In this document: positions 1-64,000 of the stretch, piece by piece | How positions within the stretch are numbered: position 1 is the stretch's first letter | Layout: the number at the start of each line of letters is the position of its first letter | Assembly (NCBI RefSeq): GCF_964213995.1 | Contig: NW_027590119.1 | Span: 2,108,001-2,172,000 of the forward strand | Reading direction: 5' to 3' | Length of the DNA stretch: 64,000 nucleotides | Source of the DNA: Mustelus asterias | Lineage: Eukaryota | Translations under genes and position numbers: made by a program | The notes under the pieces: model-generated | Told to the model about the DNA's origin: nothing | The model's input: only the letters and a program-made list of their open reading frames with translations | The model's database searches: none

Positions 1-469
1 AAAACAAGTTGACACAAGTCATCAGTGTCAGTACAGGATAGAAATTCAGAACAGACAATTCCAGTTTCTATGGAACATTCTTTCTCTCTCAATCCCCAAA
101 AGCTGTGAATCTCCATCCCACACACTCTCCCTCCATTCTCACTCTGCTGTATCTAATATTTACCCTTCCAATTCTCCTGAAGGTGCTGATTGAGGCTGAT
201 TGACAGATCCATGCTCACTCCTTCCTGTCCTTAACACAGAGAGCTGAAAATCTCCACGCAGGCTGCCAAACAGGTACATGTCTATCTGACCGGCCGAACA
301 ATGTGTGGAATATACCGACTGGATTCACTTCCTTACCATTCAGTTGCTGCAAGTCCCCAATTTCCTCCAGAATGAGAAAAGAAATGGAAAGGAGGAAACA
401 TTGATTTCCTCCCAGATGTTGTACAGAGGCGGAAGTTTCAATCATTGGCCAACTTCCGCATTGTGATGG

Positions 470-1040
470 CACAATATAACCGAGCCTGAATTAGCCAATA
501 GGAATAAGTCTGTTCCCATGTGACGTCCTGTGGTTCCAGTGCGCAGGCCCGGGCGCGCGCCCACGGGAGCCCCGCCCCCACCCATTGTTCCCCTCCCTCT
601 GCACCTCCTCGAGCCAAGGTTTCTAGGCAACCGGCTGGCGGCTCCGGCCAGAGCGAGAAGCCGCGCGGTGATCTCCCCCTCCCCCCTCTCTCTACGGCGG
701 CTGCTCCAAAAAGAGATCGAGAGCGACCGCTGGCGGCAGCCGCACTGCGCCTGCTCCGGACAGCTCGGCTCAGCAGCACTCTCTGCGCCTGCTCCGGACA
801 GCTCGGCTCAGCAGCGCTCTCTGCGGCTGCTCCGGACAGCTCGGCTCAGCAGCACTCTCTGCGCCTGCTCCGGACAGCTCGGCTCAGCAGCGCTCTCTGC
901 GCCTGCTCCGGACAGCTCGGCTCAGCAGCGCTCTCTGCGCCTGCTCCGGACAGCTCGGCTCAGCAGCGCTCTCTGCGCCTGCTCCGGACAGCTCGGCTCA
1001 GCAGCGCTCTCTGCGCCTGCGTGCTGGGCTGCCAGCTGAG
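470..1040. promoter_or_regulatory. CpG-island promoter, probably bidirectional between ZNF units
   Basis: High GC and CpG content, CCAAT at 496, TGACGT at 521; ZNF 5' sequence points left (1-330) and a ZNF pseudogene lies to the right. Confidence 0.6.
745..1020 (+). repeat. 38-bp GC-rich minisatellite, about 7.3 copies
   Basis: CTGCGCCTGCTCCGGACAGCTCGGCTCAGCAGC(A/G)CTCT at 745, 783, 821, 859, 897, 935, 973 and partially 1011. Confidence 0.95.
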
Positions 1041-1132
1041 GGAGTGGGGGAGGGGACTTTGCAAAATCTCTTCCCATCATTTTCTTCCAAGTCCCGCAGT
1101 TTGATTTGAAACAGAACAGCTTCTGTTTGTAG

Positions 1133-1668
1133 CTTCACCACAGACTCCAACTTCACACACAGACTCCAACTTCACACACAGACTCCAACTTCACACACAG
1201 ACTCCAACTTCACACACAGACTCCAACTTCACACACAGACTCAAACTTCACACAGACTCAAACTTCACCACAGACTCAAACTTCACCACAGACTCAAACT
1301 TCACCACAGACTCAAACTTCACCACAGACTCAAACTTCACCACAGACTCAAACTTCACACACAGACTCAAACTTCACCACAGACTCAAACTTCACCACAG
1401 ACTCAAACTTCACACACAGACTCAAACTTCACCACAGACTCAAACTTCACCACAGACTCAAACTTCACCACAGACTCCAACTTCACCACAGACTCAAACT
1501 TCACACACAGACTCAAACTTCACCACAGACTCAAACTTCACACACAGACTCAAACTTCACACACAGACTCAAACTTCACCACAGACTCAAACTTCACCAC
1601 AGACTCCAACTTCACCACAGACTCAAACTTCACACACAGACTCAAACTTCACACACAGACTCCAACTT
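1133..1668 (+). repeat. 18/19-bp minisatellite ACAGACTC(A/C)AACTTCAC(C/AC)
   Basis: Directly visible tandem array with interspersed unit variants. Confidence 0.95.
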
Positions 1669-2038
1669 CCTCCTCTGGACAACATCTGTGAGGAAAACAC
1701 TTTCTTTCTCCCCCTGGGAAATACAGAGACAGAGAAATTCTCTGGAACTGGAATTAGAGCCAAATATACTGAGGGGGAAATGTTTGTGATTTTGTGGAAC
1801 CTGTTTTTATTGTCCGAGCTTTTTAAAGTGTAATTTATCCTGTCTATTCAAATACTGTTTCTTAATGCATGATTCAGTGATGTTAATTTTAGATTAATTT
1901 TTAAAGTAAAATTTTTTTTAAAATGAAACATTGTCTTTTAGTTTATTCCATTGGGATTTGTGGGAATTTGTTTATTATAAGGTGACCATGAGGATCGTAA
2001 CAACATTGATATGTCTGGTGTTGTTATATGGTGCATAC

Positions 2039-2239
2039 GATGTGGAGATGCCGGTGTTGGACTGAGGTGGGCACAGTAAGAAGTCTCACAACACCTGGTT
2101 AAAGTCCAACGGGTTTATTTGGAATCACGAGCTTTCAGAGCGCTGCTCCTTCTCACCTGATGAAGGGGCAGCGCTGTGAAAGCTTGTGATTCCAAATAAA
2201 CCTGTTGGACTTTAACCTGGTGTTGTGAGACTTCTTACT
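2039..2239. mobile_element. Penelope-derived palindromic insertion, family A (mirror 48434-48634)
   Basis: Inverted arms (AGTAAGAAGTCTCACAACACC... / ...GGTGTTGTGAGACTTCTTACT); TSD ATATGGTGCATA at 2026-2037 and 2240-2251; hammerhead-like core at 2153-2189. Confidence 0.8.
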
Positions 2240-3329
2240 ATATGGTGCATATTAGGTATATTATTTATGGATTTGTATTACAGTTGATGTTGTTTAATTC
2301 CAGAATAGTATTGTAACTACTCTGTATATTTTCCAGTCAAAGAGTCAGCAGAGCACAAGATAAATCAATTCAGCAGCTTGAGTCCGTGCCCAGTCTCTGT
2401 CGGGGAATCCACTCAGTGCCATTTTTCCTCCATATCCCTGTTCCCCAGTACGTTTAATTCCTTCAAGTGCCCGACAAATTTTATTTTGAAATCACTGGTC
2501 GTCTCCACTTCCACCACTCTCATCGTCAGTGAGTTCCAGAACATGATTGCTTGCTCCCTAAGTCAAGTTCTTCCGCATCCATCTGTCATAGAATCATAGA
2601 AACCCTACAGTACAGAAAGAGGCCATTCGGCCCATCGAGTCTGCACCGACCACAATCCCACCCAGGCTCTACCCCCATATCCCTACATATTTTACCCACT
2701 AATCCCTCTAATCTATGCATCCCAGGACACTAAGGGGCAATTTTAACATGGCCAATCAACCTAACCCACACATCTTTGGACTTTAATCTCTAATCTCTAA
2801 TCATGTATCTCTAATCATGTAATAGAGTTCTGAATATTGCTTACATTTTTAGTCCACTAAATATGCAAATTTTTTATATGCTTAGACACAAGCCTGTGTG
2901 AAGATTTCGGGAATATGTGTCCTGTACATGAAACAGTCAGCACGGATCTGTCGATTAGGATGAATCAGCACCCTCAGGACAATGTCTATTTCAGGTCCAG
3001 CAAAGTGAGAATGGAGGGATGAAGGTTTACAAATTTTCAAGAATGAGAGGAAAGAATGTTCCACAGAAACTAGAATTGTCTGTTCTGAGTTTTTATCCTG
3101 GACTGACAGCAATGATTTTTGTGAATTTCTTTCACAGGCTATTAGAAGGGGAGAATTTACAGACACAAATCTCAACAAACATGACGTTAGGATCTGACAG
3201 AGTCACCCAATTATTCAGGATCTGAATACCATCGGCATTTGAAACTAGAATGGGAAATGTTTGTCTGTCCCTTCAAACTGTTTAAACATCAGTGTGACTG
3301 GAAAATCACTGAGACACATTCACTCGAGT

Positions 3330-4396
3330 GAGAGTATTCCAGTGAACTGACTGTGGAAAGAGCTTTAACCAGTTACACAGCCTGGAAAAGATTGAAGGAT
3401 TCACAGTGAGGAGAGGGACCATGTACGTGTTATCTGTGGGGTCAAACCTTCATCTGAACCTGGAGATGTACAAAGACACTCAGACCATGGAAATGTAGGG
3501 ACTGTGGGAAGGGATTCAATTGTCCCTCGAAGCTGGAAACCCTTCGATGCAGCCACACTGTGGAGACACCGTTCACCTGCTCTGAGTTTGGAAGGGGATT
3601 TCGTGATTCATCCACCCTGAGGAATCACCAGCGACTTCACATCAGGGAGAGGCCATTCACCTGCTCTGAGTGTGGGAAGAAATTCAGCGATTCGTCTGCC
3701 CTGCTGACACACCAGCGGGTTCACAATGGGAAGAGACCATTCACCTGTTGTGTGTGTGGAAAGGGATTCACTCAGTCATCTACCCTGCAGAACCACCAGC
3801 GATTTCACACGGGTGAGGGACTGTTCCCCTGCTCAGAGCGTGGGAAGGGATTCACTCACTCATCGCTCCCGCTGACAAACCAACGCATTCACACTGGGCC
3901 GAGGCCATTCATCTGCTCCGAGTGTGGGAAGGGATTCACTCAATTATCTAGTCTGCTGAGACCCAAACGATTACATACTGGGGAAAGGCCATTCATCTGA
4001 TGTGTGTGTGGGAAGTGACTCAGTGAATCATCCAGTCTGCTGGAATACTGAGGCTCCTCCCCCAATAAGGAACCTGTTCAATGCTCTGACTGTGGGAGCT
4101 GCTTTAAAACCTGAGCCTACCTGAGGGTCGACCAGCGCATTCACACTGAGGAGACCCCGTTCAGGCGCTCTCACTGTGCAAAGAGGTTTAGAACATCATC
4201 TGACCTACTGAAACATCAGGGAATTCACATTGAAGAGAGACCCTGATAATTCCACTCACTACCAGGTTGGAAGCTTCTGCCTGAAATTTTATTTTCCCTC
4301 AGTTTCCAAACTGAGACCATTCACCTGCTCAGTGTGTGGGAAAGGATTCACTTGTTCATCCAAGCTGCTGAGACACCATGGCAGTCACACCTATTA
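3330..4396 (+). pseudogene. C2H2 zinc-finger pseudogene
   Basis: Finger repeats with lost Cys/His (CSEF, CSER, NQRIH, PKRLH), an in-frame stop at 3998-4000 and frameshifts. Confidence 0.85.
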
Positions 4397-4519
4397 GTGT
4401 TCTTTCGGATGCTCTGACTGTGGCTGTTAATTATATCAATAGAGGTTAAGTTTATTCAGATGGAGGGCACTGATTAGATAGTTATAATGAGCAGGTACAA
4501 AGTGGGACTCACTAATATC

Positions 4520-5700
4520 AGAACATAAGAACATAAGAAATAGGAGCAGGAGTAGGCCATCTAGCCCCTCGAGCCTGCCCCGCCATTCAATAAGATCATG
4601 GCTGATCTGACGTGGATCAGTACCACTTACCCGCCTGATCCCCATAACCCTTAATTCCCTTACCGATCAGGAATCCATCCATCCGCGCTTTAAACATATT
4701 CAGCGAGGTAGCCTCCACCACCTCAGTGGGCAGAGAATTCCAGAGATTCACCACCCTCTGGGAGAAGAAGTTCCTCCTCAACTCTGTCTTAAACCGACCC
4801 CCCTTTATTTTGAGGCTGTGTCCTCTAGTTTTAACTTCCTTACTAAGTGGAAAGAATCTCTCCGCCTCCACCCTATCCAGCCCCCGCATTATCTTATAAG
4901 TCTCCATAAGATCCCCCCTCATCCTTCTAAACTCCAACGAGTACAAACCCAATCTCCTCAGCCTCTCCTCATAATCCAAACCCCTCATCTCCGGTATCAA
5001 CCTGGTGAACCTTCTCTGCACTCCCTCCAATGCCAATATATCCTTCCTCATATAAGGGGACCAATACTGCACACAGTATTCCAGCTGCGGCCTCACCAAT
5101 GCCCTGTACAGGTGCATCAAGACATCCCTGCTTTTATATTCTATCCCCCTCGCAATATAGGCCAACATCCCATTTGCCTTCTTGATCACCTGTTGTACCT
5201 GCAGACTGGGCTTTTGCGTCTCATGCACAAGGACCCCCAGGTCCCTTTGCACGGTAGCATGTTTTAATTTGTTTCCATTGAGATAGTAATCCCATTTGTT
5301 ATTATTTCCTCCAAAGTGTATAACCTCGCATTTATCAACGTTATACTCCATTTGCCATATCCTCGCCCACTCACTCAGCCTGTCCAAATCTCTCTGCAGA
5401 TCTTCTCCGTCCTCCACACGATTCACTTTTCCACTTATCTTTGTGTCGTCTGCAAACTTCGTTACCCTACACTCCGTCCCCTCCTCCAGATCATCTATAT
5501 AAATGGTAAACAGTTGCGGCCCGAGTACCGATCCCTGCGGCACGCCACTAGTTACCTTCCTCCAACCGGAAAAACACCCATTTATTCCGACTCTTTGCTT
5601 CCTGTCGGATAGCCAGTCCCCAATCCACTTTAACACACTACCCCCAACTCCGTGTGCCCTAATCTTCTTCAGCAGCCTTTTATGGGGCACCTTATCAAAC
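4520..5700 (-). mobile_element. Young 5'-truncated CR1/HER1-type LINE, present only in the left arm
   Basis: Uninterrupted 357-aa RT C-terminus (SGVPQGSVLGP, KFADD, RPQLEYC); 3' tail (TTCTTATG)n; the right arm has the empty site (ACTAATATAACTTGG, near 46330-46346). Confidence 0.93.
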
Positions 5701-5724
5701 GATAAATATAACTTGGAGTCAGAG

Positions 5725-6110
5725 TTGAACCTGTAATGTTTGATTCTGTGAACAAATCTAGACCAAATAAAGATTGACTCCGCCCCAAGGCTGTCAGGAT
5801 TATAACATGGTAACAGAAAATGCTTGTCTTATGGTGAAGGTTGGAAACTAAAAGAAAGTATATTTCAGACGGAAGCTGACAATCCCAGCAGCTTTTGTGA
5901 GAAATGACTGAAAGGCAGTGGGAATTGTCAGGGTCTGATTACCTGCTGATGCTCTCGGAGTCTGAACCATACAACCAGTGGAAGAATGAAGTGGCGATGT
6001 GGACACGGGTTACATCCCGATCAAGGAGGAAACAAGATCTGGCCTTGGCATTGTCACTTCCTAACACAAGGAAAATCAGCAACAAAGCATTTTCTGATCA
6101 GCCAAACTGC
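5725..6110 (+). mobile_element. LTR-retrotransposon remnant: LTR end, primer-binding site and gag N-terminus (mirror at 45960-46320)
   Basis: AATAAA at 5766, ...TATAACA end, then TGGTAACAGA at 5808 (resembles the tRNA-iMet PBS TGGTAGCAGA); short ORF with PYNQWKNEVAMWTRVT...LALALSLP. Confidence 0.55.
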
Positions 6111-8484
6111 AAGTTGATACCTGCACTGGCACGGATGATTCATGTAAAGAATTCACTTCAGGTGGTTGGAGGGTAGAATCCCTGTCAATTGGTCTACGGG
6201 AGAAATCCCAGATTCCCCTCTGTGCCGGGCGATCGCCCTCCTGCTTTAAAGGGATACAATTAGTTCCATTTTCAGTCATCAATTATCTGATTGTTCCATG
6301 AAAAGAATTGCTCGAAGCAACAAATTATTGGAGAAACCAGAAGAGGGTTCCTTCATGTGTAACGTTTGGACTGAAGGAGAAAAAACATCTTTTTCTTCGA
6401 TTTGTTTTGAAACACTGTTTGTGTGAATTTTTGCGATCCCGGTCAGGACTGTTAACGTTTGCAGAGAAATTCGAACACCCAGTGATTAACTGAAAGAATT
6501 ACATCACAAGATTCCACATTTTTAAACAAAAACAAACTTTACTAAAATTTAAAAAGACAACACTACAAATTGAATACTAGTCAATAAAGATTTATGATAT
6601 AAACCGAGTTCTATTTTTTTACCTCACCCCAAGAGTTTCTTTATACTTAATGATATCTTGAAGGTTCATTCACTTCTGTTCCTAGGACCATCCCAAAGGC
6701 ATGTCAAAGCTCTCCACAATTCACTTTAATTCTCCCCAGTACTCCAGATATTCTCCAAGCTCCAAGAGTTAATGGGAATCCATCCATTATCTTTTCACTA
6801 AACAAGCCTCCAATTTTCCTTTAAGCTCTCAAACTGTGGACTCCTCAGTCCAAACATGGGCTTCACTGCATTCTTGCTGAGGCATTTAAATGTGAGAAGC
6901 ACCCCTGGTTCCAACGGACCTCTAGGCTTCTAGTCCCACAGCTGGTTCACAGCTCCTGGTCCCACAACTGGTAGTTTCCAAGCTAACTGCAGACTGTCCA
7001 TTGGAACCAGGTCATTGATTGGAAAGGACTCAAAAGGTTACGGGGAAAAGGCAGGAGAATGGGATTGAGATTTATCAGCCATGATCGAATGGCACAGCAG
7101 ATTCGATGGGCCGAATAGCCTAATTCTGCTCCTATATCTTATGGTCTAATTCTAACCAAGGCTCCACCCTGAATCACATATCCCCATGGTAACAGAGACC
7201 AGGTGGAATATCTGACAGATTTAGCTTCAAAACTAAACCTTTTTTCCCGAGGTCTGCATGAAGAATTCACCGAACAAAAACAGTACAATAATTGTCAGTC
7301 CCAATGTCTCCAGCTAAAAGATCCAGCTGACCTTTTACAGTTCTTACCTCTCGAGTTTTGACTTCTTAAACCAACATGGGCCATGCTTTGTGACTGCGAA
7401 TTCCCTGAGGGTGTTTTCATCAGATTCTCAATCCAGGTTTTCCATTTTTTAAAAGCAATTCTTGCAACTAATTCATATTTCTAAAACATAGGAATTATAA
7501 AATTAGATTTTTGTAACAAAAACAGGAAGAAATGAAAACGTATCACCTTCATAATATCCCATTTAGAATATTACAATATACAACATGCTGTATATCTTAA
7601 CAACAGCCATGATCTTATTGAATGGTGGAGCAGGCTCGAAGGGCCAAATGGCCAACTCCTGTTCCGAAGTCCACTGTTTTCCTATGTTGATCTATCTTAT
7701 AACCTGCAACAGACATAATAATCCCTCCATTGTCCACTTCACATTCACAAGTCCAGCTTGGTAACAGCACACTGCTGGGTTCCATGTCCAGGAATCTCAG
7801 TCCGCTGAAGATGGAAATTACTGTTTGCAGTCTTTTCTGAAAGTTTTCTTCTTTCAGTAATTATAGTCCAAAGTTCCTCCTGCAAAAGGAGAGTCTTCAC
7901 TGCTGTTCATTTGTGAATTTTCAAGTTCTATTTTGAAAACAGTCTGTACAGAGTTCACATTTTGAAATTTATTTTCTTCCATGTTTGTAGTTCCTCCATT
8001 GTTTAAATCCAGAGAGAATATTCCACTCAATTCCACATTGAAACTGTCTTCTCCTTGCTCAGTTATAGCTGATTCCTTTATTGTCCAGGACAATATATTC
8101 ACAATATCTTTAAAACAGAAATTAAACATTCCCATTTGATTTCAGACAGTAACATATTCTGTTCATTTGTTCTTTATTGTCAATGTCAGGCTGGTGTTGT
8201 TCTCCTTGGAGCAAAGGAGGTTGAGGGGAGATTTGATAGAGGTGGACAAGATTCTGACAGGTTTAGATAAGGTGGACAAAGAAAAGCTGTTCCCATTAGC
8301 TGAAGGGACAAGGACGAGGGGGACACAGATTTCTTGTTTTGGGTCAGAGATGCAAGCGGGGAGGGGAGATGTGAGGAAGAATATTCTGATGCAGCGAATG
8401 GTAATGACCTGAAACTCGCTGCCTACGAGGGTGGAGGAAGTGGAGACAATAAACAATTACAAAGGAAATTGGATGAGCATTTGG

Positions 8485-9110
8485 GCTAATGCCCTCCACA
8501 CCAGGCAACATCCTGGTAAATATTTTCCGTACCCTCTCCAAAGCCTCCACATCCTTCTGGTAGTGTGGTGACCAGAATTGAACACTAGATTCCAAGTGCG
8601 GTTTAACTCAGGTTCTATAAAGCTGCAACATGACTTGCCAATTTTTAAACTCAATGCCCCGGCCGATGAAGGCAAGCATGCCGTATGCCTTCTTGACTAT
8701 CTTCCCCACCTGCATTGCCACTTTCAATGACCTGTGTACCTGTACACCCAGATCCCTCTGCCTATCAATACTCTGAAGGGTTCTGCCATTTACTGTATAT
8801 TTCCCATCTGTATTAGACCTTCCAAAATGCATTACCTCACATTTATCCAGATTAAACTTCATCTGCCATCTCTTCGCCCAAGTCTCCAACTGATCTATAT
8901 CCTGCTGTATCCTCTGCCGGTCCCCATCGCTATCCGCAATTCCACCAACCTTTGTGCCGCCCACAAACTTACCAATCAAACCAGTTACATTTTCCTCCAA
9001 ATCATTTATATATATTACAAACATCAAAAGTCCCAGCACTGATCCCTGAGGAACGTCACTTGTCACAGCCCTCCATTCAGAAATGTACCTTTGCACTGCC
9101 AACCTCTGTT
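8485..9110 (-). mobile_element. CR1-type LINE fragment (counterpart 41720-42755, + strand, with intact 3' end)
   Basis: VPQGSVLG, KCEVMHFG and KAYGMLAFI motifs. Confidence 0.85.
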
Positions 9111-9353
9111 TTCTTCTGACTAAATATCTCGAAACTTCCTAACACCTTGTCACTCTGTGATCCTTGTGACATTTGAAACCAGGTATTCACAAAAAGACTC
9201 AAAGAGCATCAGCCCACTGGAGGCTGAGACCAGCCAGTCCAGCACAAAGAAACCCTCTGACCCTTCCCATTGACCAACTGTGAGAATGAACAAAATGCAG
9301 TCCTGGATGCAACTGAGAGCAGAAACAATAACAGCAGAATCCTACCCCGGGAA

Positions 9354-10280
9354 TCACTCGTGAACTTGTTGATGTCTCAGCAGCTGGGATGAAACTCTGA
9401 ATCCCTTCCCACACTGAGAGCAGGTGAACGGCCTCTCCCCAGTGTGAACTCGCTGGTGTGTCTGTAGGTCAGATGAGTTTGTGAATCCCTTCCCACACTG
9501 AGAGCAGATGAATGGTCTCTCCCCAGTGTGGACTCGCTGGTGTATCCTCAGGTGGGATGACCGAATGAATCCCTTCCCACACTGAGAGCAGGTGAACGGT
9601 CTCTCCCCAGTGTGAACTCGCTGGTGTCTCTGCAGGTGGGATGATCGAGTGAATCCCTCCCCACATTGAGAGCAGGTAAATGGTCTCTCCCCAGTGTGAA
9701 CTCGCTGGTGTGACTGCAGGTTGGATGACCAAGTGAATCCCTCCCCACACTGAGAGCAGGTGAATGGCCTCTCCCCAGTGTGAACTCGCTGGTGTGTCTG
9801 CAGGCTGGATAACTGAGTGAATCCCTTCCCACACTGAGAGCAGATGAACGGCCTCTCTCCAGTGTGAACTCGCTGGTGTCTCTGCAGGCTGGATAACTCA
9901 ATGAATCCCTTCCCACACTGAGAGCAGGTGAACGGCCTCTCCCCAGTGTGAACTCGCTGGTGTGTCTGCAGACTGGATAACTGAGTGAATCCCTTCCCAC
10001 ACTGAGAGCAGGTGAATGGCCTCTCCCCAGTGTGAACTCGCTGGTGTGTCCGCAGGTGGGATAACCGAGTAAATCCCTTCCCACACTGAGAGCAGGTGTA
10101 TGGCCTCTCCCCAGTGTGAACTCGCTGGTGTGTCCGTAAGCTGGATAACTGATTAAATCCCTTCTCACACTGAGAGCAGGTGAATGGCCTCTCCCCAGTG
10201 TGGCTGCGCCGATGAACTTCCAGCTCTGATGGGGCTCTGTATCTCTTCCCACAGTCCACACATTTCCATGGTTTCTCCAT
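9354..10280 (-). CDS. C2H2 zinc-finger protein, 11 tandem fingers, no KRAB or other effector domain in the ORF
   Basis: Begins MEKPWKC at the ATG at 10280; eleven CxxC-12-HxxxH units with TGERPF linkers. Confidence 0.88.
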
Positions 10281-10994
10281 GATGCAGGTGTCCTTGCCTC
10301 TCTCTTGGGTGGACAATTAGTTGAAACTTCGTCCACACACAGAACAAGATTACAGTCTCGACCCGCTGTGAATGGTGTGATATTTATTCAGACTGTGTAA
10401 CTGGTTAAAGCTCTTTAGTCAGTGCAGTGGAACACACTCACTCAAGTGTGGCAGAGTGTTGATGCTTTTTCACTCACACTGACATTTCAAATCTTTTCAA
10501 ATCGACAGACTGGACAATCATTTCTCCTCCTGGATTCAAAGTTCGATGATATTGAGATCCCAAGGGATATGACTCTGTCACGTCTAGACGTGATGTTTGA
10601 GATTTCGGCCTGTGATTCCTCAAGATCCTGTAAAATGAGTTTCCAAAAGTCATCAGTGTCAGTGCAGGATAGAAATTCAGAACAGACAATTTCTATGGAA
10701 CATTCTTTCCTCTCTCATTCCCCAAAAGCTGTAAATCTCCATCCCACACACTCTCTCCCCATTCTCAGCAGGTCTGGCAGCATCTGTATGGAGAGAAAAG
10801 AACTGATGTTTCAGAGCTTTGACAAAGGGTCATCTTGACAAGAAACATCAGCTCTTTTCTCTCCTTACAAATGCTGCTAGAACTGCTGAGATTTTCCAGC
10901 ATTTTCTCTCTTGGTTTCAGATTCCAGCATCCGCAGTAATTTGCTTTTATAAGGCTGCAGATACCTCCTCCCAAGTAACATGCGTGTGCCCAAG

Positions 10995-12028
10995 ACATCA
11001 TCACTTGTTTCCCTTATTTCTTTAGCACCCATGGTGCTCTCCGCAGTAAACACAGAGGAGAAGTATTCATTAAAAATCTTACCCATCTCCTGTGGCTCCA
11101 CACACAGATGGCCATACTGATTTTTAAGGGGATCTATTCTCTCTCTAGCCACCCTTTTACTCTTAATATAGCTATAGAACCTCTTGGAATTTTCTTTAAT
11201 CTTACCTGCCAGATCCATATCATACCCTCTTTTTGTCCTCCTGATTTCCCTCCTCAGTATTTTCTTACACTTTTTATAGTCAGAGTGATTCACTTGTCCC
11301 CGATTGCCGAAACCCAATGTATGCTTCCTTCTTTTACCTGACCAGAGCCTCAATGTCCCTTGTCTGCCAGAGATCCTTAAATTTACCATTATTTCCCTTC
11401 ACCTTAACAGGAATATACTGCCCCTGGACTCTTGATATCACACTTTTAAAACCTCCCATTTGCCAGTCATTCCTTTCCCTTCAAACAAACTCACCGAATC
11501 GACATCTGCTCGATCCTGCCTAATGCCCACAAAAGTGGCCCTGCTCCAGTTTAGGGCCTTGACCTGTGGACCTGTCCTATTTTTTTCCAGAACTATTTTG
11601 AAACTATTGGTGCTCCCAATAGTGCTCCCTGACTGACACTTCAGTCACTTGCTCCACCTCGTTTCTTAACTGTCTAATAGAAAGTGAGTCCAGGAATTGA
11701 TGATGAAAAATAAGGAGCTGGGAGATGAATTGAACAAGTATTTTGCCTCGGTCTTCACAATAGAGGATACAGTTAAAACTCAGAAACAGCTGGAAATCAG
11801 AAAACAGAAGTGTGGGATGAACTCTGAAAAAGCACAATTCCCAGGGAAGTGGTCCTCAGCAAACTGTTGGAGCTGTGGGCTGATGAGTCCTCGGGTCCTG
11901 CTGGGCTTCATTCTCGGGTCCTGCTGGGCTTCATTCTCGGGTCCTGCTGGGCTTCATTCTCGGGTCCTGCTGGGCTTCATTCTCGGGTCTGAACAGAGGG
12001 AGATAGTTGATGTTGTTCAATTTTCTTA
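10995..12028. mobile_element. Degraded CR1-type LINE fragments in both orientations (mirrored at 39291-40300)
   Basis: IKENSKRFYSYIKSKR...NEYFSSVFT on the minus strand; ELNKYFASVFT on the plus strand. Confidence 0.75.
11891..11989 (+). repeat. 23-bp tandem repeat, about 4 copies (single copy in the right arm near 39331-39360)
   Basis: TCGGGTCCTGCTGGGCTTCATTC repeated. Confidence 0.9.
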
Positions 12029-12029
12029 A

Positions 12030-12300
12030 CCGTCCGTCGCCATTACCCTCACTGCGCATGCTTCAGGTCCCGCCCCTCATTCACTCCGATTGGTTGGAGG
12101 ACCAGCCGCTCCCGCTCGGTCATCCAGCCCCGCCCCCTCTTCCTATTGGCCTGGAGCTGCCGTCAATCAGTCCCGGGGCATTGTGACGTGGAGCATGCGC
12201 AGTGTCATTGCTGTCCTTGGCGCTTGTTTGTCCCGGAGAAGCGGAGTCAGCGTTAGGCGGTGGCTGGGAGGATTTGGAAACACTTTGTGGATCCGCAAAC
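12030..12300. promoter_or_regulatory. CpG-rich promoter-like region (mirrored at 36270-36520)
   Basis: NRF1-like TGCGCATGC/GCATGCGCA, GC boxes CCGCCCC, inverted CCAAT (ATTGG), TGACGT. Confidence 0.55.
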
Positions 12301-14558
12301 CCTTCAGAATCATTGTCAGCTCCCTGGTTTGCAGCTGCGGGGCTTCTCCCTCCCTCCCTCCCGGGAACAGGCCCAGGTTAACGGCCCCATCCTGGCTCAG
12401 CCACTGGAGGATGGTTCACATCAGAGGATGGGGGAGGGGGACAATAAATAAGAGGTTACACTTTGGCCTCAAATCAATGAGGACTCTGATCTCTGGGAAG
12501 GAAGGAAACCCTGGGAGGTGGGCGGGGAGGATTCACAAACACCCGCTGGAGGTCCCAACACACCCAATAAGAAGCTGCAGCTCCCTGCAGTGACCGGGAA
12601 AGAAAATAATTGATTTTATTTTCACTCTGTACAAAAGAGAATTGAACCCATCCAGAATAGAGGGTGGGAGAAAAGATTTGTGAAGATATTTCACACTGGG
12701 TTTGCCAGGCTGACCAACTCTCTGAGAAAATGAAAGGACATCCTTCATGAGTCTGTCGAAGCAGGTGAGCAGTATTGTGTGCGGTGCTGCTGGAACTGTG
12801 TGGGTGGACAGGGGCTGGTTGGCAGCCAGAACAGTTGGAAGAGGGTGCTGCACAGATCCATCTTATGGGTGAAACAGCGCCCATACGCCATGCAGCCTGG
12901 CACACTGGAGTCATGGGACAATCCATTGAAATATGAGCTGGTTGGTCAGTGTGGGAGTTGGTTGCAGGACAGGGAGGAGGGAAAGTGTTCAGGATGAGGA
13001 TTTACTGCTGCACAGGAACAAGTGAGGAAACGATGTTCCACAGAACATAGTTTCAAATTCCAGCATCCGCAGTAATTTGCTTTGATTCCAAATAAACTTA
13101 TTGGACTTTAACCTGGTGTTCTGAGACTTCTTACTGTGCAAACTCCAGAGAGACAGTCACCCACCGCTGGAATCGAACCCAGACTCAGTGAGGCAGCAGT
13201 GCTAACCACTGTGCCACAGTGAAGGGAGTTTGCCGCAAATTTCGGGTGATAACAATGGGCTGGATGTTGCTCAGAATGTGGAGCACTGCAGCAAAGTACA
13301 GAGAGACAGAGCAGCAAACTGGACTGAGAAATGGAGTCTGCAGACTGGAACTGGCAGCATGAGGAGAGGTTATTTAGTCTAACACTCACAGCAATCTACA
13401 ACCCACCCCCATTACCGAGACAGTGAGACAGAGATTACAAACACTCACCAACACAGCTCCACTGAAACGTCCCAGGAAAAAGGGGGAATCTGTGGCAGTT
13501 CCTGTCCTGAAATAGCCCCAGGACTGTCACTCAAATCCCCAACCCGGCCCAGTTCACAGCTCAGCCTCTCAGCTTGCAGCTTCCTGCACCTTGAGCCAAC
13601 CCTGTCCAGGTGTGGGAGGGATGTGGAACCCCAGAGTGGGGGGAGGGGTGACCTCCTGCTGTGTCCCAAATAGTTTCTCCTTCCCCTCCCCCTTGGCGCT
13701 CGAAGGTCTCAATGTGGATGTGTTGATGGACATTGCAGAGCCTAACTGAGCTGCGCCTGTCCCTTATCCTGGGTCAACCCCTCCCCTTGGGTTCAGTGTG
13801 TTCAGTTCGCTGCTTCTTTCCCTGCTGAACCTTCAGTTAATCAAAAACAGAAAGTGCTGGAAAACCTCAGCAGGTCTGGTCGCATCTGTGATCATCCAGA
13901 CTGGAAGCATGAACTCCATTCTCTCTCCACAGATGCTGTCAGACCTGCTTTGATTTTCCAGCATTTTCTGTTTAAGATTCCAGCATCCGCAGTGTTTTGC
14001 TTTTATCTTCATTTAAACAAGCTATTGTCCCTGACTCCCACATTAACTGTCATTCCTTCCCTTTATCCCGCTCACATCCCGCTCGAAACTCATACTCAGA
14101 GTTTTACCGCCATCTCCCCCTCCCCCAGCTCCCACATCCCAACACCCGGAATCTCTAACCCAGCGGTTCCAGTTTGTCTGGTTTGAGTTCAGATTTGCCG
14201 CAGCACCGACAGGATTTCACTTCAAACCAGCCGGAACTGACTGCTCACAAATCCCAAAATGTTTCTCCAGCAGCCCGGGCTTGTTAATGTTGTTTAAAGT
14301 CAGCGCCCAAATGCAGTTACTCTCCTCAGTTTAAAAAACTTCTCCGTTTAATCCAAAGTATTATTCGCACCAGACATAAACACAAAATTGTGAACGTTAC
14401 CCCCCGCCCCCCCAACCAGACCCGAGCTGGGGTGTCCTGAGTAAGAGACATCTGTTTCGGGTGTGACAATTCTTACACATTCTCTGGTTGACATAAAACG
14501 GAAAACGCTGGAAATTGCCCCCATTACCGAGACAGTGAGACAGAGATTACAAACACTC

Positions 14559-17500
14559 TTTTTTTTATTTCAAAAATATACTTTATTCACAAAAAAAACT
14601 CTCCAATAAAACATTGCAAAATGACAGATCCAAAAGTCATAAACAGTGCAAAAAAGAATCATTTTTACAGTACAATACAGTGCTTATTGACAAAACATTA
14701 CATTCATTACATTTCATTACTTAAAACTATGTACATACATCAGAGTTTACTGTGTGCCGTTATTTATCAGGTTGGCACACAGTTACGCAGGCCGAGGGTA
14801 TTCTGCAGTTACCCGGCCCTCGGTCTGCCTCGGTTGAGACGCTTTACACGGTGGCCTTTCCCCATTGTGCCTTGGCGGCGGCTGCCCCAAGCTTGAGCGC
14901 GTCCCTGAGCACAGAGTCCTGGACCTTGGAATGTGCCAGTCTGCAACACTCGGTCGAGGACAATTCTTTCAGCTGGAAGATCAGCAAGTTTCGGGCGCAC
15001 CAAAGCACGTCCTCCACCGAGTTGATGACCCTCCAGCAGCAGTTGATATTTGTCTCGGTGTGCGTCCCCGGAAACAGCCCGTAGAGCACAGAGTCCTGCG
15101 TCACCGAGCTGCCCGGGACGAACCGCGACAAATACCACTGCACCTCACTCCAGACCTTCTTTGCAAAGGCACATTCCACAAGGAGGTGTGCGACCGTCTC
15201 ATCACCCCCGCAGCCGCTTCGAGAGCAGAGTGCGGTGAGGTTGAGACCCCGGGCGTGCATAAAGGATCTGACGGGGAGTGCCCTTCTCACCACCAGCCAA
15301 GCCAGGTCTTGGTGCTTGTTTGTGAGTTCTGGTGATGAGGCATTCTGCCAAATGACATTGACAGTCCGCTCAGGGAACCATCCGACAGGATCTGCCATCT
15401 CCTTTTCTCTCAGGGCCTCAAGGACATTACGTGCTGACCACTGCTTGATAGCCATGTGATCAAAGGTGTGTTTCCGGAAGAATTTCTCCACGAAGGACAG
15501 GTGCTGCGGTACGGTCCAACTACTTGGAGCGTTCCGCGGCAATGTGGCCAGACCCATCCTCCGCAACACTTGGGACAGGTAGAACCTCAAAAAATAGTAG
15601 CACTTGCTGTTACTGTACCGAGGATCTACACACAGCTTGATGCAGCCGCACACAAAGGTGGCCATCAGGATGAGGGCGGCGTTGGGAACGTTTTTCCCTT
15701 CATTCTCTGGAGATTTGTGCATCGCCTCCCTCCGGACACGATCCATCTTTGATCTCCAGATGAACTTAAAGATGGCCCGGGTCACTGCTGCTGCGCAGGA
15801 CTTGGGGAGAGGCCACACCTGCGCCACGTACAACAACACGGACAGAACCTCGCATTGGATCACAAGGTTCTTCCCAGTGATGGAGAGGGAGCGTTGCTCC
15901 CACAATCCCAATTTTTGTCTGGCTTTGGCGATGCGCTCCTCCCAGTTTCTGGCGCATGCCCCTGCCGCTCTGAACCATATCCCCAGCACCTTGAGGTAGT
16001 CTGCCCTAATGGTGAAGGGGATAAAGGATGTGTCAGGCCAGTTCCCAAAGAACATGGCCTCACTCTTACCCTGGTTGACTTTGGCCCCCGAGGCCAGCTC
16101 GAACTGCTCACAGACTCGGAGGAGCCTGCGAACAGACGAGGGGTCCGAGCAGAAAACAGCCAAGTCATCCATGTAGAGGGAGGCTTTAACTTGCGTCCCT
16201 CCGCTGCCTGGGATTGTAACCCCTTTGATGCCTGGGTCGCTTCTGAGGGCCTCGGCAAAGGGTTCAATGCAACACACAAAAAGGACGGAGGAGAGAGGGC
16301 AGCCCTGCCTGACTCCAGACCTGATTTGAAACATATCTGATTCCCACCCATTGATTGAAACTGCGCTACTGATGTCTGTGTAGAGCAGTTGGATCCAAAT
16401 GCGGATTCCCTCCCCAAAGCCCATTTTGGAGAGCACATCCATCATGTAGCTGTGCGATATTCTGTCAAACGCCTTCTCCTGGTCTAGACTGATGAGGCAG
16501 GTGTCCACCTGCCTGTCCTGCACGTTCGGCGATCGTATCCCTGAGTAGCGCGAGGCTATCAGAGATCTTCCTGCCGGGTACAGCACAGGTTTGATCAGGA
16601 TGGATCACTGACCCCAGAGCAGACTTGACCCGGTTGGTGATGACCTTGGCCAGAATCTTGTAATCCACATTCAATAGTGAAATAGGTCTCCAATTTCTAA
16701 TTTCTTCCCATTCCCCCTTCTGCTTGTAGATGAGGGTAATGATGCCTTTCCTCATGGATTCTGACATGCTGCCTTCCAGAAGCATACTCTCGTATACTTC
16801 CAGGAGGTCCGGGCCCGTCAAGTCCCACAACGCCGAGTAAAGCTCAGCCGGTAAGCCGTCGCTACCGGGAGTTTTACCCTTCTGAAGGGACTCGACTGCC
16901 TTTGTCAGCTCATCCAGAGCTACCGGTCTGTCCAGGCTCTCCCGCTCGCCGTCGTCCAAGACTTGCGTGATAGACGACAGGAAAGACTGGGAGGCCGTGC
17001 TGTCTGTTGGCTTCAGGTCATACAGTCCGGCATAGAAGGATTTGCAAATCCTCAGGATGTCAGACTGCGATGACCTTACAGAGCCATCTTCTTCCTTCAG
17101 GCTTGTGATCACAGAGGTTTCTCTGTGCACCTCCTGGAAGAAGAAACGCGAGCACGTTTCGTCCTGCTCCACAGAGCGGACCCTGGACCGGAAGATAACC
17201 TTGGAGGCCTCCGAGGCAAAGAGCGAGGCTTGCTGGCTCTTCACCTCCCGGAGGTCCTCCTTGACATCCACCCCCATCGACTGCAGTTGGAGTAGCTCCT
17301 GCATGCTTTTCTGGAGTCGGGACATTTCCCTCCGTCTCTCCCTGGCCTTCTGAACCCCTTTTCGGATAAAGAATCTCTTGATGTTGCCCTTGATGGTTTC
17401 CCACCAGAGCGATGGAGACTCAAAGAAGGGTTTCACGGTTCTCCAACCGTGGTAAACCCTCTTGAGTTCCTCGAGGTTCTCTGGGGTCAACAGTTCTACA

Positions 17501-17677
17501 TTAAGCTTCCAGGACCCCCTGCCCACTTTCTGGTTTTCCTCCAGCTGACAGTCTGCCAGCAGGAGGCAGTGGTCAGAGAAGAACACCGGCTTGACGTCGG
17601 TGGACCTGACCGTGAGCGCGCGGGATGCAAACATGAAGTCGATCCTGGAGCGGACAGACCCGTCTGGCCGCGACCCC
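14559..17677 (-). mobile_element. Tx1-clade non-LTR retrotransposon, 5'-truncated ORF2 with one frameshift
   Basis: APE C-terminus (SRIDF...FFSDH), RT (KTPGSDGLP, WRPISLLNVDYK, SLDQEKAFD, RQGCPLS, YMDD) and a C-terminal zinc motif (CSRSGCGGDETVAHLLVEC); frameshift near 16525; AATAAA and poly(A) at the 3' end. Confidence 0.93.
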
Positions 17678-17820
17678 TTTGGTAGCAAATACCATAAGCT
17701 TTCGGAGCACAGCTCCTTCGTCAGATGGAGTGGAACCTGAGTAAACCTGTTGGACTTTAACCTGGTGTTGTGAGACTTCTTACTGTGCTTACCCCAGTCC
17801 AACGCCGGCATCTCCACATC
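17678..17820. mobile_element. Penelope-derived element, family A, abutting the Tx1 5' end
   Basis: Same terminus as other family A copies (...CCAGTCCAACGCCGGCATCTCCACATC). Confidence 0.8.
17692..17728 (-). ncRNA. Minimal type I hammerhead ribozyme motif (PLE type)
   Basis: Minus strand: CCAT-CTGACGA-A-GGAGC-TGT-GCTCC-GAAA-GCTT-ATGG; complete catalytic core, 5-bp stem II, 4-bp stem I and loopless palindromic stem III. Confidence 0.75.
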
Positions 17821-18249
17821 AGAGCAATAACCAGGGTCAGGAACATTTTCACCCCCATGGTTCCAATCTGAGCTCCAGAATTAGGGAGGGTGATCTCTGT
17901 CTGAACGGGACCTGGAATGTGAGAAATTGAAAGAATTAGCAAGGTGTGATGCGATTGGCTGGGATTTATTTTCCTCGCCCATTTTTATATCTGCAAAAAG
18001 TCACTCTGCAGAAGGCGACTGTGATGTTTGATAAGTGATCAGAGCGCGCCCTCCCGTGGACAGTACCAGCGCATTGGAAACAGATGCAGAACGAAGAGCC
18101 CAGATATGTACAGTCTGAGAAATATAAAAACCCAGAAATATCTAGTACAGGTACAACACGGACAAGAGGAAATATCCGCTCCACATGCACACCATTAATA
18201 CCCCTTCGGGTTTTAAGGCTTTAAGAAAGTTATCTCTCAATCTCCGAAA

Positions 18250-19660
18250 CTCAGTGGATACAAATCCAGCATCAGTACCCTTCTGCTTATCCAGAAAACC
18301 CGCTCATACCTGGTAATACATTCTCTGGACGTTTGCTAACGCATTACCATCTTTCTATAGATAAGGAATCAAGTATTGTACACAATACTCCAGATGTGAT
18401 TTCTCCAATGCCCTACACAACAGAAACATACTAGAATTTAGAAGAATGGGTGGAGATCAAATTGAGGAATACAAGATGACAAAAGATATGGATAAAGTAG
18501 ACGTGGAGCGGATGTTCCTCTTGTGGGGCATTCTTCGAGGAGAGGGCACAGACTTTGGATAAGGGGTAGCAAATTTAAAACAGTTGAGGAGAAACTACTT
18601 CTCCCAAAGGGTTGTGAATCTGTGAATTCCCTACCCCAAAGTGCGGTGGATGCTTGAGTAAACGTAAGGAGGTGTTAGACAGATTTTTTAATTGGGAAAG
18701 GATTGAAGGGTTATGAGAGAAAGTAGGAAAATGGGGATGAGGATCTTATCAGCCATGATCGAATGGTGGAGCGGACTCGATGGGCCGAATGTCCCAATTC
18801 TGTTCCTATATCTTATGAACTTATGACCCTTCCTATTTAATGATACATTCCCCAGCAATAAATGGTAACATTTTATGACGTTTCTAATTAATTGCTGTAC
18901 CTGTATATTAGCCCTTCTTGATTCACGGCCTTGGACAGCCCAACCCCTCTGTACCTCAGAATTTTGTGATCTCTCACCATTTAGATATTAAGCATATTTA
19001 ATGTTCATCATGCCAAAATGGACATTTTCACATTTGCCTATATTACACTAAATTTGACGGAGGTTTGCCAATTCTTTTAACCTATTTATGTCCCTTGATC
19101 GTCTCCTTACATCCTCTTCACCACTTATTTTCCTATCTACCTTTTTGTCGTCATCAAACTTTGCATCCATATCTGCTCTATAAAATATTACTGTGTATTC
19201 TGATAATTTAATCCGTTCTCCTGGATGACTGCTCTGTGAATATCACTGTATAATCCAACAATTAATCCGGTTCTGCTGGATTCCTGCTCTGTAACATATC
19301 ACTGTGTAATCCAATAATTAATCCAGTTCTCCTGGATTCCTGCTCTGTAACATATCAGTTGTAACCCAGCAATTAATCCAATTCTCCCGGATTCCTGCTC
19401 TACAATATACCGAGTAGAGGGCAACTAAATAACAATAAGGGAGGAGAAGATGAAATATGAGTGTAAGCTAGCCAGTAATATAAAAGTACATAGAAAGAAT
19501 TTTTTTTTCAAGATATAAAAGGTAAGAGAGAGGCAAAGAGTAGTCATTGGACCACTGGAAAATAAGGCTGGAGAAGTAATAATAGGAAACAAAGCAATGA
19601 CAGAGGAACTGAATATTTACTTTGCATCAGTCTTCACGGTGGAAGACACCAGTGGAAATA
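18250..19660. mobile_element. Cluster of old CR1-type LINE fragments
   Basis: CR1 3' end at about 18440-18825 (+) ending TCTTATGAACTTATGA, inserted in a minus-strand RT fragment; TEELNIYFASVFT-like piece near 19600. Confidence 0.65.
19172..19410 (+). repeat. About 56-bp tandem repeat, about 4 copies
   Basis: CTGCTCTGTAACATATCACTGTGTAATCCAATAATTAATCCAGTTCTCCTGGATTC-like units at 19172, 19229, 19284, 19340 and 19395. Confidence 0.8.
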
Positions 19661-20223
19661 GTAGGTGTGAATGGCCAAACGGCAGAGAAGCTGAAATCAG
19701 AGGGTAAGCTGTGACAGATGAAGATAAGGGGGGAGGAGGGAGATTGGTGGGAGAGAGGTAAAATTGGTGGGAGAGAGGTGAAAACGGGGAGAAAGGGAAG
19801 CAAAGGTGGAGAAAAGATAAGGAAAGGGGAAAGAATAGGAGGCGGATAAGAAAGACAATACAGGAATAAAAGGAAGAGAACAGTTAAAAAATTAATAAAA
19901 TTAACCGACTTCCTGTTCTCACTCCGCCTTACAGGTTGAAGCGATTAAATGGACAAGTTTGGGTCTCATCCCTTTCCAGGTCCCCGAGGGGGGAACAAAC
20001 TCCTTAGTTTATTTCTCCCGACGCTGAGAGCCAAGGGAGCCGTGCGCTGATTGGGTCATTTGAAGACAATGGAATTCTAAGGTTGGATGTCAGTGAATGA
20101 TGGTGTCAGGAATGAACCAATCAACAACGGCCCGGATGTAACTCAACTTCTCACCCGCTCTTGACAATTAAAATGTTAACTTCAACCCTCTCTGCTCACA
20201 TCCCGCTCGACCTCTCTGCAAAC

Positions 20224-21116
20224 ATGTCTCCTGTGACTCTGAGCTTATTCCTCACAGCTGCAGCTCTACTAACCGGTAGGTTCACAAGTTACAAACTCTG
20301 CGTTTCACATATTTACCATTCACTGCATTCAATTGAGCAGTTCGATTAACGCACTGGTAAAAATATATATTGATTCTAATATCAATTAGAATCATCTTTG
20401 TCTCACCAAGGGAGGAGGCAAAATACCTCAGCTGAATGAGAGTGAAGAGTTAAGGTGGGATTGCAGGCCCCGCCGGAGCCGCTGAGGGACTTTGACAAAC
20501 TTGATAAAATCTGGATGAAAGCGTTGACAAACCCGAGATCTATAAACCCACGGACAGTTTAGTTTCCCCATCAAATAACGTGAAACGAAGGCGAGGATCT
20601 GATCTCCTCAGGAGGTGTTCATTTAACGGAGTGTCATTTAACCGCGACAAACACGTTCCCGTTACAACCTGCGTGTTGCGGGATTTATATTCCTGTTTAG
20701 ATCCTGTGATTCGTTTTTCAGATTATTGGCCAGGGTGACGGGCCGAATCCGGCCATTAAACAAAGTGAACTGACATCGTTTAATTTAGCATTACTCTTGG
20801 CTCTTACAGGACAATGTGGAGGAGATCCAGTTTCACAGATACCGGCTGCAGTCACAGTGAGTGAAGGAGATGATGTTCAGTTATTCTGTAATTATACAAC
20901 TGCAAGCTTTGACAATTATTACCTATTCAGGTACCGTCAGTATCCCAGCGGATCCATGGAGTACCTGCTGAGGGGAAGCAAATATACCGGGAACAAAGAG
21001 AGATTCCCAGGGGACCGTTTATCAGCAGAGCTCAATGATACAACCCGTACCGTCCCGCTGAAAATGTGTAAAACAGAGCTGGCAGACGCCGGGGTTTATT
21101 ACTGCGCACTGAGACC
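20224..21116 (+). CDS. TCR alpha/delta-type V segment V1 (leader exon 20224-20275, V exon 20810-21116); open frame but conserved Trp41 replaced by Arg
   Basis: Leader MSPVTLSLFLTAAALLT-G followed by GT donor; AG acceptor at 20808-20809, phase 1. V exon GQCGGDPVSQ...LFCNY...LFRYRQYP...DAGVYYCALR, followed by a 23-RSS. Confidence 0.9.
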
Positions 21117-21155
21117 CACAGAGACACAGAGCTGGGCTGAACCTGTACAAAAACT
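21117..21155 (+). other. 23-RSS of V1
   Basis: Heptamer CACAGAG 21117-21123, 23-nt spacer, nonamer ACAAAAACT 21147-21155. Confidence 0.92.
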
Positions 21156-21229
21156 CTCAAAACCTCACTCAACATGAACAGGATAAACAGGAGTCCCAAG
21201 ATAAACAGGAGTTGGGACGGTGAGAATAG

Positions 21230-21301
21230 TGGTTCCACCGAGATTCGGACTCAGACTGCTGGATTGAAAGTCCAACGTGCTCACCGTTACATCATGAAAC
21301 C
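21230..21301 (-). pseudogene. tRNA-Gln-derived pseudogene whose anticodon reads TTC
   Basis: Reverse complement is 72 nt, GGTTTCATGATGTAACGGTGAGCACGTTGGACTTTCAATCCAGCAGTCTGAGTCCGAATCTCGGTGGAACCA, colinear with vertebrate tRNA-Gln; anticodon loop CT-TTC-AA; T loop degenerate. Confidence 0.75.
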
Positions 21302-21604
21302 AACAGGCGCCGGTATAAGGCAGGAGGTCTTTCACTCAGATCTCACACATACACATTCTTGGTCAATAAGGGCTGTTGCTGTTTGACACCAACTGCTCCT
21401 TTCTATCGACAGAGCGTTAAAGAGGAGCGAAAATGAAAAAGAGAAACACTGATGTTGCAGGCATCTGTCGACAGAGGCCCAGCAATGTGCATTGTAATAG
21501 CAGTGGAATAGGCTGGCAAATTGTCCTCTCGATTCGCACTTGGTGAAAACTTTAAGCGGAATGTCCTTCAGCAAAGCAATCATCGGCATTGACAAAGAAA
21601 GGCA

Positions 21605-21676
21605 AGGTCCTGCGGAGATTTGAACTCAGATCGCTGGATTCAAAGTCAAGAGTAATACCCATTACACCACAGAACC
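21605..21676 (-). tRNA. tRNA-Gln(TTG)-like gene, probably a pseudogene
   Basis: Reverse complement is 72 nt, GGTTCTGTGGTGTAATGGGTATTACTCTTGACTTTGAATCCAGCGATCTGAGTTCAAATCTCCGCAGGACCT; acceptor stem pairs and B box GTTCAAATC is intact; mismatches in the D, anticodon and T stems. Confidence 0.75.
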
Positions 21677-21877
21677 CAGAAAATCGCAAACAGATGCAAA
21701 TGACTTATGAAACACAACTACTTCTGCTGATATCTCCCGGTACGGCTTGCGAAGGAAATGATTTGCTATAGATTTGGAGGGCTGTGTTGTTCACTGGATT
21801 TACTACAATAAAGTTTATAAAATGTCTATCTCTTTGATGAAGCACAGGCGACAAACTGTCAGGACTGCTCCTCTATA

Positions 21878-21916
21878 GGTTTTTGTACGACTCGTATTGA
21901 TCTTTACAACACTGTG
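21878..21916 (-). other. 23-RSS of V2 (perfect consensus)
   Basis: Minus strand: CACAGTG (21916-21910), 23-nt spacer, ACAAAAACC (21886-21878). Confidence 0.97.
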
Positions 21917-22435
21917 CCTCGACTGCACAGAAATAGGTAGCAGTGTCTGTCACCCGAGTGCCACCAACATTCAGAACGCTTCGTTTCTCTGCAACAATGT
22001 TCCGAGCCCTGATCCTGCCCTGATCGCTGGTACCGCTCACCAGGTGCTGCACGGTTCGGTCCGGGTATTGTCTGTACCATTGTAGGACCAGTCCAGCTGC
22101 AGTAGTGGAACAGTTCAACGATGCCAGGTCTATCTCAGTAACCACCACAGACTCTGGAGACTGTGATACCTCTTCACTACCAGCGGCATCTGGGAAGGAT
22201 ATGTAGATACGCAATAATATCATAAAATTAAAATCTCATAGTGCAATACAATGTTGCACAATGAAGTACAATTGAATGCATAATACAAGATAACACAACA
22301 AAACAGAATACTATTTAACAGAACGTAGCATTGCTAATGTGTGAAATATCGCTGTCAGAAAAAGCGACCACACTTACACTGAGGGAAGAGTAAGAAATCC
22401 AGGGAGATGATCACTGAAGCGAAGCTGAGCTTCAT
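21917..22435 (-). CDS. TCR alpha/delta-type V segment V2 (leader exon 22435-22378, V exon 22189-21917); intact, short CDR2 region
   Basis: Leader MKLSFASVIISLDFLLFPQ followed by GTAAGT donor; TTCCCAG acceptor, phase 1. V exon EEVSQSPES...SLNC...WYRQYP...DTATYFCAVE, followed by a consensus RSS. Confidence 0.92.
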
Positions 22436-22665
22436 GTCGGAACCTATCGACACTTGTAAAACAGTTGTAGGAAGATCTCAGGACAGGAAAAGCTCCTGGG
22501 AAAGCAAAGCTATTGGACATGAATCTGAGCCCAACACCAGTTATACTCTCGCGACCAGAGCTGGATCTCTGAGACTTTTGATCAGGGAGTGAAATAGTGA
22601 GGGAGCTCCAGCATCGATAGGGTGTGGGGGAGGAGCGTGCGCAAGAGTCAGAGCATCCCGCATTG

Positions 22666-22763
22666 TGACATCAGAGCAACAGACATTGTGACATCAGAGT
22701 ATCCGCCTCTGTGACGTCAGAATGCGGGCATGTGCGGCGTCACCATGCAGCCCTTTGACGTCA
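22666..22763. promoter_or_regulatory. Array of CRE/ATF-like motifs upstream of V2
   Basis: TGACATCA at 22666 and 22689, TGACGTCA at 22712 and 22756, CGGCGTCA at 22735; about 23-bp period; 230-330 bp 5' of the V2 ATG. Confidence 0.55.
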
Positions 22764-23794
22764 GTGGGTCTGGTCTGAGGGACAGAAACATCTCTCCCGG
22801 AGCTGATCTGAATATCCAGCCCTGAGTTTGTGGGAATTTACAACTGATCAGAAACTGGTTTAACCTGTAAACTGATTTGATGACGGATCTGCCGGTCTGA
22901 TCGGAATCTGCAGTTAATTTTCTCGGTCATGACTGGAAAAAAAATGGGTGAATGTTTAGTCCGAGGTTAATGTGTTTTCCGCTGGGTGTGTGTGTTTTGA
23001 TGCGGCTGAGAACAGCACTGCTCACAGTGGCTGTATCTATCCAGATTCTATCCTTTGTCTAACATCAAGTGTAATTTGCTAACCCTGCACTTGATAGAAA
23101 TCAATAAGGTTACATCGAGGTTTCTTTTGAATCAATTTTTGAAAAATGCCATCTGGGCCTTTTGCTAAGATGAAGCTCAGGTCAAGCGCTGGAAGGAATA
23201 TAATACCTGCTCCAATCAGCTAGGATGTTGTTAATCAAGCCCAAGACTGGAGGAATGGGCCCTGTGTTGTCGGCTTCGATCTGCAACGTCTCTCTTGCAG
23301 CGACTTTTGAGTGGACCAATTCGGTTTTTGATTGGATATAACTAAAACAAAAAGCCGGCATCTCGGTCTTTGGACTCGGATCAAGCATCAAATGGAGCCC
23401 AAGATCAGGTGCGATGCTCTTTCATGTCAGCTTGGATCTTTTGCGAGGACCATGAATTAGATTCAATTTAAATTGGTTTTGGGGGCGATTAGGAGATGGA
23501 TTCTGGCTTGGCCAGTCCACTCTGCGCATTGGCTTTGCAACGTTAAGCAATTACTATTTTACAATGCGACAGACAGGAGCTCCCGAAGACAATGCAAAGT
23601 GCGGGGTTGGATTGGTTTCCATCATAAATTCCGTCAGTGAGTCCTTATTCTGATCAACTGTTCAGAGTCCAATTTCTCCAGCTGGAGATGGAGAGAGGTT
23701 TGGCTGCCTGACCGGTGCTGTTGCTGTTGTTTGTTTCACGATTGGCTGCAAACATGAGTAAGACTTCCTGCGAGCGCAGTTCAATATCATCCAC

Positions 23795-25500
23795 ATTGGA
23801 TTTGGTACTGGGAAATGAACCGGACCAAGTGTTAGATTTGGTTGTGGGAGAGCACTTTGGAGATAGTGACCACAATTTGGTGTCTTTCTTTATTGCAATG
23901 GAGAGGGATAGGGCTGTACGGCAGGGCAAGGTTTATAATTGGGGGAGGGGTAATTATGATGGGATTAGGCAAGAATTAGGGAGCATAAGACGGGAACAGA
24001 AACTGTCAGGGAAAGGCACAAATGAAAAATGGAGCTTGTTCAAGGAACAAATACTGCATGTCCTTGATAGGTATGTCCCTGTCAGGCAGGGAGGAAATGG
24101 CCGAGTGAGGGAACCATGGTTCACAAAAGAGGTTGAATGTCTTGTCAAGAGGAAGAAGGAAGCGTATGTAAGGATGAGAAAGCAAGGTTCAGTTGGGTCC
24201 ATTGAGGGTTACAAGTTAGCAAGGAATGAGCTGAAAAAAGGGCTCAGGAGAGCTAGGAGGGAGCATGAGATGTCCTTGTGGGTCGGATCAAGGAAAACCC
24301 CAAGGCTTTTTACTCTTATGTGAGGAATAAAAGAATGACCAGGGTGAGGTTAGGGCCGGTCAAGGACAGTAGTGGGAACTTGTGCATGGAGTCAGAAGAG
24401 ATAGGAGAGGCGATGAATGAATACTTTTCTTCAGTGTTCACCAAGGAGAAGGGCCATGTTTTTGAGGATGAGAGTGTGATACAGGCTGATAGGCTGGAGG
24501 AGGCAGATGTTCTGAGGGAAGATGTATTAGCAATTTTGAAAAACCTGAAGGTCGATAAATCCCCTGGGCCAGATGAGATATTTCCTAGGATTCTTTGGGA
24601 GGCAAGGGATGAGATTGCAGAGCCTTTGGCTTTGATCTTTGGGTCCTCACTGTCCACGGGGATAGTGCCAGAGGACTGGAGAGTGGCGAATGTTCAAGAA
24701 AGGAAATAGGAATGACCCTGGTAATTATAGACCGGTTTGTCTTACTTCGGTGGTTGGTAAGTTAATGGAAAAGGTCCTGAGGGATAGGATTTACGACCAT
24801 TTAGAAAGATGCAGCTTAATCCGGGATAGTCAACACGGATTCGTGAAGGGTAAGTCTTGCCTCACAAATTTGATTGAATTTTTTGAGGAGGTAACTAAGT
24901 GTGTCAATGAAGGTGGAGCAGTTGATGTCATATACATGGATTTTAGTAAGGCGTTTGATAAGGTCCCCCATGGTCAGCTCATGAAGAAAGTAAGGAGGTG
25001 TGGGATAGAGGGAAATTTGGCACTGGAAAGAGTGCAAAGGAGATTTACCAGGATGCTGCCTGGTTTGGAGGGTAGGTCTTATGAGGAAAGGTTGAGGGAG
25101 CTAGGGCTTTTCTCTTTAGAGTGGAGGAGATTGAGAGGCGACTTCATGGAGCTTTATAAGATGATGAGGGGGGAGAGATAGAGTGGATGTTCAGAGACTA
25201 TTTCCTCGGGTGGATGTAGCTGTTACTAGGAGGCATAACTATAAGGTTCATGGTGGGAGATATAGGAGGGATGTATGAGGTAGGTTCTTTACTCAGAGAG
25301 TGGTTGGGGTGTGGAATGGACTGCCTGCTGTGATAGTGGAGTCAGACACTTTAGGAACATTTAAGTGGTTATTGGATAGGCACATGGAGCACACCAGGAT
25401 GATAGGGAGTGGGATAGCTTGATTTTGGTTTCGGAAAAGGTTTGGCACAACATCGTGGGCTGAAGGGCCTGTTCTGTGCTGTACTGTTCTATGTTCTATC
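23795..25500 (+). mobile_element. CR1-type LINE with an internal deletion
   Basis: LDLVLGNEP...[28 protein letters not shown]; jumps from GIEGNLA to LERVQRR; 3' tail TTCTATGTTCTAT. Confidence 0.88.
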
Positions 25501-28500
25501 TCATGTACAGATAGTTGCCCCCATCATGATGCTTTCCAAAACTCCTTACCTACCATCCTTGGGCTTTCTTTGTACTGAGATTCCCTTCGTTTGAAAAGGG
25601 GTGGATTAAAAGTTCTCAAAATTAGTTTTTTTTAAAGTTTATTTATTTGTCACAAGTAAGGCTTGCATTAACACTGCAATGAAGCTACTGTGAAATTCCC
25701 CCAGTTGCCACACTCCGGTGCCTGTTCAGGTCAATGCACCCTAATCAGCACGTCTTTCAGACTGAGAGAGGAAACCAGAGCAGCCGAAGGAAACCCAAGC
25801 AGACACGGGGAGAATATGCAAACTCCACACAGACAGAGACCCAAGCCGGGAATCGAACCCGGGTCCCTGGCGCTGTGACGCAGCAGTGCTAAAAACTGTG
25901 CCACCATGCCGTCACTGTCACTGTGCCACCATGGATGTCAGCGCCCTTTCTTTGTTTTAATCTAATGACCACATGGTCTGGGAATCATTTCTATTTCATA
26001 ATTTCTCCTTTTCAACACTTTCCTTCAGTATCCAATTCCAGAATTTTCCTTTTCATTGTGTTAATTGCATCAGGAATAAATCTTTGGATCCGACAGGAAG
26101 TTTAACTCAAGATCAATCCAACACAGGATTGGTCAGAATCATTTCACATGTCCCAAATTTTAAATAACCATTACAAATTAAAATTCTCATTCTCACGTGT
26201 GAATTGTATCTGGATTGAAATTCCTGCATGTTTAGTAAACTATCCTGGAATCCTGTCTCTGGCCAGTAAATATGGTTCCAGGTTCATAACTTATGAAAAA
26301 AAGCTTTATTAATCACACTTACTTTTTTAAAATCTGTTTGATTTAAATCACAGACAGAAAGCCTCAAAGCTTGAAGCATTGAATCCATAAATATCATCCA
26401 TACACAAGCAGAGAAACTTAGCATGTGCTTTACAACAACAATAACCAGAATGAATTTCTTAAGCATTCTTGTGGTTCTGTTTCTAAACTTCCAGAAATGC
26501 CTTTAATTAAAGACTCAAGATAAGGTTAATTTCCCAGAAAGATAAACCTTAACAAATGTAGCCCAAAACAATGATAAAACGCATCTACAAACATCCATAA
26601 AACAAATGAAACATGCAGGTTCTCACAGCTTGTAAATTTCAAACAATGAATCGTCAGCATTCTCTCTCTCTCAGCTATAGCTTCTTAAAGCGACAGAGCA
26701 CTACAAGCTCACAACTCCTTGAATAAGATACAAGATCCTTCATTCTAACCTTTTTTAGCCAACTTCCAAGACCTGATTCATAGGCAAAATCGCAAACAAG
26801 TTACCACCGGAAAAATCTTTGTTCTTTACCTGGGATTGAGGTGACAACACGATAAAATTCTCAGTTATTCCAAATTCCTCCAGGCTATGCGTAAATTTCC
26901 ACATTTAACTGGATCCCATAAATCCTCAATTATAAACTAAAATAGACAGATTAGTTTCTGGGTGATTTAAAAACAAATCAAATGTCTGCTGAAAGGGTTA
27001 ACTTTTCTACAGAACCTAAAGGGGTGGGGAGTGAGCAGGAAAAACTTGGCACACAATTACATCACTTTATACAAGTTTAAAAAACTTCTCTATCAACCAA
27101 ACAAACTTGATTTTAAGATTCATCTATTAATTTTTTGTTATTTTCCTCAACCTAATTATTTTAATATGATCAGTTTTTGGTAGGGATGGGTAACTTCTGT
27201 TCTTTATAAACTGGTTCACTCATTTTGTTTATTCTACATGGGCTCGGAGAATCAGAACCCAGACTTTATCATTCTGATCATTTTAGTCCTTTTGCCACCA
27301 CTCCCACTGTTTTGCAGGAGGGTTGTGGGGTTTCCAATCAGACCGAATCATTTTATCATAAAAGTTAAATACTGCAGACGCTGAAACAAAAACACAAAAT
27401 GCTGGGAAATCTCAGCAGATCTGACAGCACCTGTGGAGAGAGAATAGAGCCAATGTTTCAAGACTGGATGACCCTTCATATGAGCTGTGATGAAGTATTA
27501 TCCAGACTTGAAACGTTGGCTCTATTCCCTAATCACTTTATCAATAAATTTCTTGTTCTTAGTTTCCAAATGGCAGGTAAGAGACCGGTCCGCACTCAAG
27601 TTCTGATTTTTCACTGACCATGCTTGGGTAAGATTATAACCATTAGTATCTACTCTGATGTCTGCTTTTCAGTCCAGTGCTACTTGGAGGATTCCATCAC
27701 TTCGCTGACTATTGGATCACAAGTTCCTCACAGTTCTCATCACAAATTTATGATAAAATAATTTAAACAATGCCTGCGAACACTTCTTAGCTTCTTAACC
27801 AACTGCTTATCACTGTTTGTAGATTTGTCAGGCCCCATTTTTACAGATTTGGGTATCTCAGCCACAGAACACCAGCTGTTGCTGGAATAAGTTTAATTCT
27901 AACTCATTCTGAGTAAATATTCTCACCAGGTCCTCTGTTGGGGCCCTGCTAAGCAGCTTTAATGGTCCGTGATTGCAGAAACTGAGCAGTCACAGGAATG
28001 TGGTCAAGATAGTCCAGTCCCACAATGCCTCACATTCAATCTGCTGTCCTTCAATTATAACAGAATATGTGGCTGTATGTAGCTGCCTCGGCCATGGTCA
28101 ACCCCAACACTGCCTTCCTGAACTGCTACAATGCCTGAGGTGTAAGTACACCCACAGTGCTGTTAGGGAGGGATTTCCAGCTACACGTTCCAGTCTTTCA
28201 CTAGACTGTAGGTGGATACCAGATTGATATATTCCATTCAACCACACCCAAGGTGAATTTTTCCAATTCCTTTATTGTCCAGGACAATATATTCACAATA
28301 TCTTTAAAACAGAAATTAAACATTCCCATTTGATTTCAGGCAGTAACATATTCTGTTAGTTTGTTCTTTATTGTTGATGTCAGGCTGGGGTTGTTCCCCT
28401 TGGAGCAAAGGAGGTTGAGGGGAGATTTGATAGAGGTGGACAAGATTCTGACAGGTTTAGATAAGGTGGATAAAGAAAAGCTGTTCCCATTAGCTGATGG

Positions 28501-28595
28501 GACAAGGATGAGGGGGGTGCAGATTTAAGGTTTTGGGTCAGAGATGCAGGGGGGTCGTGAGGAAGAATATTTTGGTGCAGCGAATGGTAATGATC

Positions 28596-28942
28596 ATAGA
28601 AATCATAGAAACCATACAGGACAGAAAGAGGCCATTCGGCCCATCGAGTCTGCACTGACCACAATCCCACCCAGGCCCTACCCCCATATCCCTACATATT
28701 TTACCCGCTAATCCCTCTAATCTACCCATCCCAGGACACTAAGGGGCAATTTTAGCATGGCCAATCAACCTAACCTGCACATCTTTGGACTGTGGGAGGA
28801 AACCGGAGCACCCAGAGGAAACCCACGCAGACACGAGGAGTATGTGCAAACTCCGCACAGACAGTGACCCAAGCCAGGAATCGAATCCAGGTCCCTGGGG
28901 CTGTGAAGCAGCAGTGCTAACCACTGTGCTAACGTGCCGCCC
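28596..28942 (-). mobile_element. HE1-type tRNA-derived SINE, full length
   Basis: Head GGCGGCACGTTAGCACAGTGGTTAGCACTGCTGC with A/B boxes, core CCTCCCACAGTCCAAAGATGTGC, CR1-like tail (TTTCTATGA)n. Confidence 0.88.
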
Positions 28943-29302
28943 ATTCTGGATCTGGATCTGATCTGGAACTCGCTGCCTACGAGGGTGGAGGAAGTGGAGA
29001 CAATAAACAATTACAAAGGAAATTGGATGGGTATTAGGGGGGTTTCAAACAGAAATGCTGACTAAATATCTCTGAACTTCCTCACACCCGGTCACTCTGT
29101 GATCCTTGTGAAATGTGAAACCAGGTATTCGCAACAAGACTCAAAGAGCATCAGCCCACTGGAGACAAAGTCATGAGACCGGCCAGTCCAGCAGAAAGAA
29201 ACCCTCCGACCCTCCCCATTCACCAACTGTGAGAACGAACAAAATGCAGTCCTGGATGTAATTGAGAGCAGAAACAATAACAGCAGAATCCAACGCCTGG
29301 AA

Positions 29303-30145
29303 TCACTCGTGAACTTGTTGGTGTCTCAGCAGCTGGGATGAAACTGTGAATCCCGTCCCACACTGAGAGCAGGTGAATGGTCTGTCCCCAGTGTGAACTC
29401 GCTGGTGTCTCAGCAGGACGGATGACCAAGTGAACCTCTTCTCACACACAGAGCAGGTGAACGGCCTCTCCCCAGTGTGAACGCGCTTATGTGCCCGCAG
29501 GTTGGATGACCGAGTGAATCCCTTCCCACACTGAGAGCAGGTGAATGGCCTCATCCCAGTGTGAACTCGCTGGTGTGTCCGCAGATTGGATGAATGACTG
29601 AATCCCTTCTCACACTGAGAGCAGGTGAATGGCCTCTCACCAGAGTGAAGTCGCTGGTGTGTCTGAAGGTTGGATAACCGACTGAACCCCTTCCCACACT
29701 GAGAGCAGGTGAATGGTCTCTCCCCTGTGTGAACTCGCTGATGCGTCTGCAGGTGACATAACTGACTGAACCCCTTCCCACACTGAGAGCAGGTGAACGG
29801 CCTTTCACCAGAGTGAAGTCGTCGGTGTGTCTGAAGATTGGATAACCGACTGAATCCCTTCCCACACTGAGAGCAGGTGAAGGGCCTCTCCCCAGTGTGA
29901 ACTCGTTGGTGTGTCTGCAGGGTGCATGACTGAGTGAATCCCTTCCCACACTGAGAGCAGGTGAAGGGCCTCTCCCCAGTGTGAACTCGCTGGTGTATCT
30001 GCAGCTGGAATAACCGAGTGAATCCCTCCCCACACTGAGAGCAGGTGAATGGTCTCTCCCCAGTGTGACTGCGCCGATGAGCTTCCAGCTCTGATGGGGA
30101 TCTGTATCTCTTCCCACAGTTCCCACATTTCCATGGTTTCTCCAT
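29303..30145 (-). CDS. C2H2 zinc-finger protein, 10 fingers (paralog of 9354-10280)
   Basis: ATG of MEKPWKC at 30145; ten fingers; 5' and 3' flanks homologous to those of the 9.3-10.3 kb gene. Confidence 0.88.
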
Positions 30146-31199
30146 GGTGCAGGTGTCCTTGCCTCTGTCTTGGGTGGACAATCAGTTGAAGCCTTGCCCA
30201 CACACAGAACACGGGTACCGTCTCTCCCCGCTGTGAATGTTGTGATATTTATTCAGGCTGTGTAACTGGTTAAAGCTCTTCAGTCAGTGCATTGGAACAC
30301 TCTCACTCGAGTGTGGCAGTGTGTTGGTGCTTTTCCAGTCACACTGATATTTGAACTCTTTTCAACAGACTGGACAATTGTTTCTCCTTCTAGATTCAAG
30401 GGCCGATGATATTCAGCTCCCAAGGCATATGACTCTGTCAGATCCAGACGTGACGTTTGAAATTTCGGCCTGTGATTCCTCTTTCAGTATCCTGTAAAAC
30501 AAGTTTACAGAGATCATCAGTGTCAGTGCAGGATAGAAATTCAGAACACACAATTCTAGTTTCTATGGAACATTCTTTCCTCTCTCCAGACTCGAAACAT
30601 TGGCTCTATTCTCTCTCTATCTGGGGGATAGCGTGGGAAATGATGCTGAGGTAGATCAGCCAATTCTCAATGAATGGTTGAGGCAGTTCGATGGGCTGAA
30701 TGGCCAACTGCAGCTCCTGTTTCTTATGATTTGTGTGTGGTGGACAGGAAGCAGTGAGCATGGATCTGTCAATCAGCCTCAATCAGCACCTTCAGGAGAA
30801 TTGGGAGGGTGAATATTAGATACAGCAGAGTGAGAATGGAGGGAGAGTGTGTGGGATGGAGATTTACAGCTTTTGGGGAACGAGAGAGGAAAGAATGTTC
30901 ATTAGAATCACAGAATTCTTACATCTTATCAACTGTTTTTGAGCCTTCACAATGAATCTCTTTTCTCAAGACACTCTTATCTCTGACTTGTCTGTGCTGC
31001 TGGCAGTCTCACAAAGCAGCTGCCTGTGTGTTGATATGAGGGGCCCTGCGCGGCAAGTTTAATGCTCCATGACTGTGTCTTTAATGACTGAATAACTATA
31101 GGAATATGGTCAAGTCAGCTAAATCCCATGATGCTTTATATTACGGTTAGCAACTGTCCATTTTGTTAACACAGCACATTTGGATCTATAAATACATAT

Positions 31200-31380
31200 A
31201 AAGGCAAAATATTGCGGATGCTGGAATCTGAAACAAAAACAGAAAGTGCTGGAAAATGTCAGCAGGTCTGACAGCATCTGTGGAGAGAGAGTAGAGCCAA
31301 CATTTAAAGTCTGGATGACCCTTCATCAGAGTTCTGACAAAGGGTCACCCAGACTCAAAATGTTAGTCTATTCTCTCTCT
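31200..31380. mobile_element. Palindromic PLE-like element, family B (other copies near 10763-10949, 13843-14005, 27365-27530, 40298-40485)
   Basis: GCAAAATATTGCGGATGCTGGAATCTGAAAC... terminus; inverted centre with degenerate CTGATGAAGGGTCATCCAGACT(C)GAAACG cores. Confidence 0.65.
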
Positions 31381-32649
31381 ATAAATATATATAGGACAGC
31401 TGCCTCAGCCTTGGCCCACTCTCACACATGCACGGAGCAGTGCTGACTATGTGGAAATGCTCAGATTAAAGTTTCCTGCCTTCTCTTTAACAGCTCGTGA
31501 AAATGTTTATCGGCTTGCAGACCTTCAAAGGAGTCAGTGTCTGCTAGTTCAGCATGAACAGGCTAATCTTCACCTGCGTAGGCCCCATAACATTCTGCTT
31601 TTCGGCCTTCACCAGAGGGTGAGCAAGACCAGATTTCTCCATAACAAATACCAAAGGTGAGATATGGGGATATGCTATGCAAATAAAAGATTAGCAGAAG
31701 TCAATTTTGAATGCGAAAGGGTGAAAAGCGAGGATTTAATTGGCGAATGTGTCCATCAATGAAGGATTAGAAACATTCCTGGTTTCTGATTTGCTGTAAT
31801 TGACTATTATTGCCAAGTTATTTTTCTGTAACATCAGAACCACTTGCGGGACAGCTGCACAGGGTTTCTCCTTGTGCACAAGTTATTAAAGGCCCCACAT
31901 TGGATTATGCGTGGTGTCCAGTGCTGTTTGTACTCAAGTCGACTAAGAATGCCTAAAGGTACTGGTACCCAGGATCTCTGACAACTCTCCCTAACCGGAT
32001 CTTGATTATCCAAAGGTTGGCCAGAATCCTCTCCAGTAACTTACCCGCCACTGTTGTCAGGCTCATCGGCCTGTAATTACCAGGCTTCTCTTTGCTGCCC
32101 TTCGTAAACAACGGAACAACATTAGCCACACTCTAGTCTTCCAGAACTTTGCCAGTGGAAAGGGATGAAGCAAATGCCTCTGCAAGGCCCTCTGCAATTT
32201 CATCCCCAAGTTCCCCAAACTCCCACAAGATCCAAGGATGCACTTGATTTGATTTATTATTGTCATATGTACTAGTATACAGTGAAAAGAATTGTTTCTT
32301 GCACACTATCAAGACAAAGCATACAGTTCATAGAGAAGGAAAGGAGAGGGTGCAGGATGTAGTGTTATAGTCATAGCTCAGGTGGACAGAAAGATCAACT
32401 TAGTGCGAGGTAGGTCCATTCAAAAGTCTGACGGCAACAGAGAAGAAGCTGTTCTTGAGTTGGTTGGTATGTGAGCTCAGACTTCTGTTTCATTTCCCCA
32501 ATGGAAAAAGGTGGAAGTGTGAATGTCCGGAGTGTGCGGGTTGATTATGCTGGCTGCTTTTCCGAGGCAGCCGGATGTGTACACAGAGTCAATGGATGGG
32601 AGGCAGGTTTGCGCAATGGACTGGGCTTCATTCACAATCCTTTGAGAAA

Positions 32650-33110
32650 TCCGTTGTTGAGAAAAGCATGGATGTTAGGGAACTTGGGGAAATGAATAGT
32701 GATGTCTTGAGGAGTGCACATGTAACCAGAGAAGGAGGTGCTGGAAGTCGTAAAGTGCATCAAGGGAGATAAATCCCTGGGACCTGATGAAGTGTATCCC
32801 AGGACATTGTGGAAGGCTAGGGTGGAAATTGTGGGTCCCCTAGCAGAGATATTTGAATCATCGATAGTCACAGGTGAGGTGCCTGAAGATTGGAGGGTGG
32901 CAAATGTTGTGCCTTTGTTTAAGAAGGGCTGCATGGAAAAGCCTGGGAACTACAGGCCAGTGGGTGAGCCTCACATCTGTAGTGGCTAAGTTGCTCGAAG
33001 GTATTTTGAGAGACAGGATCTACAGGCATTTAGAGACGCAAGGACTGATTAGGGACAGCATGGCTTTGTGAGTGGAAAATCATGTCTCACAAATTTGATT
33101 GAGTTTTTTA
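32650..33110 (+). mobile_element. CR1-type LINE fragment
   Basis: DKSLGPDEVYPRTL...[16 protein letters not shown]...NYRPV. Confidence 0.8.
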
Positions 33111-34049
33111 GAACATCGAGTTTCAGGTCATTACCATTCGCTGCATCAGAATATTAGTATTGTTTCTGAAAATTTCATGCATTCCCTCTTGACTTGACAG
33201 GACAGCCTCATCTATTCATTACCAACTTGAGTTTCGCTAAATCCCTGTCTCAGCTGAGGTTTCTAGAACTTTCATTCATTCCTTTATTTTTTTTAGACTT
33301 GACTGTCAGCGTCCCTCATTTAACCCATGAAAAACTTTGGTGTATATAAACCCCTGTCCTCTGCATCAAGTCCCACACACTCACCTATCACCATGTCCTC
33401 ACCATGGGGCTGCAGTGGTTAGCATTGCTGCCTCACAGTGGGTTCAATTCATGGCTTGGGTGACTGTGTGTGTGGAGTCTGCACGTTCTCCCCATGTCTG
33501 CATGGGTTTCCTCCCACAGTCAGAAAGGCTTGCTGGTTAGGTGCATTGACCCGAACAAGTGCTGGAGTGTGACAACTAGGGGAATTTTACAGCAACTTGC
33601 AGTGTTAATATAGGCTAAGCCTACTTGTGATACTAATAAATAAACTTTAAAACACTGACCCACACAGGCTCCCGGTTAAACAACTCAATTTAAAACATTG
33701 CATCTTTTTTTGCAAATCCTTCCATGACATTATTGTTTCCTATTTCCAGTCACACAGATGTTTGAATCTTTTTCTACAGAGACACTTACAATCAGGTTCT
33801 GATGAATGGAGTGACTCTGGCAGGTTTTGGTCTGATGTCTGGTTTGAGTTTCCCTTCAAATTTTGTCGTCAAATTTCCTGTAAAAAAAGATCATCACTGT
33901 CAGTCAAGAATAGAAATTAAGCGAGAAACATTTCTCTTGGGTTGAGTTTTGTGTGTGTAAATCCTCCCCTTCTAACTCCCTGTAAAAGGAGTTTCCAAAG
34001 TCCATCCCTGTCAGTCCAGGAGAGACATTCACAACATTCTCTCCTCCTG

Positions 34050-34345
34050 CTGACAGGGAGCACCGCGCATGCGCACTATTGCCCATCGCCCCGAGAAAGA
34101 TGGTCTCCGTCAACTCGGGGCCTCCAAATCAGGCATCTGCGGTCGCGGCCCCGAATGAGAGGAACGCGGCACTGAACAGTTATTATTCTGGTTTTCCTGT
34201 CTCCACTGGGTGCTTATGAAGCCTCTCCACCCACCCCGCCGCCTCCATTACCCTCCAGAGTAAGCCGTTTCCCTGGAAACCCGGAGCCGATAATAACCAC
34301 CTTGCTGCTACTGCGGCAGCAACATCCACTGCGCATGCGCAATGT
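34050..34345. promoter_or_regulatory. CpG-rich promoter-like region with NRF1-type motifs next to a ZNF 5' remnant (about 33745-34050, minus strand)
   Basis: GCGCATGCGCA near 34065 and TGCGCATGCGCA at 34330; adjacent sequence resembles the ZNF 5' UTR/acceptor region. Confidence 0.5.
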
Positions 34346-34482
34346 CTATTGAGCGGCTGGATCATATTCTGAATCACTGTGAATGCTGGGTAAGATAGCC
34401 ACCATTGAAGTATGTTATTGCATTAAAAAAAATCATGTTTTGTGATTCAATTACGACTGAAGCCAAAGCACCAAGGTATAAA

Positions 34483-34813
34483 ATGGTGCAGTGGTTAGCA
34501 CTGCTGCTTCACAGCTTCAGGGTCCCGGGTTCGATTCCCAGCTCGGGTCACTGTCTGTGTGGAGTTTGCACATTCTCCTCGTGTCTGCGTGAGTTTCCTC
34601 CGGGTGCTCCGGTTTCCTCCCACAGTCCAAAGATGTGCAGGTTAGCTTGATTGGCCAGGTTAAAAATTGCCCCTTAGAATCCTGGGATGCGTAGGTTGGA
34701 GGGATTAGTGGGTAAATATGTGGGGGTAGGGCCTGGGTGGGATTGTGGTCAGTGCAGACTCGATGGGCCGAATGGCCTCCTTCTGCACTGTGGGGTTTCT
34801 ATGATTTCTATGA
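34483..34813 (+). mobile_element. HE1-type SINE (further copies or fragments near 2587-2781, 13140-13220, 25630-25912, 33405-33650, 35325-35632, 36955-37250, 51205-51410, 63553-63750)
   Basis: Same head, core and tail motifs as the 28596-28942 copy. Confidence 0.85.
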
Positions 34814-34866
34814 TGAAAATGAAAATAACTAATATAGCAGCTAGCTCCGTCCTGAGTTTAATTAAT

Positions 34867-34999
34867 GTAAGAAGTCTCACAACACCAGGTTAAAGTCCAA
34901 CAGGTTTATTTGGTAGCAAATAAACCTGTTGGACTTTAACCTGGTGTTGTGAGACTTCTTACGGTGCTTACCCCAGTCCAACGCCGGCATCTCCACATC
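34867..34999. mobile_element. Penelope-derived palindromic insertion, family A
   Basis: Perfect 46-bp inverted repeat 34867-34912 / 34917-34962 with a 4-nt loop; TSD TGAGTTTAATT(A/G)AT at 34853-34866 and 35000-35013. Confidence 0.85.
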
Positions 35000-36763
35000 T
35001 GAGTTTAATTGATAGCAGAACTAACATCTACACCTGAAGATGAACTCCTTGGAGTATCAGCTGGTGTAACGAACTGATGATTTACCATCCACCCCCTCTC
35101 CACACACATACACACGCACAGACTTGACAATAAGAATGAACTCACGTTTGATCAAATCCTTTGAACTTTTAAATATGTTAACAGAACGGGAAATTGAATA
35201 AATCCATTTGCACACATAACATATCTGAATGGTCTCTTTCTGGCATGGCTGTGCTGTAAATAGGATAACTGACCACTTACATTCCAGGACTGACATTCTG
35301 CCCTGTTTCCAAGACCAATATTGAGAGGTGGTACAGTGGTTAGCACTGCTGTCTCACAGCACCAGGGACCTGGGTTCTATTCCCAGCTTGGGTCACGATC
35401 TGTGTGGAGTTTGCACGTTCTCCCTGTGTCTGCGTGGGTTTCCTCTGGGTGCTCTGGTTTCCTCCCACAGTCCAAAGATATGCGGGTGAAGTGGATTGGC
35501 CATGCTAAAAATTGTCAAGGGGACTAGCTAGGGTTAATGCATGGGGATATGGGGATAGGGCATGGGTGGGATTGTGGTCGGTCCAGACTCGATGGGCTGA
35601 ATGGCCTTCTTCTGCACTGTAGGATTTTATGTTCCTTGAAAAGGTACAAAATCGACTGCATAACTGCAAATAGTTTTATTTCCAAAACTGTATGAGAATT
35701 CCCACCTGACTCTTCATGTTATTGAGTCAAAGAAACTTTGTTAATTTTAAAAATGACCATGAATACTGCAGAGGCTTCTGCAACTCTTCCGATGTTGTTT
35801 TTTGTTAACTCAGATTTTTAATAAAGAGAATTGAGCAATCATTTGAAAGGAGAAATAATGCATGTTTTTATGAAGGGGAATGGCCCTTGTACAACTGTTT
35901 GAAAATAAGCTAGCACAGACATGATGTGTATTGTCTCCAGACAGGACAGCCACATCTCTTTAACCTGTGCTTAATGCTCCTTCCACCCACATTGTCTGTA
36001 TGGGTGTTTGTGAATCCTCCCCGCCCACCTCCCAGGGTTTCCTTCCTTCCCAGAGATCAGAATCCTCATTGATTTGAGGCCAAAGTGTAACCTCTTATTT
36101 ATTGTCCCCCTCCCCCATCCTCTGATGTGAACCATCCTCCAGTGGCTGAGCCAGGATGGGGCCGTTAACCTGGGCCTGTTCCCGGAAGGGAGGGAGGGAG
36201 AAGCCCCGCAGCTGCAAACCAGGGAGCTGACAATGATTCTGAAGGGTTTGCGGATCCACAAAGTGTTTCCAAATCCTCCCAGCCACCGCCTAACGCTGAC
36301 TCCGCTTCTCCGGGACAAACAAGCGCCAAGGACAGCAATGATACTGCGCATGCTCCACATCACAATGCCCCGGGGGACTGATTGACGCCAGCTCCGGACC
36401 AATAGGAAGAGGGGGCGGTGCTGTAGGACCGAGCGTGAGCGGCTGGTCCTCCAACCAATCGGAGTGAATGAGGGGCGGGACCTGAAGCATGCGCAGTGCG
36501 GGGAATGGCAACGGACGGACGGTTTCAACTTGGAAGCGAGATCAATACGAGGTAGAGGGCGGCGTGCGGGGAATGATAAATGTGGCGGGTGGGTGGAGAG
36601 ACTTTGTAAACATGTTGTTCAAACCCAAACCCTGGAAATGAACTTCCCGGTCCCCCACTTTGTACCAAATGGAGCGGCAGCTTGTCGTGTTAGACCCGGG
36701 CTGACTGCCGCCATTGAGGCTGCATGTGGGAGGCCGGCAGGGATTGTGATCGGAGTGAAGCCC

Positions 36764-36901
36764 TGACGTCACAATGGAATGGGTGAGGGTGTGACGTCAC
36801 AATGGAATGGGTGAGAGTGTGACGTCGCAATGGAATGGGTGAGGGTGTGACGTCACAATGGAATGGGTGAGAGTGTGAGGTCACAATGGAATGGGTGAGG
36901 G
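36764..36901 (+). repeat. 28-bp tandem repeat carrying TGACGTCA, 5 copies
   Basis: TGACGTCACAATGGAATGGGTGAG(A/G)GTG units. Confidence 0.9.
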
Positions 36902-37676
36902 TTCCAGATGAGCTGAGACTGGGCTGGAGTCGGGCGATGGCACTGACATGTGACCCGGTGGCACAGTGGTTAGTGCAGCTGCCTAACAGCGCCAGGGACC
37001 CGGGTTCAATTCCAGCCTCGGGTCGCTGTCTGTGCAGAGTTTCTACATTCTCCCCGTGTCTGTGTGGGTTTCCTCCGGGTGTTCCGGTTTCCTTCCACAG
37101 TCCAAAGATGTGCCGGTTAGACGGATTGGCCACGATAAATTGTCACTTGGTATCAGGGGGATTAACAGGTAAATATGTGGATAGGGCCTGGATGGGATTG
37201 TTGTCGGTGCAGGCTCGATGGGCTGAATGGCCACCTTCTACACTGTATTTTATTATTCATTATTGTTAATTAATTACTATTAATGCATCTATGAATGAAG
37301 GTGGTCTTGATGATGATGTGGACATGTGGCTGGAAGCTCATCTTGGGATGAACTATTTCACCCTGGTTGTGAACAGCCTGGTTCAGCCTCAGACAGTTGC
37401 CAGGAGGAGAGATAAAGTTGTTGGCGAGGGAGTGGAGTTTGTAGTGGGGACTGAACACAATGGGTTCAGTCTTTCCAGTATTTAAATGAAATAAATTTCT
37501 GTTCTTTCAGTACTGGATGTCAGACAAGTCAGGATGGTGTGAGAGTTGGAGAGGAACTTGGAGCTGATGGTGTTCACAGGGTTTGGAAATTCTGTCAAAG
37601 TTCCTGTTGAGTTGTAGATGTATAAAATCTCTCTCCTCACCTCCGGCGTCTCCTACTTCTCTCTGTTTCCACTCAG

Positions 37677-38066
37677 TGGGAGATGCCGGCGTTGGACTGG
37701 GGTAAGCACAGTAAGAAGTCTCACAACACCAGGTTAAAATCCAGCAGGTTTATTTGGTAGCATAAGCCACAGGCTTTCAGAGCACTGCCCCTTCATCAGG
37801 TGAGTGGGAGTTCTGTTCACAAACAGGGCATATAAAGACACAAACTCAATTTACAAGATAATGGTTGGAATGCGAGTCTTTACAGGTAATCAAGTCTTAA
37901 AGGTACAGACAATGTGAGTGGAGAGAGGGTTAAGCACAGGTTAAAGAGATGTGTATTGTCTCCAGCCAGGACAGTTAGTGAGATTTTGCAAGCCCAGGCA
38001 AGTCGTGGGGGATACAGATAGTGTGACGTGAACCCAAGGTCCCTGTTGAGGTCCGTCCTCATGTGT
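37677..38066 (-). mobile_element. 5'-truncated Penelope-like element: C-terminal tip of the ORF plus 3' pseudo-LTR with a hammerhead core
   Basis: THEDG/LNRDLGFTSHY resembles the GLNRDxGF C-terminus of PLE GIY-YIG domains; downstream CTGATGA-AGGGGC-AGT-GCTCT-GAAA core near 37772-37802; terminus shared with the palindromic elements. Confidence 0.75.
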
Positions 38067-38630
38067 GATTGACAGATCCATCCTCACTGCTTCCTGTCCT
38101 GGATGCAGAGAGCTGAAAATTTCCATGCAGGCTGCCAGACAGATATATGTCGACATTTTTGGAGTAACAATGTGTGGAATATACAGACCGAATTCACTCC
38201 ATTTCCTTCAGTTGCTGCAAGTCCCCAATTTCCCCCAGAATGAGAAAAGAAATGGAAAGGGGGAAACATTGATTTCCTCCCAGATGTTGCCCTCTTTTTA
38301 GGTCAAACCAAATAAACAAACTCAGATGAAGTCGGGACAAAAGAGGAGGGAGTTTCACTCTGAAGCTCATTGGACAATTTCCGCATTGTGACATCACAAT
38401 GGAGTCCTGCCTGATTCAGCCAATCGGAGTCACTCCGGTCCGCGGTGACGTCTCCGGGTTCCAGTGCGCAGGCCCGGGCGGGTGGACCTGGGAGCCCCGC
38501 CCCCACCCATTGTTCCCCTCCCCCTACACCACATCGAGCCAAGCTTTCCAGGCAACCGGCTGACAGTTTCGGCCAGAGCGAGAAGCCGCTCCGTGATCTT
38601 CCCCTCCCCCCGGCATGTGCGGGGTAGAGG
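38066..38630 (+). repeat. Direct-orientation paralog of the 195-685 ZNF 5'/promoter block
   Basis: TGATTGACAGATCCAT... and CCAGTGCGCAGGCCCGGGCG...GGCCAGAGCGAGAAGCCGC are shared. Confidence 0.8.
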
Positions 38631-40970
38631 GGAAGCTGCGCATGTGCAGGGGAGAACCCACCCTCTGATCTTCATGCTGAGGTGTTGACCAATGGGAAGA
38701 GTTGGAGGACCGGAAGGACTCTGGTCTTCCAGCCAAGCAGAACGTGGGCTTTGTGTGAATGAAGATTAATCTTCAGACAGACTCAAACTTCCCAAAAAAA
38801 AGACCCTAGTAATCACATTCTCATTTGATGTTTTTAAGTTTCCTTTGTACTTTGATTTTTGTGCGGGCTGTTCCCCCTCCTTTTGGGGAGCTGCCCCTTT
38901 TACTTTGTCCTGACTTAACTTGAGTTTGTTTATTTGGTTTGACCTTAAAAGAGGCCAATAGTGAGTAAAACACTTTCTTTTCAACCCCCTTTCCATTTCT
39001 TTTCTCATTCTGGGGGAAATTGGGGACTTGCAGCAACTGAAGGGAAAGGAAGTGAATCCAGGGAATGTGCAGACTCAGGTTTCTCTCTCTCTCAAACCAG
39101 AAAATGATCCATTTCTGCCCACTGTTTGCTGTTAGCCAATCTTCTATCCACGCCAATATGTTATCCCCACAGCATGAATTTTTATTTGCTGCAATAACCT
39201 TTGATGTGGCACCTCATCAAATGTCTTCTGGAAATCTAAGTACAGCGCATCCACCGGTTTCCCTTTATCCAATTCCCGATGGGGAATTTTAGAAAATTGA
39301 ACAACACATCAACTATCTCACTCTGTTAAGACCCGAGAATGAAGCCCAGCAGGACCCGAGGACTCATCAGCCCACAGCTCCAACAGTTTGCTGAGCACCA
39401 CTTCCCTGGGAATTGTGCTTTTTCAGAGTTCATCCCACACTTCTGTTTTCTGATTTCCAGCTGTTTCTGAGTTTTAACTGTATCCTCTATTGTGAACACC
39501 GAGGCAAAATACTTGTTCAATTCATCTCCCAGCTCCTTATTTTTCATTATCAATTCCTGGACTCACTTTCTATTAGACAGTTAAGAAATGAGGTGGAGCA
39601 AGTGACTGAAGTGTCAGTCAGGGAGCACTATTGGGAGCACCAATAGTTTCAAAATAGTTCTGGAAAAAGATCGGACAGGTTCACAGGTCAAGGCCCTAAA
39701 CTGGAGCAGGGCCACTTTTGTGGGCATTAGGCAGGATCTAGCAGATGTCGATTAGGTGAGTTTGTTTGAAGGGAAAGGAATGACTGGCAAATGGGAGGTT
39801 TTAAAAGTGTGATATCAAGAGTCCAGGGGCAGTATATTCCTGTTACGATGCAGGGAAAGAATGGTAAATTTAGGGATCTCTGGCAGACAAGGGACATTGA
39901 AGCTCTGGTCAGGTAAAAGAAGGAAGCAGACATTGGGTTTAGGCAATCGGGGACAAGTGAATCACTCTGACTATAAAAAGTGTAAGAAAAAACTGAAGAG
40001 GGAAATCAGGAGGACAAAAAGAGGGGACGATATGGATCTGGCAGGTAAGATTAAAGAAAATTCCAAGAGGTTCGAGAGCTATATTAAGAGTAAAAGGGTG
40101 GCTAGAGAGAGAATAGATCCCCTTAAAAATCAGTATGGCCATCTGTGTGTGGAGCCACAGGAGATGGGTGAGATTTTTAATGAATACTTCTCCTCTGTGT
40201 TTACCGCGGAGAGCACCATGGGTGTAAAAGAAATAAGGGAAACAAGTGATGTCTTGGGCACACGCATGTTACTTGGGAGGAGGTATCTGCAGCCTTATAA
40301 AAGCAAATTACTGCGGATGCAGGAATTTGAAACCAAGAGAGAAAATGCTGGAAAATCTCAGCAGGTCTGGCAGCATCTGTAAGGAGAGAAAAGAGCTGAT
40401 GTTTCTTGTCTCGATGACCCTTTGTCAAAGCTCTGAAACATCAGTGCTTTTCTCTCCATCCAGATGCTGCCAGACCTGCTGAGAATGGGGAGAGTGTGTG
40501 TGGGATGGAGATTTACAGCTTTTGGGGAATGAGAGAGGAAAGAATGTTCCATAGAAATTGTCTGTTCTGAATTTCTATCCTGTACTGACACTGATGACTT
40601 TTGTAAACTCATTTTACAGGATATTGAAAGAGGAATCACAGGCCGAAATCTCAAACGTCACGTCTAGACGTGACAGAATCATATTCCTTGGGACCTCAAT
40701 ATCATCGGACTTTGAATCCAGAAGGAGAAATGATTGTCCAGTCTGTCAATTTGAAAAGATTTGAAATGTCAGTGTGAGTGAAAAAGCATCAACACACTGC
40801 CATACTCGAGTGAGAGTGTTCCAATGCACTGACTAAAGAGCTTTAACCAGTTACACAGCCTGAATAAATATCACACCATTCACAGCGGGTAGAGACTGTA
40901 ATCTTGTCCTGTGTGTGGACGAAGTTTCAACTGATTGTCCACCCAAGAGAGAGGCAAGGTCACCTGCACC

Positions 40971-41477
40971 ATGGAGAAACCATGGAAATGTGCGGACTGT
41001 GGGAAGAGATACAGAGCCCCATGTCTGCTGGAAGCTCATCGGCGCAGCCACACTGGGGAGAGACCATTCACCTGCTCTCAATGTGGGAAGGGATTCATTC
41101 AGTCATCCCACCTGCAGTCACACCAGCGAGTTCACACTGGAGAGAGGCCATTCACCTGCTCTCAGTGTGGGAAGGGATTCACTCAGTTATCCAGCCTGCA
41201 GACACACCAGCGAGTTCACACTGGGGAGAGGCTGTTCACCTGCTCTCAGTGTGGGAAGGGATTCACTCGGTTACCCGACCTGCGGACACACCAGCGAGTT
41301 CACACTGGGGAGAAACCATTCATCTGTTCTCAGTGTGGGAAGGGATTCACTCGGTCATCCACCCTGCTGACACATCAGCCAGTTCACACTGGGGAGACAC
41401 CATTCACCTGCTGTCAGTGTGGAAAGGGTTTCAGCGTTTCATCCCGGCTGCTGAGACACCAGCGAGTTCACGAGTGA
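40971..41477 (+). CDS. C2H2 zinc-finger protein, 6 fingers (inverted-duplicate counterpart of 9354-10280)
   Basis: ATG of MEKPWKC at 40971; six fingers; flanks are the reverse complement of those of the 11-finger gene. Confidence 0.85.
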
Positions 41478-41719
41478 TGACAGGGGTTGGATTCTGCTGT
41501 TATTGTTTCTGCTCTCAATTACATCCAGGACTGCATTTTGTTCATTCTCACAGTTGGTCAATGGGGAGGGTCAGAGGGTTTCTTTCTGCTGGACTGGCCG
41601 GTCTCAGCCTCCAGGGCGCTGATGCTCTTTGAGTCTTTTTGCGAATACCTGGTTTCAAATGTCACGAGGATCACAGAGTGACAGGGTGTTAGGAAGTTTA
41701 GAGATATTTAGTCAGAAGA

Positions 41720-42755
41720 AAACAGAGGTTGGCAGTGCAAAGGTACATTTCTGAATGGAGGGCTGTGACAAGTGACATTCCTCAGCGATCAGTGCTGGGA
41801 CTTTTGCTGTTTGTAATATATATAAATGATTTGGAGGAAAATGTAACTGGTTTGATTGATAAGTTTGTGGACGACACAAAGGTTGGTGGAATTGCGGATA
41901 GCGATGGGGACCGGCAGAGGATACAGCAGGATATAGATCAGTTGGAGACTTGGGTGGAGAGATGGCAGATGAAGTTGAATCCGGACAAATGTGAGGTAAT
42001 GCATTTTGGAAGGTCTAATACAGATGGGAAATATACAGTAAATGGCAGAACCCTTAAGAGTATTCATAGGTAGAGGGATCTGGGTGTACAGGTGCACAGG
42101 TCATTGAAAGTGGCAATGAGATGGAGAAGATAATCAAGAAGGCATACGGCATGCTTGCCTTCATCGGCCGGGGCATTGAGTTTAAAAATTGGCAAGTCAT
42201 GTTGCAGCTTTATAGAACCTTTGTTAGACCGCACTTGGAATCTAGTGTTCAATTCTGGTCACCACACTACCCGGAGAATGTGGAGGCTTTGGAGAGGGTA
42301 CGGAAAATATTTATCAGGATGTTGCCTGGTGTGGAGGGCATTAGCTATGAGGAGAGTTGGAGAAACTTGGTTTGTTCTCACTGGAACGACGGAGGTTGAG
42401 GAGGGCGACTTGATGGAAGTCTACAAGATTATGACAGGTTGGACAGAGTGGATACTCAGAAGCTTTTTCCCAGGGTGGAAGAGCCAGTTACTGGGGGGCA
42501 TAGGTTTAAGGTGCGAGGGGCAAGGTTTAAAGGAGATGTACGAGGCAGGTTTTTTACACAGAGGTTGGTGGGTGCCTGGAACTCATTGCCGGGGAAGGTA
42601 GTGGAAGCAGATACGATAGTGACTTTAAGATGTGTCTTGACAAATATATGAATAGCATAGGAATAGAGGGATATTGTCCCCGGAAAGGTAGGGGGTTTTA
42701 GTTCAGACGGGCAGCATGGTTGCTACAGGCTTGGAGGGCCTGTTTCTGTGCTGTA
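41720..42755 (+). mobile_element. CR1-type LINE 3' portion
   Basis: KFVDDTKVGG, RPHLESSVQFWSP and 3' UTR. Confidence 0.85.
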
Positions 42756-42764
42756 ATTTTATAG

Positions 42765-43293
42765 AGAATTGAATAGAATCCCTACAGTACAGAAGGAGGC
42801 CATTCGGCCCATCGAGTCTGTACCGACCACAATCCCACCCACGCCCTACTCCCGCAAGTTCACACATTTGCTAATCCCCCTGACACTAGGATCGGCATGG
42901 GGCGCTAAGGGGCGGCACGGTAGCACAGTGGTTAGCACTGCTGCTTCACAGCACCAGGGTCCCGGGTTCGATTCCCGGCTCAGGTCACTGTCTGTGTGGA
43001 GTTTGCACATTCTCCTCGTGTCTGCGTGGGTTTCCTCCGGGTGCTCCGGTTTCCTCCCACAGTCCAAAGATGTGCGGGTTAGGTTGATTGGCCAGGTTAA
43101 AAATTGCCCCTTAGAGTCCTGAGATGCGTAGATTAGTGGGATTAGCGGGTAAATATGTGGGGGTAGGGCCTGGGTGGGATTGTGGTCGGTGCAGACTCGA
43201 TGGGCCGAATGGCCTCCTTCTGCACTGTAGGGTTTCTATGATTCTATGATCAATTTAGTATGGCCAATCAACCTAACCTGCACATCTTTGGAC
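42765..43293. mobile_element. Full-length + strand HE1-type SINE (about 42911-43250) nested in a minus-strand SINE
   Basis: The minus-strand SINE stops near 42910 and resumes at 43251 (CAATTTAGTATGGCCAATCAACC). Confidence 0.8.
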
Positions 43294-46200
43294 ATTTATT
43301 GGTGAAACTAACAATGCAATAACACGAAGGGCCGATAAAACAGGTGGATGTGATCATCAACAGAGCCCAATTCCCTAAACCTTTTTCATATAGACTTTCA
43401 CCCGTGCCCTCCTGGCGACCCCACAACATCTCCATCTCCCGTGGTCCAGCGCCACATCAACACGTCCCCCCAGGATGCACATCAGAACTGGAGGCAGCCA
43501 GCTGCACTCCGCACCCATTTGCCTGTGATGCCCCTGGCAGGCGTCTGCTGGAGAGCTGGGACCTAGAGGGGTCCAGCCGTCTTCCTGGTGATATGGATGT
43601 ATCCTTGCCTTGCTGTTCACCCTGCTGCTCTTGAGATGCACCGGTGTCAGGAAAGGCGGAGTCGGAAAGCCCTGCATCCCATCGGCCGGAATCCCCCGGG
43701 TGGAACGCCCCAGCACCGTCCCCAGGCCCCCCTCCTCCCTCGAGGCGCCAATGGACCCCTGGGTCATTCCGTGGGACGGTGAAGCTGACCTGGGGGAGGG
43801 AGTGGTGATTGGGAAATTCTGCAGGGGTGGTGATTGAGGAGGGGGTTAGGGGGGGGAGCTCTGCAGGAGTCCTGATGGGGGAGGGAGCTGGTGATCGGGG
43901 AAACTCTGCAGGGGTGGTGATCGGGGAGGGGGCGAGAGGGGGAACTCTCCTGGACAATAAAGGAATCAGCTATAACTGAGCAAGAAGTCGGTTTAAATGT
44001 GGAATTGAGTGGAATTTTCTCTCTGGATTTAAACAATGGAGAAACTGCAAACATGGAAGAAAATACATTTCAAAATGTGAACTCTGTACAGACTGTTTTC
44101 AAAATAGAACTTGAAAATTCACAAATGAACAGCAATGAAGACTCTCCTTTTGCAGGAGGAACTTTGGACTATAATTATTGTAAAAAGAAAACCGTCAGAA
44201 AAGACTGCAAGCAGTAATTTCCATCTTCAGTGGACTGAATTCCTGGACATGGAACCCAGCAGTGTGCTGTTACCAAGCTGGACTTGTGAATGTGAAGTGG
44301 ACAATGGAGGGATTATTATGTCTATTGCAAGTTATAAGATAGATCAACATAGGAAAACAGTGGATTTAGGAACAGGAGGAGGCCATTTGGCCCTTCGAGC
44401 CTGCTCCACCATTCAATAAGATCATGGCTGTTGTTAAGATATACAGCATGTTGTATATTGTAATATTCTCAATGGGATATTATGAAGGTGATACATTTCC
44501 ATTTCTTCCTGTTTTTGTTACAAAAATCTAATTTTATAATTCCTATGTTTTAGAAATAAGAATTAGTTGCAAGAATTGCTTTAAAAAATGGAAAACCTGG
44601 ATTGAGAATCTGACAAAAACACCCTCAGGGAATTCGCAGTCACAAAGCATGGCCCATGTTGGTTTAAGAAGTCAAAACTTGAGAGGTAAGAACTGTAAAA
44701 GGTCAGCTGGATCTTTTAGCTGGAGACATTGGGACTGACAATTATTGTACTGTTTTTGTTAGGTGAATTCTTCATGCAGAGCTCAGGAAAAAAGGTCTAA
44801 TTTTGAAGCTGAATATCTGTTCGATATTCAATCGTCTCTGTTACCATGGGGATATGTGATTCAGTGTGGACCCTTGGTTAGAATTAGACCATAAGATAGA
44901 GGAGCAAAATTAGGTTATTCGGCCCATCGAATCTGCTGTGCCATTCGATCATGGCTGATAAATCTCAATCCCATTCTCTTGCCTTTTCCCCGTAACCTTT
45001 TGAGTCCTTTCCAATCAATGACCTGCTTCCAGCGGACAGTCTGCAGTTAGCTTGGAAGCCACCAGTTGTGGGACCAGGAGCTGTGAACCAGCTGTGGGAC
45101 TAGAAGCCTAGAGGACCATTAGAAACCAGGGGTGTTTCCAACATTTAAATCCCTCAGCAAGAATGCAGTGAAGCCCATGTTTGGACTGAGGAGTCCACAG
45201 TTTGAGAGCTTAAAGGAAAATTGGAGGCTTGTTTAGTGAAAAGATAATGGATGGATTCCCATTAACTCTTGGAGCTTGGAGAATATCTGGAGTACTGGGG
45301 AGAATTAAAGTGAATTGTAGAGAGCTTTGACATACCTTTGGGATGGTCCTGGGAACAAAAGTGAATGAACCTTGAAGATATCATTAAGTATAAAGAAACT
45401 CTTGGGGTGAGGTAAAAAAATAGAACTAGGTTTATATCATAAATCTTTATTGAGTGTAGCATTCAATTTGTAGTGTTGTCTTTTTAAATTTTATTTAAGC
45501 ATACAGTAAAGTTTGTTGTTGTTTAAAAATGCAGAATCTTGTGATGTAATTCTTTCAGTTAATCACTGGGTGTTCGAATTTCTCTGCAAACGTTAACAGT
45601 CCTGACCGGGATCGCAAAAGTTCACACAAACAGTGTTTCAAAACAAATCGAAGAAAAAGATGTTTTTTCTCCTTCAGTACAAACATTACACATGAAGAGA
45701 CCCTCTTCTGGTATCTCCAATAATTTGTTGCTTCGAGCAATTCTTTTCATGGAACAATCAGATAATTGATGACTGAAAATGGAACTAATTGTATTCCTTT
45801 AAAGCAGGAGGGCGATCGCCCGGCACAGAGGGGAATCTGGGATTTCTCCCATAGACCAATTGACAGGGATTCTACCCTCCAACCACCTGAAGTGAATTCT
45901 TTACATGAATCATCCGTGCCAGTGCAGTTATCAACTTGCAGTTTGGCTGATCAGAAAATGCTTTGTTGCTGATTTTCCTTGTGTTAGGAAGTGACAATGC
46001 CAAGGCCAGATCTTGTTTCCTCCTTGATCGGGATGTAACCCGTGTCCACATCGCCACTTCATTCGTCCACTGGTTGTATGGTTTAGACTCCGAGAGCATC
46101 AGCAGGTAATCAGACCCCGACAATTCCCACTGCCTTTCAGTCATTTCTCACAAAAGCTGCTGGGATTGGAAGCTTCCGTCTGAAATATACTTTCTTTTAG

Positions 46201-46462
46201 TTTCCAACCTTCACCATGAGACAAGCATTTTCTGTTACCATGTTATAATCCTGACAGCCTTGGGGTGGAGTCAATCTTTATTTGGTACAGATTTGTTCAC
46301 AGAATCAAACATTACAGGTTCAACTCTGACTCCAAGTTATATTAGTGAGTCCCACTTTTTACCTGCTCATTATAACTATCTAATCAGTGCCCTCCATCTG
46401 AATAAACTTAACCTCTATTGATATAATTAACAGCCACAGTCAGAGCATCCGAAAGATCACTA

Positions 46463-47550
46463 ATAGGTGTGACTGCCATGGTGTGTCAGCAGCTTGGGTG
46501 AACAAGTGAATCCTTTCTCACACACTGAGCAGGTGAATGGTCTCAGTTTGGAAACAAAGGGAAAATAAAATTTCAGGCAGAAGCTTCCAATCTGGTAGGT
46601 TTTATGAGAAATCGCTGAAAGTGAGTGGGAATTATCAGGGTCTCTCCCCAGTGTGAATTCCCTGATGTTTCAGTAGGTCAGATGATGTTCTAAACCTCTT
46701 TGCACAGTGAGAGCGCCTGAACGGGGTCTCCTCAGTGTGAATGCGCTGGTCGACCCTCAGGTAGGCTCAGGTTTTAAAGCAGCTCCCACAGTCAGAGCAT
46801 TGAACAGGTTTCTTATTGGGGGAGGTGCCTCAGTATTCCAGCAGACTGGATGATTGACTGAGTCACTTCCCACACACACATCAGATGAATGGCCTTTCCC
46901 CAGTGTGTAATCGTTTGTGTCTCAGCAGACTAGATAATTGAGTGAATCCCTTCCAACACTCGGAGCAGATGAATGGCCTCGGCCCAGTGTGAATGCGTTG
47001 GTTTGTCAGCGGGAGGGATGAGCGAGTGAATCCCTTCCCACGCTCTGAGCAGGGGAACAGTCCCTCACCCGTGTGAAATCGCTGGTGATTCTGCAGGGTA
47101 GATGACTGAGTGAATCCCTTTCCACACACACAACAGGTGAATGGTCTCTCCCCATTGTGAACCCGCTGGTGTGTCAGCAGGGCAGACGAATCGCTGAATT
47201 TCTTCCCACACTCAGAGCAGGTGAATGGCCTCTCCCTGATGTGAAGTCGCTGGTAATTCCTCAGGGTGGATGAATCACGAAATCCCCTTCCAAACTCAGA
47301 TCAGGTGAACGGTGTCTCCACAGTGAGGCTGCATCGAAGGGTTTCCAGCTTCGAGGGACAATTGAATCCCTTCCCACAGTCCCTACATTTCCACGGTCTG
47401 AGTGTCTTTGTACATCTCCAGGTTCAGATGAAGGTTTGACCCCACAGATAACACATACATGGTCTCTCTCCTCACTGTGAATCCTTCAATCTTTTCCAGG
47501 CTGTGTAACTGGTTAAAGCTCTTTCCACAGTCAGTTCACTGGAATACTCT
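46463..47550 (-). pseudogene. C2H2 zinc-finger pseudogene (inverted copy of 3330-4396)
   Basis: Reverse complement of the left-arm pseudogene, sharing the same stop and most lesions. Confidence 0.85.
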
Positions 47551-49002
47551 CACTCGAGTGTCTGTGTCTCAGTGATTTTCCAGTCACACTGATGTTTAAA
47601 CAGTTTGAAGGAACAGACAAACATTTTCCATTCTAGTTTCAAATGCCGATGGTATTCAGATCCTGAATAATTGGGTGACTCTGTCAGATCCTAACGTCAT
47701 GTTTGTTGAGATTTGTGTCCGTAAATTCTCCCCTTCTAATAGCCTGTGAAAGAAATTCACAAAAATCATTGCTGCCAGTCCAGGATAAAAACTCAGAACA
47801 GACAATTCTAGTTTCTGTGGAACATTCTTTCCTCTCATTCTTGAAAATTTGTAAATCTCCATCCCAAACACTCTCCCTCCATTCTCACTTTGCTGGACCT
47901 GAAATAGACATTGTCCTGAGGGTGCTGATTCATCCTAATCGACAGATCCGTGCTGACTGTTTCATGTACAGGACACATATTCCTGAAATCTTCACACAGG
48001 CTTGTGTCTAAGCATATCAAAAATTTGCATATTTAGTGAAGTAAAAATGTATGCAATATTCAGCACTCTATTACATGATTAGAGATACAGATGGGTGCGG
48101 AAGAACTTGACTTAGGGAGCAAGCAATCATGTTCTGGAACTCACTGACGATGGGAATGGTGGAAGTGGAGACGACCAGTGATTTCAAAATAAAATTGGTC
48201 GGGCACTTGAAGGAATTAAACATACTGGGGAACAGGGATAGCGAGGAAAAATGGCACTGAGTGGATTCCCCGACAGAGACTTGGCACGGACTCAAGCTGC
48301 TGAATTGATTTATCTTGTGCTCTGCTGACTCTTTGACTGGAAAATATACAGTGTAGTTACAATACTATTCTGGAATTAAACAACATCAACTGTAATACAA
48401 ATCCATAAATAACATACCTATTATGCACCATATAGTAAGAAGTCTCACAACACCAGGTTAAAGTCCAACAGGTTTATTAGGAATCACAAGCTTTCAGAGT
48501 GCTGCCCCTTCATCAGGTGAGAAGGAGCAGCGCTTTGAAAGCTCGTGATTCCAAATAAACCCATTGGACTTTAACCAGGTGTTGTGAGACTTCTTACTGG
48601 GCCCACCCCAGTCCAATACCGGCATCTCCACATCATATGCACCATATAACAACACCAGACATATCAATGTTGTTACGATCCTCATGGTCACCTTATAATA
48701 AACAAATTCCCACAAATCCCAATGGAATAAACTGAAAGACAATGTTTCATTTTTTTTAAATTTTACTTTAAAAATTAATCTAAAATTAACATCACTGAAT
48801 CATGCATTAAGAAACAGTATTTGAATAGACAAGATAAATTACACTTTAAAAGTTCAGACAATAAAAACAGGTTCCACAAAATCACAAACATTTCCCCCTC
48901 ACTATATTTAGCTCTAATTCCAGTTCCAGAGAATTTCTCTGTCTCTGTATTTCCCAGAGGGAGAAAGAAAGTGTTTTCCTCACAGATGTTGGCCAGAGGA
49001 GG

Positions 49003-49516
49003 AAGTTTGAGTCTGTGTGTGAAGTTTGAGCCTGTGGTGAAGTTTGAGTCTGTGGTGAAGTTTGAGTCTGTGGTGAAGTTTGAGTCTGTGGTGAAGTTTG
49101 AGTCTGTGTGTGAAGTTTGAGTCTGTGGTGAAGTTTGAGTCTGTGTGTGAAGTTTGAGTCTGTGTGTGAAGTTTGAGTCTGGTGAAGTTTGAGTCTGTGG
49201 TGAAGTTTGAGTCTGTGGTGAAGTTTGAGTCTGTGGTGAAGTTTGAGTCTGTGGTGAAGTTTGAGTCTGTGGTGAAGTTTGAGTCTGTGGTGAAGTTTGA
49301 GTCTGTGGTGAAGTTTGAGTCTGTGTGTGAAGTTTGAGTCTGTGTGTGAAGTTTGAGTCTGTGTGTGAAGTTTGAGTCTGTGTGTGAAGTTTGAGTCTGT
49401 GGTGAAGTTTGAGTCTGTGGTGAAGTTTGAGTCTGTGGTGAAGTTTGAGTCTGTGGTGAAGTTTGAGTCTGTGGTGAAGTTTGAGTCTGTGGTGAAGTTT
49501 GAGTCTGTGGTGAAGC
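49003..49516 (-). repeat. Inverted copy of the 18/19-bp minisatellite
   Basis: (GTGAAGTTTGAGTCTGTG)n. Confidence 0.95.
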
Positions 49517-49594
49517 TAAAGACAGAAGCTGTTCTGTTTCAAATCAAACTGCGGGACTTGGAAGAAAATGATGGAAAGAGATTTTGCAATCCCC

Positions 49595-50105
49595 CCAGGC
49601 AGCGTACTCCAGACTGTCACCACCCTCTGGGTAAACAGGTTTTCCTCACATTCCCCCGAAACCTCCTGTCCCTCACCTTGAACCTATTTCGCCTTGTGAC
49701 TGACCCTTCAATTAAGGGGAATAGCTGCTCTTTATCCACTCTGTCCGTGTATCTCATAATCTTGTACACCTCGATCAGGTCGCCCCTCAGTTTTCTCTGC
49801 TCCAACGAAAACAAGCCAAGCCTACCCAACCTTGCTTCATAACTTAAATGTTCTATCCCAGGTAGTATCCTGGTAAATATCTTCTGCACCCCCTGCATTG
49901 CAATCACATCCTTCCGAGAATGTGGCGACCTGAACTGCACACGGTACTCAAGCTGTGGCCTCACCAAAGTTCTGCACAGTTCCAACATGAGTTCCCTGCT
50001 TTTGCAACCTATATCATGATTGACAAAGTGAAGTGTCACGTATGCCCTTTTCACCACCCTACTAACATACCCTTCCTCTTTCAGACATCTGTGGACAAAC
50101 CCGCC
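49595..50105 (-). mobile_element. CR1-type LINE fragment at the outer breakpoint of the right arm
   Basis: LVRPQLEYRVQFRSPH...LRGDLIEVYKIM. Confidence 0.8.
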
Positions 50106-52176
50106 AAGTTCCCTTCGTTCCACAGAACACAAACTACCAAACTTGATGGTCACGTTCTTAACGAGGTCAACACGTTGATTATCAGCCTGTAAATCCTTTC
50201 AGTATTGCTGATGGCAGGTGATGGGAACGGAACCGATACCTGGTCAACAATACTGCAGAAGTCAATGACAGACCGCTGGAGTACTTTGAAATCACAGAGC
50301 GATCAAATGGACATCCATGGTCACCAATGCCCTCTTCGGGCATGGTAACTGGAAGAGGAGGAGGTGGACGACACAAGAGGCTTAGAGAGTGGACTCTATA
50401 AATCAATGTCACTCGGCAATCTGGATAACCAGGTTTGCGCAACGTTTCTCAGCAATAAACAAACCTTCTTAAAAATAACGGTGTCCAATGATCCTTATTT
50501 GTTAACCAACAAAACCACAGTCTTCCATTATAAGTTAATGTATGTACTTGAAACTTTGATTAAATTAACCCGTCAGCCCTGCTTCGATAGCACCTTCGAA
50601 ATCCGGAATCTCTTTCATCTCTAAGGAGAATTGGAACAGATGCACAAGAACACCACATTCTGCGGCACCCCTTCAAGCCACACACCATCCTCATTTTGAG
50701 CCATATCGCCGTTCCTTGCGTCAAAATTCTGGAAATCGTTTTCTGCTTAGGATTACAGGCAGAGGACAACAAATTTGAAAAGTATGGAAGGAGAAATGAA
50801 AGAAAGTGAGACATTACGAGTGCGAAATACAAAGCCAACTGATGGGGGGAGGACAGAAAGGAAGAGATTCAGAAATGACACAGAATGCACTGTTCTTTCA
50901 ATTCATTTATATTTCCCTAGCGTGTGTTTACATAGTTGAATTGTTTGAAAACACGTCTCTCAATAAAAGACCGCTGGAGTCTGCCCATCGACAACCTTGC
51001 ACTTGCGGACAGTGTCACGTACCCTGAGTCACCGTCAGAGGGCGCAGTCGTCACATGTTTCTCCAAACTTGAAATGACACGGACAATGTCTCTGGTACCA
51101 TTGGCATACCGTTGCTATTGGCAACAAAGTCCACAGTCTATTTTTTCTGCTCTGTGTCGCCCCCTCTCTCTGGCCCACCTCACGTGTCCTGCATTACTAA
51201 ATGAGCGGCACGGTGGCACAGTGGTTATCATTGCTGCCTTACAGCGCAAGGAACCCAGATACAATTCCGGCCTTGGATGACTGTCTGTGCGGAGTTTGCA
51301 CGTTCTCTCCGTGTCTACCTGGGTATTCTCCAGATGCTACGGTTTCCTCCCACAGTCCAAGAATTTGCAGGTTAGGTGCATTGGTCATGCTAAATTGCCC
51401 CTTAGTGTTACGGGGATTTTTTCCGAACTGTAGTCATAGACTCGGGGAGAAGGAAGCAGAACCACAACCGACCTCTCCTCATCAATTTTCTCACTTCTCA
51501 CTTAGCGTTTCCTTCCCAATTGAAAGTAAAGAATATGCTGTTCTCCTGACCGCTGTAACTCAGGCATTGCCATTATTCAAATGATATGAACTCTTTTTTA
51601 AAATTATTAATTGGACGTCGGTGACAAGACAATATTTCTGTCCATCACGTTTTGTCCTCGAACCGGGCTGGGATATTTGAGAGTTCGTTATATTGTTGTT
51701 ATTCTGCAATCACACACATTCCAGGCCTCGCTAGGATGGCATATTTCCTTCCACAAAGTGCATTAGTGAACTAGGTGGATTTGCAGTGAAAGCGTTCCAG
51801 CACCATCAATGCGACTAGCTTTCAATATCAATTCATCACATTTAAATTTAACCTTGACTTTTCTAAATTTAAATTTTGACCATTTTTCTCCAAAATCGAA
51901 TTGAAATATAACGATTTGATATGGTGGGATTTGAACTAATTTTCTCAAAGCATTATTCTGGGCCCTTGAACTACTTGTCCAGTGACTCCCATGTTGATAA
52001 TAATTAATAAGAAAAAGCGCAAGTTCTTAAAGTTGACTCTTCCCAGTACATTATATCAGAATGGGATCACAACCACACAGTGCATCGGGTTGTCTCTGAG
52101 TGGACCTTTGAAGAAACGGCAATGTCACAATTAGCTGCACCATGACAATTTCATATCCTCACCCTGCTGATTTCAG

Positions 52177-52300
52177 ACAGTAAGAAGTCTCACAACACCA
52201 GGTTAAAGTCCAACAGGTTTATTTGGTAGCAAATACCACAAGCTTTTGGAGCACAGCTCCTTCGTCAGATGGAGTGGATATCTGTTCTCCAACAGTGCAT
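52177..52300 (-). mobile_element. Penelope pseudo-LTR fragment, family A, with a mutated hammerhead
   Basis: Nearly identical to 17678-17735, but GAAA reads AAAA. Confidence 0.7.
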
Positions 52301-53020
52301 GGCCAGCTTTCAGGACAGCACCCACAGTACAGGCTTTACATTATCTCAGGAATAATATACAGGCAACTAGACTTCATTGATTGATTTCTCTGTACCTTTA
52401 GTAAAACAAAGACGATTGCATGGTATTCACAGCCCATCCACCGATATCTCAACATTCGAACATAAAAATTAGGCTGCCTGCAAATCTGCTCTAACATTCA
52501 GTCAGATTACAGTTCATCTGATTTTCCGTTTAAATCCACTTTTCTGCCTTGATCTTCTTGAACCGTGGCATACATTTTCGTTAAAATGTTGGTTTCACTC
52601 AGTTTTAAAATTATTCAGTGGCCCACAGCCTCCACCGTTCTCTGGACTCTCACTGAGTCTCAGGCACTAATGCTTGGATGCTAAAATTAAGAGAATGTGC
52701 ACAGAATATTGATTGGAAATCCACCAAATGTATCAACACTCCTTGCTCCTCCGTTCCAATAACAAAATGAAGGTTTTTTTCTTGACATCCCGTTTCCAAA
52801 GCGGAACAATTCGCCCAACAGTGACACCGAATGTAGTACAGGTCGGGGAGCTTCTATTCACTGATAGTCATCTGAGCAGTTACCAATCTCAGGGTGCCAC
52901 TGGCGAGACACGGAACTGACGCATGAGCCTCTGAGAAATGTCGTCAGATTATTAAGGGTGGGGATTTAGAATGGGTGTCTTCAAATAACCAATTCCGCTT
53001 TCACAGAGCGGACAGAGACA

Positions 53021-53479
53021 ATGAAGATACTCGTCATTTGGATTGTGTGGGGGGCATTTCTAACAGGTATTTCTGGGCATCACGTTAGTTTTCTCATTTC
53101 CAAAACTGGGGTGGAATCTTACTGTTGATTACACATCACTCTTTTCTTTATCTATTTGAACATATTTTCCAGGTCTGACCCATGGAGATTCTGTCACTCA
53201 GCCGCTGTCCTCAGATGTTAAGCCAGAAGGAGACGTGGTGACATTAAACTGCAACTATGATACTGCAGAAACCATCTATAATTTATACTGGTATCGACAG
53301 CATCCAGACTCCCAGCCCGAGTACATACTGTGGAAGCACTCGGGGGGTAATGAAGATAAAGCAGATTTTGCTAAAATCCGTTTCTCGACTGACCTCAAAA
53401 TCCCGAAGAAATCCATCAGTTTGACTATCTCGGATCTGCAGTTGTCTGACGCGGCCGTGTATTACTGCGCTTTCAGACT
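53021..53479 (+). CDS. TCR alpha/delta-type V segment V3 (leader exon 53021-53066, V exon 53173-53479); intact
   Basis: Leader MKILVIWIVWGAFLT-G followed by GT donor; TTTTCCAG acceptor. V exon GLTHGDSVTQ...TLNCNY...YWYRQHP...SDAAVYYCAFR, followed by a 23-RSS. Confidence 0.95.
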
Positions 53480-53518
53480 CACAATGATGGAAAGCAGCCT
53501 GAGTCCTGTACAAAAACT
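53480..53518 (+). other. 23-RSS of V3
   Basis: CACAATG 53480-53486, 23-nt spacer, ACAAAAACT 53510-53518. Confidence 0.92.
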
Positions 53519-54673
53519 GTCTCAGCAGGATAAGTCAGAGCTCCTCGCTGCTGTATAGAACTTCTGGCAGATGTAGCCACAATGAGCAGCGGCGCTGTCA
53601 GCCGCTCAAACACAAACCGACAGGAAACCATATTCACCTCGGATCAACTGTCACCCAACTATTTCCAGGAGAGGCCGAGAAAACAAACTGCAGAACCGTT
53701 TTAGGCCGACAAGTCCATCACACAATGAATGTGTCAATTAAATCGTCCCTTCTGCTACTAATCAACTCTGTATTCCTCTAAAATCAGCCCTGGGTGATAA
53801 AATCCCAAACATCCGTCAAACCTGGCCGTGAAGCGCCACACACACAGCAGACGGACAGTTCTCCATGTTTGTGTGACGTCCTCTGATCCCGAAGTCCCTA
53901 TTTGTCCTTTTCTTCTTTTTCCATGCCTGCTTACCATATTGAACACCACTCGCTCCATCTCCCTTTTCAGTTTCTGGGCCTTTGAGGGTGAGCTGTTCAT
54001 AGCGTTTATTTGATCACTATTGCTATATTCGAGACAGCTTGCACATCCGGAACACATTTCATAATGTTGTGACTTTGATTTCTCAAACAAATCCGAGCAG
54101 CCAGTTTCCACATCTCCCTGACTGTCTCCACCTGATACCAGGGTAGCATTAAACTTCTTATCATATCTGGCTTGTTCACCTGTTTGTCGCTGCTCCGTGA
54201 TTCTGTAAATCAGATGAATATTTGAATACTGTTTGGGAAACATTGTGAAATTCAATTGAATGATCAAAGTCAATGAGTTCTGAAATCTGTTCATTTTTCA
54301 TAAACTGTTTCTGACCCAACAGCACAGTCTGATCAAATAAAACCTGAGAACTGGTCTTGGGCCAAAGGCTCCAGAAATCTAAAAGGGGAGATGAGGAAGA
54401 GTTGTTTAATGTTACAGAGAGGCATGGAAACAGCTTCAAAACACTAAGTCAACGAAATAGTTCAAATAGATTTATAAAGGCGAGTTTAATTATGAACGCG
54501 AGTTAAAACCAACTAATACAATTCCGCAAGTGTCCCTCACCTCTTCTTATGGGGGGTTATATTTTGTTCTTTTCGGAAGATTCATGTGACTCTCACTGAG
54601 TTTAATTCTTGTCCCTATTTATCGGTGTGACAGCGCCATCTTCTGGCCAACAACTGGAACTCCCATTCTGGGG

Positions 54674-56299
54674 GGTTTCGGACTGGATCCGCTCTATCTC
54701 TGTATCAGTGTGTGCTCCATCGCACGGAAATACACGGCAGGGACCTGGGTGTGCAAGTCCACAGATCTTTGAAGGTGACGTCACAGGTGGAGAAGGTGGT
54801 GAAGAAGGCATATGGCATGCTTGCCTTTATAGGACGGGGCATAGAGTATAAGAGTTGGGGTCTGATGTTGCAGATGTATAGAACGTTGGTTCGGCCGCAT
54901 TTGGAATACTGCGTCCAGTTCTGGTCGCCACACTACCAGAAAGACGTGGAGGCTTTGGAGAGAGTACAGAGGAGGTTTATCAGGATGTTGCCTGGTATGG
55001 AGGGGCTTGGTTATGAGGAGAGATTGGGGAAACTGGGGTTGTTCTCCTTGGAAAGACGGAGGATGAGGGGAGACTTAATAGAGGTGTATAAAATTATGAA
55101 AGGCATAGATAGGGTGAACGGTGGGAAGCTTTTCCCGGGTCGGTGGTGACGTTCACGAGGGGTCATAGGTTCAAGGTGAAGGGGGGGGGGGAGGTTTAAC
55201 ACAGATATCAGAAGGACATATTTCACACAGAGGGTCGTGGGGGCCTGGAATGTGTTGCCGGGCAAGGTGGTGGAGGCGGACACACTGGGAACGTTTAAGA
55301 CTTATCTAGACAGCTATATGAACGGAGTGGGAATGGAGGGATACAAAAGAGTGGTCTAGTCTGGACCAGGGAGCGGCGCGGGCTAATTGTTCCTTGTTTC
55401 TCGTTTCAAGGCTTCATTCTATGATCATCTTGCTGGTGCCAGTACAGAGCGAGACTGCGGATAGTTGGGAACCTGTCTCGGGGGCAGGGAATTCATATCG
55501 TGTTCGTGGAAGTGGAAATGACTAGGGTTGGGAAGCATTTCCCGATCAGGGCCATTGTGATCTCCTGGACTCGTTTCGATCGCCTCAGGGGGTCGGAGAG
55601 GAATTTCCCAGATTTTTTTCCCCATATTGGCCCTGGGGTTTTTCACTCTGGGTTTTCGCCTCTCCCTGGAGATCACATGGTCTGGAATGGGGGGGTAGGG
55701 GTGAGTTAATAGGTTGTAATGAACAAAGCATCGTAGCTGTGAGGGACAGCTCGGTGGATAGGATTTTGGTATGTCGGTAGGCTGGAAAATTGGGCGGGGA
55801 TCCTGGATTCAGGATTCAATCCTGGACCGGGGAGCGGCGCGGGCTTGGAGGGCCGAAGGGCCTGTTCCTGTGCTGTATTGTTCTTTGTTCTTTGTTCTTA
55901 TCCGACAGAAGAGCCCCCGCGAGATATAAAGGAACTGTTTCATTTCCCTTCTGCAAATCTGCAGAAAACCTCCGTTTGGGGACCTTTCGTAACCCCCTAA
56001 GCTATATTTCTTCAGCAAATGTCTCGGAGCTTCCCCGGAATACTGCATGTACCAGGGTAGAGTTGGGGTAGTGTAAGTTATCAAGTAACGGCAGTCCAGT
56101 CCACACTGTCCTTCCCGAATTGTTAATTTGAAATGAGCCTGGAACACTGAAGTTTTGCCACTCATTCCTGTCACACAAATACAGATTGGCTCAAAAGTCA
56201 GGGTTTAAAAATAACCACTGGATGACATGGTTACCATTTAATAATGGACCCGCCGGGCAGCAAGATCATTATAATCAGTAAGGAGCATGGAGAACACAT
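54674..56299 (-). pseudogene. TCR V pseudogene V4, split by a CR1 insertion (54741-55898)
   Basis: V exon from 56167 reads GMSGKTSVFQ...LDCRY...PWYMQYSGEAPRHLL, then a frameshift, then RRFSADLQKGNETVPLYLAGALLSD. Removing the LINE continues it as TAVYFRAME (Cys104->Arg). Degenerate RSS CACACTG-23-TCCGAAACC at 54712-54674. Candidate leader MCSPCSLLIIMILLP at 56299-56254 with a GC donor. Confidence 0.85.
54741..55898 (+). mobile_element. 5'-truncated CR1-type LINE inserted in FR3 of V4
   Basis: RDLGVQVHRSLK...RPHLEYCVQFWSP; tail (TTCTTTG)n; removing it rejoins the V frame. Confidence 0.9.
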
Positions 56300-57353
56300 G
56301 GTTTCCGTGTATACATCTCGATGCAAAGTAACAAAATGCTCTAATTCTGCTGATGATTCCAATCTAGTGTAAAGGGTAGCCCCTGTTATAATCTGGGTTT
56401 ATTTTTTGAGAAACTGAGGGGCATTTCCCTGAGACAGGATTGGCTACTCTGCCGGAACTGATGGATATTCCCCGCCAATAAATGAGAGCTGTAAAGAATC
56501 GCATTTTCTGGTTCCTTCTGTGTCTTATGCGACTTTCCTCATAACTCTGTCTCATTGCTTCCGTCTCTCTGTTATACCAACCTCTCATTTTTTGTAAACC
56601 TCCTTATCGCTATCAAATGACTGGAAATTAATTCAAATAATTCAAGCGGTGACAACAGAGTTTGACAAACTCGACAAACAAAGCTACCCGAAACCACCAG
56701 CAGGTGGCGTGACTTACCGTCGTTGCGGTGTTTTCACATTGCTACCTGAAAATCAATGTGTCCTTTCTATTTGTCTCATTTAATGAATTCGTCATTAGTA
56801 GAGACCATGAGACTGGCGGTGTAAATAAGAAGTAGAAAGCTAAAGTTGGCGACATACATTTAAGGTCACGTGTGTTCTCTGCTCTTGGATTGTTTGGAAA
56901 TAGATAATGTTCACCAGATTTAAGCAGTGATCCTTCCTTGTTGATCAGCCCCACTACTCGCCATCAGCAATTGCTGAGGCGATTCATTCCGCTGCTGTCT
57001 GCACCCGGGCAAAGACGGTGAAAGCAAAAGTAGTGGACCAGACCATGGCTTCATTTCGCGTTTTATCGACAGTCATCAAACTCCACAAAGAACAAAGTGA
57101 TAATCAGGTCATCGATTTTAGTGATTTTGATTGGAGGGCTGATGGAAAGTGACATCTGTCAGAAAACCTGTCATTCTGTCATCTAAGTTGCCATTTCCGC
57201 TCTTCGGTCGCACAGAAAAACATTCAAGTTCTCATTTCAGGTTTTGGCTCATTTAGTTCCACTGTTGAGGTGGAGGGTGGGTGATGCAGGCTTTATAAAC
57301 CTATTACTAAGGGTCCGAAGCTGTGTTGCTGCTGTGTTCTGTATTCTGATATT

Positions 57354-57706
57354 ATGCATCATTTTCTCTTTTTGACATCGATATTCATTCTTCTCATTCA
57401 GGCCAGTGAGGAAATGGAGGCAGTGTTTCAGGATCCACCGAGCATCAGAGTGAGTTACGGAGACAGTGTGAAGCTAAACTGCAATTGTTCGACATCACAT
57501 ACTTCTACTGCTTTCTTCTGGTATATTCAGCACCCAGAGAAACACCCTCAATATCTATTGGAAAAAAGGAGTACTGGAAAAAATGTGACTGCCTTTGGGA
57601 AGCGGCTGCTTTATGCTACCTTAGATAACACAGCAAGAACTGTTCCTTTAAGCATTCACTATGCGCAGTTCTCTGACAGTGCGGTGTATTACTGTGTACT
57701 GGGACA
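57354..57706 (+). CDS. TCR alpha/delta-type V segment V5 with leader and V apparently in one exon
   Basis: Continuous ORF MHHFLFLTSIFILLIQASEEMEAVFQDP...KLNCNC...FWYIQHP...SDSAVYYCVLG; TATA-like TTTATAAA at 57292; followed by an RSS. Confidence 0.88.
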
Positions 57707-57745
57707 CACAGCGTTACCAGGTCAGTAGAGACCCGTACAAAAAAT
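57707..57745 (+). other. 23-RSS of V5
   Basis: CACAGCG 57707-57713, 23-nt spacer, ACAAAAAAT 57737-57745. Confidence 0.88.
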
Positions 57746-58123
57746 GCTCCTTCTTTCTAATATGACGTTTTGACTCCACACAAGTTGTGATATTTTGCAA
57801 CTGCCGCAGCAATGTGATGTACATTCTATTAACTACATTCAACAGTTAAATTTGTCTGTATCTGGTTCACTATCTCGTCGGTTGGGCTTTCTCCACCTGC
57901 ACAGACTCTTTTCGCAAATCTCTTTATGTGGTTCCCGCATGCCTGACTGCTCGGTTTGTCACTCTCTCTCGCTCGCTCGCTCCCTCATTCTCAGTTTTCT
58001 TTTCTCACATTCCCGTTTATATCACCTCCATCAGACGCATTGCACTCGGTCTCATCTCCCGTTGATATGCAATGGTATTAATTATCTCCGAGTATTATCA
58101 TCCTCTGGGTTGGCATTTGACAG

Positions 58124-58263
58124 NNNNNNNNNNNNNNNNNNNNNNNNNNNNNNNNNNNNNNNNNNNNNNNNNNNNNNNNNNNNNNNNNNNNNNNNNNNNN
58201 NNNNNNNNNNNNNNNNNNNNNNNNNNNNNNNNNNNNNNNNNNNNNNNNNNNNNNNNNNNNNNN
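58124..58263. other. Assembly gap (140 N)
   Basis: Run of n. Confidence 1.
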
Positions 58264-61200
58264 GTGTCCCTCTTTCTCTTTCTATTCTTTCTGTCTATCG
58301 TTTTCTTTAGTTCTCCCTCTCGATTTTCGCTCTGTTGTTCTCTCAGCTGGACTTATGTCGTGCTCAACGGTTTGCAACTGTAACAAAATTAATTTTCTCT
58401 TAACCACACCCACTGATCCAATACATTAGTGCCTAACGGTATTAGATTGCAGTTTACTGGATCAATATTTCTCCTCAAATCGGTGACACGGTTTCTCAGC
58501 CAGTTTTTATTTTATATTGTCCCACAAATCTTTCTATTGGTAACATCAATTTCTGACACTATGATCACTATTGCTGAGATTTTCTACTTCACCCACCTCC
58601 TTCCACATGGAATACAATCACAGAATCATTACAGCACATCCAAGCTTTCGGCCCTTCCATTCCAGGCTAGCTCCTTGCAATAACAATTTACCTATATTCA
58701 CGAGCCGACAGTTCCTAATAACTGTGGAATTTCATTTCATTCAGCTGTTAATGTTATTGCTCTTTGAAAACCATGTGCTCATCGGTCTTTGCCACCAATT
58801 AATTTAACTGTAGAATTAAATCTACCATCCTACCTGCGCCCCGTATCCTTTGACTCCGTTGTAGATCAGAAACATGTCCAATTCAGCATTCGATCTTTGG
58901 AAGGCCACAAAAAAAATCTGAGAGAAGAAATTCCTCCTAATCTCTGCTAAATTGGAGGCCTCTTATTTTGAAATTGTGCCACAAGTTCTCCTTTCTCCAA
59001 TCTCCACATCTATGTTGTCAAACACGCTGAGAAAAAGTTATGTTTCCAAATGTTCGTCTCTCATTGATCTATATTCAAGTGTATGTCGGCACTTCTAACT
59101 AAACATATTGCCATAATTCAAACATTTGTTCCCTGGAAATAACGTAATGAATCTTCCCCGAACAGCTTCCATGCACGTATAACCCTTCTTAAATCAGGAC
59201 ACGAAAATTGTGTTGAGGTATGATTTCACCAAAACTCTGTATAGTCAGAACATTTTGTTTGCCTTCCTAAATATGTACCGTATCTGCAATGCTAACGTGT
59301 TGTGATTTATATACGTATGTACCTCGGTAACGTGCAGTCTGTAGTCTCTCCCAAAATAGTCTTATTTTCTATTCAAACCAGTAATCTGGACAATCTCATT
59401 TTTGCCCCATTTGCCTCAGGGACAAATGTCAATGTAACCTAATTTTTGGTGATAAACAATGGTTACTCCCCCGAAGTTCAGTGCTAGCATCACTGTTCTG
59501 CACTATATATGTTCCGTGTTCTTGTCATGTTGATTGAAATTTCTAAATATTTCGAATTGTGTCACAGATTGAGAATTGGACCTTTTCGTGCAAATGGACC
59601 GGTGCAGGCTAGCAGAATTGGTAAATGAGTGAAAGCTGGAATTTAAGGTGATGCATCTTGACAAAAGGCGTTAACGAGGGCTGATATATGTCAATGCATG
59701 GAAGGGGTTCCAATGAAGGAGGTTGCTTTGCCCTAGATCATGCCACGTTCCATCTTTGTTATTCCAAATGTCGTCCTCAGTTGACTGTGTGAATTCGTTT
59801 TCTGCTTTGTCCACTATCCAGGAGCGCAACTCCCTCTGCACTCTCATTTTGTTTTACTTTTATGCCTTTGTTCCATTCCCTAAAGGATAAATCCTTCAGA
59901 TTGGCACAAGGGGTTTCAACACGAGGAGCCAGGAAACAAACCAGAACGCAACTACGATTTGTTAAGAACTGGGAAAAATTTAGATTCGGAATAAACTTAT
60001 TAAAACAAAAGAAAATTGGGTAATATAAATTTTAAAAAAGAAATTTATGAGGACAGCTGGAAGAAGGGGGTACTAGTAAGTGAATTAACATGCCAGTCAG
60101 AGAAGCAAGGGTCTACATATATGATTGGGGGAATACAATCGGGCGTGGAAGAGGTAACTTCAATGTGATCGTTCAGGGAATTGGAACTTATATGCTCTAG
60201 ATGCTCATACAGTTGTATAATATTGGTTGCTGTTTGGCAATAAGGGGCATGTCAGATTTCAGGAAAAGTTGGTTGTTGGGAAAAAAGGGGTTACTTCATG
60301 TTAACGTCCGTATTTATAGCCATTAATGTGGTTACGTGCACTGTATTAGTGTTTTATCGTCATGCTTGTCATGCGCTTTTCTTTTTATGTTAATAAATGT
60401 TCTTTATTAAATGATCGCAGCAAGACTTGACTGTTCCTCCCGGGTTTGCATATCGTACTTAATGGACACCAAATTGAAATATAAACCATTAAGCACCAGT
60501 GTTCCAAGTTACACCTCTAGGTTCTGGGATACCCTCGTATTTCACATTAGCAGGGTACATAACAGATGTGTATTAGAGGCAGACAATGTGTGAGAATTGC
60601 GAAGATTAAGAAGCCACTTGGTTGAAACCTTGAAGATCCTGAGGGCTGTGACCGGCTGATTTTCTTCCTGATGGCCTTAATGTGTGGAATGTTTTCTCAA
60701 AGAAAGAGTACCTGCTTTTAAACTAGTTCAATGATTCATGCAAGGACAAATCACCAAATAATGTTTCTCACTGATTTATTTTAGCACTTCACTTCTGACC
60801 TACGAGGTCACTTGATACTATCCTTTTTGTATCCGGAGGCAGGAACTGCGAGAGAGACGGGGTGAAAATTGAATGGTATGGGTATATAGTGTCTGGATTC
60901 AGACCATGAGAAGTTCTCAGTGACGTGTTTCAACTCCTGTTTGAAGTTGACAGCGTGAATAATCAGAAGCTATTTCTCCATCCAGATAGTGTGAAGGATG
61001 AGAGTTTTAGATTAACGAAGAACGACTGGGATGATGAGAAATAGCTGCGCTCAAATTGTTGATAATTTTGGATTTCACTATGTGATCGCTGTGGTTATTC
61101 AATTGTTGAACATGTTCAGGATTGATGTTGATGGATTTTGGGGCACTGAATGGCTTAAGGAATAAAGGTACCGAGCAGATTTATTGTTTCATGAAAAAGA

Positions 61201-61535
61201 TTGGTCCCAAACATGTTAAATGACAGCACTGATTGGAGGAGCCGAGTGGCCTCTCTTCTCCCGATTCTTATTTTCTTAAGAGGAAATCTCTAAGGAAGGA
61301 TGGAAACAGAATGGAAGGGACAGGTTACATTAGCCTGGTGACCAGAAAGCAGCTGCCATCTTTATATGTGATACAACTTTCTTCAATTGCCACCTCAGTG
61401 GAATAAAAGGGAAACTCGTGGTAGTTTTCTTACAGAGCTGCTGAAGACCAATTTCACCGTACAAGTCAAGGCGAAAAATTCTGTGATAAAAATATACATT
61501 TCGATTTGTAATTTAAACCAAACCTTTTGGATTTT

Positions 61536-63895
61536 CTACTTTACTATGCTTACAACGAGACTGCCAATATATATTGCTGCATGTTTCAATTCTTCTCGGA
61601 ATTTCCTCTGCGTCACTGCATAAATACACGTGTTAGTGCAACAGCTCAGCAGCTGCAGCATGTTTCCACTTTCTTGGCGAATAAATTTTGGGTCATTGAA
61701 ATTGGATCCTCCGAAATATGCTTCATTTGTAATTTTCACATAGAGGAAATCCAAAACGTATGTCATCCACAACAGAATGAAACTTCCTGAGATGGCGAAG
61801 AGTAAAACAACAGATTTCTTCCTGTTCTTCATTTCTGGATCACTCTGATTATCTGCACTGCTGTGAGCCCGGAGTCGACGGCGGGATCTACTAGCCGCCA
61901 GGATGTGTCTGACGGTCAGTGCATTAAACAACAAAATCAGAAGGAATGGCAGAATGGGATTTAATATACGTGCAAACCAATCATAGGCTGTCCATGAGAA
62001 GGAAGTGTAGAAAGCTGACTTTATATTACAAAACCATGGCACATTGTTCATTATATAGAGCGGTTCATACATAAAATACCAGGGAATGCTTTTTAAACAA
62101 CTCAACAAACAGACCATTCCAATCACCACAGCTGCTGTTTTCTCGGTGCAATAGTTTGCTTGCAGTTTCTGGCAGCAAATGGCTACATAACGATCAAAGG
62201 TGAAAACGACGGTTAACCAGACAGAACTCTCCGTGGCTGCATAGATTATCACAGTACTCAGAGTACAGGCTGGAGTCAACGACAAAAAACTTACTGGAAA
62301 ATAAAGGCCAATAATCCGGTTGAAGATCACAGCGGTGACAACGACAAGGAGATCCGTCACTGCCATGGAAACCAGATATCGAGTGATGCATTTGGAGAGA
62401 CCACACCTTCCTCGGGAGAGGATCACAATCGCCATCAAGTTAACTGAGAGCAAAAGCAAAATTAAAGTTGTAAATTTATTCAACAAATTCCAAGCACACG
62501 CATGGGTGCTGCGGGTTTTTTTGTGACACTTTTGCTGGTTTATCTTCGTTATGGAAGACAGCTATTCTTGGCTTTTCAAGGTTAATTATATTTCAAAAAG
62601 AGCTACAAGGGCAGACTCCATTTATGTCGCAAATTTAACGCAAAGGGTGTCTCAAGTCGCTTCACAGGAAAGCAATGCAGCAAAATTTGACACCTAATAA
62701 CATGAGGCGATATTAAGTTAAATGCTGAATAACTTGACAATGAGATACACTTAAGGAAACTATATAATGAGCAGAGTGAGGAAGAATGGCAATGGCAGCA
62801 ATTGCAATGTTTGGGACCGAAAGGCTGTAGATCTCCGGGTTGCATGTAAAATTCGGCATTCAAGCTTTGGACCATGTAGCAGATAAGCAGAATATCCTGT
62901 AAATACGCTTGACATATTAGTTACACCTGCGTGGTTAAAATGTATAATGTGATAAGGATTTGGTTTGGCTTGTTAGGATTCCACGGGAATATATTCAGTA
63001 AGTATGATGTGTCAAATTAACACAATTTAAGGAGCATCAGATGTGTTTTAATCAGAAATCCCGCTTGCTGGGAAAATACATTTCCAATCTGTTGAGCAAT
63101 GACACTAATTGTTCCGTAATGAGAAGTGAAAAAAAGGATATATATTGTCTGGAGTTTCGAAGAGTAAAGGCGATCTTGTTGAAACAAACAAACTTCTCGA
63201 AAGGCTTGACAGAGTAAATACTGGAAGGTTGTGCCCGCTGATTTTGGAATCATGCCCAAAGATTGTATTGCTGGAAATGTTTTCTCACGTTTCCCCCTGT
63301 AGCTGAATGCCCAGGAACTATAGGTTACAAAGATATGAAAAACCTTGCCTCGGTATATGCATGCTGGCAAGAACAGCCACAGAGTATTGAATGTGTCAGA
63401 GACTTAATGAGCAAGGCTTACGTTTAAGTAAAATACATATTTCAGTGATGAAAAGACGGGCTACCACTGAGCAATAATGTTTTAGAAGAAACCTGGAAAC
63501 AATTATGTCATGTTCTTTATTACCATAATGAGCGCTAACTTCATAAATCAATCATAGAAATCATAGGAACATAGAAACCCTACAGTGCAGAAGGAGGCCA
63601 TTCGGCCCATCGAGTCTGCACCGACCACAATCCCACCCAGGCCCTACCCCCACATATTTTACCCACTAATCCCTCTAACCTACACATCCCAGGACTCTAA
63701 GGGGCAATTTTTTAACCTGGCCAATCAACCTAACCCGCACATCTTTGGACTTTCATTAACTCATTAAATCATTAACTTGACGCATCAATGATGCGTCAAG
63801 TTAATGATTTAGTACCACGACTTACCTGGAACTCCAATGGCAGCAAGAATTGGATAGTAAATGGCATAAACTACACCAGATATTCGCCCGTGCAT
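61536..63895 (-). CDS. Class A GPCR, GPR139/GPR142-like (exon 1 63895-63826, exon 2 62443-61536)
   Basis: Exon 1 MHGRISGVVYAIYYPILAAIGVP with GTAAG donor splices in phase 1 to VNLMAIVILSRGRCGLS; seven hydrophobic segments, FTFDRYVAIC motif, TM7 LSCCTNTCIY and helix 8 QRKFREELK. Confidence 0.9.
63765..63811. repeat. Perfect 23-bp inverted repeat with a 1-nt spacer
   Basis: TAAATCATTAACTTGACGCATCA-A-TGATGCGTCAAGTTAATGATTTA. Confidence 0.92.
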
Positions 63896-64000
63896 TCTGT
63901 ATGAGAAAAGATGACAGTTAAACACAAAGATTCTCTGTTACAAAGTCACAGGCACCCACATTAATACTGTTGGAAATCTACAGGGACGCAATTAATTTCC

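Follow-up and report, generated by a model that had tools for sequence, protein, structure and literature searches.

The window, a 64,000-nucleotide stretch of Mustelus asterias DNA, carries four V segments with 23-bp-spacer recombination signal sequences (RSS) and one V pseudogene, interspersed with C2H2 zinc finger (ZNF) genes. A scan for heptamer-23-nonamer motifs with no more than three mismatches recovered 23-RSS sites at 21117 (+), 21916 (-, perfect), 53480 (+), and 57707 (+), compared with a mean of 0.37 and a maximum of two in 30 dinucleotide shuffles of the window. A V-type YxC motif combined with an RSS occurred four times in the window and in 0 of the 30 shuffles, and the ORFs of V1, V2, V3, and V5 matched the Pfam V-set profile with E values of 7e-7 to 2e-15. 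When V3 was searched against PDB, the top single-domain matches were mostly TCR alpha/delta chains, multi-domain antibody constructs ranking higher through summed domain scores. A representative-protein search with V3 returned mostly concatenated gene models, and none of the eight close matches inspected had J or C signatures.

V1 (20224 to 21155, +) comprises a leader exon (20224 to 20275), a V exon (20810 to 21116), and a 23-RSS (21117 to 21155). V2 (21878 to 22435, -) has a leader exon at 22435 to 22378, a V exon at 22189 to 21917, and a perfect 23-RSS at 21916 to 21878, and is intact, as is V3 (53021 to 53518, +), with its leader exon (53021 to 53066), 106-bp intron, V exon (53173 to 53479), and 23-RSS (53480 to 53518). 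In all three, a phase-1 GT-AG intron splits the leader. V2, V3, and V5 retain both cysteines and the FR2 tryptophan; V1 has Arg at the conserved Trp position, which is kept in five of eight other V1 copies checked (10 rows, C110 and C173 each being read twice). V5 (57354 to 57745, +) has a V frame open to 57706 and a 23-RSS with three mismatches at 57707 to 57745. A search for a phase-1 leader exon of V5 found none, revealing instead an in-frame hydrophobic stretch from the ATG at 57354. Since this ATG is lost in a 72%-identical paralog on C119, the reading of an intronless leader was set aside as unproven, and V5 function is doubtful. V4 (54699 to 56204, -) is a pseudogene with a frameshift, interrupted by a CR1 insertion of 1.18 kb (about 54741 to 55921) that is absent from its copies on C109 and C71, and a small V relic was detected by tblastn at 56917 to 57000 (-, E 1e-7). 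Given the FR2 Arg of V1, the missing split leader of V5, and the loss of V4, V2 and V3 remain as the clearly intact segments of the window. A copy of V2 with identical protein lies on C119, 69 kb behind a delta C exon.

Between the V islands (22.4 to 53.0 kb), ORF and Pfam zf-C2H2 analyses identified two open ZNFs, one with 10 fingers and paralogs at 87 to 99% (29303 to 30181, -) and one with six (40935 to 41477, +), and a broken, frameshifted ZNF pseudogene (46531 to 47300, -). The original observation of RSS-bearing V segments at 20 to 22 and 53 to 58 kb with a ZNF block between them was therefore confirmed by the RSS scan, Pfam, and the fingers in ORFs. The further ZNF unit noted to the left of the V segments was also found, consisting of an open frame with 11 fingers (9354 to 10316, -) and a frameshifted pseudogene with fingers in two frames (3458 to 4326, +). 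Tandem fingers with TGERP-type linkers in open frame identify the window ZNFs as tandem C2H2 (Kruppel-type); no KRAB match was found in the ORFs scanned. They belong to a large near-identical family, with 7003 candidate paralogs in the assembly, 40 of them scored. Self-BLAST blocks (93 to 97% identity) placed the left ZNF unit in one arm (1052 to 12544, unstranded) of an inverted segmental duplication whose partner lies at 36002 to 49594, the left arm carrying the ZNF pseudogene, the open ZNF, and a CpG stretch.

Several CpG-rich stretches, also noted before in the ZNF-bearing DNA, were recovered by a CpG window scan, and those flanking the ZNFs are putative promoters. They lie at 401 to 1100 (+; left ZNF unit, 75% alike to 38.1 to 38.6 kb), at 11901 to 12350 (-; a 97% copy of 36002 to 36518), and, for a divergent ZNF pair, at 36201 to 37150 and 38301 to 38600 (unstranded). 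Those at 33951 to 34300 and 42801 to 43150 fall in a dispersed short repeat, and two further stretches lie in an L1-type retrotransposon (14844 to 17880, -), the ORF2 of which is in two frames (Pfam RVT_1, zf-RVT). A single-exon rhodopsin-family GPCR gene (61536 to 62561, -; Pfam 7tm_1), 97% identical to a copy on C71, moves together with the V3 to V5 block.

Much of the window recurs elsewhere in the assembly. Collinear stretches were found for 10.9 to 27.3 kb on C110 (98 to 99%), 14.6 to 27.3 kb on C173 (99.3%), 19.7 to 38.3 kb on C106 (94 to 99%), 44 to 57 kb on C109 (96 to 98%), and 52.3 to 63.6 kb on C71 (16.055 to 16.067 Mb; 92 to 97%). Every V/ZNF junction was found again on another scaffold, which argues for a segmental-duplication mosaic and not the misjoin that had been named as a possible refutation. 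Apart from those on C71, all of the 150 V3 matches scored fall on contigs with numbers of C87 or higher, about 64 in all (hand count).

The window's own scaffold, C87 (2.96 Mb), carries IgH clusters, among them a VH-D-D-J cluster at 2.263 to 2.265 Mb, so that IgH miniclusters are interspersed with TCR V segments. C1-set exons occur on both C87 and C71. No C-alpha was found on C87 (all 57 candidates in the assembly were scored, the two clear hits lying elsewhere), nor any C-delta among the 19 delta C exon-1 matches of the assembly, nor any TCR J among the first 100 listed, by contig, of 204 J-pattern matches. The absence of J-C that was to mark the V segments as orphons therefore holds for C87; however, this scaffold looks unplaced, so the absence decides neither whether the window's own copies are orphons nor whether joining would delete or invert.

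Two TCR-alpha J-C loci were found in the assembly, on C71 and C546. A Pfam PF09291 profile search for alpha C gave no match, the search's controls also being silent. On C546, a V cluster (32 to 63 kb) is followed by four single-frame ZNFs of 9 to 14 fingers (68 to 94 kb), 134 J-alpha, and C-alpha. A 200-N gap lies between the ZNFs and J, and sequence to its left already resembles the J-proximal region of C71. That C546 is an allele of the C71 alpha locus was rejected, since the C domains are 71% and the J regions 75 to 90% identical. On the chromosome-scale C71, about 23 ZNF units of at least four fingers occupy the 330 kb before 30 J-alpha, a region free of V and of N; V segments are separated from J-alpha by megabases, a same-strand V3/V5 copy lying 2.3 Mb upstream. 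With ZNFs between V and J-alpha on both C546 and C71, bystander deletion is predicted, and on C546 every deletional join that starts in the V cluster would take ZNFs with it. The claim that V(D)J joining costs ZNF genes is thus partly supported: the arrangement at both alpha loci predicts such loss, and on the window's own scaffold no TCR J or C was found (J among the matches listed). Neither alpha locus has a delta D-J-C directly upstream of J-alpha; the nearest delta C on C71 is 6.1 Mb from the J-alpha cluster, and C546 has none.

Three of the 19 TCR-delta C exon-1 matches are on C71, the total probably being inflated by haplotype duplicates. In four of six delta modules fetched (C71:7.1, C71:12.25, C106, and C110), we found a full set, namely D with 12/23 RSS, J with 12-RSS, a C exon with CLxxxFxP, and TM with Arg and Lys; no D was detected in the modules of C71:11.0 and C119. 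Gene models join NAR-TCR V domains to the delta C of these modules. A PDB search with the delta C exon returned antibodies only and was not diagnostic, the D-segment pattern search returned V ends and repeats only, and a C1-set search, taken up by Ig and MHC exons, failed to reveal delta C. The evidence leaves evenly poised the proposal that the nested alpha/delta locus has been broken up, leaving at least ten antibody-like D-J-C miniclusters for TCR-delta and two diverged J-C loci for TCR-alpha, all spread through tens of Mb of shared V segments, IgM clusters, and ZNF arrays.

To what type the V segments belong was also addressed in contigs from sequencing runs, for which depth gives no copy number. 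Run X23, tentatively taken as RNA, comes from a related species and contains a V1-family piece that continues into a J-alpha-like end and a V3-family piece that continues into a D-delta-containing junction with an 11-nt D-delta match (one contig each, 92 to 93% identical, depth about 3, D and J matched by eye). These contigs support the predicted TCR alpha/delta type, and whale-shark gene model P0021 joins a V3-like V to J and delta C. Two contigs of run X4 lack the V3 intron between its GT..AG borders, and a V3-family contig of the same run passes unrearranged through the RSS. No rearranged junction occurred among the loose ends listed for the closest-matching runs X1, X2, and X4, and neither splice nor junction of V2 among the matches listed in the runs.

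Taken together, we consider it likely that the window is pieced together, as a mosaic, from segmental duplicates of a shark antigen-receptor complex where C2H2 ZNF arrays, IgH miniclusters, and GPCR genes are found in alternation with islands of TCR alpha/delta V segments, and that V(D)J joining there would delete or invert ZNFs as passive bystanders. Under this model, C87 would belong to the complex of the C71 chromosome, and RAG would act in cis, bringing window-type 23-RSS together with a 12-RSS at D-delta or J-alpha; joining of same-strand V segments would excise the intervening DNA, and that of opposite-strand V segments would invert it. ZNF loss may then matter little because near-identical, highly redundant paralogs are numerous and the other allele stays intact. 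Rather unlikely, by comparison, is that the V segments are orphons carried with ZNF blocks beyond the reach of D/J-C, the ZNF block never being deleted or inverted. The lack of TCR J or C on C87 (J among the matches listed) is in keeping with orphons, as are the defects of V1, V4, and V5 and the 100 kb to the left of the window, a pure ZNF array without V. Yet V2 and V3 are intact with good RSS, C87 shares its V, IgH, ZNF, and GPCR modules with C71, where V-to-J-alpha distances reach megabases, and one C87 end matches C110, a carrier of delta D-J-C, at 99.6% over 3.2 kb.

That the interleaving is functional, with ZNF promoters holding V chromatin open and clonal ZNF loss altering T-cell behavior, is improbable. 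ZNF blocks between V and J-alpha in both alpha loci agree with such a role, and the unrearranged V3-family contig of run X4 fits germline transcription. However, the CpG observed/expected ratio is higher in V fields (0.56 to 0.64) than in ZNF arrays (0.35 to 0.46) whether or not ZNFs are adjacent, and the distance to the nearest CpG stretch is about 8 kb for V1 and 14 kb for V3, leaving the proposed opening of V chromatin by ZNF promoters unsupported. Equally unsupported was a functional role of ZNF loss, which the numerous paralogs should buffer, and the neighbors of one V block vary between its copies as duplication accidents would give. Slightly less probable still is an assembly artifact, with a misjoin behind the mosaic and uncollapsed haplotypes behind the many delta C and the second alpha locus. 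Most copies do sit on small, apparently unplaced scaffolds, several match scores are identical in twos and threes, and the delta modules of C106 and C71:7.1 Mb are 98.3% alike, but no N occurs in positions 1 to 58123, the V/ZNF junctions recur, and diploidy halves the count at most. Moreover, three delta modules on one chromosome-scale sequence are 93.5 to 96.3% alike with different neighbors, protein identity to a second delta lineage is only 81%, and the alpha loci differ at 29% of C-domain residues and in J number (30 versus 134).

The bystander mosaic that we favor resembles human IGL, where ZNF280A, ZNF280B, PRAME, and GGTLC2 lie between V segments and are deleted when a distal V joins J (PMC9282919). 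Unlike IGL, the shark field is TCR alpha/delta, its passengers are dozens of redundant ZNF paralogs, IgH clusters, and GPCRs, its V segments occur in either orientation, and the ZNFs of C546 and C71 are located between V and J-alpha. According to the available part of PMC2275272, TRAV1 likewise lies within an unrelated multigene family, the olfactory-receptor genes of human, mouse, and opossum, though this concerns one or two distal V segments and here the pattern is repeated across the whole V field. The same part of that source describes opossum TCR-mu, a delta-related receptor repeated as eight entire clusters with C2H2 ZNFs as neighbors; unlike TCR-mu, which is a chain type of its own, the shark modules are TCR-delta using the shared V pool and NAR-TCR cassettes.

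In the available portions of Flajnik et al. 2025 (PMC12227049), the elasmobranch antigen-receptor complex similarly has TCR alpha/delta V segments among IgH miniclusters over megabases, in both orientations and with NAR-TCR cassettes, and according to Table S1, white shark TRAV are scattered between IgM clusters across about 9 Mb, facing either way. The words "zinc" and "ZNF" are absent from its text and supplements. The paper treats TCR alpha/delta as a translocon and lists one delta C beside one alpha C in stingray and catshark. In contrast, we count 19 delta C exons in the present genome, and neither of its two alpha J-C loci has delta directly upstream. Of the canonical TRA/TRD locus, as far as the accessible text of PMC10322711 sets it out, the shark shares the 23-RSS of a common V pool, the 12/23 RSS of D, the 12-RSS of J, and the C-exon signatures of alpha (CLxTD(x)F) and delta (CLxxxFxP); however, neither alpha locus has the nested order 5'-trdc-(traj)n-trac-3', and two alpha C and 19 delta C exon-1 matches, probably including haplotype copies, replace one of each. 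In the available part of PMC12698447, the newt also has delta unhooked from alpha and two alpha loci, but on different chromosomes, whereas here alpha and delta share C71, un-nested. The listings from our literature searches contained no description of ZNF interleaving or multi-copy delta C in sharks, though an earlier multi-delta-C report may exist.

Bystander ZNF loss, being known in kind from human IGL, appears of modest interest alone, and the layout of the delta and alpha loci weighs more. Published accounts treat TCR loci as translocons, those of sharks included; delta lies nested within alpha, and alpha joining thereby removes it. If many delta D-J-C units and two un-nested alpha loci are real, the multicluster layout known from shark antibodies can extend to a T-cell receptor and alpha rearrangement need no longer delete delta. 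Some other mechanism would then have to keep alpha-beta and gamma-delta receptors, and the several delta loci, mutually exclusive, and each T-cell clone would excise or flip its own megabase-scale set of ZNF and IgM genes. Such a layout would also allow receptor exclusion and very long-range RAG pairing to be tested in a basal jawed vertebrate. Near-identical germline V copies may also confound shark TCR "mutation" calls, a caveat raised in PMC5931798 too.

The original observation that TCR alpha/delta-type V segments (V1-V5) alternate in the window with C2H2 zinc-finger (ZNF) genes was borne out, as judged from recombination signal (RSS), Pfam, leader and ZNF-frame evidence. Four V segments ended in an RSS with a 23-bp spacer, namely V1 (+, 21117), V2 (-, 21916, a perfect signal), V3 (+, 53480) and V5 (+, 57707), and each matched Pfam V-set; shuffled sequence held 0.37 such RSS sites on average, and a V motif together with an RSS occurred in 0 of 30 shuffles. 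The leading single-domain PDB matches of V3 were mostly TCR alpha/delta chains. Phase-1 leader exons were present in V1, V2 and V3, with Arg at the FR2 Trp position of V1; V2 and V3 are the clearly intact V segments. V4 was a pseudogene with a frameshifted reading, interrupted by a CR1 element that is absent from sister copies. A search for a canonical leader in V5 (57354-57706) found none; an in-frame hydrophobic stretch began at an ATG where the split leader is expected and was kept in 12 of 12 close copies, the ATG being gone in a 72% paralog. Of three ZNFs between V2 and V3, two had open frames, with 10 and 6 fingers, and one was frameshifted; an open 11-finger ZNF and a second frameshifted ZNF were found to the left of the V segments. 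This left ZNF unit was an inverted copy of 36.0-49.6 kb (93-97% alike). An 18-bp-type tandem repeat was present in both inverted-duplication arms (1133-1669 and 49002-49515), and an L1/Tx1-type retrotransposon with a frameshifted ORF2 (14844-17880) lay within a few kb of a CpG stretch belonging to a ZNF.

An assembly misjoin was considered as the source of the interleaving and ruled out, there being no N ahead of window position 58124 and V/ZNF junctions recurring on other scaffolds of the same genome. Copies of window 10.9-27.3 kb (C110, 98-99%), 14.6-27.3 kb (C173, 99.3%), 44-57 kb (C109, 96-98%), 19.7-38.3 kb (C106, 94-99%) and 52.3-63.6 kb (C71, 92-97%) mean that every V/ZNF junction is found elsewhere, with further neighbours differing. 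The interleaving is the result of repeated segmental duplication. The window occupies C87:2,108,001-2,172,000, and this scaffold (2.96 Mb in an assembly of 3.68 Gb and 5313 sequences) was read as unplaced because it sits in the length-sorted tail. The best 150 of 1922 V3 candidates, on about 64 contigs by hand count, all fell on the 20.4-Mb C71 (6.5-17.4 Mb) or on contigs C87 and above; the 40 relatives scored for the ZNF at 29 kb, out of 7003 candidates, were also confined to C71 or contigs C87 and above. The 100 kb left of the window comprised a ZNF array only (20 finger clusters, zero V), and the 100 kb to its right held TCR V in both orientations and a complete IgH V-D-D-J cluster (C87:2,263,389-2,264,611, 91 kb right of the window), followed by C1-set exons at 2,277-2,279 kb. 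These surroundings match the shark antigen-receptor complex (AgRC) as described in Flajnik et al. 2025, where TCR V exons of white shark are dispersed between IgH clusters across about 9 Mb (PMC12227049). Zinc fingers are unmentioned in the AgRC paper.

A J-C region to one side of the window had been presumed; J, alpha C and delta C searches recovered none on C87 among the matches listed, and J-C was instead present on C71, C546 and other scaffolds. Alpha-type J were found by a J-pattern search on C71 (30 J at 18.37-18.42 Mb, C-alpha at 18.419-18.432 Mb) and C546 (137-242 kb, 134 J and its own C-alpha). These two alpha C genes, and no others, were returned by both DNA search (best 40 of 167 candidates) and protein search (57 of 57 candidates scored), the closest named protein to one being from Mustelus asterias (99%). 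We rejected the reading of the two loci as alleles: their C domains are 71% identical and hence paralogs. At neither locus was a delta module directly upstream. A short tandem repeat of ~12 kb (C71:18.420-18.432 Mb) filled the C71 C-alpha intron before the transmembrane exon, the C546 equivalent being <2 kb. A V1-like block (83%) lay on the same strand at C71:19.399 Mb, ~1 Mb downstream of C-alpha, so that V occur on both sides of this locus.

Additional small J clusters recovered with a wider J pattern were delta modules. Their plan combines a V part, either IgH-like or a NAR-TCR cassette, with a D carrying 12/23 RSS, a few J, a C exon and a transmembrane exon with Arg and Lys. The C exon bears CLxxxFxP, given as the delta C-exon signature in PMC10322711. 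The complete set of parts was found in four of the six modules fetched; a D segment was sought in all six and not detected in two. Delta C exon 1 gave 19 matches (19 of 19 candidates, 89-100%), three on C71 and 16 on further scaffolds; some of the 19 are probably haplotype duplicates. The C71 modules (7.10-7.14, 11.02-11.05 and 12.24-12.27 Mb, with C exons at 7.14, 11.04 and 12.27 Mb) were 93.5-96.3% alike with open frames and differing neighbours, and the C106 module was 98.3% alike to that at C71:7.1 Mb. The main delta C lineage was 90-97% identical to its closest named proteins, from Mustelus asterias; a second (81% protein identity) brings the total to at least two, and alpha and delta C domains were separated with full support in a tree. 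At C119:550-577 kb, a NAR-TCR V and its supporting V were separated by ~300 bp from the first J in their own delta J-C; this is a self-contained NAR-TCR minicluster, in which a D was sought and not detected.

This apparent alpha/delta architecture, which would be unusual, is provisional, with probable haplotype duplicates among the 19. Multi-copy delta modules and two un-nested alpha loci differ from the translocon described for sharks (PMC12227049), and the canonical trdc-traj-trac order, as set out in PMC10322711, is not followed. Our search of the shark literature, which covered key papers incompletely, did not find multi-copy delta with un-nested alpha described. The nearest published parallels are newts, with alpha and delta separated and two alpha loci (PMC12698447), and, for the delta modules, marsupial TCR-mu clusters (PMC2275272).

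The proposal that V(D)J joining deletes or inverts ZNF genes gained partial support. On C546, a V cluster at 32-63 kb in both orientations, including V1- and V2-family members, came first; the stretch at 68-94 kb after it contained four ZNFs with 9-14 fingers, each in a single frame, and J-alpha lay beyond them. Between these ZNFs and J-alpha is a gap of 200 N at 129.5 kb, but the DNA to its left already resembles the C71 J-proximal region. On C71, the 330 kb preceding J-alpha held about 23 ZNF units with at least four fingers (13 single-frame), zero V and zero N; the window's V3-V5-GPCR block has a copy on the same strand, 2.3 Mb upstream of J-alpha. Under the 12/23 rule, a same-strand V excises the intervening DNA and an opposite-strand V inverts it, and joining would excise or invert the ZNF DNA accordingly; V orientation in the fetched loci was 26 plus versus 20 minus. 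ZNF deletion is thus strongly predicted where ZNFs lie between V and J-alpha, but at locus level rather than for the window copies, since C87 has no cis J-C. On C106 and C119, V1/V2 sister copies lay ~70 kb behind delta C with the minus-strand V2 facing the module, and these V2 copies could join by inversion only, with no ZNF crossed. C110 carries the left half of the window at 99% identity, and a delta D-J-C on the same strand follows ~925 kb downstream. The predicted loss is the same in kind as the passive loss of ZNF280A, ZNF280B, PRAME and GGTLC2 at the human lambda locus (PMC9282919); ZNFs carried as passengers between V segments thus add a new case to an already known bystander effect. 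V among ZNFs also resemble mammalian TRAV1 among olfactory-receptor genes, as reported in PMC2275272. A single-exon rhodopsin-type GPCR lay at window 61536-62561, and similar GPCR genes, which would likewise be passengers of joining, recur within V fields.

Sequencing-run contigs support use of the V1 and V3 families in alpha and delta chains, a statement about families and not the window copies. In run X23, from a related species and possibly RNA, a V3-like contig departed from the window where the V coding sequence stops, and its continuation shared 11 nt with the C106 D segment; a V1-like contig finished in J-alpha-like sequence similar to J segments of C546. Each junction was a single contig with a depth of about 3 and was matched by eye. 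Run X4 gave two contigs that skipped the V3 leader intron, and another V3 contig passed unrearranged through the RSS, as a germline transcript or DNA would. No junction was seen for V2 among the rows listed, and those listed for the runs that matched most closely showed no junction of any family.

ZNF promoters had also been proposed to keep V chromatin open. In every region compared, the CpG observed/expected ratio was higher in V fields (0.56-0.64) than in ZNF arrays (0.35-0.46), which makes CpG richness a property of the V fields themselves. V-bearing DNA of the window (19.6-23.5 kb and 50-64 kb) had a ratio near 0.6, and the J cluster of C546 one of 0.33. The high V-field ratio perhaps reflects lower germline methylation. 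Copies of one V block had varying neighbours and close ZNF paralogs were many; a selected function of the interleaving, such as the proposed chromatin effect, appears improbable.

Follow-up and report, generated by a model that had tools for sequence, protein, structure and literature searches.

Inverted repeats around a unique segment are known from several genomes. Human inversion-flanking low-copy repeats (available text of 10.1101/2021.12.20.472354; PMC3961182) exceed 1 kb and 90% identity, lie in inverted orientation and enclose a unique spacer of tens of kb, a geometry that permits inversion by NAHR there as it does here. In the mouse, zinc-finger clusters expand by segmental duplication; the accessible part of PMC12575710 describes KZFP clusters built of multi-gene ZNF blocks with embedded repeats and several age layers, in which finger number changes, pseudogenes occur and bystander genes between clusters can invert. 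The avian IGH locus (10.64898/2026.09.05.749481) and distal mammalian IG/TR loci (PMC12288031) have an inverted duplication in the V region and V segments on both strands. Staggered-break inversions of Drosophila, as far as the text available of PMC3355041 describes them, leave a unique segment bracketed by inverted copies, one of them eroded by deletion.

The shark locus analyzed here lies in a 64-kb window, the whole stretch of DNA studied. We favor, with a probability of about 0.72, the reading that it holds an ordinary old inverted segmental duplication in a shark C2H2 ZNF cluster, with TCR alpha/delta-type V segments interleaved as bystanders. It differs from the human repeats in that 9.1 kb align in pieces of at most 2.4 kb, with a longest perfect tract of 167 bp, in one haplotype. 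Unlike in the mouse clusters, the genes are those of a shark, the block is LINE/SINE-rich rather than ERV-rich, and TCR V segments and tRNA genes take the place of bystanders; KRAB is not among the 25 of 31 Pfam families listed for the finger exon. Human IGK is another antigen-receptor locus with an inverted duplication. In contrast to the avian-IGH type, the arms here contain no V gene, so that the duplication adds nothing to the V repertoire and does not account for the segments V1 and V2 being oppositely oriented. The junction pattern is also unlike that of the Drosophila scars, the novel-looking junctions being both on one arm.

The two arms and their content

The arms, the spacer and two spacer elements outside the V region are:

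1052..12544, + strand, left arm, probable parent copy, 11,493 bp (self-BLAST, global alignment, junctions)
12545..36001, no strand, spacer, the segment inverted by any arm-arm crossover, 23,457 bp
14844..17880, - strand, non-LTR retrotransposon in two frames (RVT_1, zf-RVT), labelled Tx1 in the preliminary description
28266..30586, - strand, ZNF-C, 10 fingers, exon 29303-30181, older direct paralogue of the ZNF-B block (86-94%)
36002..49594, - strand, right arm, probable daughter copy, inverted, 13,593 bp (self-BLAST, global alignment)

Self-BLAST and global alignment trace inverted homology between 1052-12544 and 49594-36002, with several arm-arm blocks of 1.3-2.4 kb at E=0, far above chance. 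The inverted duplication of about 11 kb announced in the preliminary description is thus real, but its arms are unequal in length, and calling them near-identical was an overstatement: identity is 96.5% (322 mismatches in 9,146 aligned columns; K2P 0.036) and the homology is broken by kilobase indels. With 9,146 columns at this identity the pair falls within the definition of a segmental duplication, 1 kb or more in length and 90% or more in identity (quoted in PMC11794170). The copied content is genic, two ZNF genes and a promoter block that are collinear on the anti-diagonal. The spacer, given earlier as 23.5 kb with V1 on the + strand, V2 on the - strand, the RT/zf-RVT element and a ZNF gene, agrees with the measured length and content; it reaches about 27 kb if an isolated 515-bp inner block is left out of the arms. 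Older paralogous ZNF blocks of 75-94% lie in both orientations in the same window and show that duplication was repeated. The window also contains a GPR139-like receptor, and a GPCR at 99% to Mustelus asterias identifies the DNA as elasmobranch.

Features inside the arms are:

1133..1669, + strand, 18-bp tandem array common to both arms, counterpart 49002-49515
2584..2803, no strand, left-only SINE-type insertion, 220 bp, right-arm site empty
3250..4500, + strand, ZNF-A, degenerate C2H2 gene with stops and lost Cys/His
4514..5704, - strand, left-only CR1-type LINE, 5'-truncated, 1,191 bp, 403-aa RT frame (RVT_1), 5-bp target-site duplication
9354..10316, - strand, ZNF-B, open C2H2 exon, 11 fingers
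11890..11958, + strand, left-only expansion of a 23-bp unit, 69 bp
12030..12544, + strand, inner GC-rich promoter-like block, 515 bp, 97.3% to 36518-36002
36519..39287, no strand, right-only block, 2,769 bp, candidate head-to-head ZNF promoter and ZNF-D exon-1-like piece
40935..41477, + strand, ZNF-D, right-arm counterpart of ZNF-B, open exon, 6 fingers
42346..43947, no strand, right-arm block non-homologous to left 8091-8484, with a LINE 3' end, SINEs and an unrelated GC-rich piece

The right copy of ZNF-A (about 46350-47640, - strand) carries damage identical to that of the left copy. The CR1-type, SINE-type and 23-bp-unit insertions had been recognized before as arm-specific, and all three are left-only; CR1 is a presumptive name for the LINE elements here. 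Overlooked until now were the right-only block, the non-homologous block and the five fingers that ZNF-B has in excess of ZNF-D. The block 36519-39287 was most likely lost by deletion from the left arm, a polarity that we infer. Neither arm contains V genes or V-associated RSSs, all five V-like segments lying outside them.

Junctions and direction of copying

Four features mark the arm ends:

400..1051, no strand, candidate CpG-island head-to-head ZNF promoter just outside the left arm, CpG o/e 0.78, absent from the right-arm copy
12976..13045, + strand, ZNF-family pre-exon element in line with the left inner promoter block, 72-75% to four family copies
35923..36001, + strand, fragment of a dispersed repeat, truncated by the right inner junction
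49595..50198, - strand, CR1-type LINE truncated by the right outer junction about 150-200 bp before its tail

Beyond the right outer cut point the other aligned CR1-type copies all run on (4 of 4), and a G-rich microhomology is found at the join. The fragment at the right inner junction has 90% identity over 50 bp to 37953-37904, an element about 230 bp longer and the one longer copy. On the left, mirrored exon-like pieces at 402-437 and 1664-1699 suggest promoter function for the 400-1051 region; the outer junction falls within this head-to-head layout, which recurs at 38192-39057. The left inner evidence is a match of 65-70 bp at 72-75%, scored against mononucleotide shuffles: local scores for 12976-13045 are 33-49 against shuffle maxima of 28-30 in all three queries, none of which gives a match in the right flank. 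The possibility that an older inversion had separated 12976-13045 and 34036-33885 as the two halves of a single ZNF gene was rejected, the 34-kb piece having its own GC-rich promoter-like start.

Since the right junctions cut retroelement-type repeats while the left ones continue into ZNF anatomy, the left arm is probably the parent and the right arm a template-switch copy, judging from sequence. Both ancestral-looking junctions are on one arm and the spacer of this haplotype shows no net flip; these readings of parentage and of no exchange take the visible junctions as original, and later deletions could have trimmed the right arm. A block of about 13 kb would have been copied in reverse 23 kb away, where it took the place of the DNA that lay between two repeats in tail-to-tail orientation; the most likely mechanism is replication template switching (FoSTeS/MMBIR) at short microhomology. 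The arms would then have diverged independently, without detectable conversion and with later insertions and deletions, to persist as a weak, passive substrate for non-allelic recombination.

Exchange between the arms and other explanations

Gene conversion between the arms, suggested previously, finds no support in tract lengths, which match the null of 5,000 permutations computed without the 18-bp array and the finger exon. The longest perfect tract, 167 bp, is what random mutation placement gives (169 bp expected, P=0.46), and therefore carries no signal of recent conversion. Tracts of at least 100 bp number 8 against 7.3 expected (the other tract test gives P=0.45, dispersion P=0.11); four reach at least 134 bp and none at least 200 bp. 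The excess likeness and long perfect tracts of a conversion-maintained palindrome are thus absent. Six-block homogeneity is borderline (P=0.062), with block divergence of 2.4-4.6%, and over a three-way segment of 238 columns the right copy has 16 differences to ZNF-C and 15 to the left copy, so that old patchy conversion is possible.

The alternative that survives best, although we consider it unlikely, is that NAHR between the arms makes the spacer polymorphic in orientation, through a segregating or a recurrent inversion. About 9 kb of inverted homology at 96.5% lies just 23-27 kb apart, and in humans such repeats border inversions of similar size, which often recur. The available text of 10.1101/2021.12.20.472354 attributes recurrence of human inversions to repeat length, not identity, and finds L1 pairs of median 97.2% flanking real inversions; bystander genes are inverted between two mouse KZFP clusters in the accessible part of PMC12575710. 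The flanking inverted repeats are present, but none of their perfect tracts reaches the 300-500 bp of uninterrupted identity quoted for efficient human meiotic NAHR, an estimate that has known exceptions and may be relaxed at short distance (PMC2583991). In mouse cells there is a 20-fold drop between 232 and 134 bp. The human inversion HsInv0209, with repeats of 94% identity, has a 782-bp core at 99.9% for which the arms here offer no equivalent. The lack of a conversion signal also speaks against such exchange, as do the junctions, which, if original, imply that the arms of this haplotype, the one covered, have crossed over not at all or an even number of times; flipped alleles carried by other animals would go unseen. 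The earlier proposal that arm recombination flips the spacer therefore stands in principle, arm-arm recombination at a low rate being possible as for any such repeat, without the junctions or tract lengths bearing it out.

It is distinctly improbable that a one-off inversion with staggered breaks left the arms as its scar, the duplication being then a product of the flip and not its cause, or that one crossover followed the duplication. Staggered breaks do produce inverted duplications at both breakpoints, one later eroded by deletions (PMC3355041, in the text available), but the predicted pattern of one ancestral and one novel junction per arm is not seen. Nor does the missing CR1 3' end turn up beside the left inner junction, where this reading would place it: no CR1 match occurs in 12545-13049, which contains the ZNF pre-exon element.

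An assembly artefact, in which divergent haplotypes or a misjoin were set in inverted orientation, is very improbable, even if the assembly of immune loci is known to be difficult (PMC12090573 in its available text). There is no N gap in 1-58123, each arm is bordered on either side by unique sequence of its own, and the junctions cut repeats as rearrangements do. The 3.5% substitution divergence shows a transition excess (184 transitions, 50 of CpG type, to 138 transversions) and is accompanied by several kilobase indels and few homopolymer ones (4 of 43 arm indels are of the 1-bp homopolymer type). Divergence of this size is far above that usual for shark alleles. Together with the retro-insertions present in one arm and facing empty sites in the other, these data uphold the earlier view of a duplication and not a read artefact.

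V segments of the spacer

The spacer carries:

20810..21155, + strand, V1, TCR alpha/delta-type V exon, 23-RSS at 21117, probable pseudogene
21229..21301, - strand, tRNA-Glu(TTC)-like gene, 51.9 bits, between the facing RSSs of V1 and V2
21604..21677, - strand, tRNA-Gln(TTG)-like gene, 47.5 bits, between the same RSSs
21878..22435, - strand, V2, TCR alpha-type V, 19-codon leader, phase-1 intron, open V exon, 23-RSS at 21916

TCR alpha/delta-type V segments are found on both strands of the window, in which no J or C segments were recognized. V1 has an Arg at the conserved Trp of the WYRQ motif and two stops in the leader-like frame, the nearest ATG being at 20515; it is probably a pseudogene lacking an intact leader. 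A homologue search with its exon gave no match among 2 candidates. V2, which shares 37% amino acid identity with V1, has the features of a TCR alpha/delta V segment: a V-set domain, a leader exon, a 23-RSS of perfect consensus and TRAV as closest relative. From these features only V2 of the pair looks functional, and the idea that a flip would swap V1 and V2 between deletional and inversional rearrangement has little content. Because V1 has neither an intact leader nor the conserved Trp, a flip would turn around a single usable V, in a region where both strands already carry V segments. The V2 coding joint would be the same by deletion or inversion. An RSS-driven origin of the arms was ruled out, the arm ends having no near-consensus RSS and the relaxed matches within the arms 4 mismatches.

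We give practically no credence to a programmed or somatic switch, RAG-made or site-specific, that flips the V pair in lymphocytes: the spacer does carry two V segments with facing RSSs, but both are 23-spacer and, under the 12/23 rule, cannot join each other, the arm ends offer no near-consensus RSS, no recombinase gene is found among the ORFs examined, and decaying arms are unexpected for a maintained switch.

Salmon TRAV segments are used in both orientations at comparable frequency (PMC8559430, text available). For shark TCR alpha/delta loci, V orientation or interleaving with ZNF genes has no description in the open literature searched, including the available parts of PMC5931798 and PMC12227049. 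There is a slender chance that the spacer segregates in both orientations in this shark, a flip altering the frequency of V2 use, because V orientation sets capture by linear RAG scanning or by diffusion only, as in mouse Igk and Igh (PMC13190342). If so, a germline inversion allele driven by ZNF-cluster repeats would tune the shark TCR alpha/delta repertoire, and a flipped allele, if one exists, would be a natural test of V orientation, usage and RAG scanning in cartilaginous fish. As it stands, the duplication has little significance, inverted segmental duplications being common in ZNF clusters and antigen-receptor regions. It adds to the map the detail that shark V segments are interleaved with a fast-duplicating ZNF cluster, tRNA genes and a GPR139-like receptor. 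Interleaving with such a duplicating cluster offers a route for shuffling V orientation.

Divergence and integrity of the inverted arms

Self-comparison of the window yields an inverted chain of blocks, 1052-2586, 2804-4518, 5705-8090, 8485-11920, 11959-12029 and 12030-12544 paired with 49594 down to 36002, at BLAST identities of 93-97%. The left arm (11,493 bp) and the right arm (13,593 bp) enclose a spacer of 23,457 bp. Global alignment of the left arm to the reverse complement of the right arm, excluding the non-homologous segment 8091-8484, gives 322 mismatches in 9,146 aligned columns (96.5% identity), with 184 transitions and 138 transversions (K2P 0.036). The inverted homology reported in the preliminary description thus stands, but the arms are not near-identical as it had stated. 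They form an inverted segmental duplication as defined in PMC11794170. The three arm-specific features it had listed are present, with empty right-arm sites for the two insertions:

2584-2803, left arm: SINE-type insertion, empty site in the right arm
4514-5704, left arm: CR1-type insertion with a 5-bp target duplication, empty site in the right arm
69 bp, left arm only: expansion of a 23-bp unit

CR1, SINE and Tx1 (the spacer non-LTR retrotransposon) are provisional family labels; what the analysis shows is limited to RVT_1 and zf-RVT domains and dispersed copies within the window. Overlooked previously were a 2,769-bp block present in the right arm only, a 1.6-kb right-arm block without counterpart on the left, and a difference of five in zinc-finger number between the arms.

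There is little probability that misassembly produced the pair. Both arms lie within one gap-free stretch, the sole N run of the window being 58124-58263, and their four flanks are all distinct. The differences look biological, with a transition excess, 50 of the 322 mismatches being CpG transitions, and few 1-bp homopolymer indels (4/43). A fold-back read leaves arms near 100% identical, and the divergence at arm level exceeds that expected of two alleles.

Junctions and the zinc-finger cluster

The four arm junctions are asymmetric between left and right. At the right outer junction, which has G-rich microhomology, a CR1-type element ends 150-200 bp before its tail; all four other aligned copies run on. 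At the right inner junction a dispersed repeat breaks off; its single longer copy extends ~230 bp further. The left outer end falls inside a CpG island (o/e 0.78) that has a mirrored exon-like piece on either side, one in the arm and one outside, in a layout matching 38192-39057. Beyond the left inner end lies a zinc-finger (ZNF) pre-exon element in the same orientation, scoring above all 500 shuffles for three of three queries; in the right flank it was absent for all three (200 shuffles each). This comparison presumes that the visible junctions are original, as later deletions could mimic the pattern, and two of the four calls depend on short matches. The simplest reading of these sequences is that the left arm would be the parent block and the right arm an inverted copy that replaced DNA between two tail-to-tail repeats. 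Replication template switching, able to make such inverted replacement copies according to the accessible part of PMC2583991, may have been the copying route. An odd number of crossovers after duplication, or a staggered-break inversion (model outlined in the available text of PMC3355041) making the arms, each predicts one ancestral and one novel junction per arm, a pattern that is absent.

The gene content of the arms consists of C2H2 ZNF genes, including degenerate ZNF-A in both; left-arm ZNF-B has 11 fingers versus 6 in its right-arm counterpart ZNF-D. Older paralogue blocks occur in both orientations, namely ZNF-C in the spacer (86-94%), a gene end at 1-238 (88-93%) and a promoter pair at 75% identity. 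Within this repeatedly duplicating ZNF cluster the inverted pair forms the most recent layer, and the arrangement resembles mouse KZFP clusters, which likewise expand via block duplication (PMC12575710, accessible part).

The first and last fingers of ZNF-B differ from ZNF-C by 5 and 3 nt, and from ZNF-D by 6 and 8. Internal fingers of ZNF-B (9354-10316), ZNF-C (29303-30181) and ZNF-D (40935-41477) have no one-to-one mapping, a pattern suggesting finger shuffling or quicker change in ZNF-D. Each arm appears to have lost a promoter (9354-12544 and 46350-49594). On the left, a 2.77-kb deletion most likely removed the exon-1/promoter block of ZNF-B, whose 11 fingers are intact and which now lies against the rear side of a different promoter-like block; on the right, the CpG island would not have been copied along with ZNF-A. 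Upstream of ZNF-C, a small local inversion (30560-30917) leaves a 26-bp pre-exon stretch direct at 30561-30586 and inverted at 30882-30907; the intron piece upstream is inverted too. A self-contained ZNF-type gene remnant at 33740-34340 (-) has its own CpG-rich start and pre-exon, without finger exon. Promoter-like sequences at 745-1020, 22648-22760 and 36764-36902 carry short tandem arrays, with 38-bp, 23-bp and 28-bp units, rich in GC or in what we take to be CRE-like motifs. A ~40-bp direct repeat occurs at 13408-13447 and 14519-14558. Its second copy lies immediately against the poly(A)-like terminus of the retrotransposon in the spacer, and the repeat is possibly the target sequence of that element.

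V segments and their neighbours

The window has five V-like segments:

20810-21155 (+): V1, in the spacer
21878-22435 (-): V2, in the spacer
RSS 53480 (+): V3, outside the right arm
near 56054 (55700-56300) (-): V4, outside the right arm, truncated
57355-57745, RSS 57707 (+): V5, outside the right arm

All four RSSs found have a 23-bp spacer. In V2 a leader of 19 codons and a phase-1 intron precede an open exon with a consensus RSS; among solved structures, TCR alpha chains match it best (best E 3.6e-12). The top matches of V1 are multi-domain antibody constructs, its best natural-chain matches being TCR alpha. V1 is a probable pseudogene because the conserved Trp of WYRQ is replaced by Arg, two stops interrupt the sole leader-like frame that runs up to a GT donor, and the nearest ATG is at 20515. 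With 32 of 87 residues in common, V1 and V2 were not made by the arm duplication.

The 800 bp between their facing 23-RSSs (21117-21916) hold tRNA genes Glu-TTC and Gln-TTG; Pol III genes next to an RSS could influence accessibility or serve as a barrier. V4 is a truncated pseudogene: after a leader-like exon and half of a V domain (the first half) it passes into repeat-like sequence, with neither second Cys nor RSS. In V5 a single reading frame stays open from a leader-like Met across the V domain; no leader intron is evident, an arrangement that would be unusual, and its 23-spacer RSS has 3 mismatches. Across 20810-62561, V segments of four divergent TCR alpha/delta-type families (34-42% identity) lie in mixed orientation among ZNF genes, tRNA genes and a GPR139-like receptor. 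The receptor frame (61539-62561) matches a Mustelus asterias protein at 99% identity, and of the 120 matches listed 119 are named elasmobranch proteins; the window thus comes from a shark, probably a smooth-hound or a species near to it. No J or C segments were recognised in the window. The literature searched, including the accessible parts of PMC5931798 and PMC12227049 and few subscription papers, describes neither V orientation nor interleaving with ZNF genes for shark TCR alpha/delta loci.

Spacer flipping, gene conversion and V usage

Geometrically, the arms permit a flip of the spacer. The available text of 10.1101/2021.12.20.472354 reports that inverted repeats flank 72% of sequence-resolved balanced inversions in humans, that L1 pairs at median 97.2% are enough for inversion, and that recurrence, common in humans (PMC3961182, in part), is predicted by repeat length, not identity. 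For human meiotic NAHR 300-500 bp is quoted, with exceptions where repeats are close together (PMC2583991, accessible part). Since the longest perfect tract between the arms is 167 bp (none of at least 200 bp) and the longest collinear block 2.4 kb, an appreciable flip rate is disfavoured; the invertible-cassette reading is possible but unsupported in the single haplotype examined. In the accessible parts of the sources, one mouse strain has non-KZFP genes inverted between two KZFP clusters (PMC12575710) and long-range inversions are noted in mammalian IG/TR loci (PMC12288031); avian IGH inverted duplications hold the V genes themselves, unlike the arms here (10.64898/2026.09.05.749481).

The suggested arm-to-arm gene conversion left no trace in perfect tracts when arrays were left out and random mutation placement was the comparison: the longest tract (169 bp expected, P=0.46), tracts of at least 100 bp (8 versus 7.3 expected, P=0.45) and mismatch dispersion (P=0.11) all match it. 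The spread of block divergence, 2.4% to 4.6% (P=0.062), and a 238-column segment where ZNF-C and the left copy are equally close to the right copy leave room for old local exchange.

With V1 probably broken, the proposed V1/V2 swap is undercut, and a flip, if real, would turn around a single usable V. The coding joint is the same whether joining is deletional or inversional, and V segments near V2 already lie in both orientations. Salmon TRAV are used at comparable frequency in either orientation (PMC8559430, in part); in mouse, linear RAG scanning is sensitive to orientation, though inversional joining is possible with strong RSSs (PMC13190342, in part). The consensus RSS of V2 would dampen an orientation effect. 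An effect of the flip on the repertoire is thus conceivable but small.

Follow-up and report, generated by a model that had tools for sequence, protein, structure and literature searches.

The window analysed here (64,000 nucleotides of Mustelus asterias, contig NW_027590119.1) carries three tandem C2H2 zinc-finger genes, A, B and C (Table 1). The explanation of the whole that we consider fairly probable is that they belong to a finger-only C2H2 family of cartilaginous fish, encode small DNA-binding proteins, and diversify by shuffling of finger units combined with change at the base-contacting sites. At this locus, unit shuffling appears to do most of the work, with selection at contact sites adding a moderate part; an evolutionary mode known from mammals and zebrafish would be repeated in a large and little-studied shark and ray family.

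Table 1. Zinc-finger genes, associated segments and repeats in the window (position 1 is its first nucleotide)
Feature	Position	Strand	Remarks
Left arm of inverted segmental duplication	1052..12544	.	arm-specific insertions at ~2587-2806 and 4519-5709
Non-coding 18/19-bp minisatellite (control)	1133..1669	+	partner at 49002-49515, variants in different order
ZNF pseudogene D	3100..4420	+	family of A, B and C; frameshifts and stops; units 29% apart
Gene A, CDS	9354..10280	-	308 aa; 11 tandem C2H2 fingers
Putative 5' UTR of A, after putative splice acceptor	10281..10627	-	apparently decayed former coding sequence, finger remnants; 10 in-frame stops
23-bp tandem repeat (control)	11890..11989	.	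4 copies in A arm, 1 copy in B arm
CpG-rich promoter-like region 5' of A	12030..12544	-	GC box, CCAAT and GCGCATG-type motifs; putative promoter function
Gene C, CDS	29303..30145	-	280 aa; 10 fingers
Decayed segment upstream of C, as in A	30146..30491	-	4 in-frame stops; weak zf-H2C2_2 match, E 1e-4
CpG-rich promoter-like region 5' of C	33950..34400	-	two GCGCATGCGC palindromes
Right arm of inverted segmental duplication	36002..49594	.	partner of left arm
Promoter-like region 5' of B	36002..36518	+	copy of that of A; 14/515 differences
Decayed segment upstream of B, as in A	40620..40970	+	10 in-frame stops
Gene B, CDS	40971..41477	+	inverted duplicate of A; 168 aa; 6 fingers, the inner ones mosaics of A-type units
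ZNF pseudogene D'	46440..47780	-	duplicate of D, ~2.5% divergence

Finger genes and the inverted duplication

Each of the three proteins has the four or more 28-aa units and the HTGE(K/R)P-type linkers that define a tandem C2H2 array, the Pfam zf-C2H2 score being 237 bits for A, 123 for B and 201.5 for C. A listing of the units bore out the finger counts given in an earlier, sequence-only reading of this DNA, and likewise the internal duplication noted there for gene C: RLSNLQT occurs in both C4 and C6, which have private linker variants and are identical except for 4 of 69 nt. The ATG of gene A lies immediately 5' of an atypical first finger. Amino-acid identity within the arrays of A, B and C is 0.70–0.76, compared with 0.58 for the median of a set of 104 named ZNF proteins; the 84-bp units of A and B are about 88% alike, and units within live arrays are 12–17% apart.

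The inverted duplication holding A and B was recovered as described in that reading. Its arms were scored region by region, since one global alignment misplaced the arrays and non-homologous inserts. An assembly artefact was ruled out because the arms are inverted, carry different insertions, and are 3.5% apart in their flanks (254/7333; distal flanks, 3.3%, 220/6751), which makes A and B a dated pair with built-in neutral repeat controls. The B arm has about 2.8 kb extra between its promoter-like copy and the next shared block. The UTRs, said to differ little, do not conform to this description, being 5.8% apart (34/582) versus 3.3% in the distal flanks (p=0.003). The pseudogenes D and D' are as close as claimed (24/951 nt different); this pair is a weak control for array turnover, since its units, being much further apart than those of live arrays, recombine less easily. 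Judging from its UTRs, which are 7–12% from those of A and B, gene C is an older paralog than the A/B pair.

Divergence and reshuffling of the arrays

The arrays had been described as diverging far faster than their flanks. When the inner fingers of B are aligned in order with A, the difference is 8.6% (29/336) and the contrast holds at about 2.5-fold, but it is overstated, since the value falls to 5.7% (19/336) if three register-preserving within-array switches are allowed. This fall indicates that most of the array change is due to unequal crossover and gene conversion among the 84-bp units. Rebuilding the inner array of B from C units under equal switch penalties leaves 30–33 differences in 336. 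The two securely orthologous end fingers are 8.9% apart between A and B, which is not significantly more than the adjoining UTRs (p=0.16).

All recognition helices quoted in the sequence-only reading are present in the arrays, but one of its four helix pairs, A2/B2, does not join the most similar units: A5, A6 and A7 are each nearer to B2 (8/84 nt), which resembles an A9/A7 mosaic. B3 is almost identical to A4 (2/84 nt), and A11 is nearer to C10 (3 nt) than to its duplicate B6 (8 nt). Conversion is indicated by the A11/B6 differences, half of which (4/8) are synonymous (p=0.002 versus the flank rate), and by the agreement of B6 with inner fingers at codons 8–9. Of 325 pairs of informative sites, 155 are incompatible with a tree; a distance-based recombination test on the arrays gave no significant signal (p=0.5–0.7), and some of this incompatibility could therefore be due to recurrent mutation.

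Such patterns bear on a possible, though clearly less probable, explanation, namely neutral turnover of the arrays as minisatellites, with the constraint on contact sites relaxed. Mispairing of 84-bp units would change array length and order, contact residues would drift with the aid of CpG codons at positions -1 and 5, and selection would keep only the fold and frame, with no arms race. Consistent with this, the non-coding repeats of the A/B duplication have changed too, the 18/19-bp minisatellite being reshuffled and the 23-bp repeat differing in copy number, and the residual divergence of the B inner fingers equals the UTR level.

Change at the contact positions

With contact positions set here as helix -1, 2, 3 and 6, 32 amino-acid-changing steps were counted at 8.4 contact sites versus 23 at 43.9 other sites (p=1e-12), contact residues thus changing about 7-fold faster than the framework. 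A codon model of the 21 inner units gave dN/dS of 2.05–2.3 at contact positions and 0.24–0.28 at the rest; the contact value differed from 1 with p=0.001–0.004, and dN/dS=1 was rejected in all four likelihood fits. The concentration of diversification at contact sites is therefore supported (about 2.1–2.3 versus 0.25 elsewhere). Of the 7 differences between the first fingers of A and B, 5 lie within the 12 bases of the contact codons (p=0.0002). A tree-free count gave a contact dN/dS of 1.5–1.85 (p=0.04–0.20), and according to the portion of Baker et al. cited here (PMC5519329), dN/dS across converting fingers violates model assumptions.

Positive selection at contact sites is borderline once CpG mutability is modelled: neutral simulations without a CpG effect gave p<=0.017, while those with 6-fold CpG mutability gave p 0.025–0.058, the upper end of which favours neutral turnover, as does the fact that the codons for R, Q and W at position -1 (CGG, CAG and TGG) are one CpG transition apart. 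However, amino-acid-changing steps outnumber synonymous ones at position 3 (12 versus 3) and position 6 (8 versus 1), where the common codons contain no CpG; the fitted within-codon CpG multiplier is just 0.9–1.3, and 19 of 21 units retain CGA as their codon at position 9. These observations, together with the likelihood fits, count against neutral turnover. The rapidly diversifying DNA-binding repertoire inferred earlier is supported as regards the contact-site concentration, but a large share of what separates the arrays comes from shuffled units, as in the neighbouring non-coding repeats.

It is also conceivable, although we think it unlikely, that B is a decaying copy that lost five fingers and evolves under relaxed selection, with no new specificity. 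Of the 14 copy-specific end-finger changes, 11 belong to B and 3 to A (p=0.004 against UTRs), family pseudogenes adjoin, and unusual framework changes of B include prolines in place of R at position 9 and of S at position 2. Linkers, reported to differ little, are uniform in A (TGERP in 10/10), but 3 of 5 depart in B (TGERL, TGEKP and TGETP). Nevertheless, the reading frame of B is intact with all 24 zinc ligands kept, and contact excess also shows in each of the other two arrays taken singly (A, pN 0.36 versus pS 0.20; C, pN 0.40 versus pS 0.26). Several B oddities (the PCLLE helix, FTCCQC and TGETP) recur in the named ray/shark relatives P0091 and P0121 and may thus be drawn from variants shared across the family.

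Upstream regions and relatives in sharks and rays

None of the 127 upstream open frames of at least 30 aa matched KRAB (cut-off E<=0.05), SET, SSXRD, SCAN or BTB, in agreement with the earlier statement that no effector domain is visible, and PRDM9-type domains (PR/SET, SSXRD, KRAB) were found neither upstream nor within the three proteins. Other upstream Pfam matches, apart from finger and RT remnants, fell below the cut-off and were treated as chance. The frame is closed 12 codons 5' of the ATG in A, B and C, so no upstream box can join via the main acceptor; a cryptic acceptor inside these last 12 codons may provide an alternative route. Peptides resembling the decayed A segment are coding in P0122 and P0128.

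Among named proteins, those most similar to the first 42 aa come from the sharks Mustelus (86%), Pristiophorus (71%) and Heterodontus (69%). A search with residues 1–42 returned 12 matches, 6 of them named shark proteins (49–86% identical), none of which is listed with KRAB (PF01352) or SCAN (PF02023), and the ray proteins P0091 and P0101 have the same first-finger type. By sequence likeness, A, B and C can be assigned to a chondrichthyan MEKPWKC-type ZNF family (name defined here), with a conserved atypical finger directly after the ATG. The automatically annotated chondrichthyan "ZNF239/ZFP2/ZNF530-like" proteins P0067, P0121, P0122, P0123, P0126 and P0128 share this first finger and the inner finger style, but differ in their inner helices, and some of the models keep the upstream segment as coding; P0126 has the same 3' UTR as here, read in another frame. 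The names of these proteins are similarity labels only.

A whole-protein homolog search was dominated by long generic ZNFs, and a search of 50%-cluster representatives, which returned only long unnamed multi-finger proteins, was set aside. Exact look-up in the protein collection found 0 of 4 window proteins. The part of the PMC10547256 supplement used here counts 703–3586 ZNF ORFs per assembly in seven shark and ray assemblies, with up to 3586 in catshark, and places cartilaginous fish among the larger repertoires counted. According to the cited portion of PMC8455134, cartilaginous fish have lost or lack KRAB-box families. A literature search, mostly outside subscription journals and including part of the PMC10547256 supplement, found no study of the shark family.

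Proposed explanation

In the explanation that we favour, a large finger-only C2H2 family of cartilaginous fish would multiply by segmental duplication, birth and death. After the A/B duplication, unequal crossover and gene conversion evidently added, removed and mixed 84-bp units, the array behaving as a coding minisatellite anchored by its unlike first finger. The framework is under purifying selection (dN/dS ~0.25); this constraint is lifted at the contact positions, mainly -1, 3 and 6, where change is probably favoured (dN/dS ~2). Each gene would be transcribed from a CpG-island promoter and translated from the ATG before finger 1, yielding a small DNA-binding protein whose specificity would be renewed by shuffling. 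Its targets could be fast-changing repeats or transposons, and it might act by direct block or by attracting a co-repressor via the conserved acidic first finger, replacing the KRAB or FiNZ box. Motif prediction matched measurement for 11 of 236 human proteins, according to the cited part of PMC10547256.

One could speculate, with rather little expectation of being right, that sharks and rays possess a vertebrate system of transposon surveillance that would be the third after those of KRAB-ZNFs and FiNZ-ZNFs, consisting of hundreds to thousands of finger-only genes that lost their N-terminal coding part, with a conserved acidic first finger docking a co-repressor and PRDM9-like shuffling of homogenised units from a family-wide pool.

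Comparison with known systems

Zebrafish FiNZ-ZNFs, as presented in the parts of Wells et al. 2023 used here (PMC10547256), evolve in the same mode: they are tandem ZNF genes without KRAB that expanded in one lineage, lie in clusters close to immune genes and, within recent clades of paralogs, show dN/dS >1 at the residues that contact bases. However, FiNZ is a cyprinid-specific 28-aa acidic box on its own upstream exon, and the closed frame and the shark relatives argue against FiNZ membership of A, B and C. Transposon repression was shown for FiNZ-ZNFs in the same source; for A, B and C it would be a putative function.

With PRDM9, as characterised in the cited portion of Baker et al. 2017 (PMC5519329), A, B and C share homogenised 84-bp units, an unlike first finger and variation at contact positions, but they are without KRAB-SSXRD-SET, belong to a family of many genes where PRDM9 has one or a few loci, and show an apparently weaker contact concentration: the PRDM9-style statistic is 0.31–0.34 for all fingers and 0.36–0.42 without the first, exceeded by 2–6 of 104 named ZNF proteins, while complete PRDM9 gives 0.33–1.0, mostly at least 0.45. 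A role of the arrays in determining recombination as PRDM9 does, or as regulators linked with the TCR alpha/delta-like V segments among which they lie, is very improbable: unit homogeneity is high, contact diversity is raised and the V segments, interleaved with the ZNF genes, carry 23-bp-spacer recombination signals, but the absence of SET, SSXRD or KRAB matches upstream and the statistic count against it, and ZNF copies are also reported around shark MHC-Ia-like genes (PMC10751288), so the neighbourhood may just be duplication-prone.

A, B and C differ from tetrapod KRAB-ZNFs in having no KRAB match and in the greater likeness of units within an array. As in those genes, a single last exon holds the array, the linkers are of the TGERP type, clusters duplicate, fingers are gained and lost, contact residues diversify, and pseudogenes lie nearby.

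Zinc-finger genes and their upstream regions

Three open finger arrays, A, B and C, carrying the finger numbers counted in the sequence-only reading, are present together with the pseudogene pair D/D'; an inverted duplication pairs A-D with B-D'. Protein relatives mark the window as cartilaginous-fish DNA: named shark proteins account for 6 of the 12 matches to the first 42 residues of A, with up to 86% identity, and a named bony fish for one more.

Features of the window

Feature	Position	Strand	Remarks
Array A	9354-10280	-	11 fingers
Array B	40971-41477	+	6 fingers
Array C	29303-30145	-	10 fingers
Pseudogene D	3100-4420	+	
Pseudogene D'	46440-47780	-	
V segment	20810-21155	+	23-bp-spacer recombination signal
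V segment	21878-22190	-	23-bp-spacer recombination signal
V segment	53184-53518	+	23-bp-spacer recombination signal
V segment	about 57430-57745	+	23-bp-spacer recombination signal
V-like remnant	55812-56204	-	broken
tRNA-like genes	21229-21301, 21604-21677	-	called Glu-TTC and Gln-TTG
7TM receptor frame	61536-62561	-	rhodopsin-family, single-exon
Long LINE frame	14844-17880	-	two overlapping pieces, 471 and 586 aa; RVT_1, zf-RVT
LINE insertion (presumably CR1-type)	4519-5828		403-aa open frame; left arm only
Intron-like sequence	1-264	-	left edge of window
CpG-rich region	197-1000		adjoins the intron-like sequence
Copy of this region	38066-38611		upstream of B; 75% identity
Right-arm segment	36518-39290		about 2.8 kb; missing from left arm (at 12030)
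Assembly gap	58124-58263		140 N; outside ZNF arrays and arms

The ATG of each gene has a strong context and lies immediately 5' of an atypical first finger. This finger shows 28-39 differences in 69 nt from the inner units, but only 5-8 among the three genes; a stop 12 codons 5' of the ATG is common to all three. The approximately 350 bases between the likely splice acceptor and the ATG look like decayed coding sequence with finger remnants, and in gene models of Heterodontus and Cetorhinus peptides similar to this segment appear as coding. None of 127 upstream open frames matched KRAB, SET, SSXRD, SCAN or BTB, in agreement with the earlier claim that no effector domain is visible.

A CpG-rich promoter-like region lies upstream of each of A, B and C, and we infer that they are transcribed. 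The segment missing from the left arm lies just downstream of this region of B; therefore, judging from the sequence, the two genes may have different first exons and be regulated differently. The intron-like sequence at the left edge resembles that immediately 5' of the ZNF exon, and probably marks a sixth family member, head-to-head with D.

Divergence and reshuffling of the arrays

Outside the arrays the arms differ at 254 of 7333 aligned bases (3.5%), a count that omits poorly aligned and arm-specific stretches. The UTRs had been described as differing little, which did not hold: exon parts adjoining the arrays differ at 34 of 582 positions (5.8%; p=0.003 versus distal flanks). The first and last fingers of A and B differ at 15 of 168 positions (8.9%), significantly more than the flanks (p=0.0008) but not than the UTRs (p=0.16).

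Divergence among the inner units is 12-17%. Comparing units of A with units of B gives 11.7%, no more than comparing the units of A with one another (12.1%), so the unit pool is older than the duplication. When B2-B5 (fingers 2 to 5 of B) are aligned in order with the best-fitting four A units, 29 of 336 positions differ; rebuilding them from A units with register-preserving switches lowers this to 19 with three switches and 15 with six. B3 is a nearly unaltered A4 or A6, B4 is A3 with substitutions at positions 2 and 3, and B2 appears to combine A9 with A7. In the last finger, A differs from C by 3 nt and from B by 8 nt (4 synonymous), in contrast to the relationship seen in the flanks, suggesting that this finger of B underwent conversion. 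A distance-based recombination test on the finger units gave no signal; 155 of 325 site pairs in them are incompatible with one tree. Since non-coding repeats in the same arms have also turned over (an 18/19-bp array with 28 versus 26 parsed units in differing order, and a 23-bp repeat with 4 versus 1 copies), the unequal finger number requires no selection.

Selection at DNA-contact residues

Tests of selection covered the 21 inner units and excluded the first and last finger of each array (6 in all). Pairwise pN was 0.37 at the contact positions (helix -1, 2, 3 and 6) and 0.049 outside the helix, with a pS of 0.215 over all codons. Of the amino-acid-changing steps counted by parsimony on a tree, 32 fell at contact codons and 23 in the framework, an approximately 7-fold higher rate per site at contacts. 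The ratio of contact to synonymous change was estimated at 1.5-1.85 without a tree (p 0.04-0.20) and at 1.7-2.1 with parsimony (p 0.002-0.03); likelihood gave 2.05-2.3 (p 0.001-0.004), compared with 0.24-0.28 for the framework. In simulations under the null, in which contact sites were neutral (120 replicates for each setting, block recombination at three levels), p ranged from 0 to 0.017 when CpG had no effect and from 0.025 to 0.058 when the CpG rate was 6-fold. Thus, the contact excess sought in the dN/dS comparison proposed earlier is evident relative to the framework but becomes borderline against neutrality once CpG mutation is included: constraint on the framework and release of the contact positions are firm, and positive selection at contacts is likely but not proven.

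Genomic surroundings

The four TCR alpha/delta-like V segments occur in both orientations, two of them between the duplication arms, and the tRNA-like genes are located between two facing V segments. The two V segments compared with solved structures matched TCR alpha/delta chains, and one V segment had a Heterodontus match with 64% identity. P0122, which belongs to this ZNF family in Heterodontus, and P0133, the best named V-segment match, are each listed on a 59,489,666-base contig, hinting that ZNF-TCR linkage is conserved. LINE reading frames, which we take to be CR1-type and Tx1-type, carry RVT_1 matches; the long one is probably young, since it is CpG-rich, and the insertion confined to the left arm postdates the duplication.

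Proposed function and comparison with known systems

A, B and C would most likely be finger-only DNA-binding proteins, in which unit shuffling would renew binding specificity and selection at contact residues would then sort the variants. Transposons could be the targets, by analogy with KRAB-ZNFs and FiNZ-ZNFs and because ZNF and retroelement numbers are linked across species, according to the available text of PMC10547256. Finger 1, being conserved and having an acidic helix, may act as a protein dock; this idea is weakened by finger 1 of B, which is altered at three contact positions, although a ray protein shares its variant helix.

A search of mostly open-access literature found no paper on this shark ZNF family, and the accessible part of PMC2667407 contains nothing specific to it. 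The portions available of two other papers describe shark MHC-Ia-like genes surrounded by multiple ZNF copies (PMC10751288) and an enrichment of KRAB-box families among those lost in cartilaginous fish (PMC8455134). That these genes represent a distinct surveillance system without an effector appears unlikely, and the evolutionary mode of the arrays is already known. The share of amino-acid diversity falling at contact sites, a statistic following the available text of PMC5519329, was 0.42, 0.37 and 0.36 in the shark arrays without the first finger. The 104 named ZNF proteins of mixed species used for comparison have a median of 0.26, and in complete PRDM9 the value is mostly at least 0.45.
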